A stretch of DNA of 64,000 nucleotides from Promethearchaeota archaeon (GTDB taxonomy: Archaea; Asgardarchaeota; Lokiarchaeia; Sigyniarchaeales; SOKP01): NCBI GenBank assembly GCA_048937405.1, contig JBHLNF010000002.1, positions 320,001 to 384,000 of the forward strand, in the 5' to 3' direction. The number at the start of each line of letters is the position of its first letter. The stretch's first letter is position 1. This document shows, piece by piece, positions 1 to 64,000 of this stretch. A program made the translations under genes and the position numbers. The notes below the pieces were generated by a model. That model ran no database searches, was not told where the DNA came from, and was given only the letters and a program-made list of their open reading frames with translations.

Positions 1-169
1 TTACTATTTTATCTTAGATGCGATATCTAATATATTTGAGATATTTACCCAGTTTAGTCAAGCTTTACTTGCCCTTCATTCATTAAAATCAATTTATTGA
101 CAAATCAAAGAATCTTTTCAGATATTGGTCTCCAAATTTTTTATAACAGTTATTTTTTTAATTTCTAAT

Positions 170-802
170 ATGAATATGAGAAATGAAGTGGATGGTCTTT
201 TTGAATTAACTCCAGATTATGTTGAAAAGGCTATTACAGTGGCAGGGAGTGCTTTTCAAGATGATCCTATAATGGTATTTACATATCCTGATGAAGAAGA
301 AAGAAAACAAAATGCACAATATGGATTTTACATGCTCTATAGGTATGGAATAAAATTTGGACTCACTTATGCTACATCTAAGAACTTGGAAGGAATTACA
401 ATATGGCTCCCCCCTGATAGAATCTATCCTTCTACCTGGACAATGATGAAAATGGGTGGTTTTTATACTATGCGAAAAGTAGGGTTAAAACTAAAAGCAA
501 TGAAAAGATCTATGATGGTTTTTAAGTTTGAGGAAGAGAGACATAAAGAACTTGTACCCTATGATCATTGGTATTTCCAAAATATTGCCGTTAAACCAGA
601 AGAACAAGGAAAAGGATATGGGGGATTATTGATAAAGACTATGCTACACACAATTGAGAATGATGGATTACCAATTTATGTAGAAACTAACACTGAAAAA
701 GCCATGTTAATTTACCAGAAATATGGATTTGAAATACTAGAACACGTTGTAATCCCTGATACTGATATACCTCTTTGGTGTATGTTAAAAACATCAAAAT
801 AA
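170..802 (+). CDS. GNAT family N-acetyltransferase
   Basis: IAVKPEEQGKGYG acetyl-CoA motif and YQKYGFE; ATG at 170 preferred over TTG at 125; paralog of 21402..22034. Confidence 0.9.
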   Translation: MNMRNEVDGLFELTPDYVEKAITVAGSAFQDDPIMVFTYPDEEERKQNAQYGFYMLYRYGIKFGLTYATSKNLEGITIWLPPDRIYPSTWTMMKMGGFYTMRKVGLKLKAMKRSMMVFKFEEERHKELVPYDHWYFQNIAVKPEEQGKGYGGLLIKTMLHTIENDGLPIYVETNTEKAMLIYQKYGFEILEHVVIPDTDIPLWCMLKTSK

Positions 803-882
803 GCGTGATAAATGAATATAGTATATACAAAAAAAGTTCCATTAGACCCTTAGCTTTCTTTTGCAGAAGAATATCTAAGAAC

Positions 883-1392
883 TTATGCATCTAATTTGGT
901 TCCACAGTAAACACAATAGGTATCATTTCTACTATTTGCTTCGCCGCAATGAACACACAATACTTTTGATAAATGAGCAATTTGATGTCGTGAAATTTCT
1001 TGGATTTTATCAAGATTAGCTAAGAAAGTATAGTCAATTTCTTTAACCAGTTTCATTGGAGTAATGCCCATTTCATAAGCCCATTCTTTCATCATGTCTT
1101 TTGGTACTTTCGATGGGATACCCTTTCCAAAATTTGAGTATTTAACAGAAATGCTAACATAAGTAAGGCCATCAGAAGGATTATACCCAAAAGTCATTTC
1201 ATATGTTTCACCCATAGATGTACCATAAATATGCATTGAAGTACCATGACGTATCGTAAGTTTTCGATATAACTTATTTGTAGAGATGTATTGATCTTTT
1301 ATTTTACCCTTATGATTCCTAAAAAATACTAATGTTCTATTCCAGGTATCTTCTAAAGGTAAATTAAGTGCATGATAGCAATATCTTTTCAT
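883..1392 (-). CDS. Hypothetical protein with C-terminal double zinc ribbon
   Basis: CVHCG...CVYCG at C-terminus. Confidence 0.7.
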   Translation of the reverse strand: MKRYCYHALNLPLEDTWNRTLVFFRNHKGKIKDQYISTNKLYRKLTIRHGTSMHIYGTSMGETYEMTFGYNPSDGLTYVSISVKYSNFGKGIPSKVPKDMMKEWAYEMGITPMKLVKEIDYTFLANLDKIQEISRHQIAHLSKVLCVHCGEANSRNDTYCVYCGTKLDA

Positions 1393-1699
1393 AATTCAGT
1401 ATATTACAATCTTGTTTTAGACTTTATTGTTTTTCATAAACTTATAAATATTAGTTTAAAAAAAAAATTAAAATAAAATGGAGTCCAATTTTTCATTTAT
1501 AACTTTAATACTAAAAAAATAATTTCATGAATATACAACTCTAGGGGAGCATGGGTTTAGTTTAGAGTACTTTTATAAAAAATTACGAGCTATGACACCT
1601 TTAGAGTATGCATTGGGTTAAAAAGCATAAAATTAAGGAATTACCTTTTAATTTTTAATAATTTGATGTCATCCTGATTTATAATATTAATAATCAGTA

Positions 1700-2782
1700 T
1701 TATTTCGTTAGAGCCCAAATACAATTAATATTATCTTTGAAAATCCTCGCGTTTTTGAATTTTGTAGATTTTATAAACTGTTTAAAACTTTTTTCATTGT
1801 AATGCCTCGCACCAAAGAATACTTCATCCCATTTCAATATACCTTTCCCTAAAGTCTTAACCTTTTCTACTTCAAATGTATTGGGAACCATTTCCTCTCC
1901 CATAACTAAAACACCATCATCTTTTAATAATTTATATATTTCATCAATAAAATCCTTCCTATAGATATCATCACCTCTTATTTCATGAAGAACCTCATTT
2001 AGTAGAATTACATCAAACTTATTATCTTCATCTCTGAGAAGGTATTCTCTTACATTACAATTTACTACTTCAACCTGATTTTGCCAATTATTAATTTTAA
2101 TCAGTTCCTTAATTATTGATATTACAGTGGGATTAGGATCGATTGCGACAAAATTGGTATTTTTATATTTTTCCACCCAAATTTGCAGATTTATTCCAAT
2201 TCCACAGCCAATCTCAAGAATTTGACCTCCATTTCGCAATTTTTGATGATAATTTTTAAAATTTTTGGAAAATAACCTTAATCTTGCAATATTTTTAATT
2301 GTACTCAACTTTTGACCATCTCTGCTTGAGGCTTCACAAACTGCTCCATCCAAACGTTCGATGATTCGACCTGTTTTGAAGCTCTCAAAAATTAAATTCT
2401 GCAAGACTGCGTTTTTATAGACCCACCCATATAAATTTCCTAAGTAGAATGAAGAATCGGTATCCACAAAAAGTTCATAAATATATGGGGCAGTTTCAAG
2501 ATACCCATTTTTTTCTTGACTAACATTGAAGATACCTAATTCTAGAGCAATATGAAACCATGCATCCAAGAAAATTGGGTCTAACTTTAAATCATTTGCT
2601 ATAATATCTGGAGAAAAAATTATAATTTGCGTTTTCCCATTAACACCATCTGATTTTTCTTTTTTTAATAAATAATCAAAGATTCCAAGTCTTCTTCCTA
2701 AAGAAATCAATAATACAGAATAATATCCTTGAATACATTCCCGGCCATAATAATCAATTATTTTATTTAATTCTTGAATCAT
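1700..2782 (-). CDS. Class I SAM-dependent methyltransferase with N-terminal wHTH/dimerisation region
   Basis: ILEIGCGIG motif I, FDVILLNEVLHE. Confidence 0.85.
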   Translation of the reverse strand: MIQELNKIIDYYGRECIQGYYSVLLISLGRRLGIFDYLLKKEKSDGVNGKTQIIIFSPDIIANDLKLDPIFLDAWFHIALELGIFNVSQEKNGYLETAPYIYELFVDTDSSFYLGNLYGWVYKNAVLQNLIFESFKTGRIIERLDGAVCEASSRDGQKLSTIKNIARLRLFSKNFKNYHQKLRNGGQILEIGCGIGINLQIWVEKYKNTNFVAIDPNPTVISIIKELIKINNWQNQVEVVNCNVREYLLRDEDNKFDVILLNEVLHEIRGDDIYRKDFIDEIYKLLKDDGVLVMGEEMVPNTFEVEKVKTLGKGILKWDEVFFGARHYNEKSFKQFIKSTKFKNARIFKDNINCIWALTK

Positions 2783-2960
2783 TTTTACTATCTCGTCCTA
2801 ATTTTTGGATTGAATAATATGATTAAGTTTAACAAATAAATTTAATGAAAACACTTTATTTGAGTTAAAAAGAATGAAAAATTTTTATTTAAATCATTTT
2901 CAAAATTCATTTCATAAAAAATAAACCTTTAATCTCATATCGTATAATTAAACAGCAAAA

Positions 2961-3011
2961 AATGGAATGAATGGCACATTCAGAATCGAATCTAAATGAA
3001 AATTTCTTTGA
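2961..3011 (-). repeat. Cassette-boundary repeat copy R1 (degenerate)
   Basis: Reverse complement TCAAAGAAATTTTCATTTAGATTCGATTCTGAATGTGCCATTCATTCCATT matches family consensus. Confidence 0.7.
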
Positions 3012-3081
3012 GTTAAAATTGATAATAAAAAAGTATATTTCAACGTCTTGTCCTATTTATAAATAACGTATAACTTGGTGA

Positions 3082-3648
3082 TTGAGCTTTATTTTAATTC
3101 GTTTGATTGTGAGTGCTAGATTTAGAACGAATTGTTATCTTTTCGGAGATGAAAATACAAAAGAAATTGTTATTATTGACCCCGGGATTGATTCAAATAA
3201 TATCAAAAACCTTATTACTAGAGAAGGATACAAACCGGTTTATATAATAGGTACACATGCACACCATGACCATATTCAATGCGCTGCTGATGTTATGGAT
3301 TTTTATCATATTCCATTATTGATCAAGGATTTTGGGAATAGGAGTATTGAAACTATAAAACTCATTAAAGAAAATGATGTAATCAAAATTGGATCAGAAT
3401 GTCTTCATGTAATTGAAACACCAGGGCATTCCAAAAATGACATAATGCTGATTGATTACAATAACAAGCTTATCTTTACAGGAGATACTCTTTTGAGGGG
3501 AAGAATCCCTTGGCAACTAGTGAATTATGATGATTTGATGACTAGTATTAAAAAAATATTATACTATCCTAAAATTTCAGGTGAATTCAAAATCTATCCA
3601 GGTCACGGTAGTCATTCTACAATCGGCAAAGAAAGGTTGAATTATTAA
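3082..3648 (+). CDS. Metallo-beta-lactamase fold hydrolase (glyoxalase II-like)
   Basis: THAHHDH, TPGHS, FTGD and PGHG motifs. Confidence 0.9.
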   Translation: MSFILIRLIVSARFRTNCYLFGDENTKEIVIIDPGIDSNNIKNLITREGYKPVYIIGTHAHHDHIQCAADVMDFYHIPLLIKDFGNRSIETIKLIKENDVIKIGSECLHVIETPGHSKNDIMLIDYNNKLIFTGDTLLRGRIPWQLVNYDDLMTSIKKILYYPKISGEFKIYPGHGSHSTIGKERLNY

Positions 3649-3673
3649 TTTTATGTTAATTGTATTGGATAGA

Positions 3674-3710
3674 TAAATTTCAAGTCTGATTTCAATGAAA
3701 ATTTAGTAAA
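3674..3710 (-). repeat. Cassette-boundary repeat copy R2
   Basis: Reverse complement TTTACTAAATTTTCATTGAAATCAGACTTGAAATTTA. Confidence 0.85.
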
Positions 3711-3754
3711 ATCATGTGGATATTAATAAGGGTTCTCCTAAACAAATGATGTTC

Positions 3755-4669
3755 TTATAAGCCTCGAAGATAATCAGGTCGACGCATTTTTGGGTTTTTA
3801 ATACCCATTTCAATTGCTTTAAGAAATTGTTTTTTATCTCGACTTAATTCTCCTTTCAAATTTAGATAATTTGAAGCATGATTTGTGTTAAATACACATT
3901 TCTGCAAATCATCAGAGGTATGTTCTATCATCGTATATAATTCTTCTAAAATTTGGGTGCTTGAACATGGGTGGAATTCTTCATTTGCTTGTTGAGTCCA
4001 CAATTCAGATCCTGGAGTAACCCTTAAGGTTAAGGGTGAGATATACCAAGGAATTGGAGTTGGTGGAGACATCCTATTAATTAATTTTGCAGATTCAATC
4101 GCATGTTTTCGACTTTTTTCAGGATCATTTCCAGCAAGTCCTAATAAAAATATACCGGACCAAGAAATTCCTGCTTTATGACACTTTTGAGCTGCGAGGG
4201 CAAACTCATCCTGCGTGGTTCCCTTTTTACAATTTTTTAGAACATCATTATCTCCACTTTCGATACCCACGTAAACCATTGTAAATCCACTATCTGCTAT
4301 TCTTTTTAAATCTTCGTCCGATTTTTTTATGATATCTTTAGCATGAGCATAAGCACTTACTTTCTTGAGATTCGGATGAATTCTATAACAATATTTAGTC
4401 AGTTCAATGAGGACCTCAGGTTTAACAACAAACGCATTTCCATCTTCAAAAAAGACTTTACGTATGCGATTTCCATACACAACTCTCGCAACTTTAATAT
4501 CCTCTTTAATTTCTTCAAGATTTCTGCGAATTGAGAATGTTTTTGACCGATACATGGAACAAAAGGTACATCTATGGGTGCAGCCATTTGTTATTGCAAT
4601 CAATAAGGCATCCCACTCCGAAGGTGGTCTAAAGACGGGATCTTCCAAATTACCTACTACATAATTCAT
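3755..4669 (-). CDS. Radical SAM protein (copy 1 of tandem pair)
   Basis: CTHRCTFC CxxxCxxC motif; FRPPSE and HASNY family motifs. Confidence 0.9.
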   Translation of the reverse strand: MNYVVGNLEDPVFRPPSEWDALLIAITNGCTHRCTFCSMYRSKTFSIRRNLEEIKEDIKVARVVYGNRIRKVFFEDGNAFVVKPEVLIELTKYCYRIHPNLKKVSAYAHAKDIIKKSDEDLKRIADSGFTMVYVGIESGDNDVLKNCKKGTTQDEFALAAQKCHKAGISWSGIFLLGLAGNDPEKSRKHAIESAKLINRMSPPTPIPWYISPLTLRVTPGSELWTQQANEEFHPCSSTQILEELYTMIEHTSDDLQKCVFNTNHASNYLNLKGELSRDKKQFLKAIEMGIKNPKMRRPDYLRGL

Positions 4670-4847
4670 GATTACTTCTGTTTATAAGATGATTTCGTAC
4701 TATTATTTTAACTATAGTTATTTAATTCAATTTGAACTTATTGGAAAAAATATTGAATTACTGAAAAAGTTATTACTTACATCTGCTAAATGATTATCAA
4801 ATTTCTTTTTTATTTTAAAAATTAGCTTAAAATCTATAAATTACACT

Positions 4848-4889
4848 GAAAGGTTGCACAGAGTCGGATTTCAATGGAAAATTTTTAAA
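4848..4889 (-). repeat. Cassette-boundary repeat copy R3
   Basis: Reverse complement TTTAAAAATTTTCCATTGAAATCCGACTCTGTGCAACCTTTC. Confidence 0.75.
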
Positions 4890-4934
4890 GCGATTTGAAT
4901 AATTGAAAAGAACCCTTTTAAACAGATGAAATTT

Positions 4935-5849
4935 TTAGAACCCACGAAGATAATCAGGTCGACGAAATTGTGGATATATAATACCCAGTTCAACTGCTTT
5001 AAGAAATTGTGCTTTATCTCTGCTTAACTCTCCCCTTAAATTTAAATAATTTGAAGGATGATATGTGCTAAATACACACTTCTGCAAATCATCAGAGGTG
5101 TGTTTTATCATCGTATATAATTCTTGTAAAATTTGAGTACTTGAACATAACTGGAATTCTCCATTTGTCTGTTGAGTCCACAGCTCAGATCCTGGAGTAG
5201 GATTTAAGGTTAAGGGTGAGATATACCAAGGAATTGGGGTTGGTGGAGCCATTCGATTAATTAATTTTGCTGACTCAATCGCATGTTTTCGACTTTTTTC
5301 AGGATCATTTCCGGCAAGGCCTAATAGAAATATACCAAACCATGCAATGCCTGCTTTATGACATTTTTGGGCAGCGAGAGCAAGCTCATCTTGGGTAGTT
5401 CCCTTTTTACATTTTTTTAGAACATCATCATCTCCACTTTCGATACCCACGTAAACCATTGTAAATCCACTATCTGCTATTTTTTTTAAATCTTCATCCG
5501 ACTTGTTTATTATATCTTTAGCATGGGCATACGCACTTACTTTCTTGAGATTCGGATGGATTTCATAACAGAATTCCGTAAGTTCAATGAGAACCTCCGA
5601 TTTAACAACAAACGCATTTCCGTCTTCGAAAAATACTTTGCGAATACGATCTCCATATACAGCTTCCGCTATTTTAATATCACCTTTAATTTCTTCGAGA
5701 TTTCTACGAATTGAAAACGTTTTTGACCGATACATGGAACAAAAGGTACATCTATGGGTGCAGCCATTCGTTATTGCAATCAATAAGGCATCCCACTCTG
5801 GGGGTGGTCTATATACTGGTTCCTCCAAATTTCCAACTCTAAAATTCAT
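4935..5849 (-). CDS. Radical SAM protein (copy 2 of tandem pair)
   Basis: Same length (304 aa) and collinear with 3755..4669; CxxxCxxC. Confidence 0.9.
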   Translation of the reverse strand: MNFRVGNLEEPVYRPPPEWDALLIAITNGCTHRCTFCSMYRSKTFSIRRNLEEIKGDIKIAEAVYGDRIRKVFFEDGNAFVVKSEVLIELTEFCYEIHPNLKKVSAYAHAKDIINKSDEDLKKIADSGFTMVYVGIESGDDDVLKKCKKGTTQDELALAAQKCHKAGIAWFGIFLLGLAGNDPEKSRKHAIESAKLINRMAPPTPIPWYISPLTLNPTPGSELWTQQTNGEFQLCSSTQILQELYTMIKHTSDDLQKCVFSTYHPSNYLNLRGELSRDKAQFLKAVELGIIYPQFRRPDYLRGF

Positions 5850-6598
5850 GATTCCTTTAAGGTATACGTTAATGTTTAACCTTTCCTTCAGTCAGTTTTT
5901 ATTCCATTAGAAGTTAATATTTATAGTATTGAATTACTGAAAAAGTTATAAGGAAAACTAAAGCCTCATTAAATGTCTTATCGATCCAATAACCTCAAAA
6001 AATTAAGGAAAAATCGGTTTAACAAGATATTAAGAGAAATTTCTATTTACAAATTCATTATTGAGGGAGGTGATTTTTCTAAAAAGTATCTTTGGGTAAA
6101 ATATAATAAGATATTCAGTTTTGTATGCTTTAATAGGATACTAAAATTATATCGGAAAATCATACTTATTATCTACATAATAGACAAGTTAAAGTATTAT
6201 TCTATATTTTATTGAATAGAAGGGTAATATACACTAATTTGAGCAAACATTGGATTTCGCCCTCTATAAACCTTTCAATAGGTTTTTCTCTCCCTAAAAT
6301 TTTAGCTCAAATTTTTATTCCCTTCTCTTACTTACTTTTTTAATATTCACAATTAGTACTTTTAAATTCCCTAATTTCAATCTTTAATTGTAAATTAATC
6401 ATATCAATTGAAATCTCAACCACACTTTTTTCATTATACAATCATAAAATCTTCAAATAATATATAGCAATAAGATTTTTTTTGTTTCTCATATGTTCTT
6501 TATTATAGTTTTAATGAATAGTTAAAATATAATTTAATTAGCTTCACTCAAATTCTATTGAATTTTTAATGTAAGCTGCTTATCTTATATGAAAAGAA

Positions 6599-8992
6599 GT
6601 GAGAATGATAAAAGAAAATGCGAATCTCCCTACAAGGGTACAAAAATTTGGAAATGAGACGCAAGATACTTCTGGGTCACATATAACCGTTGTAAGAATG
6701 TATGCAGATCGAGCTTATATCGGAATTCCCGAGTTACTAAAAGAAGTTATCGATGATTCCAACAGGGAATCTTGGAGAAAAATATGCACAAAGATAGATT
6801 ATATTTACGAGAATTTAAACCATATTTTCAGAGCGCTCGGGGAAGAAACAAGGATAAAAGAGAAACTCCGTTTAGATCTCGAAAAGGGGAAGATCCTTCT
6901 TTTTAAACCAAACATAGTAAATCCTATGGTCATTGATCCTATTACCCATAATGAGGGAATTGCTACTAAGGTTTCTACAGAGTGGGCTCTCGTAGCCGCC
7001 TTGATGAGATGGATTCATGACAATTTTGATGTTTCATATCATCAGATGGCTTTGGGTGAAGCCGCTACCCTCATTTCTATGTATACAGGATTATATAATA
7101 TAAATCTTGATTTAAAAAAAAAAATAACCACAGAAGCCATCATCGAAGGCAAAAGTGGAGACTTTTATGGAGGGTGGGGTTTTTATTTTGTAAGAAAATA
7201 TCTATCTGAAAATCATCAACCTTCTCATGACGACGATCCAATGCATGGATATGAGGAAAGTGTCCTAGGAACCTATATATCTCCGGGTAGAGCATATAAC
7301 AAGCTCATGGTCTACGATTTGAATCGTGTTTATGATTTAAAAGATAAGGCCAGAACAATTCCAGTTCCTGATGGTGTAAACTTTAAAGAAATAACCCTTC
7401 ACAAAATAATAGTTGGAGGAGATCCAGATAATCCAAAAGATGCTACTGATTATCCTGGGTGCATCCTAATCAACATTCCCAGACTCAAGTTACATATGCT
7501 CGAACTTCTAACAAATGCAATCAAGAATCTAGGAATGGGACTTTATCCAATGCAAGCAACCAAAAAGGATGATCCCCAGAACCTCAGATGGAAATATAGT
7601 TTTCCTCATAATCTAATACCAGGATTAAAAGCAGAACTCCCTCATGAGATTTGGCACCCTATATGGGAGGAAGAAACCAATCTTCCATTACGAGATCAAA
7701 ACGGCAATTATCTAGTGAATAAAACAGGTGGAATCTACGCTACACAATCCGACATGATCAAGGCGATTATGAATCAGGATATATTAATGATTCATATTGT
7801 AGATGCCATTCAAGCGTTGAATCTTAGTCACACTGGCGGCGGAGTAAAGGTCCCTGAAGGCTTAATCCTTGCTTCTCTCGATCCTGTAGCTTTGGATCTT
7901 CTTTGTGCCAGATACTGTTTTAAAATGGTACCTATAAGGGAAGCATGCGAGCTTCAGAAGAAAATGGGATTAAAAAGTGACTTTTTACAGAGAGTAAGGA
8001 TTCCGAGAGTAGATGGAAAAAACATTTCAAGTGTAGAAGGATTTGATTCTCCACTCCCTAGGTATAAGCTATATGAATATGCGGAATCCAGAGGATTAGG
8101 ACAACAAAAATATTATGTTAAAGGATGGGATGCTATAGGAGATGTCTCTCTTGTTTCGATGCAAGGTCATCTCGGCTGGTTTGAAGATAGAAAATTTTGT
8201 GAGTTAATGACTTCAGAATTTTATTATAATCCCGCTGCTATGATCTGGGGGCTTCAAAAAACAGTAATAGCCTATTTAGAAGCAAATGATTTACTCACGG
8301 GATCATCATATCGAAAGATGTTATTCAACCTTTTTGATGAGAACCATGATGGCATAATTGATTATGATGAGAAAGGTAAGCTGGGTTGCTCAATGCCCCT
8401 CATAAGACTTAGAAGCATTCATCACACAATCCAAGGCACTGAGAGATATGGATTCTTACATGGACCATTTGAAAGTATAGGGATGATGAAATATGAAAAA
8501 AAGGAGTGGAATGCTCATGGACACGACTTTTCTAAAGATTTTGAGCTTTCTTTTAAAATTGCATTGGCATATAATATGTCCCAAATGCAAAATGAGCAAT
8601 CAGACCCTTTCTTCCACACAATGACTTGGGGTAACGGCAAGTGGCCGAGTCTCCAGTATGCCACTTTCTTTTCAATATTAATAGGTATATACGGCCCTCG
8701 ATTTCCAACAACTATAAGTATTTCCTCCTTATATGGTTTTGCTTTCCAATATGCAGATAAGACGTTGAATAACTCATATTATACAGGGGATATAGGCATG
8801 CCCAGTGACCCTGAAGCCGTTAACCATTATATCCAAGCTGTTCAAGAGGGTAAGGATCAACTAGACTTTGTAGTTTATGTTCCTAAGGGATTTGGTACAA
8901 TAAACGGAAAAATCTTACCTAATATTGTGGAAACGGATGATTCTCATAGAATTTTTACAGCTAGATTTGATAATGGTCAAGAAGTTTGGTAA
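6599..8992 (+). CDS. Large DUF362-like protein (probable Fe-S)
   Basis: LLFKPNIV, LINIPRLKLH...TNAIKNLG, IVDA and ASLDPVALD DUF362 motifs. Confidence 0.7.
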   Translation: MRMIKENANLPTRVQKFGNETQDTSGSHITVVRMYADRAYIGIPELLKEVIDDSNRESWRKICTKIDYIYENLNHIFRALGEETRIKEKLRLDLEKGKILLFKPNIVNPMVIDPITHNEGIATKVSTEWALVAALMRWIHDNFDVSYHQMALGEAATLISMYTGLYNINLDLKKKITTEAIIEGKSGDFYGGWGFYFVRKYLSENHQPSHDDDPMHGYEESVLGTYISPGRAYNKLMVYDLNRVYDLKDKARTIPVPDGVNFKEITLHKIIVGGDPDNPKDATDYPGCILINIPRLKLHMLELLTNAIKNLGMGLYPMQATKKDDPQNLRWKYSFPHNLIPGLKAELPHEIWHPIWEEETNLPLRDQNGNYLVNKTGGIYATQSDMIKAIMNQDILMIHIVDAIQALNLSHTGGGVKVPEGLILASLDPVALDLLCARYCFKMVPIREACELQKKMGLKSDFLQRVRIPRVDGKNISSVEGFDSPLPRYKLYEYAESRGLGQQKYYVKGWDAIGDVSLVSMQGHLGWFEDRKFCELMTSEFYYNPAAMIWGLQKTVIAYLEANDLLTGSSYRKMLFNLFDENHDGIIDYDEKGKLGCSMPLIRLRSIHHTIQGTERYGFLHGPFESIGMMKYEKKEWNAHGHDFSKDFELSFKIALAYNMSQMQNEQSDPFFHTMTWGNGKWPSLQYATFFSILIGIYGPRFPTTISISSLYGFAFQYADKTLNNSYYTGDIGMPSDPEAVNHYIQAVQEGKDQLDFVVYVPKGFGTINGKILPNIVETDDSHRIFTARFDNGQEVW

Positions 8993-9084
8993 TAGACAGG
9001 AAGCCTGAGCTCTTAAGGATTATTTCTAAAATTTTTGTATTGTTGAGCCTCTTATAAGACAAAATATTAAAGAAAAAAAAAGAA

Positions 9085-9448
9085 TTATCTGCTTATAAGA
9101 GCACCAATTAAAGTAATAATAAATACTCCAATAGCTATAAAAAAGCCATTTCCCAATCTCCACGCCCAATCTCCTCCCAATCCTAAATCTTCACTTCCCC
9201 GAAACACAATATAATCCTCATGAATCAACCAACTTAAACCTTCTAAAATATCCTCGAAATTTTCAATTACCGCTAATCTATAGCAAAAGAGTCCTAAGCT
9301 ACCGACCACGACAAACGCAAATACGATTGAAAGTTCTTTTTTTCTTTAATAGCAGAAACAATTATTAATACTGAATCCGATTAAAAATAATTCCTCCGAT
9401 TAGAAGTAAAGGTTCATGAAATTCAGAATTAACTGAATCATCGGACAC
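9085..9448 (-). pseudogene. Frameshifted small membrane protein remnant
   Basis: Hydrophobic reading continues upstream of the 9085..9309 ORF only through several frame changes. Confidence 0.4.
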
Positions 9449-9593
9449 TTAACTCAACTCGACTCTATTACTTTAATTAGAAATTACACTTCTTCAAATT
9501 ATGCATTTGTGTTTTCAAAAAACCAATATTCAATTTATTTAAATCTATTGAATTGTGAGTTTTTAAATAACAAATCTTTTCTTATCATTTTGC

Positions 9594-10118
9594 ATGACAA
9601 AAAATAAAAAAAAAATACTCCTTCTAGGTCTGGCAAATAGTGGAAAAACATCTATCGCTCTTTCAATGCAAAATATTACAGATTTGGTATCGTATACTGC
9701 CTTACAACCAACAAGAGGACTAGAGATTTCGGAGTTTGAGAATGACGACACAGAATTTTTCATATGGGATTTTGGGGGACAAGAAAAATATAGAGAACAA
9801 TACAAACAAAAGTTAAATAAATATATCGCCGAAACAAGTGAGATTATATATGTTATCGATATCCAAGATGATAATGTATTTTTTATATCTGTTGTTTTCT
9901 TAAGAGAAATCTTAAATATATTAAAAACTGCTGGTTTTAAGTTTGAATTATCCATATATTTTCATAAATTTGATGATAACTTCAAACCAGATGAAGAAAA
10001 AATCAAAGATTTATTGAAAATTATTAAAGAAGAAATTCCTGAAGGGTTTACCTATAAAATTTATCATACCAAAATACATGCCCTTTTTGAAAAAAACCTC
10101 TCACCCTATACTATATAA
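9594..10118 (+). CDS. Small GTPase, Arf/Rag-like (Asgard eukaryotic signature protein)
   Basis: GLANSGKTS (G1), PT (G2), WDFGGQ (G3), HKFD (G4). Confidence 0.85.
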   Translation: MTKNKKKILLLGLANSGKTSIALSMQNITDLVSYTALQPTRGLEISEFENDDTEFFIWDFGGQEKYREQYKQKLNKYIAETSEIIYVIDIQDDNVFFISVVFLREILNILKTAGFKFELSIYFHKFDDNFKPDEEKIKDLLKIIKEEIPEGFTYKIYHTKIHALFEKNLSPYTI

Positions 10119-10269
10119 AGTTTTCTGATGCTTTGGGAAAATAATGCAATCTATAAATTTTGATTTAAATTCCCCAAAATATTAATTCTGGGATTACTGG
10201 TTATTTTTGCAATTAATTCGTCTTGTGATAATTTTACCATAATATAAATTGATGATGAGGCAGAATGAA

Positions 10270-10764
10270 TTAATATTGCGATAAGAACTCCTCAACATCC
10301 TTTATGAAGTTCATTGTTCCTTTTTCTATTTGCCCAGTTAATGCATCTAAATCTCGAAAATCCGGATTGTCAACTAACACATATTCTACCACAGAATCAA
10401 TCCCTTGTATACTCGATGGAATACGGTATTTATCCCACCCTTTTTCCCTCACCAAATCCCAATATTCTTTCTGAACAGTCTTATTGTATCCTCCCAACCA
10501 TACTTCAAACTTGAATTCCTCATGCAGAAAGACAATCGCAACTCTCAATTTTCGAGCTTTCAATAAAGGGGGGTTGACCGCGAAATATGTCATATCCATA
10601 TATCCAAAATAAATCCCACCTGACACTGCGTACTTGGGATGCTTCTTTTTAAAATACGCTCTCAATGATCCAAAATATTCCATTAATCCTCGATATGCTT
10701 TCTGAATTATCCCCTTCCTTAACTGGTTTCGATATTCAATGATACTGTCATAAAATGAACTCAT
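10270..10764 (-). CDS. Conserved hypothetical protein (DUF7000-like)
   Basis: YFGYMDMTYF and FEVWLGGYN motifs recalled from a bacterial family. Confidence 0.55.
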   Translation of the reverse strand: MSSFYDSIIEYRNQLRKGIIQKAYRGLMEYFGSLRAYFKKKHPKYAVSGGIYFGYMDMTYFAVNPPLLKARKLRVAIVFLHEEFKFEVWLGGYNKTVQKEYWDLVREKGWDKYRIPSSIQGIDSVVEYVLVDNPDFRDLDALTGQIEKGTMNFIKDVEEFLSQY

Positions 10765-10838
10765 ATATACACATTGTGGTCAATATTTTATATTTGATTG
10801 TATTCCATTATTTCCACAGATTAACTAAAGAGTTAAGA

Positions 10839-10880
10839 TTCACTGAATTTTCATTGAAATCAGACTCTGAATTTGACATT
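10839..10880 (+). repeat. Cassette-boundary repeat copy R4
   Basis: TTCACTGAATTTTCATTGAAATCAGACTCTGAATTTGACATT; perfect core. Confidence 0.9.
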
Positions 10881-11072
10881 CAAGATTCTTTTAAAATAAT
10901 TATCCGAATCAAAATGTTTGAAATTAAATATGTAATCTCACATAGTTTATTGTTCTGATCAGAACTAATAAATAAATTTAAATATAAATATCACTTACTT
11001 TTTTGCAGAAATCCTTAAAGATTAGAAGACAATATTAGAATCAAAATTAGTAATTAATTAAGGGCACTATAA

Positions 11073-12710
11073 ATGGAAATTTATGAATTTAATTCTTCAT
11101 CAATCTACCTTCCACGTGATCGAAACACAAACATAGAGACCATAAAAAGCATACTAAATGCTCCTAATGAGGCAATTTACTTGCAGGCGAGAAAACAATT
11201 TGGTGAAAATTATCACCCTTCCCTATTTGCGGAATTTGATTATCTTGAGAGAATAATATCTGGAGATGAAAATCACATTTATTATAATAATAGATCTGAT
11301 ATACATAACCTTAATAGTGATCTATATTTAGAAAATTTAAATAAAATCATTTCTCTTAGAATAAAAGAAATTCCTGAAGATAAAGAAGAACTTGCTTTAG
11401 AAGTTACTGAGAATTTGGATTTTTATCAATTTATTACTTATGATGAGCCAGATCTTTTAAAATTATTAAGCAAAGAACAATCAGAAATAATTTCGAATTT
11501 ATTAAAAATCAAAAGAGAAGAAAAAGATTATATAGACCTTCTTCAAAAAAAAGCCCATAATTATAAAGAAATCCAGGCAAAAGTTTTTGAATCTTTAAAA
11601 AAAATAAAAGACTGTCAACGAATCCATCAAGTTATCTCCATTTTTCTAATAAATAGTGTATTAATTCAATTAGATAAATTAACCTCTCGTCTGAGAACGA
11701 GTAATTTTGTTTATAAAGAAAATATTACACACTCTTCAATTTTACCTATAAAAGATCTAAACACTGAGCAAGATCTCGGTGATTTAAAAGATAATTTAAA
11801 ACAATTAATGAATAAAGCATTGGGATGGCGACTAGGGCTTCTTTTCATGGTTTGTGATACCTGCTTGAAGTTTTTAGACGACGTTCCTGTTCTTGAGCTA
11901 AAAGAGTTTGAAGGTTCTTATGCCGTAGGTTTAGGTCCATGTGGTAATTGCTCTATGATGTTTGCTAGTACTTCACTAATTTCATTGGATTCAACTTGTC
12001 ATTTTCTTTATAGTATGGGAGAGGATTGGTTAACCATACCGCTCTTCAACTATATATCATGTCCTTTTTGCGGTTATAGTGCACGGTTAGAAACTCCAGT
12101 AATGTTTCACTCTTTTAAAAGAAACCAAACAATATATTGCTTTCCAAGTTCTCTTAGGGGTAAATCCCCAGAACAATTAAATGATTTTAAAGGATTTTTT
12201 GAATCTGTTCGAAATTCTTATACAATCCGGTTATCCACCAAAGAAGTAAAAAATTTCAAAAAATCCATTGAATTAGTAACGTTTGGATGGTCAGAATTTG
12301 TTTATGCGATTCAAATGGGAAATCTTGATAAACAAGCCCATACAACTCTTATAAATAGGTATTCTCCTTCAAATCGTTATTTTATATTAGATCCTACTAA
12401 CAAGATTTCAATCGAATTAGCTCCTGAGGAGATAGATAAATATGATACCTGTGAGCCCAAATTCGAAAAATCTGAAATCATTAAAAATTTCATAAAAATA
12501 GAAAGTGTAGATGAAGCAATTGAATTGTATAATTCTGGTCAATTGTTAAAATCAAAAGAAATTCTTGAAAATCTTCTAAAGCAAGGAGGAGATAATTATG
12601 TTAAATATAATTTAGGAACAGTACTTTATGCTTTGGGAGAAGAAGAAAAAGCTAGAAAAATATTTTCCGAATTAAAAGAGATAGGATGGACACCATATTG
12701 GCAGATATAG
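11073..12710 (+). CDS. CpXC-type zinc-binding domain plus C-terminal TPR protein
   Basis: CDTC, CGNC and CPFCG motifs; C-terminal YNLGTVLYALGEEEKA TPR. Confidence 0.6.
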   Translation: MEIYEFNSSSIYLPRDRNTNIETIKSILNAPNEAIYLQARKQFGENYHPSLFAEFDYLERIISGDENHIYYNNRSDIHNLNSDLYLENLNKIISLRIKEIPEDKEELALEVTENLDFYQFITYDEPDLLKLLSKEQSEIISNLLKIKREEKDYIDLLQKKAHNYKEIQAKVFESLKKIKDCQRIHQVISIFLINSVLIQLDKLTSRLRTSNFVYKENITHSSILPIKDLNTEQDLGDLKDNLKQLMNKALGWRLGLLFMVCDTCLKFLDDVPVLELKEFEGSYAVGLGPCGNCSMMFASTSLISLDSTCHFLYSMGEDWLTIPLFNYISCPFCGYSARLETPVMFHSFKRNQTIYCFPSSLRGKSPEQLNDFKGFFESVRNSYTIRLSTKEVKNFKKSIELVTFGWSEFVYAIQMGNLDKQAHTTLINRYSPSNRYFILDPTNKISIELAPEEIDKYDTCEPKFEKSEIIKNFIKIESVDEAIELYNSGQLLKSKEILENLLKQGGDNYVKYNLGTVLYALGEEEKARKIFSELKEIGWTPYWQI

Positions 12711-13312
12711 TTGATTTTATTAAGAATCCAATCGGTGCAATTACAGCATTAATAGGACTTATTGCTGCAATATTGGGGCTTGCTTATACCATTTTAAAAA
12801 TTATTAAAAAGATAAAAGAAATTAAAGAACAGCATAGAACTTCAGCTCTTCTAAAGATAACAAATCTTAACCTCTCAGGAACAAATTATAGTGAAACTAA
12901 GGAACTACGATTTCAATTAGTAAATGATGGAAAAACAACTGTTATTTTAAAGACAATGAAACTTACTATATCTGAGTGTGGTCCTAATAAAAATTTACGA
13001 ATGATAGTACCTGGAGCGGAACTACAAGTCTATGAATATAATTTGGATTTAGATCCAAATCAAAGTGAATATGAGATAATTTCTTCCAATTATACTAAGG
13101 AAAAACCTCCATTATTCTATAAAAATGGAGAAGCAGACGCTTTTCTCATAAAAATCTCCTCGCAGCAAGCTTATTGGTATCAATTTTCAATTCTGGTAAT
13201 TTGGTATTCCACTGATAAACCAAATGAAATAAGAAATACTCAAAGTCGAGAAATGAGAATTGAATTCTCTAAAACTGAACCAGAAGAAATATTAGATATG
13301 ATTGATCTCTAA
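12686..13312 (+). CDS. Hypothetical protein, N-terminal TM helix plus beta-rich domain
   Basis: Hydrophobic N-terminus; overlaps the upstream gene. Confidence 0.6.
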   Translation: MDTILADIVDFIKNPIGAITALIGLIAAILGLAYTILKIIKKIKEIKEQHRTSALLKITNLNLSGTNYSETKELRFQLVNDGKTTVILKTMKLTISECGPNKNLRMIVPGAELQVYEYNLDLDPNQSEYEIISSNYTKEKPPLFYKNGEADAFLIKISSQQAYWYQFSILVIWYSTDKPNEIRNTQSREMRIEFSKTEPEEILDMIDL

Positions 13313-13340
13313 ATCTCAGAACTTCCGATTAAAAAAATTT

Positions 13341-13951
13341 TTAAATTCCGAATATTAAAATGAATGGTAATAAAGTAATGAAATGTAAATATAGATTATA
13401 TTTAACAAATTCTCTGATAAAATATGGTGTGTGTAATAGATTAAGATATCTTAATAAATCTTCGGAAATATCCTCTGAGGATTTAACTCTTTCAATAAGG
13501 TCCTCAGGATAAATTAGATTACTTGTTAAATATTGAAATTTCACCAAAGCATATATAATAATTAAAAAATTAATACCAAATAATATTATAGAAATAGAAC
13601 CAAAAACCATAGTTAGACGTCCTGGTGATGTAGTTCCAAAATAATATAAAAAGAAAAATCCAAAAAACACGGAATAAGAAATACTTAAGATTTCTAATGA
13701 TCTAATAATAACTAATCTTTTTGCGATAAAGACTTTACGATCTGTTCTTTTTTCTTTAAATTCTTTTTCTTCCCTCTCTGTTTTATAAAATGCAATTAAT
13801 ATTGGAATACCTTGATAAAAAGAAAATAGAAATAACCACCCAAATGGTCCCCAAAAAAAAAACCTGGAAAAGTAGTGAAAATAACAATTAAAGAAATACT
13901 AATAGGTATGGAAATTATGAAAATCTTACTTTCTCTTTCTAATTCTTTCAT
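13341..13951 (-). pseudogene. Membrane protein split by a frameshift in a T10 run
   Basis: ORF from ATG 13951 (MKELERESKIF...) joins the 13341..13670 frame if one T is added at 13853-13862. Confidence 0.65.
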
Positions 13952-14228
13952 ATTAATCTAAATTCAAACCATTTATTGATTTATGAAAATTATTGTTATA
14001 ATTGATTTCTTAAAAATAATGTACTTTACTTATTTATAATTGAAATTCAAGTTCTATATGAGGAGGACTGTATTTAAGTTTTTAGTTTTCAAGATTAATA
14101 ACATCCTTATATACATTTTTTTTCAATTGTTTTTTGCTGTTTACCAATAATACATTATTATTTCTAAAACCAGAAAATGAAAAAAACAAATAGATGATGG
14201 TTTTTATAAGATATTTAGTTTATTTTGT

Positions 14229-14306
14229 TTTTTCAAAGGATTTTTCATTGAAACCAGATGCTGAATTTACATTCCATTTCTAATTTCAAAGCAAAATTAG
14301 ACAAAA
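14229..14306 (+). repeat. Cassette-boundary repeat copy R5 (long form)
   Basis: TTTCAAAGGATTTTTCATTGAAACCAGATGCTGAATTTACATTCCATTTCTAATTTCAAAGCAAAATTAGACAAAA. Confidence 0.9.
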
Positions 14307-14386
14307 AGATTTTAGTCCTATAGATATTTATCTATATTTACTTCTCTCCTTATGAACTCTTAATACTTTTTTAGGACATAAATATC

Positions 14387-14899
14387 ATGGTTCGAAAAAT
14401 CAAGGTAGTTCCACATGATCCAAAATGGAAAAAAAAGTTTATTTTGGAAGCTAGAATCATTAAATCGATTTTTAACCAAGAAATCTTAGCAATCTATCAT
14501 ATAGGGAGCACGGCCATCCCTGAAATTAGTGCTAAACCTATTATTGATATTTTGGTTGAGGTGCATAATATTGATGTAATAGATGACTATAATGCTAAAA
14601 TGATTGAGCAGGATTATATACCCAAAGGGGAGTTTGGTATCCCTAGAAGGAGATACTTTATAAAAGGAAGTGAAGAATTTAGAACATTTCATGTTCATGT
14701 CTTTGAAAAAGGGAATCCTGAAATAACGCGTCATTTAAATTTTAGAAATTATATGATTGCTCATCCTAAAAAAGCGCAAGAATATAGCCAATTAAAAGAG
14801 AAACTCGTGCGAGAATACCCAGAAAATATAAATGGCTATATAAATGGAAAAGATTCCTTCATTAAAAACATAGATAAAAAAGCTAGAGATTGGAGATAA
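14387..14899 (+). CDS. GrpB family (UPF0157) nucleotidyltransferase-fold protein
   Basis: HIGSTAIP, AKPIIDI, HVH, FRNY and YINGK motifs. Confidence 0.9.
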   Translation: MVRKIKVVPHDPKWKKKFILEARIIKSIFNQEILAIYHIGSTAIPEISAKPIIDILVEVHNIDVIDDYNAKMIEQDYIPKGEFGIPRRRYFIKGSEEFRTFHVHVFEKGNPEITRHLNFRNYMIAHPKKAQEYSQLKEKLVREYPENINGYINGKDSFIKNIDKKARDWR

Positions 14900-14913
14900 T
14901 TTGTTTATAATTT

Positions 14914-14958
14914 TTCTACGAAATTTTCATTGAACTCAGACTCTGAATTTACCTTTCC
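14914..14958 (+). repeat. Cassette-boundary repeat copy R6
   Basis: TTCTACGAAATTTTCATTGAACTCAGACTCTGAATTTACCTTTCC. Confidence 0.9.
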
Positions 14959-15082
14959 TGAAAGTTATGACTTCTATATCAAATCAGAATTTAATAGGAT
15001 TAGCAGAAATAAAAATTAAAAAAAAGGGAATCACATAAACAAATTAGCAGGATTGTAAACGTGGGTAAGTAAATCTTCAAAA

Positions 15083-15355
15083 TTATTCTTTTGAACCAAT
15101 TTTCGTTCGAATAATTTTAAACACTACGGGGTTATTCGGATCTGGACAACAAACCATTGTTGTATCCTTATCTTGGGACCAAGGAAAAGAACCGTCAAAT
15201 CTTAATGTGGTAATAGACGGATAAATCGTATGATACGCAGACTGGCAAAGTTTCCCAACGTCATCGGGATATTTAAATTTATCACCGACCTTATGCCCTA
15301 GAGGACATTCTCCTCTTTCGAGGATTTTAACAATCTCTAAAGTAATTTCATTCAT
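15083..15355 (-). CDS. TIGR04076 family Cys-rich small protein
   Basis: CPLGHKVGD, LCQSA and CCPDPNNPVVF motifs. Confidence 0.8.
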   Translation of the reverse strand: MNEITLEIVKILERGECPLGHKVGDKFKYPDDVGKLCQSAYHTIYPSITTLRFDGSFPWSQDKDTTMVCCPDPNNPVVFKIIRTKIGSKE

Positions 15356-15456
15356 TATTTTTCCACCTTTATTTAATAATTATTTTAATCTTTTCATTAA
15401 TTAAACTATTTCTTATCTTAGAGAGATTCTCCAATATTTCTAGAAGTACCTTCAAT

Positions 15457-15505
15457 TTTTTCAAAGGAATTTTCATTGAAATCAGACGCTGAATTTACGT
15501 TTTCT
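15457..15505 (+). repeat. Cassette-boundary repeat copy R7 (overlaps acyltransferase stop codon)
   Basis: TTTTTCAAAGGAATTTTCATTGAAATCAGACGCTGAATTTACGTTTTC. Confidence 0.9.
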
Positions 15506-16687
15506 CAAATGAACTTTTTCAAGGACAAAATGACTCAATAGATAGCAAACTATAACTGTTAAAGGAAATACAATTGCCACTTTTAAAGTAGGATAAATTC
15601 TTAAGAATGCAAATCCAAGTGATATAACAATAAGGACGGGTGGATGAAGAAGGTACATATGATATGCGCTACTGGATAGGTTATGTAATATAGATCCTTG
15701 TTTATTGAATTTTGAGTAAAAAATCTTAATCAAAATAAAAATAACTCCCATACAGATGACATTATCAACCATAGCAAGTAAAAAAGCATGCAAATTGAGT
15801 CCCCCATTGAAATCTATAAATTCTTTGTCCATTGCTATAGCTAGAAAAAAATCAATATAAATTATTACGAGTGAAATTATTATTGTAATTAACCAAATTT
15901 TTACATGTCTTTTAGTCATTTTTTCGAACCAACGATACCTAATGCAAATAACTCCAATGCTGAACATCATTAGATACTGAATAAGTTGACCCCATGGTAT
16001 TTCCAAAGGGCGTACATCTATAGGTAAGAATATACGAACTAAAAAAGTAAGAAATCCTAACCCTATAGCTAAAAGAAGTAAATAAGAATATTTTGGAATC
16101 GAAAATTCCTTTGGAATTTTTTGCTGTACCCAACCTAACTTAGTTACTTGACGCCAAAGTGTATAAACAGCAGTGAATATTAGTAAAACCTTAAGAAACC
16201 ACATAGGGCCCCCAAATGAAATGAAGTTAATAAAATCTTCCCAAGATAAAAATCTACTGAAGTAATAATCTAAAAATGTTCCTTGCAGCATAGGGTTTGT
16301 ATTCCAAGAAGGGATCCCTAATTTTGCTAGGGTATAAATCATAAGAGGATTTATTAATAGGGTATAAACAAGGAGAGGGATGCCGAGACGAATAAGGCGT
16401 TCTTTCCAAAAACTGCGAACACCTTTTCGATCATAACTTTTAGGAGTAAAATAACCCCCTAATAAAAAGAATAATCCTAAGAGTGAAGTTTGAAAAACAC
16501 CTCCTATTGAAGCGACAAGTAGAAAGAAAATTTCACTGAATGGATCAACTGGATTAGATTCTTTATAATACCACCACCCTACTTCAAAATAAGTGACCAT
16601 TGTGTGCCAAAAAATCACTAGAATAGTAAAAAGGACTTTTATATTGTCAAGGAAAAGATACCGTATTCTCTCAGATTCTGTGTTCAT
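15482..16687 (-). CDS. Acyltransferase 3 family (MdoC/OpgC-like) membrane protein
   Basis: FLDNIK...H, FFLLGGYF, RLIRLGIP, MWFL and YLLH motifs; multiple TMs. Confidence 0.9.
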   Translation of the reverse strand: MNTESERIRYLFLDNIKVLFTILVIFWHTMVTYFEVGWWYYKESNPVDPFSEIFFLLVASIGGVFQTSLLGLFFLLGGYFTPKSYDRKGVRSFWKERLIRLGIPLLVYTLLINPLMIYTLAKLGIPSWNTNPMLQGTFLDYYFSRFLSWEDFINFISFGGPMWFLKVLLIFTAVYTLWRQVTKLGWVQQKIPKEFSIPKYSYLLLLAIGLGFLTFLVRIFLPIDVRPLEIPWGQLIQYLMMFSIGVICIRYRWFEKMTKRHVKIWLITIIISLVIIYIDFFLAIAMDKEFIDFNGGLNLHAFLLAMVDNVICMGVIFILIKIFYSKFNKQGSILHNLSSSAYHMYLLHPPVLIVISLGFAFLRIYPTLKVAIVFPLTVIVCYLLSHFVLEKVHLRKRKFSV

Positions 16688-16893
16688 ATGAAATATTATA
16701 ACCTTATTAACTCTATTTCTTCAACTCACAACGATTTAATTATTTTTTTTGATTTAAAACCCTTAGCATTTATTTACACATATAATTTCATCTAAGATCT
16801 TAATATTTTTTGTTTATTTGATTATATAATAAAAAGATGGGTTTTAAAAAAGAACATACCAATCTTATTACTTTTTATTTTGTCTTTTTGTAT

Positions 16894-16972
16894 GGAATTT
16901 TCACCAAAATCAGACTCTGAATTTACACTTCCATCCAATTTTCACAGAAAATTAAGACAAAATTTAAAAAGG
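16894..16972 (+). repeat. Cassette-boundary repeat copy R8 (long form)
   Basis: GGAATTTTCACCAAAATCAGACTCTGAATTTACACTTCCATCCAATTTTCACAGAAAATTAAGACAAAATTTAAAAAGG. Confidence 0.9.
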
Positions 16973-17057
16973 CTCGAACCGTGTGTTTCTTAAAAAGGAG
17001 GAAAATACAAATAAGAGAAAAATGCATTAGAACAAAAAAATGATCTAATGTAGAAAA

Positions 17058-18164
17058 ATGAGAGAGAATAAAATAATTACTGATATAGAGCAGTTAACAC
17101 CAGAATGGTTGACGAGGATCCTCAAAAATAAAGGATACTTTAACCAAGGAAAAGTAACTAAAATAATTAAGAAAAGATCACAAGAAACTATAACTTCTAA
17201 TGTACATTTCTTAGAGCTAAACTTTTCAAATGATGCTCAAACGGAACCATCTTCTTCTGAAATAGTTGTAAAAATCCCCAAATCCAATGACGTATCTAGG
17301 TTTGTTGGGAAACATGAAGCAAAATTTTATCGTATCGTAGCTGAAATGATGAGCGAAATGCCAATTCCAATCTGTTATGATGCAGCGTTTTCTGAAGAAA
17401 CTGGTTTTTCACATATTATCCTTGAAAATTTATCAAAAACACATGTGGAAAATTTCGAATATCCTCCTTCAAAACGAAATAATGAAAGAGCAATTGACTG
17501 TTTAGCAGAATTACATGCTTTTTGGTGGGATCACCCCATGCTTAAGGAACTATCGAAAAATTCTTACGTTCTTTACACATTTAAAGAAAATTCTTTTAAT
17601 AAAGAAGAAATTTTTAAATGGTTTAATAACCAGAAAATGACACTCAAGCCATTTTTAGAAATCTTAGGAGAACGAATAGGAAATAAAAGTAAGGAGTTAT
17701 TTAAAACCATATTCTCATTATATCCTCAAGTGGCATATGAACGAATCGCAAAAGAGAATATAACAGTAATCCATTGTGATGCTCATTTCGGGAATTTTTT
17801 CTATCCAAAAGACATAATAGATCAAAAATATAAAACAATATTACCTGATTGGCAAAATTGGAGTATCGGTGTAGGAGGTCAAGATCTAGCATATATGATA
17901 GGACTCTCTTTCTTTCCTGACTATCGGCATTTAATGGAAAAAGATCTTATCAAACGTTATCATAATAAGCTTTTAAAGTCAGGTGTGAAAAATTATAGCT
18001 GGGACGAGTGTTGGTATGATTACAAGTTATTTACTATATTAAATATTTACAGAATTATCTGGTGGTGGAGTATTGGTATACCTTCTATAGTTTGGTGGCC
18101 TCAATTAGAAGCTTCCATTAATACTATAAAAGATTTAAATTGTATGGAGCTTTTAGAAAGCTAA
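17058..18164 (+). CDS. Aminoglycoside/choline/ecdysteroid kinase-like phosphotransferase
   Basis: HCDAHFGN Brenner motif, DWQ, DLAY. Confidence 0.85.
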   Translation: MRENKIITDIEQLTPEWLTRILKNKGYFNQGKVTKIIKKRSQETITSNVHFLELNFSNDAQTEPSSSEIVVKIPKSNDVSRFVGKHEAKFYRIVAEMMSEMPIPICYDAAFSEETGFSHIILENLSKTHVENFEYPPSKRNNERAIDCLAELHAFWWDHPMLKELSKNSYVLYTFKENSFNKEEIFKWFNNQKMTLKPFLEILGERIGNKSKELFKTIFSLYPQVAYERIAKENITVIHCDAHFGNFFYPKDIIDQKYKTILPDWQNWSIGVGGQDLAYMIGLSFFPDYRHLMEKDLIKRYHNKLLKSGVKNYSWDECWYDYKLFTILNIYRIIWWWSIGIPSIVWWPQLEASINTIKDLNCMELLES

Positions 18165-18494
18165 AATACTTATAGTTTTTTTTTTAATAAATTTCATTGT
18201 TGGAATTGTGTCTTTAGTTCCGTACACCAGACTTAATATGAGAAGAAGGAAGAATCAGATGCAAAATCCTCGAAATTATAAATAACTCCTCTTTTTTTAA
18301 TTTAAAGAAAATTAAGCCTCTTTTTTTGAAAATTAATATATTGCTCGAAACCAATCACTGCATCCAGTAATATCAGTAACTTTATCTTTCATCCCTGGAA
18401 TATTTGCTAATAAAATATTGAAATTCAAGAATAAATTATATAAAAGAGCGTATCTTCCTCTCTTTTAATCCAATAATTTTTTACAAAAAAGTAA

Positions 18495-19253
18495 ATGAAG
18501 GATGAAATAATTATTAAAAGAAAAGTTTTATTGTTATCGATTTTCGCTATTCTTGTATTTTTTTCAGTAATAAATTTCTTGCCAGTTGTTCACGGTTTAA
18601 ACCTTAATATCAATGATGCAGAAAATGATGTTATCCGTAATTGCGGTACTGGGGACGATACTGGCGATTATTATGATGAAATAGATATTGTTAAACTCAT
18701 TATTTCTGGAAGAAATGTTAATGTAACAATAGCGGGTAGTTTAGCTAAGTGGAATCTAAGTCACTATGGGAGTGTTATATTTTCTGAATGGTTCAGGGCT
18801 GTTTCAGCCCCCAGTTATTTTGCATATAATGTTCCTTATTATGCTATTGATTACGATAATGACATTGGTTCGATGGTAGCTAAATTGGAAAAGGGATACC
18901 CTCTTAATGATGAAGGTTATGCTTATGAAGTTTGGAATGGTACTGCCTGGGAAGATAGATTTGATATGGTAGGAAGTCCTTTCAATATAGTAGACACTGT
19001 GACTAATCATTCAATAACTTTTTATATTCCTGATGCAGTTGAGGAACTTCCAAGCAATATGAAAGCAGTTGTCAGTAATCGTTTCTCAAAAATCTTTGGG
19101 AACTGTGATTTTATAGATTTTACTCCTCTTCCTTCTGATCATGGGATTAATTCTGATCAATGGATTTCTAGTTATGATATATTCGTACTTATATGTACTA
19201 TGATTGGTATTTCATTTATAATAATTAAAAACTACAAAACACAGAATCCATAA
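18495..19253 (+). CDS. Secreted protein with C-terminal sorting-signal-like tail
   Basis: N-terminal signal; C-terminal ISSY, TM helix, basic residues. Confidence 0.7.
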   Translation: MKDEIIIKRKVLLLSIFAILVFFSVINFLPVVHGLNLNINDAENDVIRNCGTGDDTGDYYDEIDIVKLIISGRNVNVTIAGSLAKWNLSHYGSVIFSEWFRAVSAPSYFAYNVPYYAIDYDNDIGSMVAKLEKGYPLNDEGYAYEVWNGTAWEDRFDMVGSPFNIVDTVTNHSITFYIPDAVEELPSNMKAVVSNRFSKIFGNCDFIDFTPLPSDHGINSDQWISSYDIFVLICTMIGISFIIIKNYKTQNP

Positions 19254-19310
19254 AACAAATTATTTAATTTCTTATTTTTTCTTTAGCTATAATCTAAATT
19301 TAAAACCTTA

Positions 19311-19657
19311 ACTCATGAAGGAATAATCTGCAGCGGTTATTCTTATATGAGAGTCATAATAACACCGTTTCGGGAAATAATATAAATTATAACTATCGTG
19401 GAATATATATACATGGCAGCTCTTATTATGGAACAATTAGTAATAGCAATTATATCTAAGGAAACACTTTAATCGGAAATTATTGTTGTATTTACAAAGA
19501 TGAAATTTGTTACGATAAAATTATTGAAAATAACGATTGTGGTGAAAGCAACGAGAGATTCCCTTTCGGAATTTTAATTTCAATTATTAGTATAGGAGGT
19601 GTAATAGGGATAGCAACCATCCTTCTAATTAGACACAAAAGGAAAGGAACGGGATAA
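19311..19657 (+). pseudogene. Fragment of a NosD/parallel beta-helix surface protein with Loki-CTERM-like tail
   Basis: NNTVSGNNINYNYRGIYI...*GNTLIGN...IENNDCG, then IPFG-ILISIISIGGVIGIATILLIRHKRK*; internal stop and frameshifts. Confidence 0.65.
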
Positions 19658-19839
19658 TACACTGTTATAATGGTACCTCATGAAACCTCTCCAAACACTT
19701 GACTTACCCTCACGCTCTAAGATTGAAACTTGAGTGTCTAAACACTAAAATAAAAAATTTTAATTATTTGAGAAGGTTCTATTTTATATAGTATCAAGGA
19801 CGCGGATTAGCGGTAAATATCAAGGAGAGTAATAAAAGA

Positions 19840-20341
19840 ATGAGGATTTTACTATTTCTCCATGGAACCTGTATCATGCACAGGAATGCCTTAGGTCTAT
19901 CAAGAATTCAAATAGTACAGCAGGTTATTGAGGATAATGATCATTCAATCTCTGATTTTGCTTCGTATATTCCAATTGGTAAAGTTATTAAGAAATTAAC
20001 ATCATGGAAAAATCAAGGGGCTGAGATTTCATATCTTAGTTCTCATTTAACTCTTGAAAACGTGAAAAGAGACGAAATTGTATTAAAAAAATGTAATTTT
20101 CCTAAAGGCACCATATTTTATCGACAAAAAGAGGAAGATTGGAACGTACAAATTGAAAAAGCAAAACCAGATATAATAATTGAAGATGATTGCGAGAGTA
20201 TTGGAGGAAAACATCAGATGACTTTCCCTAATCTTAAACCGGAATTACAATCTAAAATAATTTCTATTGTTATAAAAGAATTCGGGGAATTGATCATCTT
20301 CCTGATGATATAAATAGACTAAAGGATTTTGCTGCTGAATA
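19840..20341 (+). CDS. HAD-like hypothetical protein; C-terminus frameshifted in a G4 run
   Basis: ILLFLHGT and IIIEDDCESIGG; adding one G at 20284-20287 gives EFGGIDHLPDD...AE*. Confidence 0.6.
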
Positions 20342-20359
20342 ATGATATTTTAATAAGAC

Positions 20360-20436
20360 TTTTCAAAGGAATTTTCATTGAGATCAGACTCTGAATTTAC
20401 CTTTCCATTCCAATTTTCACAGAAAATTGGGACAAA
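20360..20436 (+). repeat. Cassette-boundary repeat copy R9 (long form, best consensus)
   Basis: TTTTCAAAGGAATTTTCATTGAGATCAGACTCTGAATTTACCTTTCCATTCCAATTTTCACAGAAAATTGGGACAAA. Confidence 0.95.
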
Positions 20437-20610
20437 TATTACTTTATTAATGATACATTCGAGCAATAGTATTTTGTTTTTCAAAATTCATAACTAAATC
20501 CTATATCTATATACTATTTTATAATTCATTAAGTGGGAATTTCTCAAATAAATTTAAATAAAAGCTCTTTTATAATTAAGTACAAGTTAATCCCACTAAT
20601 TAGCAAAAAA

Positions 20611-21162
20611 ATGAGAAAAATGAAATTAGCTAATAAACTAGTCATGCCTTTAGTTTTGGTTCTTTTATCTCTTCCAATTAATGTTGGAGCAACATATTGG
20701 CTTAAGGACAGTTTTGAGGAGTCTAAAGTCGTTAATAATGAATTTTGGTACTTTAATTTAGGATCGAGCACTGCATCTTACAAATTAGATATTGACATAA
20801 CGAGTGAAAGATCCATAGATGTTTTGTTTATGGATGATGAAAATTATTATAAATATGATTTTGGAAGTAATTTTACGTATTTTGCCGGAGCAAGTCAATT
20901 AGATATAACTTTCATGGACGTTGTTTATACTACAACTCCACAAATTGCTTACTTTTTAGTAATTGACAACACGGATAATGTACCGAATGGAGCAAGTTAT
21001 ACGGGTCCAACAAATGTAACTGTGAAGGTTATTTCTACGAGAGTAGATGGTAGTAACCTCACTATACCTGGTTATCCAATATTGATCCTTGGTGTATTTA
21101 CTGGAGTTGCTGTTATTATAAGCTATAAGAAAAAGAAAAAAAGTTTTAAATTTATAAAGTAA
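20611..21162 (+). CDS. Secreted protein with Loki-CTERM-like sorting signal
   Basis: Signal peptide; C-terminal IPGY, TM helix, KKKKK; ATG 20611 preferred over GTG 20533. Confidence 0.75.
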   Translation: MRKMKLANKLVMPLVLVLLSLPINVGATYWLKDSFEESKVVNNEFWYFNLGSSTASYKLDIDITSERSIDVLFMDDENYYKYDFGSNFTYFAGASQLDITFMDVVYTTTPQIAYFLVIDNTDNVPNGASYTGPTNVTVKVISTRVDGSNLTIPGYPILILGVFTGVAVIISYKKKKKSFKFIK

Positions 21163-21219
21163 ACTATTTCAAGTAAATTATTCTCTTTTTTTACCCCAAT
21201 AGAGAATAAAGGTTTGTTA

Positions 21220-21291
21220 TTTTCAAAGAAATTTTCATTGAGCTAAGACGCTGAATTTACCTTTCCATTCCAATTTCACAGAAAATTGGGA
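21220..21291 (+). repeat. Cassette-boundary repeat copy R10 (long form)
   Basis: TTTTCAAAGAAATTTTCATTGAGCTAAGACGCTGAATTTACCTTTCCATTCCAATTTCACAGAAAATTGGGA. Confidence 0.95.
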
Positions 21292-21401
21292 TTTAATGAT
21301 ATTTTATTTTTAAAGATTTGTTATATCTAAATTTATTAAAAAGATATTGTTTTTTAGAAATGCTCTGATTATTATAATTACTACCTGTAAAAGTAGCTAT
21401 T

Positions 21402-22034
21402 ATGAATAAATTAAAAGTTCCTTATCGTGTAACTGAGGGACAAGCTAAAGCGGCTGCTAAAACACTTGCTCGAGCATTCCATGATTACCCCATACATACT
21501 TATTTATTCCCTGATGAAGATGAAAGAATTAGAAAGGTACCAATACTTATGGAATATTTAGTTCGTTATGGAATCATCTATGGTGAAGTATATGGTAGCT
21601 CACCAAATCTAGAGGGTATAGCTGTTTGGCTTCCTTTTTGGGATGCTGAAATGACTGAAGAGAGATTAAAAAAATGTCGTATGTCTTATAGAGATGGTAA
21701 AGAACTTCCCTCTGTATTTGATGAGGAATTTTCTAAGAACTATGAACCTATAGAACAGTGTGAATACAGATGTCATAAACAATACGCTGATTTTTTTAAC
21801 TGGTATTTATATCCAATTGGTGTAGATCCAGATCATCAAGGAAGTGGCTATGCGGGGTTATTATTAAGATCGAAATTCGAGGAAATTGACAAACAAGATA
21901 TACCTTGTTATTTAGAAACTTATAAGGAAAAAAATGTTCCGCTCTATCAACATTTTGGTTTTAAAACTGTTGAAACCGGAATAATAACCAGAACAGATCT
22001 TACATTTTGGGCAATGTTACGCAAAAAAGATTAA
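21402..22034 (+). CDS. GNAT family N-acetyltransferase
   Basis: IGVDPDHQGSGYA, CYLET, LYQHFGF. Confidence 0.9.
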   Translation: MNKLKVPYRVTEGQAKAAAKTLARAFHDYPIHTYLFPDEDERIRKVPILMEYLVRYGIIYGEVYGSSPNLEGIAVWLPFWDAEMTEERLKKCRMSYRDGKELPSVFDEEFSKNYEPIEQCEYRCHKQYADFFNWYLYPIGVDPDHQGSGYAGLLLRSKFEEIDKQDIPCYLETYKEKNVPLYQHFGFKTVETGIITRTDLTFWAMLRKKD

Positions 22035-22041
22035 GAAATTA

Positions 22042-22126
22042 TTCCACTAAATTTTCATTGAACTCTAACTCTAAATTTTCCTTTCCATTCAATTTTCACA
22101 GAAAATTGGGACAAAAGTTAAAAAGG
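22042..22126 (+). repeat. Cassette-boundary repeat copy R11 (long form)
   Basis: TTCCACTAAATTTTCATTGAACTCTAACTCTAAATTTTCCTTTCCATTCAATTTTCACAGAAAATTGGGACAAAAGTTAAAAAGG. Confidence 0.9.
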
Positions 22127-22217
22127 TTGGGAGGACAACTAATCGTCTCCTAATTAGAGGCAAAGATTATAAATATTATCATATCTTAATTTTTGTTGAA
22201 AAAGAAGGATTTATATT

Positions 22218-22610
22218 ATGCAAGAAAAGTGCCTTGATTGTGGAGCGGATATAAAACCAGGATGGGATTTCTGTCTGACATGTGGTTCAAAATTCGCAGA
22301 TCAGATGGAAAGGACCCTAGAAGAGCAGCAAATAATAGATAAAAAAATAAAAGAGAAGCAAAAGCAGCAAAAAAAGGAATTTAAAGAAAGTATGCGGGGA
22401 CGGAAAGAAAGGAAGAGAAAGGAGATTAAAAAAGCTATTCGAAGATCAATGATGAAATTCCTTATATTCCTTGGGATCAGTCTTTTGACAGGGATAATTG
22501 GATTTTTCATTGGATCAATTTATTTTGATCAGGGGGGTCTAGGATTTATTATTGGATTTTTTACTCCCTTGATTGTGTTAGGTGTTATAGTATGGATTTC
22601 TAATTATTAG
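22218..22610 (+). CDS. Zinc-ribbon, coiled-coil, 2-TM protein
   Basis: CLDCG...CLTCG; two C-terminal TMs. Confidence 0.75.
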   Translation: MQEKCLDCGADIKPGWDFCLTCGSKFADQMERTLEEQQIIDKKIKEKQKQQKKEFKESMRGRKERKRKEIKKAIRRSMMKFLIFLGISLLTGIIGFFIGSIYFDQGGLGFIIGFFTPLIVLGVIVWISNY

Positions 22611-22767
22611 TCTTAGATTTCATCGAGAGGGAGAAAATTTTTTTTTAATAGTTTATAGAAGGGAGTGATGTTGGGTGAGCAAATTGGATAACACCCCCTC
22701 CCCTTGAAAAACCACTGATCATGGATGGTTGTTCCATATAGCAGAAATTTACTAATTTTCTGATTTA

Positions 22768-22812
22768 TTTCAAAGGAATTTTCATTGAACTCAGACGCTG
22801 AATTTACATTTC
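22768..22812 (+). repeat. Cassette-boundary repeat copy R12
   Basis: TTTCAAAGGAATTTTCATTGAACTCAGACGCTGAATTTACATTTC. Confidence 0.95.
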
Positions 22813-22970
22813 AATAATAATATACTCTTGAAATTAAATATAAAAGAAAAAATTATAATTAATTTTCACTAACTTTGAAGCATCTTACACAAAATTACTT
22901 CAACCTGAAAATACAAGCAAAATTGCTTCAAAAGACATAAGTAAATTATAAAATCAATCTTTAAACTCCT

Positions 22971-23897
22971 TTATGTTAAAAAAATGGGGAGGAAAGTGAT
23001 AATTGCTGATATTTTTGTCAATAATCCAATTTTTATTAATTTCTCGTCTTTTAATTTCAAATAAAGAGTAAGATAAAAGTTTTGCTTTGACCCCGATTCA
23101 TATTGTATCCGCCTTTGGAGAATTTTTATTATCTTCTTTCTTTCACTAATCTCCTTTTTTATTTTGAAAGCTAAAAGACTAGGGATTAATATGTACATTA
23201 TGTAAGTAGGGGAAAAAATTATAAGAATCAGCCAATAATGATAAATATAACTGCTTAACGGAAAAACAGAATAAATATCAAGAAGAAAAGGAAAAAAAAA
23301 TTGTAAATCAAGCATAATGAAGCGAGAGAGATCCCAATATCTAAAATAAAAATTTTCAATCGAAGAATATTCCAATTTTATATCAATGTGTTCCTTAAAA
23401 TAATACATTTTAATAGCTTTACCTATCAATATAATAGTGAATAAGGAGGACAATGCTAGCATTATAAATATTATAAATATTGATAATGTGGATATAATCT
23501 GTTCAACGTTTAATATGATAATAAATAAATTAATTATAGGTAAGGAGAGCAAACCTAGATATAAATAGATAGTTACAATGTAGGAAATTAAATGCATCCT
23601 TTTTAAAAATCTCAATGAAGAGTAAATATTCCTACTCTTATCATTTTCAGTTATCTCAGTTAAATGAAATTTCTTAAACCTATTGCTAATCCTATCTATA
23701 TTATTTCGCCAGTATAAATATTCTCCTGATTTATAGAAGATACGGTTATTAGTAATTACATATATAGTAACCTCTGTTTTATCAGGTAAATTTAATATTA
23801 GTTGATGAATCTCATCAGAAGTCAAATCGATGATCTCTTCGTGAAATAAATCAAATTTACCTGTAGAAGTATTAAAGTTTCTAATCAAAACTTCCAT
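22971..23897 (-). CDS. Hypothetical membrane protein
   Basis: 308-aa ORF with several TMs. Confidence 0.6.
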   Translation of the reverse strand: MEVLIRNFNTSTGKFDLFHEEIIDLTSDEIHQLILNLPDKTEVTIYVITNNRIFYKSGEYLYWRNNIDRISNRFKKFHLTEITENDKSRNIYSSLRFLKRMHLISYIVTIYLYLGLLSLPIINLFIIILNVEQIISTLSIFIIFIMLALSSLFTIILIGKAIKMYYFKEHIDIKLEYSSIENFYFRYWDLSRFIMLDLQFFFPFLLDIYSVFPLSSYIYHYWLILIIFSPTYIMYILIPSLLAFKIKKEISERKKIIKILQRRIQYESGSKQNFYLTLYLKLKDEKLIKIGLLTKISAIITFLPIFLT

Positions 23898-24015
23898 ACA
23901 AAATCATACAATTTTTTCATTGAATTAATTATAGCAATATCTCAAGATATTTATTCTTAACCCTCAAAATGGTTCTTAGGAGTTTAAATGGCTTATAGAT
24001 ATATTTTAAAATAAC

Positions 24016-24171
24016 TTATACAGAATCAATGCGTCTTGAAACCCGCGCAATAAAATACACCTCGTTTTCCTTTTTTTTATTGCTGACAAGTTTTCCACCA
24101 AAATACCCTCCAACACCTCCAACACCAAAAATACATATTGTCTGCTTTTCTGATGTTCCCCCTTTACTCAT
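24016..24171 (-). pseudogene. Truncated N-terminus of ketopantoate reductase (PanE/ApbA family)
   Basis: MSKGGTSEKQTICIFGVGGVGGYFGGKL...EVYFIAR then early stop; Rossmann GxGxxG typical of PanE. Confidence 0.75.
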
Positions 24172-24381
24172 ATTCATACCTGTATCATCATCCTAAAGTT
24201 TTAATCTTAGTATCAGTCTACTCATATTTTAAGATTATGTATAATCCCTTTAGAAAGTTTAAACTATCCTAAGTAATTAAAAGAAAAATAGAAAGAAAAT
24301 ATGGCAGAATGATAATGAGAGATACGAATAATGAGATACCATTAGATAAATTATTTAAATCCGCTCCTCTTAAGTTATTTT

Positions 24382-24591
24382 ATGGGAACGTGTCCATTTT
24401 GTAGTAAAGAACTTCTTATAGAAGATTTTTTCCATTCTTACAAGAAAGAGACAAAGAAAGGAAAAATTAAAGTTAAATTAGGTGATTTTAAAGGAGATAA
24501 AAGACAACTCACAGTTAATCATAATGTACGCATGTGGTCTTGTCCATCTTGTGATGCTATTTTGGGATTTTCTGAATTTGCATCATACTAG
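24382..24591 (+). CDS. Small zinc-finger protein
   Basis: CPFC...CPSC. Confidence 0.7.
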   Translation: MGTCPFCSKELLIEDFFHSYKKETKKGKIKVKLGDFKGDKRQLTVNHNVRMWSCPSCDAILGFSEFASY

Positions 24592-24691
24592 TTTCGCTCT
24601 TAACTTATCTTTACTAATATGAAACTTAAAGTAGGAAAGCAATGAAAAGAGAAAGAAGAGGATATAGTGGATTGTAGGTTGGAGTTGAACT

Positions 24692-24919
24692 ATAATAACA
24701 GAAAATCAATTAAAGGATAAGGAAAAAGAACCACCAAATTATATGACCATTGATGAAATTACCAAGTTGCTTGTGGAAGTAAGGGTTGATCTAACCATAT
24801 TAAAGAAATCGGTTACCTCCAAGAAAATAAAAGAACAATTAAAATGGGCAATTAACGGAATTGATATTGTTGGATGTGAATTAAACCAAAATATAGCCGA
24901 AAAATTAATAGAAAAATAG
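24692..24919 (+). CDS. Small hypothetical protein (ATA start at 24692 or ATG at 24743)
   Basis: Open frame ...MTIDEITKLLVEVRVDL...IEK*; GGAG lies upstream of the ATA. Confidence 0.45.
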   Translation: MITENQLKDKEKEPPNYMTIDEITKLLVEVRVDLTILKKSVTSKKIKEQLKWAINGIDIVGCELNQNIAEKLIEK

Positions 24920-24955
24920 AAAGAAAAAATAAAGAAAATAAATTAATTGAAACTT

Positions 24956-26641
24956 CTAATACATTCCCGGGGGCATGCCCATACCACCACCCATCCCACC
25001 CATTCCAGGAGGCATACCTCCCATCCCCCCACCAGGAGGCATTGGAGGCATTGCAGATTTAGCAGAGGCAATTACATCATCGATGCGTAAGATCATGGAG
25101 GTAGCTTCTGTCGAACTTTTAATCGCTTGTACTTTTACGACAGTTGGTTCGACAACGCCTATGGATGACATATCATTGACCACATCACCAGTATCGAGGT
25201 CATGTCCCGCGAATTTTTGCCCTTGCTGATGTGCAGCTCTTAATTTCATGAGGGTATCAATCTGGTCGAGCCCAGCATTTTCAGCAAGAGTTTTAGGAAT
25301 GATATCAAGGGAATCCGCAAAGATTTCGACAGCAAGTTGTTCACGACCGCCAAGGGAAGATGCATACTTTCTGAGTTGGATTGCGGTTTCAACTTCAGGA
25401 GCCCCACCACCGCCCACAAGTTTTTCATCTTCCACCACATCTCTAACAACACAGAGAGCATCATGAAGGGCTCTTTCAACTTCATCAACGATGAGTTCAG
25501 TCCCGCCACGGATAAGGATGACAACTGATTTTGGGTCTTTACATTCTTCAATAAAGATCCAAGAGTCGTTCATAATTTTCCGCTCTTCGACAAGACCTGC
25601 CCATCCGAGCTTTTCAGGGACAATATCATCGAGGTTTGTAAAGATAGTGCCACCGGTGGCTTTAGAGAGTTTTTCGATATCGGATTTTTTAACCCTTCGT
25701 ACAGCCATGATACCGGCTTTAGAGAGGAAATGTTGAGCCATATCATCAATTCCTTTTTGGCAGATAAGAACTTTTGCGCCAGAGTTTTGAATTTTTTTAG
25801 CCATATTTCTGAGCATATTTTCTTCTTCATCGAGGAATTGTTGAATTTGTTCAGGGCTGTTGATTTGTAGTTTGGAGTCAAATTCAGTTTTTTCAATTTC
25901 GACGGCGCTTTGTAGAAGTAAGATTTTGGCATCGGTAACGCTTTTTGGCATTCCGGGGCTCACAACTTCTTTATCGAGGATAATTCCTTTAATGAGATTA
26001 GTATCATCGATTGAATCGCCTTGTTTTTTCTGAATTTGGACTTTTTCGATGTCAGCGACCCATTTTCCATTCTCAGTTTTTTCAGAAATAGCTTTAATCG
26101 CATCCATACAGATTTGAGCGAGTTTTTCTTTTGATTCAGAGACAATCTTGCTGGACATACAGGTCATAGCGGCGTTTTTAAGACCTTTTTCATCGTCAAT
26201 ACCACTTTTTATGGAAATACTATCGAGTATTTCAACTGCTTTTTCGGCAGCTTTTCTGAATCCTTCAGTAATGACAGTAGGATGGATTTTTTGTTCTATG
26301 AGCTTTTTTGCTCGTTTAAGGAGTTCTCCAGCGAGTATAACTGAAGTAGTGGTTCCATCGCCAACTTCAGAATCTTGAGTTTTAGCGACTTCTACCATCA
26401 TTTTAGCAGCAGGATGTTGGACATCAATTTCTTTTAAAATAGTAGCGCCGTCATTGGTGATGACGACATCGCCAAATTGGTCTACGAGCATTTTGTCCAT
26501 ACCACGAGGTCCAAGAGAAGTTCTCACAGCTTCAGCGATGACAATTGCGGCAGCAATGTTATTTTGCATAGCATCTCTACCGCGTTGTCGTTCAGTGCCT
26601 TCTTTCATAATTAATACGGGTGTTCCGCCTAATTGTGCCAT
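24956..26641 (-). CDS. ths: Thermosome (group II chaperonin) subunit
   Basis: [17 protein letters not shown] and GDGTTT motifs; GGM-rich tail. Confidence 0.98.
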
Positions 26642-26864
26642 TATTTATCACATTTTATAATTTTAATTTAGACAAATTTTTTTGAAATACAATTTTCTTT
26701 ATATAGATCTCTAAGTCATAAAATTAAAAAAGTTTACGATTTTTGGTATTTAAAATGTAAAAGGGTTAAATTTGCGAGTTTGAAGATTAGTATTTATAAA
26801 TTGAAAAAGTTAAAGAATGCAAATTTGTAATTTTTTTATAGAGGTTAAAACTACCAAATAACTC

Positions 26865-27215
26865 CTATTTAGCTTTATCTGATATTTTTTGATCTATTTG
26901 TGCTATATTATGGGCAATGGGAGGACTTCTTTTTTGTTTTTTAACGGTATTTCCAACTGCAAGGATAATAGCTATGGAGAAGAATATACCATTAAAAAGG
27001 ACAGAACCATCAGGTAATATTTTAAAAAATATATATGCTAATATCATAAAAACTACGAAGATACTTGCTGGAATTAAAATCTGTTCGAGACTTAATACTG
27101 GTTTGAGCTTAGAAGCTCTAAATTGAATTATAATAAATAAAATTATAATATAAATAGAAGGGACTATAAGTAATATATTTCGTAAAAAAATTTCAGATCT
27201 CGACATCTCAAACAA
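26865..27215 (-). CDS. Small membrane protein
   Basis: Three hydrophobic segments. Confidence 0.5.
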   Translation of the reverse strand: MFEMSRSEIFLRNILLIVPSIYIIILFIIIQFRASKLKPVLSLEQILIPASIFVVFMILAYIFFKILPDGSVLFNGIFFSIAIILAVGNTVKKQKRSPPIAHNIAQIDQKISDKAK

Positions 27216-27377
27216 AATTTTTCGTCTTTCTGTTAAATCATTTCAATTGATTTAAGATATATTATTGTATATTGAATTTAAAATTAATAATTTTTTAGAT
27301 TCAATAATATGTTAAAGAAGAAAGAATAGTATAGCTGTGAATTGAGATTTTGAAGTAAAAAAAACTAATCTAATGAT

Positions 27378-27542
27378 TTATTTAGTAAGTTCTCTTCTCT
27401 TTAAGCGCAGATCTTTTCCATGACATCTGCGGCATTTTTTTGCTTTTATAGGATTAAGAGCGCCACAACGTCTACAGACAGTTTTTTCGAGGAGATGGTA
27501 TCGTGCAATACGTCTTTTTTCAGGGTCATCAATGGGGGACAT
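27378..27542 (-). CDS. rpl40e: Ribosomal protein eL40 (absent from ORF track)
   Basis: MSPIDDPEKRRIARYHLLEKTVCRRCGALNPIKAKKCRRCHGKDLRLKRRELTK; eL40 zinc motif. Confidence 0.95.
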   Translation of the reverse strand: MSPIDDPEKRRIARYHLLEKTVCRRCGALNPIKAKKCRRCHGKDLRLKRRELTK

Positions 27543-27733
27543 TTTTTCTCAGTTTATATTTTTAGTTGTTTTTCGAGACTTAGCATAGTAATAATACTAA
27601 TGAGAATATCTTGAAAAAGGTATGATTCAAAATAAAATTTTTGTTTAGGGTGTTGGAAAATATGATAAAATTAAAATTCTATAGATAATAGATCTATTCA
27701 TACTATAGGTTTTGAAATAATAGTTGATAAACA

Positions 27734-27928
27734 GTGCCACGAGAAATATTTGATGAGGATGAGTTTCGCGAGCTTTCTGAGTTTGCGATTCATTGTCGGG
27801 TCAAGCGTTTAAGAGATGTAGTAAAATTAAAATTAAGGACTAAGAAAATTCTTTATACATATAAGGTGGACCCATTGACAGCAGAGAGGTTATTAAGAGA
27901 TATAAGTTGTGATATTATCGAATTATAG
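27734..27928 (+). CDS. rpl38e: Ribosomal protein eL38
   Basis: MPREI...VKLKLRTKKILYTYKV pattern of eL38. Confidence 0.9.
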   Translation: MPREIFDEDEFRELSEFAIHCRVKRLRDVVKLKLRTKKILYTYKVDPLTAERLLRDISCDIIEL

Positions 27929-28155
27929 AATATCTTTTCAAAAGTTCAACTATTTTATCTGTTTCAATCTCAAATCTCTTGGGATTAATTTATTATTCTG
28001 TATTAGTAAATCTACATGAAATCTGCTTGAACTAAATCTAATTAAAACTGTCCTTTCTCCTGATTAGACAATATTTATTGAAAAAGATAATTATAAATTG
28101 TTCTTCTATTATTTTATTGTTAAAATTAATAGGATAATTATTAAGTAAATTTAAG

Positions 28156-29076
28156 ATGATTCAAGCACTTTATATTTTTCAGAGCGATACAAAGGACCTT
28201 ATGTATAATAAAAATTTTCAAAGTGATGAAAAATTAGAGATGTTTGATTCATTTTTTTCGGCTTTACAGACATTCGTTACAGAACTTACTGATAGCAGTA
28301 CTGAATCATTGAATACAATTGTATTAGGAGAACATCTGGTCTTAATTACACGAATCATGGAGACATTATCAGATTTAGTTATTATTACTAATAAAGAAGA
28401 TATAAAAGAAGTTCAAAAATTAATCCCAGAAATGACAGAAATTGTTTTGAGTTATAAAGATTTGTTTATTAATTGGGATAGAAAACCAGAAAAACTGGAG
28501 AAGTTTGATTCAAAAATAATCAAATTAGTTCTATCAGATAAAAAATTAAATGAAGGGTACTCTTTAACAGCTGATCAAAGTACAATTTTAAAATCAATTT
28601 GGGATCAAAAAGGGAGACTGTCTGATCAACTAAGAGAGGATTTGCTAAAAGAAAGGAAGGAATTAGAGACTAAATATGCTGAAGAAGAGAATTTTATCAA
28701 AAAATATAACTTTTCGAAGAGTTTAATCGAAATTTCAGAAAAACTTCGAGATGACGAGAAATTTATCGAATATCAAACAGAAGCGAAATCTCTTAAAGAT
28801 GAAATAAAAGATCGAAATTTAAGGTTAAAGTATTATTTGGATAAAATAAAAGAATCATTGGATTATTCTAAATATGCAGAGACATATTCATACCTCTATT
28901 CATTTTGTTTAAAACTGGTCAATTTTGCTGATCCAGAAATAATCTCCAAGTATAAAAGCCTTGCTAAGACAGTACTTAACCGGAATAAAATACCTAAAGA
29001 AGAATTTAAACAAACGATTGAAGAGATATCTCTGATTGAAAAAGAGATTAAAAAAATCTTGTTATTAAACAGATAA
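28156..29076 (+). CDS. Longin/roadblock-like N-terminal domain plus helical region (Asgard)
   Basis: MIQALYIF...FFSALQTFVTEL pattern of Asgard longin-like proteins. Confidence 0.55.
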   Translation: MIQALYIFQSDTKDLMYNKNFQSDEKLEMFDSFFSALQTFVTELTDSSTESLNTIVLGEHLVLITRIMETLSDLVIITNKEDIKEVQKLIPEMTEIVLSYKDLFINWDRKPEKLEKFDSKIIKLVLSDKKLNEGYSLTADQSTILKSIWDQKGRLSDQLREDLLKERKELETKYAEEENFIKKYNFSKSLIEISEKLRDDEKFIEYQTEAKSLKDEIKDRNLRLKYYLDKIKESLDYSKYAETYSYLYSFCLKLVNFADPEIISKYKSLAKTVLNRNKIPKEEFKQTIEEISLIEKEIKKILLLNR

Positions 29077-29129
29077 TTCCCTTAATTAAAAAAACTTTAT
29101 GACCTTTTTATTTCTATATTAATACTTAG

Positions 29130-30868
29130 TTAACCAATATGAACTAAATCGGAGTATAGCCCATTTCCTAAATAATTAATTAAAACAACATCATTCTCAG
29201 AACTTTCAATTGAATACTCCATCTTCAATATTTCTTGCCAAAAAATTGTTACCGAGGATTCATTATTAATTACAAAGTCTGGAAAAACATAAGGCTTATT
29301 TGAAAAAATTTGACTATGTACAATACTGAAATTGTTTAATTCAAAAAAATGGATATTTAAATCGTCATCATAAAAAGTCATATATCCTTTGGAAGAATTG
29401 TAGTATCTAATAATGGGATTAGAAATAGGAATAGTTGAATTAAACAATAATATTGGAGTTTCAAAAATACCTGTCCTATTAGATGTAATGTAAATTTTTG
29501 TTTGATTTTCTAACCAAGAGAAATAAAAATTATTTGAAAAATCACAAAAAACATTCAAATTTTCAATATTATTAGAGATATTGATAATATTATTCAGAGT
29601 TTGAGGATTACTAAAGTTCTTATCTTTAATTAAAGAATAGTAAAAAGTATTGTTACTTCTAAAAAGAAAAAAGATTTCATCTAAATTATTTCTACATATC
29701 CTGAAATTATTTGAACTTTTATTTATGAGAGGTAACGAATTAGATAAATTATATGAAAAAACAATTTCGGTTCTTGAAGAAGATTCATTTGTAATACTAT
29801 TTAAATCTACATGACTGAAAATAAATAACGGTTCTTGATTTTTGTCTAATGTAAAATAATATTCATTAATTGATCTAAAAAATAAAGAAGGTACTGATAC
29901 TAAATTTAATTGAAAATTTGTTGAGATTTCAGTTTGATTTATTAAAATTTTATCATAATTGCTTTCTAAAATACATGTCCAGAAAAATGTTTCTAAATTT
30001 TTATCATATTCTATAAAAGGAGCTGAAAAATGGACATTAGAAATTTCTTCAATTAGAATTTGGCTTTCAATTATTTCATCTGTATATAAAAAACTTCCTA
30101 ACTTTATATTGTTATTTGTAATCCATATCAAATACAATGTGTTATTTATTTTTGTATATTTAATTGATTTAAAAGAATCATGAATATTAATATAATTAGA
30201 ATTAGTTGAGTTATCTTTATTTATCAAAGCATAGATTGGAATAAAAAGAGATACTGAAAATATTATTATATATATAAGTGATAATGATTTGATAATTCTC
30301 TTTTTGTAGATAGATAAATTCATTTGATAAAGTTCTCTCGGCTTCTTTAATGACAACCGAAATTGAAATAAATGAGTTAAGTTAAAAGAGGATCTAAATA
30401 AAAGATAGGTTAAGAAAATTGTAAAAATAAGAAGATAATAAATAATTGCAAGTAAAATATCATAGAAATATAATGATGCAAAATCAAAGGATAAGGTATA
30501 AAGTCCTATAAGTCTCAATAAATTTAAAAAAAATTTACAGGAATAAAAATTGTTGAAAGGCGTAATCCTTCTTTCCAATGTATTTTAGTAAAAAAACAAA
30601 AAAATATAATAAAAAATACAAATATAAAACCAGATAATTCATTTGATAATTGAACAGAAAAATTTGATTTAATAATTAAATATGTGATATTATATTTTTC
30701 AATTTCAAAATTAAAATTGAATGTGTATGATAAAAAATTGATAAATTCAATTGAGGGAAAATTCAGAACTGCAGGAGGTATAATAACATATAAAATTACC
30801 GTAATTAAAATGATAGAAAAAAAAATTAAGATAATTTGGGTAATTAAGTGTTTTTTCACGAAATTCAT
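29130..30868 (-). CDS. Archaeosortase/exosortase-like TM domain fused to a large extracellular beta domain; frameshift in a T8 run
   Basis: ORFs 30524..30868 and 29130..30578 join as PVNFFLNLLRLIG if one T is added at 30526-30533; VQLSNELSG...NLLRL pattern. Confidence 0.55.
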
Positions 30869-31194
30869 TTAATTTTCTCAACAACTGGTTTTTATTTCAT
30901 ATGAGTTTATGTATTGTTTTGTAATGATGACAAGAATATATAGAGTTATTATAGATATAAAAAGATAAATTTCTTATTTTTATAAATACAATTCATTTTT
31001 TTTTAGGATTTAGTTGCCAATAAATCAGCTTATTGTTCGAATGTCTACAAAGAACTGCTTTTAAATATAAATTTAAGAACTCTTACCGCAATATTAATTA
31101 ACCATTTTTAATAAAGATCAATTGCAATACAGTTTATCAAAAAGATATATTAGAATTAACATAAAGTTTAGATAATAATTTTGGTATAATATTA

Positions 31195-31707
31195 ATGAAA
31201 GCTCTTCCAGCAGATAAGACGTGCATAAAATCTGGCTTTTTATGTTCTAACTGTCAAGCTAGACTTGATACAGAAGAAATAACAGAATTTGAGTTAGATT
31301 TGGCAAGAGATCTTATGCAATTAGAGGAAGAAGATGAACGGTTTGCTTTTTTAAGAGATGTTTCTTTTTACAAAGCTATTGATTATGAAGATGTTGTAAT
31401 TCTCGTAGTGGCGAAAAAAGATAAATTAATAATAAGTCAAGAACTAATAGATTGGATAAAAGAAACATATGAGATAGATGAAATAATTTTAGTAGAGAAA
31501 ACTAATAAACCACGTCCAGTAGTAGAAGCATTAATTAATCCCTATAAATTAATATCGTTAAATGAAATATTTCTGGCTACCGGAGATATTCAATTTAGAG
31601 CTGTACTCTGGGAAGATGATAAAAAATATTTTTTATTTACACAAGAAGAACTTGAACAACTTATTTTTGAATTAACAGGAAATATTACCCGAGTTGAATT
31701 TCAATAA
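31195..31707 (+). CDS. Archaeal NusA-like KH/zinc protein
   Basis: CIKSGFLCSNC N-terminal motif; adjacent to pth2 and truD. Confidence 0.65.
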   Translation: MKALPADKTCIKSGFLCSNCQARLDTEEITEFELDLARDLMQLEEEDERFAFLRDVSFYKAIDYEDVVILVVAKKDKLIISQELIDWIKETYEIDEIILVEKTNKPRPVVEALINPYKLISLNEIFLATGDIQFRAVLWEDDKKYFLFTQEELEQLIFELTGNITRVEFQ

Positions 31708-31721
31708 TTAGTAATGTTTAA

Positions 31722-32111
31722 TTGTCAAATTTCTTACTAATAGATAGATTTACTGTGGAAGAATATAAACAAGTAATTTTAGTTAGAACGGATCTTAAAA
31801 TGGGGACTGGTAAAAAATGTGCCCAATCGTGTCATGCGAGTGTTTCCGCTTCAGATCTGGTGAGAATTAAAAATAAACCTGCCTGGAAGAATTGGAAGAA
31901 TTCTGGTCAGAAAAAGGTTGTTTTAAAAATACAAAATATGGACCAATTTAAAGACGTTGTAATCAAACTTGAATCAAGTAAGATACCATATTTCATTGTG
32001 AATGATGCGGGATTAACTCAATTAGCTCCAGGAACAACAACAGCGATTGGTATTGGTCCTGTATTATCAACAGAAATTGATAAAATAACAGGAGATTTAA
32101 AATTATTATAA
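31722..32111 (+). CDS. pth2: Peptidyl-tRNA hydrolase Pth2
   Basis: [23 protein letters not shown] and GIGP motifs. Confidence 0.95.
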
Positions 32112-32134
32112 TAGTAAAACTATAGGCTACTAAT

Positions 32135-33520
32135 GTGTCTGAGTTAGAAGCAGCTTCTTATTCTTTTAAGGAAAATAATGAAAGAGAAGTAGAGAAATTT
32201 GTAGGAATTCACGCATATGCAACTCAAAAGATGAGTTCTATAGGAGGAGAATATAAAAAAATCTATAAGGATTTTATTGTAAAAGAAGTTGGTGCTTATG
32301 GTAAAATCCTCGACCTTAAAGAGGATTCTAAAAGTCATAAATATTCCGAAGAATTGAAAGACAAGTATACAACCTTTAACTTAGTAAAAATAAATAAAGA
32401 TACATTTGAAGCATTAAGAAATATTAGTAGAGATTTAAATGTTCCTTATGATCTTTTTAGTTATTCTGGATTAAAAGATAAATTTTCAATTTCAGTTCAA
32501 AAAATTTCCATTAAAGGAGATTTTGTGGAAAAATTAAAAAAAGTAAAGATTCAAGATATTTTCATTAGAAATATTACTCCTACTAAAAAACCTGTTAAAG
32601 TAGGAAGTCATTGGGGCAATCATTTTACAATTGTTTTACGAAATATAGAGAATAATAAGAACTTAAAAAACAAATTAGAGAACTATGTAAATTACTTGAC
32701 TGATTTTGGTTTTCCAAACTATTTTGGGCTTCAAAGATTTGGTAGTTATAGACCAAACTCACACATTGTTGGACGTTTTCTTTTAGAGGGTAAATTCAAG
32801 AATACATTTGAAGAATTAGTCACTAAAACATACTCAACGGAATCTATAGAATCAAGACAAGCGAGGAAACATTTAGAAAAAACAGGAAATCTAAAAAAAG
32901 CATTCAAAGAATTTCCTAATAATCTAAATTATGAGAAAAAAATGATTAAATATTTGCTTGACAATCCTGAAGATTATGAAGGAAGTGTTAATACACTCTC
33001 AACTGATTTGAAAAAGCTCTTAATTAGTTCTTTTCAATCATATCTATTTAACAGGATGCTTTCAAAAAGAATTGAAGAAGGTTTTTCTTTATTTAAACCA
33101 ATAAAAGGGGACGTTATCAGTATTTTAGACGATTTCAATGGAAATATTACACAGGTAAAATATATATATGGTAATGATTATGATAAATACTTAAATAAAG
33201 CAATAAGCTTGAATAGAGCTGTAATAATTTTACCTATCATTGGTACGAATACGAATTTAGATGAGTTCCCATTAATGAAATCACTTTACGAGAAAGTTCT
33301 AAATCAAGAAAATATTAACAAGAATATTTTTATTAATGCTATAATTCATGAACTGGAATTTAAAGGTTCAATTAGACCTATAACAATAAAACCAACTGGT
33401 TTAAAATTATTAGATTTCGATGATGATGATCTTTATCCTGGAAAGAAAAAGGTCAAGTTTGAGTTTTCTCTTCAAAAGGGAAGTTATGCTACAATGCTAA
33501 TCAGAGAAATTATTAAATAA
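32135..33520 (+). CDS. truD: tRNA pseudouridine(13) synthase TruD
   Basis: DFIVKE, GLKDK, GNHFTI, FPNYFGLQRFG and GSYAT motifs. Confidence 0.95.
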   Translation: MSELEAASYSFKENNEREVEKFVGIHAYATQKMSSIGGEYKKIYKDFIVKEVGAYGKILDLKEDSKSHKYSEELKDKYTTFNLVKINKDTFEALRNISRDLNVPYDLFSYSGLKDKFSISVQKISIKGDFVEKLKKVKIQDIFIRNITPTKKPVKVGSHWGNHFTIVLRNIENNKNLKNKLENYVNYLTDFGFPNYFGLQRFGSYRPNSHIVGRFLLEGKFKNTFEELVTKTYSTESIESRQARKHLEKTGNLKKAFKEFPNNLNYEKKMIKYLLDNPEDYEGSVNTLSTDLKKLLISSFQSYLFNRMLSKRIEEGFSLFKPIKGDVISILDDFNGNITQVKYIYGNDYDKYLNKAISLNRAVIILPIIGTNTNLDEFPLMKSLYEKVLNQENINKNIFINAIIHELEFKGSIRPITIKPTGLKLLDFDDDDLYPGKKKVKFEFSLQKGSYATMLIREIIK

Positions 33521-35000
33521 CACTGATAATAGATGATTTTATAGTTTCAATTCCAAAAATATCAATCATTTTGACTGAGATTTCATATTTCCCAGGTTCA
33601 GAATAATTATATATATTGGATACTAAAGAAATTTTTCTTTTTTTTGGAGTTCTATAAGTAAACCACATATTTTTAAAAATTTCATTTTGATAATTAAAAT
33701 CAATTGCCCAAAAGTCAATCCAGTCTGAATAAGATCCAATGTTTTCTTTTATTTTTTCTGATATAAAACCTTCGTAAGGAACTTTATAGTCAAGTAATTC
33801 CACTTTGATTTGTTTATCAATTTGATGTATTTTGTAGATGACATCAGGATATTTTTTCAATTCTATATTTTCTTCGACTTTGGCATCTTTATCTAATAAT
33901 ACCCTAGGAATAAATTGTCTTATTTCCTTTTTCTTGGTACTTAAAATTTTAAAGGAATTAGGATCTTTATTATAACTCTTTTTCCAATCTAATATATTAT
34001 TACTTTTAGCCAAATTAAGGATTCTTTTTCTTATCATATGAATAGCGTGCTTGTTTAAATCACATCCAATCCATCTTCTACCAAGCTTTTCTGCTACTGT
34101 GAGAGTTGTTCCTGAACCGCAGAAAAAATCAGCTACAAGATCATCCTTGTCTGAGGAGGCTAAAATAATTCTTCTTAAAAGACGTTCGGGTTTTTGAGTT
34201 GAAAAACCTTGATATTCCACAGTATTTGCTCTAACATAAGGAATATCATTCCATACATCTCTAGGAAAAATTCCTTCATTTTCAATATATACTTTTCTAG
34301 ATAACTTCTTTCCATTATGGCTCCCCCCTCTATAGTAAAATACACCCTTGGCATCTTTTTTCAGTGCATTCTTTACACGATCAGAAAATTCCTGATATAT
34401 TTTAGGATTATCATTAAAAATATAATTATTACTTTTGGAATAGAATAAAATAGTATCATAGGATCTAATAAAAAATCGTCTTGTTTTAACTGAGGCAGCT
34501 GGATAAGCCCAAATTATCTCATTCCGAAAATTCTCACTTCCGAAAATTTCATCCATTATTAATTTAACATAATGTGAAATGTGCCAATCTAAATGTAAAT
34601 ATATAGAACCTTTATCAGATAACAAATTTTTCATTACATAAAGTCTTTCATATAAGAAGGATAGATATGAAGTAATTCCCTCTTTCCACTTATCTTTATA
34701 GGCGACATTGTCAACAAAATTACCTTCTTCTCCTATTTGAATTTTAAGATTAAATTCTCCTCCTGTTGCAAAAGGAGGATCAATGTAGATAAGATTAATT
34801 TTATTTCCAAATGATTTCAACAGTGAATTCATAACTAATTTGTTGTTTCCCCAAATAAGCAGATTTTTCCACTCATCATCTAATTTGAATTCAGATTTGC
34901 TAGATGAATAAACATCAAGAACTTGAAATGGACTGGTATTTTGCATTTCTAATAGAATATCTTCTTCCTTTTTTTTTCCATTCCATTTCAAAACTACCAT
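33513..35000 (-). CDS. Site-specific DNA methyltransferase (beta class, type III Mod-like), orphan
   Basis: IYIDPPF, TQKPE and DFFCGSGTT motifs; ATG at 35000. Confidence 0.9.
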   Translation of the reverse strand: MVVLKWNGKKKEEDILLEMQNTSPFQVLDVYSSSKSEFKLDDEWKNLLIWGNNKLVMNSLLKSFGNKINLIYIDPPFATGGEFNLKIQIGEEGNFVDNVAYKDKWKEGITSYLSFLYERLYVMKNLLSDKGSIYLHLDWHISHYVKLIMDEIFGSENFRNEIIWAYPAASVKTRRFFIRSYDTILFYSKSNNYIFNDNPKIYQEFSDRVKNALKKDAKGVFYYRGGSHNGKKLSRKVYIENEGIFPRDVWNDIPYVRANTVEYQGFSTQKPERLLRRIILASSDKDDLVADFFCGSGTTLTVAEKLGRRWIGCDLNKHAIHMIRKRILNLAKSNNILDWKKSYNKDPNSFKILSTKKKEIRQFIPRVLLDKDAKVEENIELKKYPDVIYKIHQIDKQIKVELLDYKVPYEGFISEKIKENIGSYSDWIDFWAIDFNYQNEIFKNMWFTYRTPKKRKISLVSNIYNYSEPGKYEISVKMIDIFGIETIKSSIISVI

Positions 35001-35055
35001 GAATAATAGATAAGAAGGCAAAAATTTTATTGTTAATTTAATTTTTTAAAATTAT
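34968..35055. repeat. Direct repeat copy A (MTase start and upstream region)
   Basis: TTTTTTTCCATTCCATTTCAAAACTACCATGAATAATAGATAAGAAGGCAAAAATTTTATT matches 35882-35967. Confidence 0.85.
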
Positions 35056-35220
35056 TCTATAATATATAAAGAAGTGGAGCACTATTTTTAGTAATTAAAG
35101 CTTTTTTTTACTTAATATCCTAATCTGAAAGTTTTTGATATAAATTTATATATATGTTCTTATAAAGAATTCTTATTAGAAATCTAAAAAAATAAAACAA
35201 AAAAAAAGGAATGTTAAATA

Positions 35221-35832
35221 ATGGGTAATAATGGAGCAGCCTTAGGCATAATAGCTATAATTTTATGTGTAGGTGTTGGCGTATTTGTATTTTTCATATG
35301 GAATGGTCAAAATACAACTAATTCAGATGTAGATGATTTACAAGAACAAATTAATAATCTGGAATCAGATTTTAATAATTCGATAACAACTAAGTTTGTA
35401 GGGATATGGGATGATCTTGCAAGAAATATGGATTATTCTCCCCATAATTCATCCACGGATTGGCTTATAGAATTCCAAGATAATAATTTAACTAATCCTG
35501 AATATATATCTGTTTCAAATAATAATACTCGTGTTACCTTATTACAATCTGGTTGGTATCGAATACATCTCACTATTGCATTGACTAATCATTTTGGTGG
35601 TAGCTTTTACTGGATACATCTTTTGAAAGATGGTGTAGAAGATGAAAATTTCGATGCTTATTCAACATCAACATATACTCCTCCACTTCGTCATATTGAT
35701 TCATCAGTATTTATTTACAGTAATGGTACAAATTATATAGAAGTCAATCCAGTGACTACTGCTGTGGGTGGTTTATTAATTTGGTATTATGAAGTGATTC
35801 ATCAATTCATAATTGAATATGTAGCGAGTTAA
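35221..35832 (+). CDS. Membrane-anchored protein: N-terminal TM, short coiled coil, jelly-roll-like domain
   Basis: TM then DVDDLQEQINNLE; SGWYRIHL resembles C1q/TNF-like strands. Confidence 0.6.
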   Translation: MGNNGAALGIIAIILCVGVGVFVFFIWNGQNTTNSDVDDLQEQINNLESDFNNSITTKFVGIWDDLARNMDYSPHNSSTDWLIEFQDNNLTNPEYISVSNNNTRVTLLQSGWYRIHLTIALTNHFGGSFYWIHLLKDGVEDENFDAYSTSTYTPPLRHIDSSVFIYSNGTNYIEVNPVTTAVGGLLIWYYEVIHQFIIEYVAS

Positions 35833-35881
35833 CCATTCATGATTAAAAATTAACAATATTAGATTTTTAATCATTAAATCT

Positions 35882-35967
35882 CTTTTTTTTCCTTTCCATT
35901 TCAAAACTATCATGAATTATAGATAAGAAGATAAAAATTTTATTATTATTTTTATTTTTAAAATTAT
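35882..35967. repeat. Direct repeat copy B
   Basis: CTTTTTTTTCCTTTCCATTTCAAAACTATCATGAATTATAGATAAGAAGATAAAAATTTTATT. Confidence 0.85.
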
Positions 35968-36004
35968 ATTTTTTTTATAATATATTACATTATGTTGCGA
36001 GGAT

Positions 36005-37324
36005 ATGTTAGATAAACTAGGAGATTGGAGAAAAACACACTATACTAAAGATCTTACCTCAGATATGGTAGATAAAGAAGTTATTTTAGGAGGATGGGTC
36101 AGAAATTATAGAAATCTCGGGGGATTAAAATTTATCTCTTTACAAGATAAATATGGAGAACGCCAAATAACCTTAAAAAAGGGAGTTGTTTCTGATGAAT
36201 TATTTGAAAATACAAAAATCGGATATCAATACTGTTTGATGGTAAAAGGAATTGTAAAAGCATTTAAGGAAGCTCCAGGGGGTATTGAAATAATACCATC
36301 TGAAATTAAGCTATTAAATGCAACACCAGAGAAACTCCCTATAGATATGACTGGAGAAACTGTTTCTGAGTTGGATCTCAGATTAAACAATAGAGCATTA
36401 GATCTCAGATCCCTTAAAAATCAAGCTGTTTTTAGGATTAGGGGAGAAATGCTTAGATCGATTCGAGCATTTTTGTTTGAAAAAGATTTTACTGAGATTG
36501 CAACCCCCAAAATTATAGGATCTGCAACAGAGGGAGGTACAGAATTGTTTCCTATAATATATTTTGACAAAGAGGCATTTCTTACGCAATCTGCCCAATT
36601 ATACAAAGAACAATTAAGTGGAGTATATGAGAGAGTATTTGAAATAAGTGACTGTTTTAGAGCTGAAAAAAGTCGCACCAGAAGACATATTTGTGAGATC
36701 TTTACGTTAGATGTAGAAATGGCATTCTCCAAAATGGAAGATATTCTGAAAATATTGGAAGAAATAGTTCATAACGCTATTAGAGATATACGAAAGAATC
36801 AAATGACAGCTTTGGAATATTTAGAAATGGATGATAAGACGATTGTGCCAGAAATACCATTTCCAAGATATAAATATGAAGAAATTATTGAGTTACTAAA
36901 CACCAAATTTGAGATTGATATCGAATTTGGTGAAGATATTTCTACAGATGCATACCGAAAATTGGGGCAGGAATTAACAAGTTATTATTATATTACTCAT
37001 TGGCCAATGGAGATAAAACCATTTTATATTATGCCTTCAGAGAATCCAAAATACAGTGAATCTTTTGATTTGCAAAAAGGAATGCTAGAATTAACGTCTG
37101 GAGGAACCAGAGTTCATAATAAACAACAACTTATTAACGCTTTGGAAAAACAAGGGCTCAATCCAGCATCTTTTAAAACACATTTACAAGCATTTGATTA
37201 TGGGATGCCTCCGCATGCTGGTTTTGGATTAGGTATAGATAGATGGCTTACTATCATATGTGGACTAGATGATATTAGAGAAGCGGTTATGTATCCTCGA
37301 ACTCCAGATAGATTAACACCTTGA
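36005..37324 (+). CDS. aspS: Aspartate-tRNA ligase, archaeal type
   Basis: OB fold, EGGTELF, FRAEKS, YGMPPHAGFGLG and PRTPDRLTP. Confidence 0.97.
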   Translation: MLDKLGDWRKTHYTKDLTSDMVDKEVILGGWVRNYRNLGGLKFISLQDKYGERQITLKKGVVSDELFENTKIGYQYCLMVKGIVKAFKEAPGGIEIIPSEIKLLNATPEKLPIDMTGETVSELDLRLNNRALDLRSLKNQAVFRIRGEMLRSIRAFLFEKDFTEIATPKIIGSATEGGTELFPIIYFDKEAFLTQSAQLYKEQLSGVYERVFEISDCFRAEKSRTRRHICEIFTLDVEMAFSKMEDILKILEEIVHNAIRDIRKNQMTALEYLEMDDKTIVPEIPFPRYKYEEIIELLNTKFEIDIEFGEDISTDAYRKLGQELTSYYYITHWPMEIKPFYIMPSENPKYSESFDLQKGMLELTSGGTRVHNKQQLINALEKQGLNPASFKTHLQAFDYGMPPHAGFGLGIDRWLTIICGLDDIREAVMYPRTPDRLTP

Positions 37325-37354
37325 ACTATTTATTAAATTTAAAATTCTTAAATC

Positions 37355-38275
37355 ATGACTGAAAATAATTATATTCAAGATTATATAAAAGCGGGAAAAG
37401 GTGTAATTGCTGCTAAAAAGATGGCAAGGAAGATAACTAAGCCTGGGACCTCTTTTTTGGAAATTGCAAATAAATGTGAAGCTGAAATAATCAAAACTGG
37501 ATGTAATCTTTCTTTTCCCATTAATATGTCATTAAATGAAATTGCAGCCCATTACAGTCCTCCAATTGATGATCAAACAATAGTCCCAGATAAAGGATTA
37601 TTAAAAATCGATATCGGAGCACATTTTAATGGGTATATAGCAGATTCAGCATTCACCATCAATATAGATGAAGATCCTAAACTTCAGAACTATATTGAAG
37701 CCGCAAAAGAAGCTCTTGAAGCAGCAATTGAATTATTTAGACCTGGAACTAAATTATATGAACTAGGTGAAGTAATTGAGCGAAAAATTACAAGTCGAGG
37801 TTTAAAACCAATAAAAAATTTAGGTGGTCATGAATTAAAACGATACAATTTGCATGCTGGTCCGTTTATTCCAAACTATGAAGAAAAAGTTCATAACCAG
37901 GAACTCAAATTAGGAGATGCATATGCTTGTGAGCCTTTCACGACTTCTGGAGCAGGAAGAGTTGTTAATGGGGACCATGCTTATATATATCGTTTTTTAA
38001 AGAAGGTTAAGAAAAACATGTCTTATGAGCATTTAGGATATATGAACAATGTTGAAAATAGTTTTGGAAAGCTTCCTTTTTCACCACGATGGATTGAAAA
38101 GAATAATATAATCCCAAAAAGTAAAATTCAAAGAACACTTGAATTTTTTATAGGAAAAAAAATTTTAAGTAAATATCCTATTTTAGTTGAAGCTTTAAAA
38201 GAACCTGTAGCTCAAGAAGAGCATACCATTATTTTGGATTTAGAAGGGAACAAGATTGTCACAACTAAAAAATAA
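37355..38275 (+). CDS. map: Methionine aminopeptidase type II
   Basis: AAHY, KIDIGAH..GYIADSA, GHEL, EPF and EEHT motifs. Confidence 0.95.
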   Translation: MTENNYIQDYIKAGKGVIAAKKMARKITKPGTSFLEIANKCEAEIIKTGCNLSFPINMSLNEIAAHYSPPIDDQTIVPDKGLLKIDIGAHFNGYIADSAFTINIDEDPKLQNYIEAAKEALEAAIELFRPGTKLYELGEVIERKITSRGLKPIKNLGGHELKRYNLHAGPFIPNYEEKVHNQELKLGDAYACEPFTTSGAGRVVNGDHAYIYRFLKKVKKNMSYEHLGYMNNVENSFGKLPFSPRWIEKNNIIPKSKIQRTLEFFIGKKILSKYPILVEALKEPVAQEEHTIILDLEGNKIVTTKK

Positions 38276-39131
38276 TCTTAAAGAAAAACTAAGTGTTGTT
38301 ATTTTATGTGCGGGAGAGGGAAAAAGGCTTAAAAAAGTAACGAAAAGAAATCCTAAACCTTTATTAAAACTGGAAATTTTAGGACATAAAAGTATACTTC
38401 AAGATACTATTTTTAAATTTGAAAAATTAGGAATTGAGCAAATTGTAATTATCATTGGCCATTTAGGGTCAACTATCGTGGATTTTATTTCAAAATTATC
38501 AAAAAATAATGTTTCATTTCAAAATAAATTAATAGTAATTGATTCTAAAAATCGATATAAATTTGGACCATTATTTTCTTTTTTATCCATTACTAAGAAT
38601 AAAACAGTTTACAACGAAAAAAACAGTTATTTATTAATTCCTGGAGATACTATTTTTGATTTTAATTTATTAAAGTCAATTTTGAGTATAATTTCAGAAA
38701 ATACAAATTTACTTCATAAATATCCATTTGTTTTTTATCAAACTACAACTTTAAAGAGATTAAGAGAAATTCAACCTAAAAAAAAGATAATCTCTAATGC
38801 TGAACTTGACATTGAGGGTTCAGAAATTATATTAAAAAGGATTTCTCAAATAAAAATAAGAAGTAGTCATTTACAAGCGGAATTAAAGGAAACAATCCCT
38901 GTTTTTTACTTAAATTACGAAACTATAAATGAAATCTTAAATTTAAAGAAAGATCTTCCAATCACTACTGTATGGGAAGCATTGAATTATTTAATATCAA
39001 ACAAAAAGAGAGTTAATGCATATAAAGTTGAGAACAAATATCCTTATTTTGATATTGATACTAAATATGATTTGAAACTATTAAAAAAAGAAGAGGACAA
39101 TAGGTGCTCCGATTATTCAATGAATAATTGA
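38256..39131 (+). CDS. Sugar-phosphate nucleotidyltransferase-like protein
   Basis: ILCAGEGKRL...PKPLL and FDIDT. Confidence 0.8.
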   Translation: MSQLKNNLKEKLSVVILCAGEGKRLKKVTKRNPKPLLKLEILGHKSILQDTIFKFEKLGIEQIVIIIGHLGSTIVDFISKLSKNNVSFQNKLIVIDSKNRYKFGPLFSFLSITKNKTVYNEKNSYLLIPGDTIFDFNLLKSILSIISENTNLLHKYPFVFYQTTTLKRLREIQPKKKIISNAELDIEGSEIILKRISQIKIRSSHLQAELKETIPVFYLNYETINEILNLKKDLPITTVWEALNYLISNKKRVNAYKVENKYPYFDIDTKYDLKLLKKEEDNRCSDYSMNN

Positions 39132-39546
39132 TTCAGTGGAAATAACCAATAATCCTCCATTGAAGCAATTTAGTAATCAAAGCTCCTATTAAATTATTTA
39201 TTCTTTGTTTCGATTTATTGGTATTATGCTTAAAAGTCTCTTGTATCAACTAAATCTAACAAATATTCAACAAGAATTCTGTTTTTCTCATTTGATCATA
39301 TACCAAAATCGCAATAACGAATAGTACCATAAAATAATGCCCCAAAGTGCTGGATCAGAAATCATCTGGATATTACTCAATGTTTATAGCACTACAGGAA
39401 CAGGTGATTATAATGAATTAATTTTTTAAAGCTTTTACAGAATTTAATTTCTCATCAGAGTCTAAAAAAAAAAATATACCAGAAATTAATCGGTGTAAGA
39501 ACCGTAATTTAGTTTCTTTATCCAATGCAAAATATACCTATTGTCC
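39095..39546 (-). ncRNA. Candidate ~450-nt structured non-coding RNA
   Basis: 11-bp terminal inverted repeat GGACAATAGGT/ACCTATTGTCC; several long internal stems with G-U pairs on the minus strand; TATA upstream and T-tract downstream. Confidence 0.55.
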
Positions 39547-39569
39547 AGATAAACATATAACAATTTGAC

Positions 39570-39583
39570 TATTTAAATTTTGT
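39570..39583 (-). promoter_or_regulatory. BRE plus TATA box for the candidate ncRNA
   Basis: Minus strand ACAAAA-TTTAAATA; TATA 24-31 nt upstream of G39546. Confidence 0.45.
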
Positions 39584-39689
39584 TATTAAGACAAATAATC
39601 AGATCTTTGGATTTTTTGACAAAAATTGTATAGATTTAAGAAATAGATTAATATAATATAAATATCAGAAATTACATTATTTATAAAAT

Positions 39690-40064
39690 ATGTCTGTAGC
39701 TATAAAGATCAATTTATTTGGTATAGGTATTATTGAAGCGGATATTATTCGTCATATGGCACCTCTTACAGCAGATGCGGTTATTGATAAATTACCCTTT
39801 GTGCTAAGAGGGAGATTTAGTTTTGGTTCAAAGAAATATTGGACCTTACCAGGAATAGAAATATTTAAAGGAGCTAATTCAAAATCAACAGAAATAGTAG
39901 AAAAAGGTGATATTATATATAATCCTAAAACAGACGAATTTATAATTTCATTGGAAGATCAAGAAATACCAAATAAAGTAAATAAAATTGGGAAGGTTAC
40001 AGCTAACCTTGAAATATTGTTGCAAGCGAGAAATGGATTAAATACAAAAATAGTTAAAAAATAG
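39690..40064 (+). CDS. Cyclophilin-like fold protein (DUF369/TM1367-like)
   Basis: APLTADAVIDKLP, VEKGDIIY and VNKIGKV. Confidence 0.7.
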   Translation: MSVAIKINLFGIGIIEADIIRHMAPLTADAVIDKLPFVLRGRFSFGSKKYWTLPGIEIFKGANSKSTEIVEKGDIIYNPKTDEFIISLEDQEIPNKVNKIGKVTANLEILLQARNGLNTKIVKK

Positions 40065-40071
40065 TAGGAAT

Positions 40072-40905
40072 ATGGCAATTTCGAAAAATTTAACGATTGT
40101 TTTTGCAATAATTTATTTAATAGTTATTATTTACATATTTCTTTTTCTTTTTGTTCCTGATTTTCAAAATTTGGTTATAACTTCAAGACAAAATCTAATA
40201 GGAATCACTCAGGGATCTAATTTTTTTTGGGCTCTATTGATTTCTTTTGGAATTTGCTTTTTAGGATCAGCATCGATTGGATTTCCTGTACCTTTTCCGT
40301 TTGTATTATTTTCACTCTCAAATTCTGTATTTCTAAAATATGTTGATATGGGGTTAAGTATTAACCAAATTTTACAAACGGGTCCATTTTGGCTGGAAAT
40401 TCTTGCTCTTTCTCTAATAGGGGGATTAGGTAGTGTTTTGGGTGAATTCACTGGTTATGCTGTTGGTTATGGGGCAAAAAAAATCACAGATGAACGAAAT
40501 TCAGATTTATTAAATAATGTTAATGGATTTGGAAAATTAATTTTAAAAAATGAAAGAAGAACTCCACTATACATTTTTTTTTTTGCTTTAACACCCCTCC
40601 CTGATGATATTTTGTTTTTACCATTAGGTATGATTAAATATCCTTTTTGGAAATGCATTATTCCTGGATGGTTGGGCAAGAATTTTACTACCTTATTTTA
40701 TTGTATCTGGCCCATTTTTGTAGCAATTGGATTTATGTCTCAGGGGATTCAATCAAATGATAATTCCAGTATAATAACTGAAGCTATTTTATTACTAGTC
40801 ACAATTACTGTTATGTTTTTTATCATGTCTTTTAATTGGACCAAATTTCTTGAAAAGAGGAGCCAAAAAAGACTTAATAAAGAACAGGACTATAAAGTGA
40901 TGTGA
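40072..40905 (+). CDS. VTT/DedA (SNARE-associated) membrane protein
   Basis: GLGSVLGEFTGY and FALTPLPDD. Confidence 0.8.
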   Translation: MAISKNLTIVFAIIYLIVIIYIFLFLFVPDFQNLVITSRQNLIGITQGSNFFWALLISFGICFLGSASIGFPVPFPFVLFSLSNSVFLKYVDMGLSINQILQTGPFWLEILALSLIGGLGSVLGEFTGYAVGYGAKKITDERNSDLLNNVNGFGKLILKNERRTPLYIFFFALTPLPDDILFLPLGMIKYPFWKCIIPGWLGKNFTTLFYCIWPIFVAIGFMSQGIQSNDNSSIITEAILLLVTITVMFFIMSFNWTKFLEKRSQKRLNKEQDYKVM

Positions 40906-40913
40906 AACAAATC

Positions 40914-41084
40914 TTAACTTCCGTTTTCTAAGCAATTTTTGCAAACAAAAATGGTCTTTTCTTTTTTAGCCGATCGCTCATCATAATAAATTTGCTTATA
41001 TATGAAATTATTACAGATTTCACAAACCGCTGTAGTTCGAGTTTCATTCAACAAAGGACCCAAATGGTTAAATTTAGCTTTCAT
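40914..41084 (-). CDS. Small zinc-ribbon protein (absent from ORF track)
   Basis: MKAKFNHLGPLLNETRTTAVCEICNNFIYKQIYYDERSAKKEKTIFVCKNCLENGS; starts just after the Alba stop. Confidence 0.7.
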   Translation of the reverse strand: MKAKFNHLGPLLNETRTTAVCEICNNFIYKQIYYDERSAKKEKTIFVCKNCLENGS

Positions 41085-41087
41085 GAC

Positions 41088-41414
41088 TTATGTTGTTGAT
41101 TTTGTTTGAAGCGTAATTTCAATATTGGAAATAATATCTTTTTTTTTATTGTTACCCTTATTATTTTTACTGTAGTATCCCCGTTGTCTATTATCAATAT
41201 AGGGGCGACTTCCTAAAGAAACATTTGCAATTTCTATTCTAGGATACATTCGACTTTTTAAAATTTCAGCCACTTCTACTGCTGTACTGATTTCTTGACC
41301 TTCACCTTTTATCAATAACGATTTACTACCTCCTGAAAATGCAAAGATTGCGTCTTTAATTGACTTATCTTTATCATTTCTGTTTCTTATAATAATTTTA
41401 GTTTCATTGACCAT
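41088..41414 (-). CDS. Alba family nucleic-acid-binding protein (divergent)
   Basis: LLIKGEGQEISTAVEVAEI...ISNIEITL. Confidence 0.8.
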   Translation of the reverse strand: MVNETKIIIRNRNDKDKSIKDAIFAFSGGSKSLLIKGEGQEISTAVEVAEILKSRMYPRIEIANVSLGSRPYIDNRQRGYYSKNNKGNNKKKDIISNIEITLQTKSTT

Positions 41415-41574
41415 GAAAATCTCATTTGCAATAGAAATTTTTTACTTTATTAAAAAGAAGCTCAGTTTAATTCTTAATAATATAGTATCAAAATAAAACT
41501 TTACTATAGTTCTTAAATTGATTATATTTTTTTATGTTTTTAAAGTTTGATAAATACTGAATAAAATATTTTTA

Positions 41575-42702
41575 TTAATCTATACTCAAATTCAATTCTG
41601 AACGTTCATTTAATTCATCTAAAATTTTACAATATTCAGATCTTTTCTCTTCCAGATACTCAATAACTTTTCTTTCATCAGTATCCAAATAAGAATAATA
41701 AGGGAAAATAGTTTCGATTCTTTTAGAAAGATCATTAATTAATTTGTCATACCATTCGTTTGGTGTTTTTAGCATATTTTGAATTTTCTTTTTTAGTTTT
41801 TCTCTTTTCTTTTCATATACTTCATTATTATTTTCTTCACTTAGCTTATCTAATTCATCATAAGCAGTAACTATAGCATTTTCAATTTTTTCTCTAAATT
41901 TTGGAATACGATATGTCTTTTTAAAAAAGTCTGGATCCCATTCATAAAGATATTTTTCATCATCTTCAGCTAATTCTTTATTATCAGTAATAACTATATC
42001 TTCTTTAGGTACCATTATCAGCCCATAATTTCTCTGTAATTGCGCTAAAGCTTTTTTACGAAGTACTTCCTCAACATATTCTATCTCTTTTAATGCTTTT
42101 TCCATATTTTTATTAATATTTTTAATTACTTTTTCAACTTTTTCTACCATTTCCTCTTTTTCTAACTCATATTTTAATTCTATTAGGTCATAAGTAGAAG
42201 AAATCCCTAATTCTGGATCTTTTAATCTTAATCCCGCAATTCCTAAAAAATGGGATTCAGATTTCTTTTCACGATGGTCAAATATTAGCCCCACAGCATA
42301 AGGATTAGGGATTTGGTATCCAAGTTGTGTCATACAATCGATAGGACTGTAGAAAAAACCAAAGCCAGGATGTGTGTGGAACCATCCTATAATAAAATCA
42401 GTTTTATCATCTTGGATCGATCTTTCAAAGACAGATGCATCAATTTGAGCCATATCAACATATTGCTTATTTTCATATTTCACACCTGCTCTATCTCCAA
42501 CCACCATTGGGATTGCGTCTTTTACAATGACCTCAGAGTTATTATTGATCGAACCAATTAGAATGCCATAAACTTCTCGCCATTTTTCAGAGTTTAGATC
42601 ATCATTTGCATATCGAATTCCATAACCCACTATTCTCTCATATGCTTTAAGAGTTAGTAGCACTGGTGTCTTAACCGGATCAATTTTTTTACTTTTTGGC
42701 AT
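41575..42702 (-). CDS. MPN+/JAMM metalloisopeptidase-like domain with C-terminal coiled coil
   Basis: EVYGILIG...GWFHTHPGFGFFYSPID complete JAMM motif. Confidence 0.85.
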   Translation of the reverse strand: MPKSKKIDPVKTPVLLTLKAYERIVGYGIRYANDDLNSEKWREVYGILIGSINNNSEVIVKDAIPMVVGDRAGVKYENKQYVDMAQIDASVFERSIQDDKTDFIIGWFHTHPGFGFFYSPIDCMTQLGYQIPNPYAVGLIFDHREKKSESHFLGIAGLRLKDPELGISSTYDLIELKYELEKEEMVEKVEKVIKNINKNMEKALKEIEYVEEVLRKKALAQLQRNYGLIMVPKEDIVITDNKELAEDDEKYLYEWDPDFFKKTYRIPKFREKIENAIVTAYDELDKLSEENNNEVYEKKREKLKKKIQNMLKTPNEWYDKLINDLSKRIETIFPYYSYLDTDERKVIEYLEEKRSEYCKILDELNERSELNLSID

Positions 42703-42821
42703 AAATAATGAAAATTTTACTTTTGATTTGATATACTTTAAAATTTTTAAGTCTTATTCTATATAGAATTTAAATAAAATCTAAATATAAAAATTATATT
42801 CAACAAAATTCTCCATTAAAT

Positions 42822-43364
42822 ATGAAAGTAATTGCAATTTGCGGACTTCCAGGATCAGGAAAAACAACAGCCATAAAAGCAATAGAAGATTTAGGTATTG
42901 TTGTATCAATGGGAGATGTTGTTCGGAATGAAGCGAGAAAAATGCATTTGGAACCCTCTGGATTTATCATTGGGGAGATAGCGAAGGAATTGCGCGAAAA
43001 AGGGGGCCCTGCAATAATAGCTGAGAAATGTGTGGAATTAATTAAAAACTTGGATACCGAAGTTGTTTTTGTCGATGGAGTAAGATCCTTCTATGAAGTT
43101 AATGTATTTAGAGAATTTTGGAAATTTCCGATTGTAGCTATTATTACTGATGAACAAAAAAGAATCAATCGTCTATTTGAGCGAGGTCGAAGTGATGATC
43201 CAAAACATATTGAAGAATTAAAAGAGAGAGACAAAAGAGAAAGAGAATTTGGGCAGGAGGAAGTTTTGGAAAAAGCCAATTACACCATTTTAAATAATTC
43301 TACTATTGATGCTCTAAAGAAAAATTCAAGAAAAATAATTATAGAAATAATTAATAACTACTAA
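42822..43364 (+). CDS. P-loop kinase, UPF0200/dephospho-CoA kinase-like
   Basis: GLPGSGKT, MGDVVR, DGVRS and RGRSDD. Confidence 0.8.
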   Translation: MKVIAICGLPGSGKTTAIKAIEDLGIVVSMGDVVRNEARKMHLEPSGFIIGEIAKELREKGGPAIIAEKCVELIKNLDTEVVFVDGVRSFYEVNVFREFWKFPIVAIITDEQKRINRLFERGRSDDPKHIEELKERDKREREFGQEEVLEKANYTILNNSTIDALKKNSRKIIIEIINNY

Positions 43365-43377
43365 TCTTTTAAAATTA

Positions 43378-44280
43378 TTATTTTAAGTAATCCGCTATTA
43401 TTTTTGCTAATGACGCCTTACTAGCTTCATTATCAATTGAGTCAGTACCAATTATTTCATCGACTCCAGCATTTAAAATCCTAAATCTAGCTTGGTCTAA
43501 TAATAGTGTGTGGGTAGCAACTGCAAAAATTGTTCTTGCTCCACTCTCATTTGCAATTTTTATTGCTGTTGCCATTGTACCTCCTGTAGCAATAATATCA
43601 TCGGCAATAACCACATCTTTTTCTTTTAGGTTTAATACACCACTCATTTCTATTTCTCCTGTTTTGACATTTCTTTTTTTTTCTAATATCTCTACTGGAG
43701 TATTTTCTCCGAAGTGTTTAGCAAATGCGGTAGATCTTTCAATAGCTCCTTTATCAGGGGATACAACCACAATATCTTTAGCTCCTTTTGCTTTAATAGA
43801 ATCCGCTAATAATTTCATAGAATCAATATTTATAACTTTACATGCACATTCTTCCATTATTAAAGTAGAATGGATATCTACAACATAAAATTCGTCTATT
43901 CCTAAAGTATTTATAAAGCGAAAAATTACATTACCAAATTGACTTTCTCCTGGTCTAAATATTTTATCTTGACGAGCGTAAGCTAGATAGGGTACAACAA
44001 CGATGATTTTTTTTGCTCCCATACGCTTAACGGAGTCAATCATCATGAAGAGTTCTAATAATCTAGCATTTTGATCTGAACTAGCGCTTGGCCCCGTTGT
44101 TTGTACAATAATTACTTCTTTTTCAGAAATTATTGTTTCATCTTCAATATTTATTCTTAAATAATTTTCTCCATCCGGAAATCTTTTAATCTCTGTGTTT
44201 ATCGCCTCAATATCCAATTCTTTAGCAATTTTTACTCCAAGAATTTGTGAAGCAGGTCCTGCTATTAATATTCTTTTCAT
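43378..44280 (-). CDS. prs: Ribose-phosphate pyrophosphokinase
   Basis: FPDGE, PYLAYARQD, SPDKG and DDIIATGGT. Confidence 0.97.
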   Translation of the reverse strand: MKRILIAGPASQILGVKIAKELDIEAINTEIKRFPDGENYLRINIEDETIISEKEVIIVQTTGPSASSDQNARLLELFMMIDSVKRMGAKKIIVVVPYLAYARQDKIFRPGESQFGNVIFRFINTLGIDEFYVVDIHSTLIMEECACKVINIDSMKLLADSIKAKGAKDIVVVSPDKGAIERSTAFAKHFGENTPVEILEKKRNVKTGEIEMSGVLNLKEKDVVIADDIIATGGTMATAIKIANESGARTIFAVATHTLLLDQARFRILNAGVDEIIGTDSIDNEASKASLAKIIADYLK

Positions 44281-44335
44281 TCTTTTTCAACCTCTTGATT
44301 ATAAATCATAGAAATTCAAATTTTAATTTTCTTTC

Positions 44336-45055
44336 TTATAACTTTTTTAAGAATTCGAGAAAATATTTAAAAATTTCTTCTCTACGTCCTTTAAATGAAT
44401 GTCCACCATTATCAAATTTAATTACATTATTTTCATTTAATTCAAGAAGTTCTTGTATTTGTATTAGATTATGAAATGGAACTCTATTATCATCTTTACA
44501 ATGTGCAATGAGTATTCTATCATGGTTATTTTGATGTTTTCGTAAAAAATTATGCGGACTAAATTTTCTAATAGCTTCTTCTTGAAATTTAACTTGAGTT
44601 GTATGATAATCATATCTGGGAGCAAGAGCAATTAAGATTTTGGCTCTATCATCAATAAAACCATGAGATAATACTATTCCTCCTCCTAAACTTCTTCCGA
44701 CAAGAGCAATCTTATCATTTAACAGTCTTTCTGATTGATGTTCAAGTATCCAATCTAAAACTATATGAATATCTGAAAATATTAATGGAAATATAATATT
44801 CCATTTTGATCTATGATTAGTTTTTGTTTCACCATGAGCTCTATAATCATACGATAAAACATAATAACCATTTTCGGCAAATTTCCTGGAAAAGAATTTT
44901 ACAAAACTACTTTCTCTATCTTCTTGAAATCCTGGTAAAATTATTATAAAGGGTGCTTTAGGATTGGTTTTAGCCGAATAATATATTGACCCTTTTAGTA
45001 TTATATCATCTGGTTCTGTAGGAATTTCAATATCTTCGATTATTATATCTATCAT
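44336..45055 (-). CDS. Alpha/beta hydrolase
   Basis: GRSLGG nucleophile elbow, DNRVP, GGH. Confidence 0.85.
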   Translation of the reverse strand: MIDIIIEDIEIPTEPDDIILKGSIYYSAKTNPKAPFIIILPGFQEDRESSFVKFFSRKFAENGYYVLSYDYRAHGETKTNHRSKWNIIFPLIFSDIHIVLDWILEHQSERLLNDKIALVGRSLGGGIVLSHGFIDDRAKILIALAPRYDYHTTQVKFQEEAIRKFSPHNFLRKHQNNHDRILIAHCKDDNRVPFHNLIQIQELLELNENNVIKFDNGGHSFKGRREEIFKYFLEFLKKL

Positions 45056-45056
45056 T

Positions 45057-45506
45057 TTATATTTCTTTTAATTCTTTTAGTTTATATTTTTTGATTAAAT
45101 CTTTAAGTATGTCTATGGCAAAATAAGTACAATATTGTTCTTCTTTTGGTAACCCCAATAGTGCATCATTGATGTCTTCTGCTTTCAAATTTTCAGCAAA
45201 ATCAATAGATTTATTCTTAATTAAAATTGTAAGTTGACTTCCAGTTGCAACCATTACACCACATCCATCTGTTATAAAATTAGCTTCAATTATGTTCTTG
45301 TTTTCTATTTTTAAATACAAACCTAATAGGTACTTTTTTGGACCTCCTCTTCTTTCCTCGAAGACAGTGATATCTTTTTCTGGAAGTTTTCCCCAATTTT
45401 TTGGATTATAAAACAAATTCACAATTTTTTCATTATGTTCTATAATAGCTTCCTTTTTAATTCTCTTTTGAAGTTTTTCTACATATTCTTCAAAATTATT
45501 TGTCAT
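45057..45506 (-). CDS. IscU/NifU-N-like scaffold protein (degenerate)
   Basis: NPKNWG, FITDGCG and LPKEEQYC. Confidence 0.75.
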   Translation of the reverse strand: MTNNFEEYVEKLQKRIKKEAIIEHNEKIVNLFYNPKNWGKLPEKDITVFEERRGGPKKYLLGLYLKIENKNIIEANFITDGCGVMVATGSQLTILIKNKSIDFAENLKAEDINDALLGLPKEEQYCTYFAIDILKDLIKKYKLKELKEI

Positions 45507-45525
45507 ATTTTCGCAAATTTTTTGT

Positions 45526-45792
45526 TTATTCTAAATGCTTTAAAACATGTTTTTCTAATCCTACAATATCTTCAGGTTTTCTTTGATATTTTTTAAGAAT
45601 ATCTATAATTCTGTGATTTAAATCTTGATGTTCTTCCAAACAACTTGATTTTTCTAGTAAATGTTCTCCTCGTCGGATAGCAGCAGTATTTTCTGTAACT
45701 TTTATAAGTTCTGTAGCAATAATTCCATTGATATAAATTAAATCTGCTAACATATTTTTAATATATAAAAGAATTGAAGTTTGTTCAGACAT
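45526..45792 (-). CDS. Hypothetical protein
   Basis: 88-aa ORF in operon-like arrangement. Confidence 0.6.
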   Translation of the reverse strand: MSEQTSILLYIKNMLADLIYINGIIATELIKVTENTAAIRRGEHLLEKSSCLEEHQDLNHRIIDILKKYQRKPEDIVGLEKHVLKHLE

Positions 45793-45909
45793 AACTAGAA
45801 AAAGTTTACTTAGAATAAAAAGTGTAATTTTTACAACAATTTTAATACCAATAAGAAAATCTAATTCGGGAAATTTATAAAATTAAAACTAAATATATGA
45901 TTTTGTTAA

Positions 45910-46395
45910 ATGGATTTAAAAGACTTTAAGGATGGATTAACTAGCCTTGCATTATTGTTATTTTTTTTTTCCTTCACTCTCTTAATAGATTATTTTGTCT
46001 TAGAATCTTATATCGGATTGGGTGTTCAAGAAAGAAATTGCATTGTTATTTTATGTTTAATAAATATTATAATTACGTTCTATTATTTATTGAATGCTAC
46101 AAGATTAGAAAAAGTATTCAAATTAGAGAATAAAAACATAATAAAATTTGCAAAAAAGATAGGAATCATAACCTTGATTTATATTATCCATCCTTTTTTA
46201 TTTTCATCTCTTTTTTTAAGAGACTTATATAGCCTTGGATATACTCTAATCTTTCTTATATTTCTTGTAGAAATAATATTAATTGGTCTAGTTTTTAAGG
46301 AAGTATATGATTTATTGTTTGTAGAAGAAGTTAAAACGGATTTTGAATTAGAAGCAAACCGTAAAAAATATTTGGAAAAGAAACCAAATTTTTAA
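45910..46395 (+). CDS. Hypothetical membrane protein
   Basis: Four TM segments. Confidence 0.6.
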   Translation: MDLKDFKDGLTSLALLLFFFSFTLLIDYFVLESYIGLGVQERNCIVILCLINIIITFYYLLNATRLEKVFKLENKNIIKFAKKIGIITLIYIIHPFLFSSLFLRDLYSLGYTLIFLIFLVEIILIGLVFKEVYDLLFVEEVKTDFELEANRKKYLEKKPNF

Positions 46396-46428
46396 CTGGA
46401 GAAATATTTTAGTTTTTGTAAAAGAAAT

Positions 46429-47661
46429 TTATGATTTTTTTGCTAATTTTTGTATTGCAGAGTCAATCATTTTTAGTTTTACTGAATATTTTTCCATAAG
46501 AGCAGCAAATTTTTCGATCTCGATATCATTATTATCCTTTAAAAGTTTTAATTCATTGATAGTTCTTACAACACCCGCTTTCTTATCAATTAATCTTTCC
46601 TTTTTGCTGTAGGGAATCTTTTCTTCTAATTTCTTCTTCTGATATGATTTAAATCGTTTAATATTAAGATCTTTTGGTACAAATTTAGTTAAGTATATTA
46701 TACTTTTTGGAACAAAAGGAGCAAGATTTTCTGGAATGATGATAATTGGTTCTGGGTCTTGAATCTTTTTTATATCTTCATATTCTAATTGATCAGCATT
46801 ATTTTCACTTAAATTTTCCTTTACTATCGATAAATTCATTTCAATATTAGTTTTTTCATCATTCGAAACTGAAAGAGTACTAAGCATATCTTCCCAAATA
46901 TCTCGTGCTTTTAAAAAATACCATTTAGCTTTTTGCTGTAATTTTGTAATTTTGTCATGATTAATTGATGTTATTGAAGATTCTACAGAGGCACGTGCTT
47001 TAAGAGAACAAGCTTTTCCCATATCATAATGAAATTGTGCTCTTATTTGTTGTTTCTTTTTCTCGTCATGTTTTTTAAGATAAAATAATCTTTTTGATAA
47101 AAGACTCAAACCAGCATACAATTTTGAAGAAAAATAAAGATTATTGTTATTCTCCTCTCGTAAAGCAGCAATACTTTGAGCAATAGTTCTCGAATCTTCT
47201 GAGTTCAACTCTAAATTCTCTGGATTTAGAGTTATCCCCAAATCGTCTTGATTTATAGCAGCAACAATAAAATAAGCGGCACTTTTATAAATCTTACTAC
47301 TTTCCGTCATAGCAATAATTGCATTTTCCCATTCCTCTTCCTCTTCATATAGATCAGATAATTCAGAATAAGCTTTAGCCATGACCCATAAGACTCGACC
47401 ACATTCAAACATAATGTCTTGAACTTCTATCTCCTTCTTGGCTTGAGGATCATAAAAATTTGGAGTTAATTCTAATTCTTTTAATATTTCTAGATGATTT
47501 CTATTTGTATAGTTTATATTCAAAATCTTTGTATATTCCATTATAAGATTTAAATCATCTAAACTGAAGTGTTCTTCTTCTTTCTCTAAAGCTACTTCAA
47601 TTTTTTTTATAGAGAAGTGTAAATATCTTATCCTTCTCATTGTTTCTTCGTCAAAAAACAT
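46429..47661 (-). CDS. Alpha-helical (TPR-like) hypothetical protein
   Basis: 410-aa helical ORF. Confidence 0.6.
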   Translation of the reverse strand: MFFDEETMRRIRYLHFSIKKIEVALEKEEEHFSLDDLNLIMEYTKILNINYTNRNHLEILKELELTPNFYDPQAKKEIEVQDIMFECGRVLWVMAKAYSELSDLYEEEEEWENAIIAMTESSKIYKSAAYFIVAAINQDDLGITLNPENLELNSEDSRTIAQSIAALREENNNNLYFSSKLYAGLSLLSKRLFYLKKHDEKKKQQIRAQFHYDMGKACSLKARASVESSITSINHDKITKLQQKAKWYFLKARDIWEDMLSTLSVSNDEKTNIEMNLSIVKENLSENNADQLEYEDIKKIQDPEPIIIIPENLAPFVPKSIIYLTKFVPKDLNIKRFKSYQKKKLEEKIPYSKKERLIDKKAGVVRTINELKLLKDNNDIEIEKFAALMEKYSVKLKMIDSAIQKLAKKS

Positions 47662-47892
47662 GTAAAAATCAGCATTTTTTTATAGATTCAAGTTATATAA
47701 CAATATTTAATATTTCCTTTAAAATCTTTTGATGGAAATGTAAAAATTTTTTAATAAAATCAGATCTTTCCCTTTTTTTCTTAAATTTGAGTTAATTAAG
47801 ATATTTTTATCATCATTTTAAAACTAATCTATCAAAATGTTTTTATGAATGTATATTTTAGAGAACTCTGTAAATTAAGAATTTTTTTAAAA

Positions 47893-49200
47893 ATGAGAAA
47901 AAAAATTATTTTTATCTTTGAATTTGTTTCGGGAGGTGGTTTTAATTTAGAAAAGATTCCCATATCACTTTTTTGTGAAGGATTTGGGATGTTAAGATCT
48001 ATCATAGCAGATTTCAAAGCATTAGATTTTGAGGTATATACAATTTTAGATTATAGAATTTTCTTTTTATCAAGTTTTTTACAAGCTGATATTATTAAAA
48101 TAGTAGAAAAAAATGATGAATATATCAAACTTTTCAAAGAGATGGTAAATAAATCTAATTATAGTTTTATCATCGCTCCTGAAACATCAATGACTCTTTA
48201 TAATTTAACGAAAATTGTTAAAAAATGTAAAAAAATAGTATTGAGTACCAATCTAAAAGGTATAATGCATGGTACATCAAAATTACTAACTTATCAGTTT
48301 TTTAAAAAAAGTGATATATTGACACCAAGAACATTTTTGATACTTAAGAAGAAAAACTACTTCAATGCAGATTTTTTAATTCAAAAATTTAAAGAATTTA
48401 AAAATTCGATTGTAATCAAACCTGATGATGGTGTAGGTGCGGAAAATATATTTCATTTTGAAGAGGAATCTCAAATCTTCAATTTCTTAACAAATATTAA
48501 TAATCATATAGACAAAAATAGGAGTTATATAATTCAGGAATTCATTGAAGGGAAAAATTTAAGTGCATCATTGATCGGTGCACCGAATAATGAAGAAAGT
48601 CCAAAAATCTTGAGTATAAATTCACAAAATATTAATCTTAAGAATTTTATGCCGGAATATCTTGGAGGGTATACTCCGCTGAGTAATTATGAAGAATTAA
48701 TAGAGAAATTATCATCAATTTTAAGAAAGATAAGTAATCTAAAAATTGAAGGCTATTTTGGTATTGATTTCATAGAACAGAATAATGGTTTATTAAATAT
48801 GATAGAAATTAATCCAAGATTAACCACATCTTATATAGGACTTAGAAATGCAATTAATTTGAATTGCGCAGAGTTAATTTTTAATTCAAGGTTAAATCTT
48901 CTGAGAATTCCTGAAGTAAAATTGCTAAATCATTCTATTTTTACGCGAATTGATTTTTATTCTAATGAACATCAAAGTGTAGAAGAGTTCTATGAATATA
49001 TAATGCCCAAATTAATAAAACTAATCCCCGAATTTGTTACTCCTCCAATAGCACTTGATAATTCAAATCTTTATTCAAGTTTTATTGCAACAAAAACAAA
49101 AGATTCAAATTCTTCAAAAATTAGAATGGGTAAAATTCTTGAGTCTTTAGAAAGTCTAAATTTAAGAGTTATTAGACCAGTAAAAAAAGAATTATTGTGA
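47893..49200 (+). CDS. ATP-grasp ligase (MfnD/tyramine-glutamate ligase-like)
   Basis: FEFVSGGG, EGFGML, IIAPE, KPDDGVG and EINPRLTTSY. Confidence 0.8.
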   Translation: MRKKIIFIFEFVSGGGFNLEKIPISLFCEGFGMLRSIIADFKALDFEVYTILDYRIFFLSSFLQADIIKIVEKNDEYIKLFKEMVNKSNYSFIIAPETSMTLYNLTKIVKKCKKIVLSTNLKGIMHGTSKLLTYQFFKKSDILTPRTFLILKKKNYFNADFLIQKFKEFKNSIVIKPDDGVGAENIFHFEEESQIFNFLTNINNHIDKNRSYIIQEFIEGKNLSASLIGAPNNEESPKILSINSQNINLKNFMPEYLGGYTPLSNYEELIEKLSSILRKISNLKIEGYFGIDFIEQNNGLLNMIEINPRLTTSYIGLRNAINLNCAELIFNSRLNLLRIPEVKLLNHSIFTRIDFYSNEHQSVEEFYEYIMPKLIKLIPEFVTPPIALDNSNLYSSFIATKTKDSNSSKIRMGKILESLESLNLRVIRPVKKELL

Positions 49201-50062
49201 AAGACCCATAATGAAGTAATAGCGAAAAAATTAAACTTGTTTCAATTTTTAGTTCTTTATTCATACATAGGCTATATGATAATAACCATAATGACCACAC
49301 TTGAAAAATAATTAGTAATATTTTATCAAGAAGATTGAATATACTAATACTCAAAAGATCGAAGAATTTAAATCCTAGATGAGCTATAAGATAAATTATC
49401 ATTGGAAATTGTATGAATGGAAAAGAAATTAAAAATCTCATTGAATTCTCTTTTTTCTTAAACAAGATTCGTGCAATTCCTTCGATTATAATGAAAAAAA
49501 AAATTGAATTTAAGAAAAAACTCAGGGTTATTAATATTCTCAACGTAGTATCTATATTTAATTGTTCAAAATCAATAAAAAATAATGAGAATGAATAGAA
49601 GTTATTTAATCCACATAAAATTGAACCTATTATCAATATACCTAAAGATAATATAATTGTGATAAGTTTATCGTCATTCCCAAAACAGATAAATCTTTTA
49701 GAGGTTAATTTCATAAATTTTCGTAATATTGGTGATTTTAATTTTTGATGAGAGGAATTTGGAGTTTTAATTAATTCAATATTATCTTTTAGAGAATTAT
49801 ATGCATATTGTCCTAATTCTTTCAAGTAATATTTTTTATCTTTTTTTTGTTGAATTAATTCTGATAAACTTTCTAAATGATGATAAATTGTACCAGTACT
49901 CACTCCAAGCACCTTTTTAAGATGAGTAAAAGATGTAAACTCATTATCACCAATAATAGTAATGATTTTTCTTCGTATTTCATGACCTAATGCATAATAA
50001 TAACGTGATTCCGCATCCTGTCCATTAGGTTCTTTATCTATTTCATCAACTCTATTGGAAAT
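49172..50062 (-). CDS. ArsR-type wHTH fused to a membrane domain; probable ATT start
   Basis: Frame extends upstream of GTG 49912 through YYYALGHEIRRKII (wHTH helix) to ATT 50062 behind GGAGG. Confidence 0.7.
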   Translation of the reverse strand: MSNRVDEIDKEPNGQDAESRYYYALGHEIRRKIITIIGDNEFTSFTHLKKVLGVSTGTIYHHLESLSELIQQKKDKKYYLKELGQYAYNSLKDNIELIKTPNSSHQKLKSPILRKFMKLTSKRFICFGNDDKLITIILSLGILIIGSILCGLNNFYSFSLFFIDFEQLNIDTTLRILITLSFFLNSIFFFIIIEGIARILFKKKENSMRFLISFPFIQFPMIIYLIAHLGFKFFDLLSISIFNLLDKILLIIFQVWSLWLLSYSLCMNKELKIETSLIFSLLLHYGSFTIILFLLV

Positions 50063-50064
50063 TC

Positions 50065-50487
50065 TTAATTAGCCTCCGTATGTTTTTCTAATGTGAAAAG
50101 TATATTTAAAACATTAAAGAAAATAATGAGAAAACCCATAACTCCTAAAAAGAAACCAATACCTGCGCTATAAAAATATTCAATTTCTTGAGAGATATAA
50201 TCAATAAAAAAAATTATTAGAAATCCTAAACCAACAAAATATACAATAACAGATTTTATTTTTAGCTCGATTTTATAAATCACTAAAAGACTTGCAAATA
50301 AGCATATAATTCCACTCATTAATGGAAATAAAAATAAAAATGAATCTTCTATATTTACAGATGTGGTAATTATATAAATTTCAATTAAAGTATAATTAGA
50401 AAACCATGAAAAGAATTCAGATATTATTAATATTATTGAACCAATTATACCTAAAATATAACTATTTATATATTTTTTAAGGTTCAT
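50065..50487 (-). CDS. Hypothetical membrane protein
   Basis: Four TMs. Confidence 0.6.
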   Translation of the reverse strand: MNLKKYINSYILGIIGSIILIISEFFSWFSNYTLIEIYIITTSVNIEDSFLFLFPLMSGIICLFASLLVIYKIELKIKSVIVYFVGLGFLIIFFIDYISQEIEYFYSAGIGFFLGVMGFLIIFFNVLNILFTLEKHTEAN

Positions 50488-50624
50488 CCAAAATCATCCA
50501 AATTTTACCATGAAAATTACAAAATTATAAAAATTCAGAAAGAATAATATTAAAATAAATTTTGAAAATATTAATTTTTCTTAGATTTTTGGTAAGAAAT
50601 CAATTAATAAAAGATTGAGATAAA

Positions 50625-52037
50625 ATGTCTTCCCAATCATTAACGGAAATAGAAACAGAATCCCCTCCATTATTCAATTATTTAAAACAAGAGATACCTC
50701 TAGAAGACCTAAAAGATTATGCGTCACCTAAACGAATAACATCTATAGATTTTCTTAAGGGTTTTGCGATTGTTTTTGTAATGTTAGCTCACACTGCTCA
50801 AGGATGGCTTGCTCCGGATTCAGATTATTTGTATGGATTAATGTTTGCGTTATTAGACATTTTAGGTCCCTCTTTATTTGTTTTTCTTTCCGCTCTGAGT
50901 GTTATTTTTAGTATAAAAAGAAAAGAAGGAATTGTTCATCCCAAAATTATCAGAAATCGGATTTTTACCCGTGGTCTTGTAATGATAATTATAGGAATGA
51001 TAACTAATATCGTTGTTATTCAGGATGGAGTTGTAACTGTTGCCATTTATGGTTGGAATATTATAACTTTCATTGGATTTGCTCAAATTTTCTCATATTA
51101 TATCTTGAAATTAAGAAAGTCAAGACGCATTTTAATTGGATTATTGATAATATTTTTATCTCCTGCGTTAAGAGCTATACTTTATATAGGAAAAGAAGAT
51201 GGAAACATAATACTGAGTTTATTTTGGTATATTATTACATCTCCAACACCACATTTAACACTTTTGCCATGGGTGTCTATTTGCTTTATTTCAACGATTT
51301 TTGGAGAATACATATATGAAGCCATGAATAAAGGAACAACAGATGCTTATATCGGGTTATTTCGGATATTTTTTGTGTGGGGAATAATATTTGTACTTAT
51401 TGGGATTTTTTCTTATTATCCTAACGGATTTAATTTTGCAGATTGGCAACCTGGTTGGTTTTTACAAACACCCACATCAATGGAGGAAATTGGGGGAATA
51501 TCAGAATATCCACAATTACACTTACTTGCGATTGCGAATAAACAGGATTTTTTTGAAATTCCTGGAATGCCAAGTTTTTTAATAAGGGGAACAAGTGCAA
51601 ATATGTTTTATAATCAAGGCATGGCATTATTAATTATTTCGATATTCTTCTATTATATCGATATTAAGAAAAATTCCAATAATTTCACCAATATGTTAAT
51701 ATACTATGGAAAAACATCACTCAGTTTATTTCTTATTCACTTTTTATTTATCCCGTTATTTTTCAATCAATATAGTGTTGTTATTTTCTTGATAGTAAGC
51801 TTATCATATATTGGATTTCTTGGTATTTTTATGTACATATGGATGGAATATGCTAATGGCGTAGGTTCCCCTGAGTGGTTAATGATACAAATTGGTAGGA
51901 TTGGTCAAAAATCTGGTGAAGCTGTCAAGAAAACAAGCAAAAAAGTATATAACAGACTTATAAAAGAAAGGGTTAAAAAGATGGAAGATTTCATGAAAAA
52001 ACTATCAAAAGATGATAGTAATAAAAATAATTCTTAA
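50625..52037 (+). CDS. HGSNAT/DUF1624-like transmembrane acyltransferase (paralog 1)
   Basis: RITSIDFLKGFAIVFVMLAH, PSLFVFLS and GKTSL. Confidence 0.8.
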   Translation: MSSQSLTEIETESPPLFNYLKQEIPLEDLKDYASPKRITSIDFLKGFAIVFVMLAHTAQGWLAPDSDYLYGLMFALLDILGPSLFVFLSALSVIFSIKRKEGIVHPKIIRNRIFTRGLVMIIIGMITNIVVIQDGVVTVAIYGWNIITFIGFAQIFSYYILKLRKSRRILIGLLIIFLSPALRAILYIGKEDGNIILSLFWYIITSPTPHLTLLPWVSICFISTIFGEYIYEAMNKGTTDAYIGLFRIFFVWGIIFVLIGIFSYYPNGFNFADWQPGWFLQTPTSMEEIGGISEYPQLHLLAIANKQDFFEIPGMPSFLIRGTSANMFYNQGMALLIISIFFYYIDIKKNSNNFTNMLIYYGKTSLSLFLIHFLFIPLFFNQYSVVIFLIVSLSYIGFLGIFMYIWMEYANGVGSPEWLMIQIGRIGQKSGEAVKKTSKKVYNRLIKERVKKMEDFMKKLSKDDSNKNNS

Positions 52038-52120
52038 GATTTTTTAATCTAAAATTATTATTAAAGACCTAATTATTAATAATATTTTCATAAATTATTG
52101 ACTTAATTTGAAGATAATAA

Positions 52121-53425
52121 ATGAATAAAACACAAATTTTATTTATTTTTGCTGTTTTAATTAATGCTGTTTATATAATAATAACATTTATATTCTTCTT
52201 TTATTTAGACAGTCCTTTGATAAGTAGTAAGAATTCAGATTATTTAACTTTCTATAATGCTGGTTTAATCATTCTAGAAAATCCCTCAGATTTGTATAAT
52301 TCATTATTATATCTCTTTCCCTTTAGATATCTACCAATTTCTGCTTATTATTTTACTCCTTTTTCATTGATGGGGCTAAAATGGGGATTTTTTTTTTACC
52401 AAATATGTAATTTTACATTAAATTTTTTTATTATCTTTTTAATGTTTAAGATAATTCAAATTATAAAGAACTCAGGTAAAAGCATGAATATAAATTATAA
52501 ATTGGATAGATTCAAAGATATTTTTCAAGATCCAGATAATGAATCGATACTTCATTACTCTGCCTTTTTTTTAATAATACTTCCGCAATTTATGAATTAT
52601 TTCTTAGGGCAGATAAATAGTGTAGTCTCGTTTTTCATTCTTATTTCACTCTTCTTCTTTTTAAAAAATACTTCAAAATATGACCTATTTGGTGGTTTTT
52701 TTTTAGGTTTAGGGATCTCTTTCAAGCCCTCCCTGATTTTGCTTATACCTTTTATATTTCTCTTAAATTTTAATAGACAAACTAATAAATTTTACTTTCA
52801 ATTTAAAAGAACGATTATAAGATTATTTGGAATATTTTTGCCAAGTATCTTCTCAGGATTATTTTTCCTAATCTATCCTGAAATGATTAAAGGATTCATT
52901 GAAGTTAATCTCACGGGGGATTTTACATATATTGTTGGAGGAGATTTAAAGATCAACCCTTCATATAGTCTAACAAGGATTATATTAATTATTTTTCAAC
53001 TTATTGAAATTAACGTCAATTCTTTCATAGTTTTCATTCTAATTACATTACTTTTTTATATGCCTATATTTATTATGTATATTATTTCTGAAGCTTCGCA
53101 AGAAAAGTTAATTTATGGGTATTTTGCGAGTATTACTATCATGATATTAGTCTATTTTGATTCATGGCCTCATCATATAATTGTTTTAGCACCATTATTA
53201 ATTTTATTTATATTAATAGAGAGAGATTTTAAGCAGAATATCTTTATTAAAACAGTTTATTATTTAATTGGTTTTTTAATAGTTATATTCTGGATTATAT
53301 TTTATTTAACCTATGAAATTTTTCCTTTAAACCTAGGTGGATTAATTTTGATAATTCTAATATACTATTCCTTAGTTGTTTATTATCTTAACCAAATCAA
53401 GAAATATTCGAAAAATTTCACATAA
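52121..53425 (+). CDS. GT87/DUF2029 GT-C membrane glycosyltransferase
   Basis: DYLTFYNAG, FRYLP, GQIN, FKP and SWPHH. Confidence 0.8.
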   Translation: MNKTQILFIFAVLINAVYIIITFIFFFYLDSPLISSKNSDYLTFYNAGLIILENPSDLYNSLLYLFPFRYLPISAYYFTPFSLMGLKWGFFFYQICNFTLNFFIIFLMFKIIQIIKNSGKSMNINYKLDRFKDIFQDPDNESILHYSAFFLIILPQFMNYFLGQINSVVSFFILISLFFFLKNTSKYDLFGGFFLGLGISFKPSLILLIPFIFLLNFNRQTNKFYFQFKRTIIRLFGIFLPSIFSGLFFLIYPEMIKGFIEVNLTGDFTYIVGGDLKINPSYSLTRIILIIFQLIEINVNSFIVFILITLLFYMPIFIMYIISEASQEKLIYGYFASITIMILVYFDSWPHHIIVLAPLLILFILIERDFKQNIFIKTVYYLIGFLIVIFWIIFYLTYEIFPLNLGGLILIILIYYSLVVYYLNQIKKYSKNFT

Positions 53426-53654
53426 AGACCCTAAAAAATAAAGACACTTATCAGAAAGTCCAATTTAAAAAAATATCAGATAAAATCAATATTAGAAAGG
53501 AAGAAATGGTTAAAACTATAGAATAAATTTACTTTTTTTTTTTAGTGTCATTAAAAAAGAACAAAAGATTTAAATCTTCAATAAAAATTGATAAATATTT
53601 TAATTGGGAACTTGTATTTTTCATCATTTTAAACAATTAATAGAATGATCTATA

Positions 53655-54941
53655 ATGTCTATAACAATTGAAGATGATCTAACTAATGATGTCATAATTG
53701 ACAGCACAAAAAGAATTGCTTCTATAGATTTTGTTAAAGGATTTGCCATTGTTTGGATAATATTAGCTCATTCGGCATTAAGTTGGTTTGATAAAGACTG
53801 GAGGTATATTTATGGACTCGTATTTGCATTTATGGATGTTATGGGACCTTCATTATTTGTATTTCTTTCCGCTTTAAGTGTAGTATTTAGTGTTAGAAGA
53901 AAAAAAGGTAAATTACCAGAAAAAGTAATTCGTAATGGAATCTTGATGAGAGGAATGGTAATTATTATAATAGGAGTACTCTTCAATCCACTCTCCTTAC
54001 AAACTGCTGGGGAAACAGTTCCCTTCCCTACAAATTTATGGGGGTGGAATATATTAATGTTTATTGGATTTTCACAGATAATTTCTTATTACGTATTAAA
54101 ATTAAAAAGAAACATACGTGCTATACTTGGAGTATTAATTATTTACTTTTCCCCTTGGTTTAGAGACTTTCTTTATGTGGGAAAAAGCGCAGAAAATGTC
54201 TTTCCTTTTTTTCGCTTAATATTAAGTTTTCTACATTTTATTATAGTCTCACCTCTCCCTCAAGTGCCAATTTTACCATACGTAGCAGTATGCTTCATAT
54301 GTACGATTTTTGGTGAGTATTTATATGATGCAATGGTTCAAGGAACTAGTAAAGCATATTATGATCTAGTTAAAAAATTTCTGATTTATGGATTTATCTT
54401 AGTATTCGTAGGAATATTTGCATTTGCTCCGAGAGGTGTAAGATTTGACATATGGGAAGCTGGGTGGGCATTACAGGTTCCAGCGGATACTATCTCACCA
54501 GGCACCATAATAAAATCAGAATATTTACATATAGACCTATTAAGAATTGCAAATCAACAGGATTATTATCAGTTTCCAGGAATGCCACTTTTCATGATAA
54601 GATGTACGGCACATAATATGTTTTATAATCTAGGAATTGGGTTTTTATTTGTAGCATTATGTTTTTATTTAATTGATATAAAAAAAAAAATCAATGATGT
54701 TTCAAAATTAGTGATCTTCTACGGAAAAACAAGTCTTTCAATGTTTTTAATTCAATATTTATTTCTTCCATTGTATTTAGGGCAATTCTCAATAATTTTT
54801 ATGCCTATTCTTTATGTTGCATATTGTGGGTTTCTAGGACTACTAATGTATATTTGGTTGAAATTTTTTGATGGTGTAGGAACTCCTGAATGGATAATGA
54901 GCAAAGTTGGAAGTAGTGGAAAAACAAAGAAAAACTATTAA
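53655..54941 (+). CDS. HGSNAT/DUF1624-like transmembrane acyltransferase (paralog 2)
   Basis: RIASIDFVKGFAIVWIILAH; collinear with 50625..52037. Confidence 0.8.
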   Translation: MSITIEDDLTNDVIIDSTKRIASIDFVKGFAIVWIILAHSALSWFDKDWRYIYGLVFAFMDVMGPSLFVFLSALSVVFSVRRKKGKLPEKVIRNGILMRGMVIIIIGVLFNPLSLQTAGETVPFPTNLWGWNILMFIGFSQIISYYVLKLKRNIRAILGVLIIYFSPWFRDFLYVGKSAENVFPFFRLILSFLHFIIVSPLPQVPILPYVAVCFICTIFGEYLYDAMVQGTSKAYYDLVKKFLIYGFILVFVGIFAFAPRGVRFDIWEAGWALQVPADTISPGTIIKSEYLHIDLLRIANQQDYYQFPGMPLFMIRCTAHNMFYNLGIGFLFVALCFYLIDIKKKINDVSKLVIFYGKTSLSMFLIQYLFLPLYLGQFSIIFMPILYVAYCGFLGLLMYIWLKFFDGVGTPEWIMSKVGSSGKTKKNY

Positions 54942-55143
54942 ACAGTATTTCATCAAGAGGATTTTTAAAAATAATTAAGCTTTTTTATAAACATATAAAT
55001 ATCTTTAAATGATAATATGAAATAATAAGCAATGAATTAATTAATATTATAATATGTTTAAGTTGATTAAATTCATATAATAAATAATATATTTATTTTT
55101 ATATAGAGACACTAATTGTTTATTTCTTACGAGGAAAATAAAA

Positions 55144-55668
55144 ATGAATCCAAATTCTCAATTTAAATTTAAGATAACTCTCTTCGGTCCAGGTGGAGTG
55201 GGTAAAACTTCTCTATTATTACGATATATAAAAGATTATTTTGCTGATGATTTAAAAAAAACTATTGGAAGCAATTTTTTAATCAAAGACGTAGATCTTG
55301 AAGGAAAATCCGTCCGTCTTCTTCTCTGGGATATAGGAGGACAACCACAATTCCATAAGTTACGCACTATTTATTTTAAAGGGAGTAATGCAGCACTGGG
55401 TGTTTTTGATTTATCGTCTAGTCAAACACTTCTAAAAATTCCAGGATGGATTAGTTCTATAAAAAAAACAGTAAAGAGGGCAATACCTATGGTCCTCATA
55501 GGAAACAAGGTTGATTTAGAAAGAGAGGTTGATCGATTAGAAGCAGAAGATTTAGCTAAGAGGTTAAATTGCGAATATTTGGAGACATCAGCTAAAACAG
55601 GGGAAAATGTAGAATTAGCATTTGAGAAAATAGCAAAAGCTTGTCTTGAAGATATAAGTGAATTATAA
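55144..55668 (+). CDS. Rab-like small GTPase
   Basis: GPGGVGKTS, TIG, WDIGGQ, NKVD and ETSAK; no C-terminal prenylation motif. Confidence 0.92.
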   Translation: MNPNSQFKFKITLFGPGGVGKTSLLLRYIKDYFADDLKKTIGSNFLIKDVDLEGKSVRLLLWDIGGQPQFHKLRTIYFKGSNAALGVFDLSSSQTLLKIPGWISSIKKTVKRAIPMVLIGNKVDLEREVDRLEAEDLAKRLNCEYLETSAKTGENVELAFEKIAKACLEDISEL

Positions 55669-55687
55669 AAAATTTAAAATTACTTTT

Positions 55688-56314
55688 TTATAAAACTCCC
55701 AAATTCTTTAATTCTTCAATTAGATCATTTTCATTTGTAAATTTAATGCCTATAATTCCTAAACCCATTGCTGAACGTACATTATTTATACCATCGTCAA
55801 TAAAAACAATCTGTTTTGGTTTAAAACCAGCCTTTTTAATTGTATAATTAAATATCCTAGGATCGGGTTTAACTAAATGAATTTCATGAGAAAGAATTAG
55901 TTCATCAAAATATTTTATAAATTCCCATTTTTTATTTAAAACATACGCCCAATGACTAGCATTTACATTCGATAAAGCTAAAAGTTTATATCGATTCTTT
56001 TCTCTAATTTTTTTAATAATTTCTACTACTTCTGGATTAAAACCAGAAATAATAGAATTAAATGCATTAAAAAACTCAGATTGACTTAACATACAAACTT
56101 GAAGGAGTTCACATGCCAGTTGATAAAATTCATCATCAGACATGTTTCCTTGATGATAAATGTCTGATTGTCTAAAAAATTCCAACATAATTGGTGTTTG
56201 AGGTTTATTTAATGGTGACTGAGTGATTATTTTGTTATAAAAATTAGAAAAATCTAAATCGACTACTACACCTCCTAAATCAAATACAATAGCTTTAATT
56301 GTCATTATAAACAA
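55688..56314 (-). CDS. HAD-family phosphatase (YihX-like)
   Basis: FDLGGV, LSN, KPDPRIF and FIDD. Confidence 0.9.
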   Translation of the reverse strand: MFIMTIKAIVFDLGGVVVDLDFSNFYNKIITQSPLNKPQTPIMLEFFRQSDIYHQGNMSDDEFYQLACELLQVCMLSQSEFFNAFNSIISGFNPEVVEIIKKIREKNRYKLLALSNVNASHWAYVLNKKWEFIKYFDELILSHEIHLVKPDPRIFNYTIKKAGFKPKQIVFIDDGINNVRSAMGLGIIGIKFTNENDLIEELKNLGVL

Positions 56315-56323
56315 AATAAGTTT

Positions 56324-58384
56324 TTATTTACGGAAATAAATTCTAGTACTAAATTTCCTAAATGGTATTGGTAATTTATACTTTGGAAAATTTCTAGTAT
56401 CATCCTCTAGCAATTCTAATAGTTTATCCAACTTAATATCATTTAGTTGTTCGGAGGTTTGTTTTTTTGGACCAAATGGTTCACCAATAAGTCTTTTTCT
56501 GATAGAAATAGTTTGGTTCTGTTGTTCTTTTTTTCCAATAATTATTGTATATGGAATCCACTCAATTTCAGATTGTCTAATTTTCTTTCCTATAGTTTCC
56601 TCTCGATCATCAAAATCTGCTCTAAAATCTTCGCCATTAATGATATTAAGTAATTTCTCCCCATATTCGTTTTGTTCTTCACTCACGGTAATAATTCGGA
56701 CTTGGATTGGAGATATCCAAGTTTTGAATCCTGGTATAAGTTTATCTTTATTTCGAATAGCTGATTCAATTAATCCCCATAATACTCTCTCTATAGCACC
56801 AGTTGGAGAATTATGAAGAATTATTGGATGTTTTGGTTGACCATCAGAGTCTATAAAGGATATATTATATTTCTGTCTTTTTATTCCATCATTATCAGTC
56901 ATAAATTCTAAAGAGCTCTCTACATCTATTTGATTAGTTGCTAATGTAGCGCTTTTACCTTGTGCTGAAAGAACATTTCTTTCAAATTTAAGGATATAAT
57001 AATAGTATCTATCTTCCCATAGTTCTAAAAGTGCGGGATCTTTTTCTGATTTGATTAAATCAATGATCCATTCTTTATTTTCCTTATAAAATTCCTGGGT
57101 AGCTCTAAATATAACATATGTTTTTATTCCTAAATCAATTTCCAATCTTTTAATTAAATCGTATTGCTTTTTGAATTCATCAATAGAAGAATTAATGTCT
57201 TTACACATAGTATGCATATCTGGCATTGTAAAAGCGCGTAATCTTCTTAAACCACTTAATTCTCCTTCTAATTCTCGTCTAAATGCATATTGCTCATATT
57301 CATATGCTCTTAAAGGAAAATAATGTGGTTTTAAATTCATTTGAGAGAATAAGTCGAAAAGTAGGAAATCACTAGCATATCTTAGGAGATATCTGTCACT
57401 TCCAGATTCAACCCAATAGCTCCTTGCTGGAAACCTAGCAGTTTGAGCGGTTAATTTTTTATTTTTGACAGTATACATCACGGGAGTATCAATAAGAATC
57501 GCCCCATAATCAATTAATCTATCTTCAATATAGTTTTTTATAAGATTTTTCATAATTATTCCTTTTGTATACCATCTAAAGTTCCCAGCATCTGTATTAG
57601 GATCAAAATCTATTAACTCAAACTCCTTAATCACTTTTAAATGAGCTGGTTCTATTGCTTTTTCAGTCAATCTTGATCCTAATTCAGATTTTAAAAAGTC
57701 ATGAAAATCTTCTTCATTAATATCCTTTGGTGGTACGAACTTCAGATCTTCATCAAAATTTAATTCAATTTCTTTTCCAGAATTTGTAATTACTTTGAAT
57801 ATAGAATTTTTAACCTGTTCCTCTGGTTTAATTGCTAATTTAACATCTCTATACATTTCAGCTAACTCATGACCTAAACAATTTATTTTGAATGATTTAT
57901 ACCATCCAAAAGGGGAAAATCTTGACTCTATACCCCTTTCTTTTAGATTTTCAACAATTTTTGGACATACTTCCATAGCATTTGCTTCCTTACTAAGGAA
58001 TTTACTTAAATGTGCCCAAGGATAAACTAAAACTCTGTCAACACGATACATCTCGCGTTTCTTTATAAGTTCTAATAATTTCCTTTGTTTTCCTTTTTTT
58101 TTTCCTATTTCAATTTTTCTATTTAATTCTCTTATTTCCTCATTTTTTTCTCTGATATATTCTGGAAAACCTGTGATTTGTAATATAGCAGCTTCTATTT
58201 CATCAGCTCCTTGTTTAGCAATCAAATCTGTATCATAAGTATCTTGATCTTCAACAGATACAAAACAAACAAGAACTAAACCTTCCATTTTTATAAAATC
58301 ATCAGTAAAGTCTTGCGGATTGCTTGTTGCTTCTTTATTTTTAATTACTTCTACATTCTCCGAATGAATTAATAAGATTTTCAT
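56324..58384 (-). CDS. thrS: Threonine-tRNA ligase, archaeal type
   Basis: MKILLIHS editing domain, FGWYKSF, RLRAFTMPDMH and anticodon domain. Confidence 0.97.
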   Translation of the reverse strand: MKILLIHSENVEVIKNKEATSNPQDFTDDFIKMEGLVLVCFVSVEDQDTYDTDLIAKQGADEIEAAILQITGFPEYIREKNEEIRELNRKIEIGKKKGKQRKLLELIKKREMYRVDRVLVYPWAHLSKFLSKEANAMEVCPKIVENLKERGIESRFSPFGWYKSFKINCLGHELAEMYRDVKLAIKPEEQVKNSIFKVITNSGKEIELNFDEDLKFVPPKDINEEDFHDFLKSELGSRLTEKAIEPAHLKVIKEFELIDFDPNTDAGNFRWYTKGIIMKNLIKNYIEDRLIDYGAILIDTPVMYTVKNKKLTAQTARFPARSYWVESGSDRYLLRYASDFLLFDLFSQMNLKPHYFPLRAYEYEQYAFRRELEGELSGLRRLRAFTMPDMHTMCKDINSSIDEFKKQYDLIKRLEIDLGIKTYVIFRATQEFYKENKEWIIDLIKSEKDPALLELWEDRYYYYILKFERNVLSAQGKSATLATNQIDVESSLEFMTDNDGIKRQKYNISFIDSDGQPKHPIILHNSPTGAIERVLWGLIESAIRNKDKLIPGFKTWISPIQVRIITVSEEQNEYGEKLLNIINGEDFRADFDDREETIGKKIRQSEIEWIPYTIIIGKKEQQNQTISIRKRLIGEPFGPKKQTSEQLNDIKLDKLLELLEDDTRNFPKYKLPIPFRKFSTRIYFRK

Positions 58385-58506
58385 GATAGATCTCTTTAAT
58401 AGTATGTTAAGTTATACTATATGATAAATTCTAAATATTTTACATAATTTTGATATATTATTATATTCAAAATTCAAAATAATTATTACTAAAATTTGGT
58501 TCTGTT

Positions 58507-59121
58507 ATGATGAATCTTAAAAAAGCTATCTCAGAAATATCAGAGACACTTGAGATACTATATCAAGATAGAGAAGAAATTCTGAAATTGTCTCGTACAA
58601 TAATTAGAGATTGTAGTATAGCAATAAAAAATATTCATAGAAAAGAATTTAATAAGTTTCAAGATAAAATTGATATCATTAAAATTAATCATTTAAATTT
58701 AGTACAATTAGTTAATAAAAATCCTGGTGTTTTTTTTAAATATTTAAAGACTCCTGAGCAAGAATACACTGAATCAATAATATTTTATTCAATAATCTCA
58801 AGAACTGATATTCCGACACCTTTGGATTTAAAAGTTCATCCTTTAAATTATGTTTTGGGTTTATCAGATGTAATTGGAGAATTACGAAGATTTGCATTAG
58901 ATAACATTAGAAATTCCCATGTTGAAAATTTAAACGAAATTTTAGAGAGAATGGATGAGATCTATACTTATCTATTTGCTATTGATTATCCTTCAGCAGT
59001 AGCACAAGATTTAAGGCATAAAGTAGATATAGCAAGAAGTTTAATTGAAAAAACAAGAGGAGATATCTCTCTAGCAATACAAATGGATGATTTGAAAAGT
59101 TGTTTTGAAAAAAATACATAA
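58507..59121 (+). CDS. Translin-family protein
   Basis: REEILKLSRTIIR, QEYTE, YVLGLSDVIGELRR and LRHKVD. Confidence 0.85.
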   Translation: MMNLKKAISEISETLEILYQDREEILKLSRTIIRDCSIAIKNIHRKEFNKFQDKIDIIKINHLNLVQLVNKNPGVFFKYLKTPEQEYTESIIFYSIISRTDIPTPLDLKVHPLNYVLGLSDVIGELRRFALDNIRNSHVENLNEILERMDEIYTYLFAIDYPSAVAQDLRHKVDIARSLIEKTRGDISLAIQMDDLKSCFEKNT

Positions 59122-59162
59122 TTCTGACTTAAAAAAATGTTATTTTCAGAAGAGGATATTAT

Positions 59163-59627
59163 ATGAATAAAGAAAAGAAAATTGTTTTAGTAGCAGGAAC
59201 ATTTGATCTCATTCACGCAGGTCATACTTTTTTAATCAATGAAGCGTCAAAGTTGGGTGATGTATATGTAGTTGTTGCTACTGATGAAAATCGTAAACTA
59301 TTTTCAGGTCAACTTCCAATTATCCCCCAAGAACAAAGATTAGAAGTAATAAAAAACCTGAAAAATGTAAAAGATGCTAGATTAGGAAGAAGCGATAATG
59401 ATACTTTAAAAACTGTTGAAGAAATCAATCCAGATATTATTCTTTTAGGTCCAGATCAGAAATATAGTATTGACATTTTAAAGGAAGAACTTAAAAAAAA
59501 GGGATTGAATCATATAGAGGTAAGGAGACTGGAGATCTATTATGATAAATATAAGTTGCATAGTTCCAGATTGATTAAACAAAAAATAATTGAAAGATAT
59601 AAGAATAATAACTTTGAAAAACCTTAA
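59163..59627 (+). CDS. ribL: FAD synthase RibL
   Basis: GTFDLIHAGH and PDIILLGPDQ; next to riboflavin kinase. Confidence 0.85.
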   Translation: MNKEKKIVLVAGTFDLIHAGHTFLINEASKLGDVYVVVATDENRKLFSGQLPIIPQEQRLEVIKNLKNVKDARLGRSDNDTLKTVEEINPDIILLGPDQKYSIDILKEELKKKGLNHIEVRRLEIYYDKYKLHSSRLIKQKIIERYKNNNFEKP

Positions 59628-59628
59628 A

Positions 59629-60339
59629 ATGGAAAACAATACTGAAGTTTCTCCGGAAAACTATTCAAATTGGTTTGCTCTTTATCATCTATGTCAAAAT
59701 ATTGGTAGTCAAAAAGCTATTCATATAAGCAGCGTTGAATTCAGTAAGATATTACATTTATCACAACAAACAGCATCAAGGAGAATTAAAGATTTAGAGG
59801 ATCAAGGTTGGATTGAGAGGAAGATCAAAGGGAAAGTACAAGTAATTAGAATTACGAAGTTAGGAGCAGATATGATGCTCTTAATGTATAAAAAATTAAA
59901 ACAAATTCTTCAGGATATATTGATTGTAGGTGAAGTATCTAAAGGAATTGGAGAAGGTGGGTATTATGTCAGAATTCCAGAGTATCTATCTCAATTTAAA
60001 GAAAAATTGGGTTATAAACCTTATTTCGGTACTTTAAACCTTCAATTAAGCGACCTTAATAATGATCTATTAGAAGAAAATCAAAAAAATCGAATACCTG
60101 TAAAAATAGAAGGATTTAAGAAAGAAGGTCGTACTTATGGATCTGTGGAATGTTATAACTGCTTAATTTCTAGATTAGATAATCAAGATAAAAAATTGAA
60201 TGCTGCAATTTTAAAGATAAAAAGAACTCATCATAAAAAAAATATTGTAGAAATATTAGCTGAACCATACGTAAGGGATTTTTTTAAATTGAAAGATGGT
60301 GATCGGATTAGAATAGAATTTTACAAGAGAGATGAATAA
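59629..60339 (+). CDS. ribK: CTP-dependent riboflavin kinase with N-terminal wHTH (RbkR)
   Basis: SQQTASRR HTH; GIGEGGYY, PYFGTLN, RTHH and LKDGD. Confidence 0.9.
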   Translation: MENNTEVSPENYSNWFALYHLCQNIGSQKAIHISSVEFSKILHLSQQTASRRIKDLEDQGWIERKIKGKVQVIRITKLGADMMLLMYKKLKQILQDILIVGEVSKGIGEGGYYVRIPEYLSQFKEKLGYKPYFGTLNLQLSDLNNDLLEENQKNRIPVKIEGFKKEGRTYGSVECYNCLISRLDNQDKKLNAAILKIKRTHHKKNIVEILAEPYVRDFFKLKDGDRIRIEFYKRDE

Positions 60340-60349
60340 TTTAATTTAT

Positions 60350-60967
60350 TTATTTATCCTTATTTTCAATTTGAATGAATATTTTAATAATCCTATAAAT
60401 ATAAGTACCAAGAACTAACCACATAAATACAAAAATAAGCACAGCAGTAAGATCATAAAAAAATCCAATCAAAGACATGATAAAAATATAAAATAGTCTT
60501 TCAGATCTAGCCATTAGCCCTAAATCAAAATCTCCTTTGAAAAATATTTCTGCTCTTACTCTACAATAACTTATCATGAAAGAAACTAAATAAGTTATGA
60601 ATAATATTAATTTCACGTCAATCAAGTTCCATAAATAAGCATTCCAACTATAAATTATCAATCCAAGGAATATAAAAAATTCTGATATTCTATCCATTAC
60701 AGAATCAAAAAATCCTCCAAATTTGGTTGATTTTTGGGTTAATCGAGCAATAGCACCATCACATCCATCCATAATCCCTGTTAAAAAAACTAAAAAGGAA
60801 AAAATTATTAAGTTTTGAAAAACAGACAACCAAATAAAGCTTAGGAATGAAAAGCAAAGCATCAATATTGTCGCTAGATTTGGAGTAACTCTAATTCTAA
60901 TTAATCCTTTAGCCAATAACTGGATTAAGGGTTTGAAAATCTTTCTTAACCGATATTTAGAGGGCAT
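60350..60967 (-). CDS. CDP-alcohol phosphatidyltransferase (archaetidylinositol phosphate synthase-like)
   Basis: DGCDGAIAR...GGFFDSVMDR, SYCRVRAE and RSER. Confidence 0.88.
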   Translation of the reverse strand: MPSKYRLRKIFKPLIQLLAKGLIRIRVTPNLATILMLCFSFLSFIWLSVFQNLIIFSFLVFLTGIMDGCDGAIARLTQKSTKFGGFFDSVMDRISEFFIFLGLIIYSWNAYLWNLIDVKLILFITYLVSFMISYCRVRAEIFFKGDFDLGLMARSERLFYIFIMSLIGFFYDLTAVLIFVFMWLVLGTYIYRIIKIFIQIENKDK

Positions 60968-61063
60968 AAATAATATATAATTTAATACTTTTAAAAATTT
61001 AATAATGAATAATATTTTACATATATAATTAACTCATTTATACAAAATAGGGTTTGAAACCTC

Positions 61064-61369
61064 TTGAAATTACGTTTGATTTTAAAAACAACTACAAAAA
61101 AGAATAAAGATATTCACCTTAAATTTAATATTGCTCCAAGTAAACATATTGGGTTTATAAACTTTATAAACTTGGCCTTAAACCAAGAATTACCAATAGA
61201 ACTATCTTTTGAGAAAGTATCTAAAACAGGAGAGAGAGAAGAAAGTAAGATTTTTGGACAATTTAAACTTCAGGGTAAAGTTAATTCACAAGTTTATGAA
61301 TTAGAAGAAGAGATTAAGAATGAAGATCGAAAGAGAAAGAAAATTCAACAAAAAAGGAAACAGCATTAA
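61064..61369 (+). CDS. Hypothetical protein
   Basis: 101-aa ORF with TTG start. Confidence 0.55.
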   Translation: MKLRLILKTTTKKNKDIHLKFNIAPSKHIGFINFINLALNQELPIELSFEKVSKTGEREESKIFGQFKLQGKVNSQVYELEEEIKNEDRKRKKIQQKRKQH

Positions 61370-61380
61370 AAATATCTTTA

Positions 61381-63462
61381 CTAAGAAATAACACGATACT
61401 CAAATTCCCAGATTTTTTTGACCTGAAGATTATCATTTATAGTATCATAAATTATTGCTCTTTCACTTAATCCTCCTAAATCTTCAGCAATAACTTCGAT
61501 TCCCCAGGTGTCTAATTCTTTTTTTATGGCATCTATGTTTTCTTGATAAGTCATGTCATAATCTAAAAACAATTTTGCTCCACCTACTATAAGAGCCGTG
61601 ATATTAGTATTGTTAGCACCATTATATATCAAATTATTGTATAAATCTTTAACCGAAGTATCTGCAAAGGTATGTGGGAAAAGTAAATGATAACCTTGTT
61701 TTGAAGCGGATGAAGAGGGCAAAGATATATGTGACATTGCGAAAATATTATTAACAGGATCTTTAAGGATAAGAGCAATCCCTGATCCTAATCCATGTAT
61801 AACAAATTTTGTTGCGGTTTCATTTTTATCGAATGAATTTATCAAACCATAATATCCCATTGGAATTATTAATTCTTTACTATTATTTGAATTATAAATA
61901 CGATCTAAACGTTCTTTTCCATATTTTTCAATATCAGTTTTACCAGAAGTAATACTTTTTGATGATCCACCTGCTTGAATTTCTTGAGTTGCTGCTTGTA
62001 TTGTATATTCTCCTACTTGTTTAACACGACGATTCAGTTGATTTTCTTTTTGTTTTACTAATTTTTCTCTTTGCTCTACCTGTTTTGTAAGGCGTTCCAA
62101 AATTTCTACACGGTTTTTGATCTCCGATTCTTTCTTTTTAATTATTTTAGTTAACTTTTTTACTTCATTTCTTTTTTCAATTATGTTATTATATTTTTCA
62201 TCTAAAAAAGCAATCCTTTCTTCAATTATTTTTTCTTGTTCCTCTAGGATTTGCTCTCGTTTTGAAATTTCTTCTTCACGCTTTTTTAATAAAGAATCTA
62301 TTTTTGGTTCTATTGAATGACTGGTCTTAGTTCTCGTCGATTTTTTACTAAATGCATTATGAACTTCAATACCAGTTATTTTAACTTCAGTTTCTATTTT
62401 TTGAGGTTCAATCTGATCTTGATTCTCTTTTTCTGGTTCAATTAGATTTTTTCTTGGTTCTTCTTTTAAAGTCGCTTTACTACTTGGAGTTTTTTTAAGT
62501 TTTTCACTTATATTTGATTTCTCCTGAACCCTTTTTGATTTAATTTCGACAGGCTTAGACGTATCCTTAAATGGATGGATTTTCCTCTCATGTTTTTTTC
62601 TTATAGATTCGCTAAATAGAGTACAAACCTGATTTTTATAGAGATTTTTAAGAGAAGCTATGTTTTTAATATAAAAACGTTCTCTCATATTGATTGGTTG
62701 AAAAATATTAGTTTTATGAGGTAATGTTTCTGATCCACCCAAAATTAATAAGCCCCCATCATAGAGATGTGATTCTAAAGTAGTTAAGAGTTTTTCTCTG
62801 GCAAATTGATTAATATATATGAAAAAATTTCTACAGAAAATAACATCATATTTATAATTCTTTTTATGACCTTTGATTATATCCTCTTGGATAAATTCTA
62901 CATTATCTTTAATTTCTTGACTTAAAATATATTTAGGTCCAAGTTCAGTATCTTTTTTTGTAAAATAAGTATCTAGATAAAATTTTGGCATTTCATGTAC
63001 AGGATATTCTCCATATATTCCTTTAACTGCTACTCTGAGAGCAGCAGGATCAATATCAGAACCAATAATCTCAAAATCAGGAAAATATTTATCCTTTTTT
63101 TTTAATTTATCTAAAATCATTGCAATTGAATAAGGTTCATCTCCAGTAGCACAAGGAGCTGACCAAATACACAGTTTTTTTTTACTACGATTAACATAAA
63201 TATTAATAAATTTCTCAAAATTCTTATAAACACTGTTATTTCTAAAAAAATAGGTGTAATTGATAGTGAATTTGTCTAAAAATAAGTCAATCTCAACTGG
63301 ATGTCTACGAATGTAGCTAACATAATCTTGATAATAGTCAAGATTTAGATTTTTCATTCTAAAATTAATTCGTTTCTCAAGGAATTTTCGTTGGTAATGA
63401 TCAAATTTCATTCCTGTGGCATTTTTTAACTCTTCTATTAATGCTTCTATTGATGATGCTAT
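61381..63462 (-). CDS. CheR methyltransferase, coiled coil, CheD-like fusion protein
   Basis: TINYTYFFRN, IWSAPCATGDEPYSIAM and DVIFCRN (CheR); GLGSG...HISLP...GGAKLF...AEDLGG (CheD); probable ATA start at 63462. Confidence 0.85.
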   Translation of the reverse strand: MASSIEALIEELKNATGMKFDHYQRKFLEKRINFRMKNLNLDYYQDYVSYIRRHPVEIDLFLDKFTINYTYFFRNNSVYKNFEKFINIYVNRSKKKLCIWSAPCATGDEPYSIAMILDKLKKKDKYFPDFEIIGSDIDPAALRVAVKGIYGEYPVHEMPKFYLDTYFTKKDTELGPKYILSQEIKDNVEFIQEDIIKGHKKNYKYDVIFCRNFFIYINQFAREKLLTTLESHLYDGGLLILGGSETLPHKTNIFQPINMRERFYIKNIASLKNLYKNQVCTLFSESIRKKHERKIHPFKDTSKPVEIKSKRVQEKSNISEKLKKTPSSKATLKEEPRKNLIEPEKENQDQIEPQKIETEVKITGIEVHNAFSKKSTRTKTSHSIEPKIDSLLKKREEEISKREQILEEQEKIIEERIAFLDEKYNNIIEKRNEVKKLTKIIKKKESEIKNRVEILERLTKQVEQREKLVKQKENQLNRRVKQVGEYTIQAATQEIQAGGSSKSITSGKTDIEKYGKERLDRIYNSNNSKELIIPMGYYGLINSFDKNETATKFVIHGLGSGIALILKDPVNNIFAMSHISLPSSSASKQGYHLLFPHTFADTSVKDLYNNLIYNGANNTNITALIVGGAKLFLDYDMTYQENIDAIKKELDTWGIEVIAEDLGGLSERAIIYDTINDNLQVKKIWEFEYRVIS

Positions 63463-63618
63463 TTTCTACACCAAAACTCCTATTATTATGATTTTTTACA
63501 CTAATATATATAGAAAATTACTATATTAATATTCATATCCTTTATTTTATAATGTGATTGATAACCACACATAATATATTGTAGTAAAAATGCACATAAA
63601 TTAGCTAAATCAGTTGAA

Positions 63619-64000
63619 TCAGTTCAATCTGATGAAGCCCATTTTAATGAGATTTTTACAGACATTATACACTTGATTTTGATTTAGATTTAAATTATTT
63701 GCAATTTGATCAATAGTTTTTTCTCCATTTATTTGATTATATACTTTACAAGAACTATCTCCTGTCAAGTAATACTTGGGATTAATTTTTTTGGAGGTTG
63801 TGAAGATTGGAATGAATTTATAATAATCTGGATTTTCTTCTGTATCTTTTATTTCTTTTTTTGGTTCTGAAGGTTTTATATCATCTTCTATAAAACTATT
63901 AAAAAATTCTAAAATTCTATCATTCTCCTTATCTTGATTCTTTTTATCTTCATTTTTGAGGATCAATTTTAAAATTTCTTCGAAATTCTTAAAAGAGTTT
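63619..64000 (-). CDS. C-terminal part of a protein ending in a wHTH (runs off the window)
   Basis: Frame open to the window edge; INGEKTIDQIA...CKNLIKMGFI. Confidence 0.6.
   Translation of the reverse strand, partial: NSFKNFEEILKLILKNEDKKNQDKENDRILEFFNSFIEDDIKPSEPKKEIKDTEENPDYYKFIPIFTTSKKINPKYYLTGDSSCKVYNQINGEKTIDQIANNLNLNQNQVYNVCKNLIKMGFIRLN

Follow-up and report, generated by a model that had tools for sequence, protein, structure and literature searches.

A directional repeat at the junctions of exchangeable accessory-gene packets in a genus of Loki-type Asgard archaea

We analyzed a 64-kb stretch of DNA (the window) from an archaeon of the Promethearchaeota, in which a short repeat recurs between small accessory genes up to a conserved thermosome gene. 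The arrangement raises the question of what the repeat does, and whether it could be, as the first-pass annotation had proposed, an undescribed recombination site serving an Asgard gene-capture platform. The comparisons described here indicate that the repeat forms the joints between swappable packets of accessory genes in one genus of Loki-type Asgard archaea, and that it probably serves as attachment and crossover site for small integrative gene units whose family is confined to that genus of Promethearchaeota.

Repeat copies and cassettes in the window

A profile built from the 12 copies listed in the first-pass annotation recovered all of them in an nhmmer search of the window (E-values of about 1e-6 to 4e-17), and the 29-mer quoted there gave seven matches at three or fewer mismatches compared to none in 100 shuffles (Table 1). 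The conserved core of the repeat is about 46 nt long. A 13th copy was located 2.3 kb to the left of the window (G000:C28:317653-317706, G000 being the window's own genome). As first described, the copies are intergenic or at a gene end; the sole overlap is that of the copy at 15458, which reaches ~7 codons into the 3' end of the acyltransferase gene. Several copies begin 5-57 nt past a stop codon, and eight of the 11 inter-repeat intervals hold one gene each. The profile search found no copy from 22.8 to 64 kb, in agreement with the earlier statement for the housekeeping region at 25-64 kb, and the cargo annotations (MBL, radical SAM, GrpB, TIGR04076, Acyl_transf_3, GNAT and zinc ribbon) were confirmed. 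Both orientations occur among the cassette genes, each as often as in the background, and the genes have upstream regions of 60-250 nt, which again bears out the first description.

Table 1. Repeat copies and genes of the cassette region, in window coordinates
Feature	Position	Strand	Evidence or remark
GNAT gene	125..802	+	repeat-flanked cassette in G059, G011, G012, G054; flanking repeats lost here
Junction repeat copy 1	2934..3013	-	nhmmer E 7e-11; 150 nt upstream of methyltransferase gene 1700-2782
Junction repeat copy 2	3658..3712	-	nhmmer E 1.5e-6; pattern match, 3 mismatches; between convergent gene ends
Junction repeat copy 3	4821..4891	-	nhmmer E 2e-7; within 1180-bp tandem duplication
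Central segment between two opposed sub-arrays	4892..10838		radical SAM copy, 80-aa ORF, DUF362 protein, Arf-like GTPase, DUF7000 protein (Pfam)
Junction repeat copy 4, opens plus sub-array	10839..10914	+	exact 29-mer
Junction repeat copy 5	14230..14308	+	nhmmer E 4e-15
GrpB cassette gene	14387..14899	+	PF04229 E 2e-52
Junction repeat copy 6	14912..14992	+	nhmmer E 1e-15
TIGR04076 cassette gene	15083..15355	-	TIGR04076 E 3e-22
Junction repeat copy 7	15458..15511	+	nhmmer E 4e-12
Acyltransferase-3 cassette gene	15482..16687	-	PF01757 (Acyl_transf_3)
Junction repeat copy 8, long form	16886..17024	+	alignment with long forms of five other genomes
EcKL-type kinase cassette gene	17058..18164	+	PF02958
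Decayed left half of repeat	18176..18199	+	direct comparison; G052 kinase-cassette homology ends there
Junction repeat copy 9	20361..20439	+	nhmmer E 4e-17
Cassette gene, secreted or membrane-anchored protein	20611..21162	+	ORF with signal-like N-terminus; no Pfam family matched
Junction repeat copy 10	21221..21299	+	nhmmer E 2e-16
GNAT cassette gene	21402..22034	+	Pfam
Junction repeat copy 11	22041..22120	+	nhmmer E 2e-13
Zinc-ribbon membrane protein cassette gene	22218..22610	+	Pfam, weak match
Junction repeat copy 12, last before conserved thermosome gene	22768..22844	+	nhmmer E 4e-14

The profile match of copy 8 spans 16886-16966 on the plus strand and its homology to G012 ends at 17024; this long form comprises the core, a hairpin, a BRE/TATA-like stretch, a GGAGG motif and the decayed start (ATG to ATA) of the RHH gene that belongs to the recombinase operon described below. 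The central segment between the two sub-arrays is mostly conserved in G059:C26, as far as the repeat at 10839. We also observed that the radical SAM gene and copy 3 of the repeat are duplicated in tandem over 1180 bp (repeat family D3, spacing 1180).

Across 118 copies from many species, conservation is at least 90% at core positions 12-46. The earlier term 'palindromic' fits two short dyads within the core (TTTCA-T-TGAAA and TCAGA-C-TCTGA) but not the core as a whole, which is directional. The repeat had no match in Rfam, tRNAs included, and RNAalifold gave no consensus structure; a second hairpin is present in only about half of the copies, with a folding energy no better than that of control windows. 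None of the 12 window copies has the attC-type ends RYYYAAC...GTTRRRY, already reported as lacking, at a distance of 250 nt or less, and our reading of the consensus revealed no clean 11-6-11 or 13-8-13 dyad in the core.

Orientation, distribution and reshuffling

Neighboring copies are co-oriented in 128 of 130 pairs, two being opposed; the count was 74/76 in genome loci and 30/30 and 24/24 in independent metagenome contigs, and the median inter-repeat unit is 1.18 kb. The flanking-gene configurations of the repeat (34/31/23/20) are the same as those of the background (98/85/82/106). This independence of orientation from the flanking genes counts against a promoter, a terminator or a MITE. 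Single-crossover insertion at a site predicts co-orientation, whereas transposition does not.

The repeat was found in 29 of 29 congeners tested and in none of 16 genomes of other genera, at 1-47 copies per genome. G000 has about 27 copies at 11 loci, all of them in accessory DNA rather than scattered among core genes. The orthologous empty loci of relatives have no repeat at all, so first insertions must use other sequences, and one insertion used the 3' end of dpo4 as a look-alike target. The proposed gene-capture platform therefore holds as far as mobile accessory units are concerned, but not as one fixed platform, given the 11 loci and the repeat-less empty ones.

Comparison of the locus across strains, as the first-pass annotation had envisaged, showed that cassettes differ between relatives and relocate, and that cross-species homology breaks at the repeat core. 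The kinase block (16907-18181) is 94% identical to G052:C15:45045-46319, where two repeats flank it at another locus, versus 88% for the flanks of the same comparison. The GNAT block (21220-22094), which extends from one repeat to the next, shares 91% identity with G059:C24:118-992, where its neighbors are different; GNAT cassettes recur in G059, G011, G012 and G054. A third block (15084-15503, TIGR04076) is 90% identical to G024:C18, with homology stopping at repeat position +45. In G012, the acyltransferase ortholog and the next repeat are followed by a GNAT cassette in place of the kinase, and in G059, homology crosses the DUF7000 gene and halts at position +39 of the repeat at 10839, past which the cassettes differ. 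A 125-aa cassette and a gelsolin cassette were found relocated in relatives, and the C17 locus holds different cassettes in G000, G052 and G059, with homology resuming 4 nt before the repeat.

The linked recombinase operon and the probable crossover

The linked tyrosine recombinase that had been anticipated was found in relatives. Its operon consists of a gene for an RHH/wHTH protein (172 aa) followed by that of a Xer-like tyrosine recombinase (about 302-306 aa), and its linkage to the repeat was seen in metagenome contigs and in 8 of 54 congeners. The spacing is fixed: in all eight close, intact operons with upstream sequence (L264, L279, two in L297, L298, L299, G019 and L309), 126 nt separate the start of the repeat from the RHH gene. 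Units of 5-9 kb made up of repeat, RHH gene and recombinase gene, bounded by co-oriented repeats, were identified in L264, L279, L297 and L299, and a D5-type primase-helicase is present on some units. One operon has diverged (recombinase 75% and RHH protein 62% identical), and so, correspondingly, has its site. Since the repeat lies directly before the recombinase operon in relatives, it is most likely the recombination site of that enzyme, in line with the first proposal, in which an undescribed recombination site other than attC delimits mobile units.

The recombinase matches PF00589 (E 1e-22), and R151, K175, H242, R245, H268 and Y278 are invariant in nine members with 47-100% identity, so that the catalytic set is intact. 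The best NCBIfam match is XerA_Arch and the best PDB match is XerA 5HXY. Assignment as a XerA ortholog was rejected (94.5 bits against a cut-off of 220), as was assignment as IntI (TIGR02249, 52.6 bits against a cut-off of 265, covering residues 42-206 only). The alignment to 5HXY is gap-free from K175 to H242, with no insertion at the place of the IntI extra domain.

Hybrid sites suggest where the crossover might fall. Left halves end at core positions 24-27 (L039, L057/L058, L238 and L074) and right halves start at position 28 (L179, L276 and L307). Variants of the core are linked to the left flank at positions 1-28 and to the right flank from position 36 onward, a gradient based on a few clusters of related copies and one also expected from homologous exchange spread along the core. 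Truncations outside positions 25-28 were seen at position 21 (18199 in the window), about 20 (L178), 31-32 (L280) and about 42 (the dpo4 junction).

The gradient and the scattered truncation points would also suit a reading that we consider unlikely, namely that the repeat is mainly the operator/promoter of the operon, bound by the RHH protein, and marks one end of degraded elements, with the crossover elsewhere and the arrays being element stumps reshuffled by homologous recombination between 46-85 nt repeats. The position of the repeat immediately before the operon, with a BRE/TATA-like stretch and GGAGG after it, agrees with this, as do its occurrence without the enzyme in most genomes and the tandem duplication with the radical SAM gene, which resembles unequal homologous exchange. 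RHH proteins commonly bind short dyads, and the core contains dyads of this kind. However, the hybrid half-sites of seven independent loci break at 24-28, inside the repeat, inter-species homology stops and starts at the core and not beside it, and an operator alone would not keep at least 90% conservation in hundreds of operon-less copies. Attachment sites normally adjoin the integrase gene, so operator and attachment roles can coexist.

It is very improbable that the integrase-less cassettes are moved by host XerA acting on the repeat, as in the Xer-dependent IMEX and pdif modules of bacteria, with the linked recombinase serving only the larger elements. Every genome searched has one conserved XerA-type gene, G000 has little else, and the linked recombinase resembles XerA in its best matches; it is, however, only 23% identical to the XerA of G000, the core has no dif-type dyad (11-6-11), no copy is linked to xerA, and the repeat is found in one genus only while XerA is universal. 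It is hardly credible that the repeat is a MITE- or REP-like, non-autonomous transposable element or a motif of a transcription factor, promoter or terminator gathering in accessory DNA: the repeat is intergenic, short, AT-rich, genus-specific and variable in copy number, opens with a T-run and has a same-strand gene 140-290 nt downstream of half of its copies, but the arrays are uniform in orientation, the alignments show sharp, non-inverted ends with no terminal inverted repeats or target duplications, convergent gene ends (31% of copies) and divergent starts (21%) flank it as often as in the background, it has neither an Rfam family nor a consensus fold, and it is tied to a recombinase operon.

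If the repeat is the attachment site of the linked recombinase, autonomous units of 5-9 kb would comprise the site, the operon 126 nt downstream and cargo. Most units, including all of those in the window, would have lost the operon, leaving cassettes of 0.5-3.5 kb with 1-3 accessory genes and their own expression signals, some of which would retain a relic of the operon promoter and first codons. We infer that the enzyme cuts the repeat and that recombination there proceeds through circular intermediates; a search for circular forms found no circular contig. A circular one-site unit would recombine with a chromosomal site, or occasionally with a look-alike sequence, and would then be flanked by two sites in the same direction. 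Repeated insertion would yield co-oriented arrays, and exchange between any two sites would allow units to be excised, moved or inverted. The crossover is predicted midway along the 46-nt core, near GAAAT^CA^GAC (positions 25-28, perhaps to 32).

The window contains no integrase gene, as first noted, and the G000 assembly, 100% complete according to marker genes, lacks a cognate recombinase. The array is thus integrase-less, and the suggestion of an integrase acting in trans or from outside the window gained no support from this assembly. G000 and 45 other congeners of the 54 have the repeat without the recombinase, and copy number is unrelated to its presence (G002 has 47 copies and no recombinase). 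Relics of the operon start follow many integrase-less copies, including the one at 16886. We regard the 13-site array of G000 beside the thermosome gene as comparable to a CALIN; it may be frozen, a fossil, or movable only by an incoming element.

Relation to known systems

Integrons comprise IntI, attI and arrays of attC sites, and archaeal integrons and integrase-less CALINs have been described (Ghaly et al. 2022, PMC9668308); the defining enzyme is an IntI-type integrase with an IntI-specific additional domain around patch III (PMC9668308). As in integrons, co-oriented sites divide the arrays into small accessory cassettes, most of them with a single gene, a Xer-clade tyrosine recombinase is encoded beside one copy of the site, most arrays have no enzyme, and cassettes recur in other arrays and species. 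Unlike attC, which is sequence-variable, folded and provided with R and L boxes, the repeat is a conserved, directional double-strand site of ~46 nt. The recombinase is not IntI-type (about 53 bits against 265) and has no extra domain, and an RHH/wHTH gene precedes it in the same operon. Integron cassettes are mostly promoterless ORFs read in one direction from Pc, whereas repeat cassettes are bidirectional with their own upstream regions; the enzyme is on mobile units inside arrays instead of at a fixed head, and the arrays occupy many loci.

Cis-mobilisable elements (CIMEs) beside ICESt1 and ICESt3 represent tandem accretion with integrase-less derivatives. In Prochlorococcus, tycheposons have cargo-only satellites (bioRxiv 10.1101/2020.12.28.424599). 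Like CIMEs and these satellites, the units have direct repeats of one att site at their ends, the integrase gene of autonomous members adjoins att, and derivatives with deletions retain att and cargo, accumulate in tandem and presumably undergo mobilisation in trans. In CIMEs and tycheposons, a fixed chromosomal target (a tRNA or gene 3' end) supplies the repeat sequence. Our repeat, by contrast, is not a piece of a host gene, occurs at 11 or more loci per genome, is missing from empty loci and bounds mostly single-gene units. The recombinase is located on repeat-bounded 5-9 kb units within arrays, which places the system nearer to tandem accretion than to intI-attI-attC.

The pdif sites of Acinetobacter plasmids are 28-bp, 11-6-11 sites in alternating orientation that are served by host XerC/D. 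Xer/dif modules (IMEX, pdif) share small, enzyme-free accessory modules between short sites and a Xer-clade recombinase with the present units, but the sites described here are co-oriented, longer and not dif-like, and a dedicated enzyme is encoded on the elements. Archaea also have integrative elements at tRNA genes, with integrases of the SSV or pNOB8 type. The tyrosine recombinase beside att resembles those elements, and the D5-type primase-helicase of some units resembles small integrated plasmids; in contrast to SSV- and pNOB8-type elements, tRNA genes are not targeted, integration leaves the integrase gene unsplit, and the single-gene units form multi-copy arrays.

In its workings the system resembles an integron, or integrative elements accreted in tandem, but it belongs to neither. 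Somewhat tentatively, we suggest that it might be an independently evolved, non-integron cassette system, in which a conserved double-strand site and an element-borne Xer-like recombinase with an RHH partner capture single-gene cassettes, stack them and exchange them between loci and species, with transient sibling elements mobilising the integrase-less cassettes in trans. If this is true, the cassettes of an Asgard exchange system would include eukaryote-signature genes, such as that of a gelsolin-repeat protein.

Repeat copies and the genes between them

The first-pass annotation had described an integron-like array of single-gene cassettes bounded by a 12-copy repeat, and its observations held when we re-derived them. 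Its 29-mer gave seven matches at three or fewer mismatches, compared to none in 100 shuffles; repeat finding returned nine plus-strand copies of 53-89 nt; and a profile built from all copies recovered all 12 at E-values of 1e-6 to 4e-17. The profile added a thirteenth copy 2.3 kb to the left of the window and found none at 22.8-64 kb, a stretch that includes the housekeeping part (25-64 kb) reported free of the repeat. Eight of the 11 intervals each contained a single gene, under the names originally proposed. The three minus-strand and nine plus-strand copies in the window form two runs that point outward from a 6-kb central segment. The consensus of 118 copies from many genomes was TTTTCAAAGGAATTTTCATTGAAATCAGACTCTGAATTTACCTTTCC, in which positions 12-46 were at least 90% conserved; the core includes the dyads TTTCA-T-TGAAA and TCAGA-C-TCTGA.

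The window spans positions 320001-384000 of contig C28 in the source assembly (G000; 4.47 Mb, 29 contigs), and relatives of its thermosome place the lineage with Promethearchaeota MAGs from marine sediments. The assembly carried about 27 significant copies at 11 loci, 13 of them in the array of the window and the others single or as co-oriented pairs flanking one gene. A sequence-only model of the repeat detected it in 24 of 24 congeners and in five further ones, at 1 to 47 copies per genome; 16 genomes of the order outside the genus gave no match. An exact-pattern scan yielded more than 120 metagenome contigs and no match in viral contigs. Of 80 metagenome contigs checked for circularity, none had overlapping termini. 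Neighboring copies less than 8 kb apart were co-oriented in 74 of 76 pairs at genome loci and in all 30 and all 24 pairs counted on metagenome contigs, with a median repeat-to-repeat unit of 1.18 kb. Copies within 300 nt of a contig end were weakly enriched (38 compared to 25 expected), which is explicable by repeat-induced assembly breaks. Contigs of many relatives ended in or just past the repeat core (e.g. G002:C12 and C19, G011:C37, G024:C6, L162, L184), and these stops fit assembly breaks induced by the repeat or by strain variation. The ends of one 2064-nt metagenome contig (L205) shared a near-identical stretch of about 100 nt that is not the junction repeat and may represent another repeat family or an assembly effect.

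Coordinates of the repeat copies and associated features (window positions unless another sequence is named)
Feature	Position	Remark
GNAT gene	125-802	
Repeat, three minus-strand copies	2934-4891	
Radical SAM gene with its repeat, tandem duplication	3755-4669; 4935-5849	unit 1180 bp; proteins 86% identical; at least three tandem copies in G059:C26, with no detectable repeat between them
Arf/Rag-like small GTPase gene	9594-10118	central segment; 74% identical relative near the thermosome gene in G022
C/D-box snoRNA family match	10250-10327	33 bits, gathering score 60; overlaps 3' end of DUF7000 gene; probably chance
Repeat, nine plus-strand copies	10839-22844	
TIGR04076 block	15084-15503	
Operon relic	16886-17024	
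Repeat and EcKL kinase gene	16907-18181	counterpart G052:C15:45045-46319
Repeat, GNAT gene, repeat	21220-22094	counterpart in G059:C24
81-nt direct repeat	34970-35050; 35883-35963	housekeeping part; 89% identical; 913 nt apart; unrelated to junction repeat
Thirteenth repeat copy	G000:C28:317653-317706	
Gelsolin-repeat protein gene	G000:C17:230273-231484 (L047 8274-9485)	403 aa; eukaryote-signature family; repeat-flanked cassette
Contig-25 insertion	G000:C25:176.7-180.6 kb (L049 7700-11700)	
RHH-recombinase operon	L264 2235-3670; L307 11179-12608	operon of L307 is diverged
X1/X2 convergent genes	L264 3965-5482; L297 (G041:C129) 1934-3166 and 14274-15791; L298 (G041:C122) 4190-5665; L299 (G062:C168) 6187-7419	
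Leucine-rich-repeat proteins	L297 5717-11112	abundant in cargo of one recombinase unit and the next cassette; also a weak toxin-deaminase-like match
D5_N/DUF5906 (D5-type) primase-helicase gene	L309 8298-9830	in one recombinase-bearing unit

Relocation of cassettes among congeners

All 13 congeners first compared differed on the array-bearing side of the thermosome gene, with the repeat present or absent, and at about 80% identity these genomes were too distant to map breakpoints. The informative relatives were G052 and G059, with a flank DNA identity of about 87-88%. The repeat-kinase block of the window was 94% identical to a block of G052 that is placed between two repeats at the ortholog of another G000 locus, on contig 17. 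The repeat-GNAT-repeat block was 91% identical to its counterpart in G059, where the neighbors differ, and the GNAT gene at the left edge of the window was a repeat-flanked cassette in G059, G011, G012 and G054. The TIGR04076 block was 90% identical to G024:C18, with homology stopping at position +45 of the repeat. In G012, the acyltransferase gene and the repeat following it were succeeded by a GNAT cassette instead of the kinase. At the copy starting at 10839, homology to G059 spanned the DUF7000 gene and the repeat to +39, and everything beyond differed. A 125-aa cassette from contig 25 of G000 was found in the G059 array orthologous to that of the window.

Two further G000 loci could be compared with uninserted orthologs, none of which contained the repeat (G061, G012 and G044 for contig 17; G052, G047 and G054 for contig 25). 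At the contig-17 locus, two repeats flank the gelsolin-repeat gene in G000, the DNA of G052 and G059 is different, and homology to both returns 4 nt ahead of the second repeat. G013 and G043 have this gene at loci of their own, at 85-87% DNA identity. The 3.45-kb contig-25 insertion is placed within a DinB/Dpo4-type polymerase gene, at its 3' end; in G052, G047 and G054 the polymerase gene is uninterrupted. The insertion carries an OYE flavin oxidoreductase gene, a 160-aa cassette and two repeats, and is flanked by an 88% identical, 210-nt duplication of the polymerase gene end, with a repeat core adjoining the displaced relic. Solitary copies of the repeat likewise lay in DNA absent from relatives.

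A recombinase operon adjoining the repeat

In or next to the arrays of G000, and at 45 loci of relatives, no recombinase family recurred; the recurrent families were hydrolases, NosD, TPR and GNAT proteins. XerA-type tyrosine recombinases, one in each of five genomes, were unlinked to any copy, and serine recombinases and HUH Y1 transposases were rejected as the enzyme, being sporadic or broken and uncorrelated with the repeat. A subset of copies shared about 180 nt, compared to 46-85 nt in the others; the extension includes a BRE/TATA-like stretch, a GGAGG motif and the first 20 or so codons of a small gene. Four congeners have this gene intact, each time 126 nt from where the repeat starts; G000 does not have it. 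Searching all repeat-bearing loci with the XerA of G000 (tblastn) matched two metagenome contigs, and on each of them two genes follow the repeat, the stop of the first overlapping the start of the second. The second encodes a tyrosine recombinase of 306 aa. The first encodes a protein of 172 aa with an RHH N-terminus (NikA-like, below threshold) and a C-terminus resembling a winged helix.

The recombinase matched PF00589 (E 1e-22); among NCBIfam models it matched archaeal XerA best (94 bits; cut-off 220), and it scored 53 bits against the integron-integrase model, for which the cut-off is 265. Its nearest solved relative was XerA 5HXY (E 2e-15), and R151, K175, H242, R245, H268 and Y278 were invariant in nine members of 47-100% identity. 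In public collections the family numbers 177 clusters, each with a generic name and originating from an Asgard MAG or marine sediment.

Upstream sequence was available for eight close, intact operons (L264, L279, two in G041:C129, and one each in G041:C122, G062:C168, G019:C29 and L309), and in every one the repeat began 126 nt before the RHH gene. With 10-50 copies in a genome of 3-5 Mb, the odds of such adjacency by chance are about 1 in 1000 for each operon. Of six operon units, four were bounded 5-9 kb downstream by a second co-oriented repeat. In a diverged operon (recombinase 75% and RHH protein 62% identical) the site was correspondingly diverged; extending the linkage to a still more distant operon in G008 (recombinase 54% identical) failed, as the 256 nt upstream of it are unique in that genome. 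The linkage comes from metagenome contigs and congeners; the recombinase was detected in eight of 54 genus genomes at E 1e-15 or better, and no cognate enzyme was found in G000. Downstream of the operon there was nearly always a convergent gene, of family X1 (about 500 aa) or X2 (about 410 aa), both unannotated. Divergence is much more rapid in these genes than in the recombinase, and they matched no Pfam or PHROG family, save a weak P-loop in X2. The primase-helicase in the cargo of one unit suggests that small integrated replicons are among the units.

Since the core hardly varies among ordinary copies, these cannot place the crossover, homology extending to about +46 in copies that share a left flank and from about 0 in those that share a right flank. 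Core variants at positions 1-28 were more alike among copies with a common left flank and those from 36 onward among copies with a common right flank, a weak linkage based on a few clusters of related copies. A second line came from hybrid sites fused to unrelated DNA: left halves ended at 24-27 (L039, G052/G059, L238, G054) and right halves began at 28 (L179, L276, L307), with outliers at about 20, 21, 31-32 and about 42. In L307 the right half-site precedes an intact operon, an arrangement as would be expected of an element inserted at a non-repeat target. The cluster points to a putative exchange at GAAAT^CA^GAC, which adjoins the sole poorly conserved core position (T/G at 31); the exchange is predicted to fall between T25 and about C32.

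Interpretation of the site and significance

Small integrative units most likely use the repeat as their attachment site. In this reading, autonomous units carry the RHH-recombinase operon adjacent to the site, and the common units, including every unit in the window, are operon-less derivatives. Serial insertion at pre-existing sites would explain why copies are co-oriented and spaced by single genes and why operon relics occur. The array of the window has no integrase, as G000 is without the enzyme. The opposed sub-arrays may have arisen by inversion between inverted sites or as two independent series. The main rival, less probable but viable, sees in the repeat chiefly the operator of the operon and ascribes the reshuffling of cassettes to homologous exchange between copies; it matches the hybrid junctions less well than an attachment site does. 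A general role as promoter, operator or terminator was rejected. It should leave one class of flanking-gene configuration under-represented, and none was: around 108 copies we counted 34 convergent, 31 and 20 tandem, and 23 divergent configurations relative to the repeat direction, in the proportions of neighboring genes at the same loci. A hairpin downstream of the repeat, CCAATTTTC-ACA-GAAAATTGG, was present in about half of the copies, and in the remainder other hairpins were no commoner than in control windows. This hairpin was rejected as a conserved fold, since it belongs to one right-flank family (mean energy -4.6 compared to -4.2 kcal/mol in control windows). An attC site is ruled out, since no RYYYAAC...GTTRRRY ends lie near any copy, as had been claimed at the outset. 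A structured RNA can be dismissed as well, with no Rfam family for the repeat (the sole snoRNA-like match is sub-threshold and lies elsewhere) and no pairs predicted by RNAalifold.

Among archaea, the classical integron, with its attC sites, is the sole cassette system to have been described (PMC9668308). The system reported here resembles it in function but lacks its defining features, the IntI-type enzyme, attC and the one-way promoterless cassettes (PMC9668308). It also resembles the tandem accretion of integrative elements with cis-mobilizable derivatives, without the fixed host-gene target. Neither the site nor the operon is described in any paper that our literature search returned. Together, the site of about 46 nt, the two-gene recombination module in public metagenomes and the predicted crossover provide a concrete and testable alternative to the integron, with natural cassettes demonstrably relocated between species about 88% identical in DNA. 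About 180 clusters named generically as 'tyrosine recombinase' are now flagged as a distinct family with a known site, and if the enzyme works as proposed, it would offer a compact tool for site-specific recombination, originating in a mesophilic archaeon. For the genus, the repeat accounts for assembly breaks in accessory regions and serves as a marker to locate its flexible gene pool.

Follow-up and report, generated by a model that had tools for sequence, protein, structure and literature searches.

The 64,000-nt stretch of Promethearchaeota archaeon DNA analysed here (the window; contig JBHLNF010000002.1, positions 320,001 to 384,000) carries a series of similar repeats, which raises the question of whether these are copies of one element or joints between pieces of DNA with different histories. 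A reading made from the letters alone had proposed that they are hybrids of interchangeable left and right arms, expected if crossover occurs inside a core of nested palindromes, possibly on a bulged single-stranded hairpin as for attC. The conserved block is 46 nt long, with about 12 copies in the window and 24 to 30 across the genome. Its core pattern matched 8 times in the window against 0 times in 100 shuffles, and the reversed pattern gave 0 matches across 160 genomes. Within the Lokiarchaeia family to which this genome belongs the site was present in 100 of the 133 genomes searched (51/53 and 38/42 in two of the genera), and no copy turned up in the genomes examined from six further families of that class (0/26). 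In the window and its relatives the copies form co-oriented arrays with a spacing of 0.3 to 3.5 kb, and a genome holds several arrays, pairs and single sites. The coordinates are collected in Table 1. The copies had been numbered R1 to R12 by the sequence-only reading; as reconstructed from the flank and arm classes assigned to them, R1-R4 lie outside the span that it covered and R5-R12 inside.

Table 1. Repeat copies (putative junctions), crossover intervals and cassettes in the window
Feature	Position	Strand	Description	Basis
R4	10839..10884	+	CACTGA-type left flank, short right side	nhmmer, E 2.5e-12
R5	14228..14310	+	variant long right arm; upstream of GrpB cassette	nhmmer; GrpB by Pfam
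R6	14910..14962	+	atypical left flank CTACGA, short right side; next cassette is the 90-aa reverse-strand ORF	nhmmer
R7	15456..15505	+	CAAAGG left flank, short right side	nhmmer
R8	16885..17030	+	right side prolonged by a module of about 140 nt (hairpin, AAATTTAAAAAGG, GGAGG) into EcKL-kinase cassette	nhmmer
R9	20358..20436	+	arm with perfect 9-bp hairpin	nhmmer
R10	21219..21296	+	long arm; upstream of GNAT cassette	nhmmer
R11	22039..22125	+	CACTAA-type left flank, long arm; upstream of zinc-ribbon membrane-protein cassette	nhmmer
R12	22766..22816	+	final copy of the array, short right side	nhmmer
Copy of left array	3663..3711	-	oppositely oriented array	nhmmer
Weaker copies of left array	2966-3011, 4859-4886	-	between radical-SAM and methyltransferase genes	nhmmer
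Crossover interval, example (in R9)	20381..20389	+	consensus AAATCAGAC, here AGATCAGAC	per-position co-inheritance
Equivalent intervals, other + copies	10857-10865, 14251-14259, 14933-14941, 15479-15487, 16907-16915, 21241-21249, 22061-22069, 22788-22796	+		
Cassette row	14260..22787	+		ORFs and Pfam
GrpB	14387-14899			Pfam
90-aa ORF	15083-15355	-		
Acyl_transf_3	15482-16687	-		Pfam
EcKL kinase	17058-18164			Pfam
252-aa and 157-aa ORFs			between EcKL kinase and 209-aa ORF	
209-aa ORF	20533-21162			
GNAT	21402-22034			Pfam
Zinc-ribbon protein	22218-22610			Pfam

Read from left to right, a copy comprises a T-run, a variable left motif of 6 to 7 nt, a conserved centre of 31 bp and the motif CCTTTCC. 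The centre has two arms, AATTTTCATTG and (T/G)CTGAATTTAC, placed around a less conserved middle, AAATCAGAC, each arm carrying TTCA/TGAA three bases off this middle. Most positions of the centre are conserved at 83-99% and the T/G site at about half; both arms are better conserved than the middle, a likeness to recombinase core sites. Across the genus, variation concentrates on the T/G position directly following AAATCAGAC (51% T, 44% G) and on the third A of GAAAT (83% A, 11% C), in agreement with the variation hot spots first noticed in the window. Minor alleles within the core are private, which indicates purifying selection.

The flanks were classified on 271 in-register copies from many genomes. 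On the left, 52% carry CAAAGG (with at most 1 mismatch), 16% a CACTAA type that is one base shorter, and 31% another motif; the two left classes initially proposed are real modes, but with such a tail they do not make a clean dichotomy. Similarly, the long right arm with its hairpin is real (21% of copies), but the right ends, which had been described as either long or short, are multimodal, a subset of the arms reaching a module of about 140 nt. This long arm, made of the hairpin and an A/T-rich TATA-like stretch, is a 5' module of some of the gene units between the sites (cassettes) and lies outside the site proper. Each of the four left/right combinations was found, and their counts match independent assortment of the two sides (2x2 counts 35, 107 / 8, 36; Fisher p=0.42).

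We compared 462 copies from genomes and metagenomes, among which just 2 pairs have both flanks in common. A first set of pairs comprised 31 left-only, 29 right-only and 0 sharing both flanks; the corresponding numbers were 85, 40 and 1 in a second set. The crossover was mapped on the best pair per cluster, that is on 19 left-shared and 12 right-shared recent pairs, by scoring co-inheritance at each position. Left-shared pairs are identical in 15 to 19 cases out of 19 at every position through the end of AAATCAGAC, and in 7 out of 19 at the T/G base that follows (chance 0.47). Right-shared pairs are identical in 3 to 11 cases out of 12 up to CATTG and in 11 to 12 out of 12 beyond it; their T/G base agrees in 11/12 (binomial p=0.002; Fisher p=0.003 for the contrast with left-shared pairs). 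In these recent pairs the left neighbour is thus co-inherited to the C of AAATCAGAC and the right neighbour from the A after CATTG on. Minor alleles of the left motif are common to left partners only, and those past CTGAATTTAC to right partners only. These boundaries place the crossover within the core and narrow the exchange point to the 9-nt AAATCAGAC. The proposal that the copies are recombinant joints is borne out, left markers going with the left neighbour and right markers with the right one while the two sides are unlinked. For instance, R4 moves with the DUF7000 cassette on its left: in genome G003 its left flank and core are co-inherited with the DUF7000 gene at 88% identity, and the similarity stops at the right edge of the core. 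At R7, an alignment of three genomes shows that co-inheritance with the left cassette runs across the core as far as CTGAATTTAC.

The cassettes usually hold one gene, in either orientation, and measure 0.3 to 3.5 kb. Single cassettes of the window were found at other loci in other species with 85-94% identity, the neighbouring thermosome gene having about 80%. In one presence/absence case, neighbours A and B are joined by one site in L060 and separated by an extra cassette C with two sites in L256, these sites lying 798 nt apart and enclosing one co-oriented 191-aa ORF. The cargo is a varied set of accessory enzymes, among them GNAT, alpha/beta hydrolase and methyltransferase, and most cassette ORF families are singletons.

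We conclude, with a probability of roughly 60%, that the repeat is a double-stranded recombination site forming the junctions of an integron-like gene-cassette system of one Lokiarchaeia family. The DNA left of the middle belongs to the upstream cassette and the DNA right of it to the downstream cassette, and cassettes are gained, lost and reshuffled via exchange in the 9-nt middle, each copy becoming a hybrid of two histories. This accounts for the free combination of left and right arm types. Several observations count against this reading. No circular cassette intermediate was seen, half sites have breakpoints scattered over about 10 nt, and the left motif at the downstream joint of the shared EcKL cassette differs considerably among four genomes; the outcome of the recombinase searches, the distribution of XerA and the weak arm symmetry, given below, also tell against it.

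The best surviving alternative, which we regard as unlikely, is that the block is a functional intergenic module, for example a terminator or insulator, or a site bound by a DNA-binding protein peculiar to the family, and that cassettes are shuffled as a by-product of ordinary homologous recombination between identical stretches of 30 to 46 bp, either once foreign array DNA has been taken up or between loci. The strongly differing EcKL joints, the T-run before the site, the TATA-like A/T stretch after the long arm and the lack of any dedicated recombinase among the genes found in the genome and the arrays all speak for it. The asymmetry at the T/G base could also be obtained in this way, since a mismatch there leaves the longer identical block leftward and would bias crossovers to it, reproducing the observed linkage. 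However, crossovers spread over the block would often bring AATTTTCATTG along, whereas this left arm is unlinked in right-shared pairs (102/132 cells identical, at or below background). Moreover, one consensus is found across two genera with no within-genome concerted drift, 30-46 bp offers little length for homologous exchange to be efficient, and many copies precede reverse-strand genes, so that a promoter role is not general. The same reverse-strand genes make it improbable that the motif is just the shared operator or promoter of a regulon, with no role in DNA exchange. Although it stands 130-200 nt upstream of five or six co-oriented genes in the window and contains double-stranded palindromes of the type bound by dimeric regulators, it is found at both ends of units moving between species, and orthologous genes lose their opposite-side neighbour (0-2 pairs have both flanks in common).

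MITEs and REP-BIME elements are recognised by terminal inverted repeats or REP hairpins, target duplications, insertion in either orientation and a cognate transposase (e.g. Y1/RAYT). The idea that a single longer MITE-like element inserted many times and left the copies as decayed remnants, truncated to different extents, which the sequence-only reading had named as what would overturn it, is largely refuted and retains a very small probability. The right ends are indeed nested (short, hairpin, TATA-like, about 140 nt) and some degenerate and half copies exist, but the left ends have no matching truncation, neither a terminal inverted repeat pair nor a target duplication accompanies the copies, which are co-oriented within arrays, and each side is co-inherited with a different neighbour, giving the two sides independent histories. 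With no Y1 transposase (Y1_Tnp) found in the genome and a core that does not form a hairpin, the repeat belongs with neither MITEs nor REP-BIMEs.

attC sites are imperfectly palindromic and fold in single-stranded form, keeping their structure while their sequence varies, with extrahelical bases and RYYYAAC/GTTRRRY boxes. The three nested dyads described in the core are all present in the consensus, but they confer no extra stability: single-stranded folds of the core on either strand gave z values of -0.5 to +0.4 relative to shuffles, and the lower values of R9 (-2.1/-2.4) are owed to its arm hairpin. Almost no compensatory change was seen in the dyads. Pairs are lost on one side: TCAGA-C-TCTGA has A-G in place of its inner A-T in 43% of copies, and disruption of the AAAGG/CCTTT pairs ranges over 17-44%. 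The suggested attC-like bulged hairpin is thus not supported. Sequence conservation of the centre is the opposite of what attC shows, and the consensus displays no conserved GTT...AAC boxes. Hence, in spite of the integron-like array architecture and of the cassette arrays without local integrase (CALINs) that Ghaly et al. (2022, PMC9668308) reported from about 8% of Asgard genomes, it is scarcely credible that the sites are genuine integron attC, on which IntI would act in folded single-stranded form. Among known RNA families, Rfam 15 returned no match at gathering thresholds in the whole window, nor any at E up to 0.1 in 10700-23000.

No recombinase gene was found in or adjoining any array examined, and none of the 25 most frequent Pfam families (of 118 matched, 81 cassette ORF families being scanned) is a recombinase family. 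Since none is encoded at the arrays, a sequence-specific recombinase would have to act in trans, and the arm-middle-arm layout would suit a tyrosine recombinase. PF00589 matches two genes only in the genome, neither near an array; the recombinases found in the genome are only XerA, one sporadic tyrosine recombinase (3/41 genomes) and one broken serine recombinase. XerA, the better PF00589 gene, reaches 238.9 bits with NF040815 (cut-off 220) and 96 bits with the integron-integrase model TIGR02249 (cut-off 265), and so falls short of IntI, a tyrosine recombinase marked by a specific extra domain. Single-copy in 22 of the 24 genomes searched of the genus, this housekeeping enzyme is the sole tyrosine recombinase found in nearly all of them. 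XerA is a candidate recombinase for the site, one that its distribution does not single out, as it also occurs in families that do not have the site. Read as arm, spacer and arm, the site is best divided into 11 + 8/9 + 11, with a weak arm symmetry of 6/11. Compared with the known 28-bp dif, made of two 11-bp inverted arms and a 6-bp spacer (PMC2958812), the middle measures 8-9 bp and the symmetry is poorer, though the lineage's own dif may differ.

The arrays resemble sedentary chromosomal integrons and CALINs in their co-oriented sites between mostly single accessory genes, in the movement of whole cassettes from locus to locus and from species to species, in a number of sites equal to that of cassettes plus one, and in a cargo of mostly acetyltransferases, hydrolases and unknowns. 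As in those systems, some ORFs extend into the site; the reverse-strand acyltransferase ORF terminates within R7. They differ in that the site is a sequence-conserved duplex motif of 31-46 bp instead of a variable hairpin conserved in structure, in the absence of R-box triplets and IntI, in the several arrays, pairs and single sites per genome in place of one platform, and in cassette genes lying in either orientation, many with their own upstream module. Xer-dependent elements (IMEX, which insert at dif, and the pdif modules found on Acinetobacter plasmids) consist of small gene modules between short arm-spacer-arm sites, to which the arrangement here may correspond, and rely on a housekeeping tyrosine recombinase whose gene lies elsewhere. 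Nearly all genus genomes searched here have a single-copy XerA gene, a candidate for such a role. The pdif sites alternate in orientation, whereas the sites here are direct.

Integrons are the classic example of a system by which single genes are stockpiled and exchanged, and to our knowledge they are known in Archaea solely as attC-type arrays. A site that is integron-like in behaviour and differs in site type and enzyme points to a second, independent gene-capture solution in Asgard archaea. We propose tentatively, at somewhat less than even odds, a family-wide Lokiarchaeia gene-capture system with a 31-bp double-stranded core, strand exchange in AAATCAGAC and a recombinase encoded off the arrays (possibly XerA), which would be an independently arisen integron analogue supplying accessory enzymes at several chromosomal hot spots. 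If true, such an analogue arose in the archaeal lineage closest to eukaryotes, and Asgard gene flow bears on models of eukaryote gene acquisition. The nine-base exchange point between two conserved arms offers a concrete 31-bp candidate substrate.

Most of the data are metagenome bins, in which repeats can cause misjoins. An independent assembly of the same organism breaks within R12; as the repeats break metagenome assemblies, the assembled sequences of these archaea probably miss part of their accessory gene pool. Against misjoins, the same layout is found in the single-contig chromosome record CP070831.1, and the order of the cassettes is unchanged over 7.4 kb in a second assembly of this organism.

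The genome holding the window comprises 4.47 Mb in 29 contigs at 28.9% G+C, and the window itself encodes thermosome, Arf-family GTPase and DUF7000 genes. The core pattern of the repeat matched the window 8 times, compared with 0 in 100 shuffles, and a profile search of the whole genome recovered 24 copies with strong scores and about 6 with weak ones. The window copies, called sites below, are located 18-170 nt past the stop codon of the co-oriented ORF before them and 130-200 nt ahead of the next one; in three cases the gene that follows is on the reverse strand. They form two arrays pointing apart (see the table), with radical-SAM, DUF362/EF-hand, Arf-like GTPase and DUF7000 genes in the block between. 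Outside the window, copies in the same genome are chiefly paired, each pair bracketing one gene. The public contigs carrying the repeat all derive from metagenome bins, the majority labelled Promethearchaeota or Promethearchaeia (the terms that NCBI now applies to Asgard archaea of the Loki group), with other Asgard labels on some. Sites also lie no more than a few kb from the thermosome gene in two further genomes (G002 and G018), so this neighbourhood may be a conserved hot spot.

Coordinates of the sites and associated features (L, contigs compared; G, genomes compared)
Feature	Sequence	Position	Strand	Remark
Site array	window	2966-4886	-	three copies
Site array	window	10839-22816	+	nine copies
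Acyltransferase ORF running into site	window	15482-15503	-	
Module of about 140 nt	window	16927-17030		
Module of about 140 nt	L040	1325-1470		
Module of about 140 nt	L037	6120-6270	-	
Module of about 140 nt	L008	720-867	-	
Interval of probably fused cassettes	window	16916-20380		3.5 kb
Probable decayed site	window	18186-18215		EcKL cassette similarity to other species stops near 18199
Probable decayed site	window	about 19725-19755		157-aa cassette similarity begins near 19731
Contig end of second assembly (L153, GCA_048937415.1)	window	22804		break in last site
Joint with right site part	L170	2533	-	
Joint with right site part	L103	6574	+	
391-aa tyrosine recombinase	G000:C28	147980-149152		L043:1481-2653 (-)
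Homologue of 391-aa recombinase	G005:C2	108523-110796		

Window positions 9000-27000 were compared by BLAST with 40 species of the genus. The thermosome gene was about 77-83% identical across species, and the DUF7000, 90-aa, acyltransferase, EcKL and 157-aa cassettes, named by their cargo, matched scattered species at other loci with 85-94% identity, every cassette match being bounded by the repeat. Three-genome alignments were made for two cassettes: around EcKL, the DNA upstream of the repeat is unrelated and near-identity starts downstream, while for the 90-aa cassette identity spans the left flank and core and ends directly after CTGAATTTAC. Copies from this genome, its relatives, public genomes and metagenomes were aligned in sets of 127, then 295, then 462. 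Among 127 copies, 31 pairs shared the left flank only, 29 the right flank only and 0 both; with 295 copies these counts were 85, 40 and 1, and with 462 copies 2 pairs shared both flanks. One clean presence/absence case was found, in which contig L060 carries cassettes A and B joined by one site and contig L256 carries A, C and B joined by two sites, the latter 798 nt apart and enclosing a single co-oriented 191-aa ORF. For the GNAT cassette, the sole match of an exact-protein look-up was another assembly of the same organism, hence without strain variation.

The conserved block is 46 nt long and consists of a T-run, a semi-conserved 6-mer (CAAAGG in the majority), a 31-nt centre and CCTTTC. 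In the centre, the arms AATTTTCATTG and (T/G)CTGAATTTAC surround the middle AAATCAGAC; conservation is 83-99% at most positions and about half at the T/G site, and both arms exceed the middle in information content. The T/G base directly after the middle (T 51%, G 44%) is the only truly polymorphic one of the centre. The sequence-only reading had proposed two left-flank and two right-flank classes. The classes are real on both sides, though on neither do they split cleanly in two: left flanks are CAAAGG in 52% of copies, of a one-base-shorter CACTAA type in 16% and of other forms in 31%, and the long right arm, which carries a hairpin, occurs in 21%. Left and right classes are statistically independent in the aligned copies (Fisher p=0.42). 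The sequence-only observation as a whole stands confirmed. In a subset of copies the long arm is prolonged into a common module of about 140 nt comprising the hairpin, AAATTTAAAAAGG (BRE/TATA-like), CTCGAACC, then GGAGG and a short non-conserved ORF. This module has no Rfam match and precedes differing cassettes with genes in either orientation. A promoter role of the long arm was set aside, its tie to forward-oriented downstream genes being true in the window and weak genus-wide (14:12 vs 22:45, p=0.10).

To the left, minor alleles of the 6-mer are common to left partners only, and variants past CTGAATTTAC are common to right partners only; minor alleles within the core are private, so that their sharing is uninformative there. 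We defined recent pairs by a flank score of at least 80 of 100 and kept one best pair per cluster, which limits the effect that pairs drawn from related genomes are not fully independent. In the 19 left-shared clusters, 15-19/19 were identical at positions up to CATTG and 16-19/19 within AAATCAGAC; the T/G base agreed in 7/19 (chance 0.47), and positions further right were conserved, falling to chance level past CCTTTC. The 12 right-shared clusters were identical in 3-11/12 up to CATTG, in 11-12/12 within AAATCAGAC, in 11/12 at the T/G base (p=0.002) and mostly in 11-12/12 further right. These identity patterns, together with the contrast between the two sets at the T/G base (Fisher p=0.003), place the exchange inside the nine bases AAATCAGAC. 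Co-inheritance in recent pairs thus upholds the crossover within the core suggested from the sequence alone, and narrows it to these nine bases.

Half-site searches with short patterns were swamped by chance matches in A+T-rich DNA; the few clear half sites that were usable have breakpoints within or adjoining AAATCAGAC. Two independent joints, on contigs L170 and L103, have unrelated DNA on the left and retain the right site part from GAAATCAGAC or AAATCAGAC onward, as would result from exchange with a non-canonical partner site. A left-only half site on the minus strand of contig L134 runs on into GGAATTTTCATTGAAAATTCC, a perfect palindrome of 21 nt that resembles an inverted duplication with TTCATTGAA at its centre. 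Neighbouring sites of the window array differ in their nine-base middle (AAACCAGAT, AACTCAGAC, AGATCAGAC, AGCTAAGAC and others). If exchange needs identical middles, these differences would keep the array in its current order.

Trans-acting site-specific recombination at a duplex core site is the mechanism we consider most likely, with a probability of about 0.6. The three nested dyads noted earlier are present in the consensus. The attC-like single-strand hairpin proposed with them is rejected: folds of the consensus and of window copies have energies of -1.3 to -4 kcal/mol (z of -0.5 to +0.4 on both strands), and variation in the dyads of 127 copies is one-sided and pair-breaking, almost without double changes. 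Extra fold stability comes only from the long arm's 9-bp hairpin. Five stem variants of this hairpin stay paired, as judged by eye only, and column-wise covariation over 31 long arms was flat, since the register of the stem changes from variant to variant. Rfam gave no match at gathering thresholds over the whole window, or at E up to 0.1 over positions 10700-23000.

The main rival is homologous exchange between copies of a conserved functional motif, which could also yield the T/G linkage, since a mismatch at this base leaves the longer identical block on the left. At the downstream joint of the EcKL cassette, left motifs are unusually divergent in four genomes. Misassembly could be suspected as the source of the shuffled joints, most sequences being metagenome bins with contig ends at many arrays, but the same arrays occur in the single-contig chromosome record CP070831.1, a 7.4-kb stretch is in 99.97% agreement with the second assembly of this organism, and sequencing reads are usually longer than the 46-nt block. 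As assemblies often break at or near sites (contigs L024, L026, L027, L029, L031 and L037 among them), metagenome bins of these archaea probably hold incomplete assemblies of their cassette arrays.

With a tolerance of 3 mismatches over 27 nt, the site was detected in 51/53 genomes of the genus, 38/42 of a second genus and a few genomes of seven other genera of the family (family total 100/133), and in 0/26 genomes belonging to six further families in the class; a reversed-pattern control gave zero matches. One consensus across two genera, combined with private core variants, indicates purifying selection on the site sequence itself, and such selection points to recognition of the site by a protein.

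Concerning this putative protein, 381 array-associated ORFs taken from about 15 genomes fell mostly into singletons when clustered, no recombinase recurring among them, and among the 25 most frequent families listed in a Pfam search of 81 ORF families only accessory enzymes were present (GNATs, hydrolases, methyltransferases). The genome encodes no Y1 transposase, a single, broken serine recombinase and two tyrosine recombinases, one of 391 aa and one XerA. XerA scores above the cut-off of its own equivalog model and below that of the integron-integrase model; it is single-copy in 22/24 genus genomes searched and is found too in families without the site. The 391-aa recombinase was dropped as a general enzyme because it is sporadic (3/41 genomes), and it probably belongs to an unrelated integrative element; in G005, its homologue directly adjoins xerA. 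In outline, the arm-middle-arm layout matches that of a tyrosine recombinase site. Archaeal dif sites have been described as 11+6+11 (PMC2958812), whereas the site here has a middle of 8-9 bp and an arm symmetry of only 6/11.

Integrons of attC type and CALINs have been described in archaea, with enrichment in Asgard genomes (Ghaly et al. 2022, PMC9668308); our motif is absent from the supplement text of that study, which may not list attC sequences. A literature search returned no published non-attC cassette site or integron-like non-attC system in Asgard archaea.

Finally, two details of the forward array concern individual sites. The interval containing the two probable decayed junction sites apparently represents three former cassettes, now fused. 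The acyltransferase ORF takes its last seven codons from site sequence, and its TGA stop is the complement of TCA in AAATCAGAC, so that the stop falls in the crossover interval.
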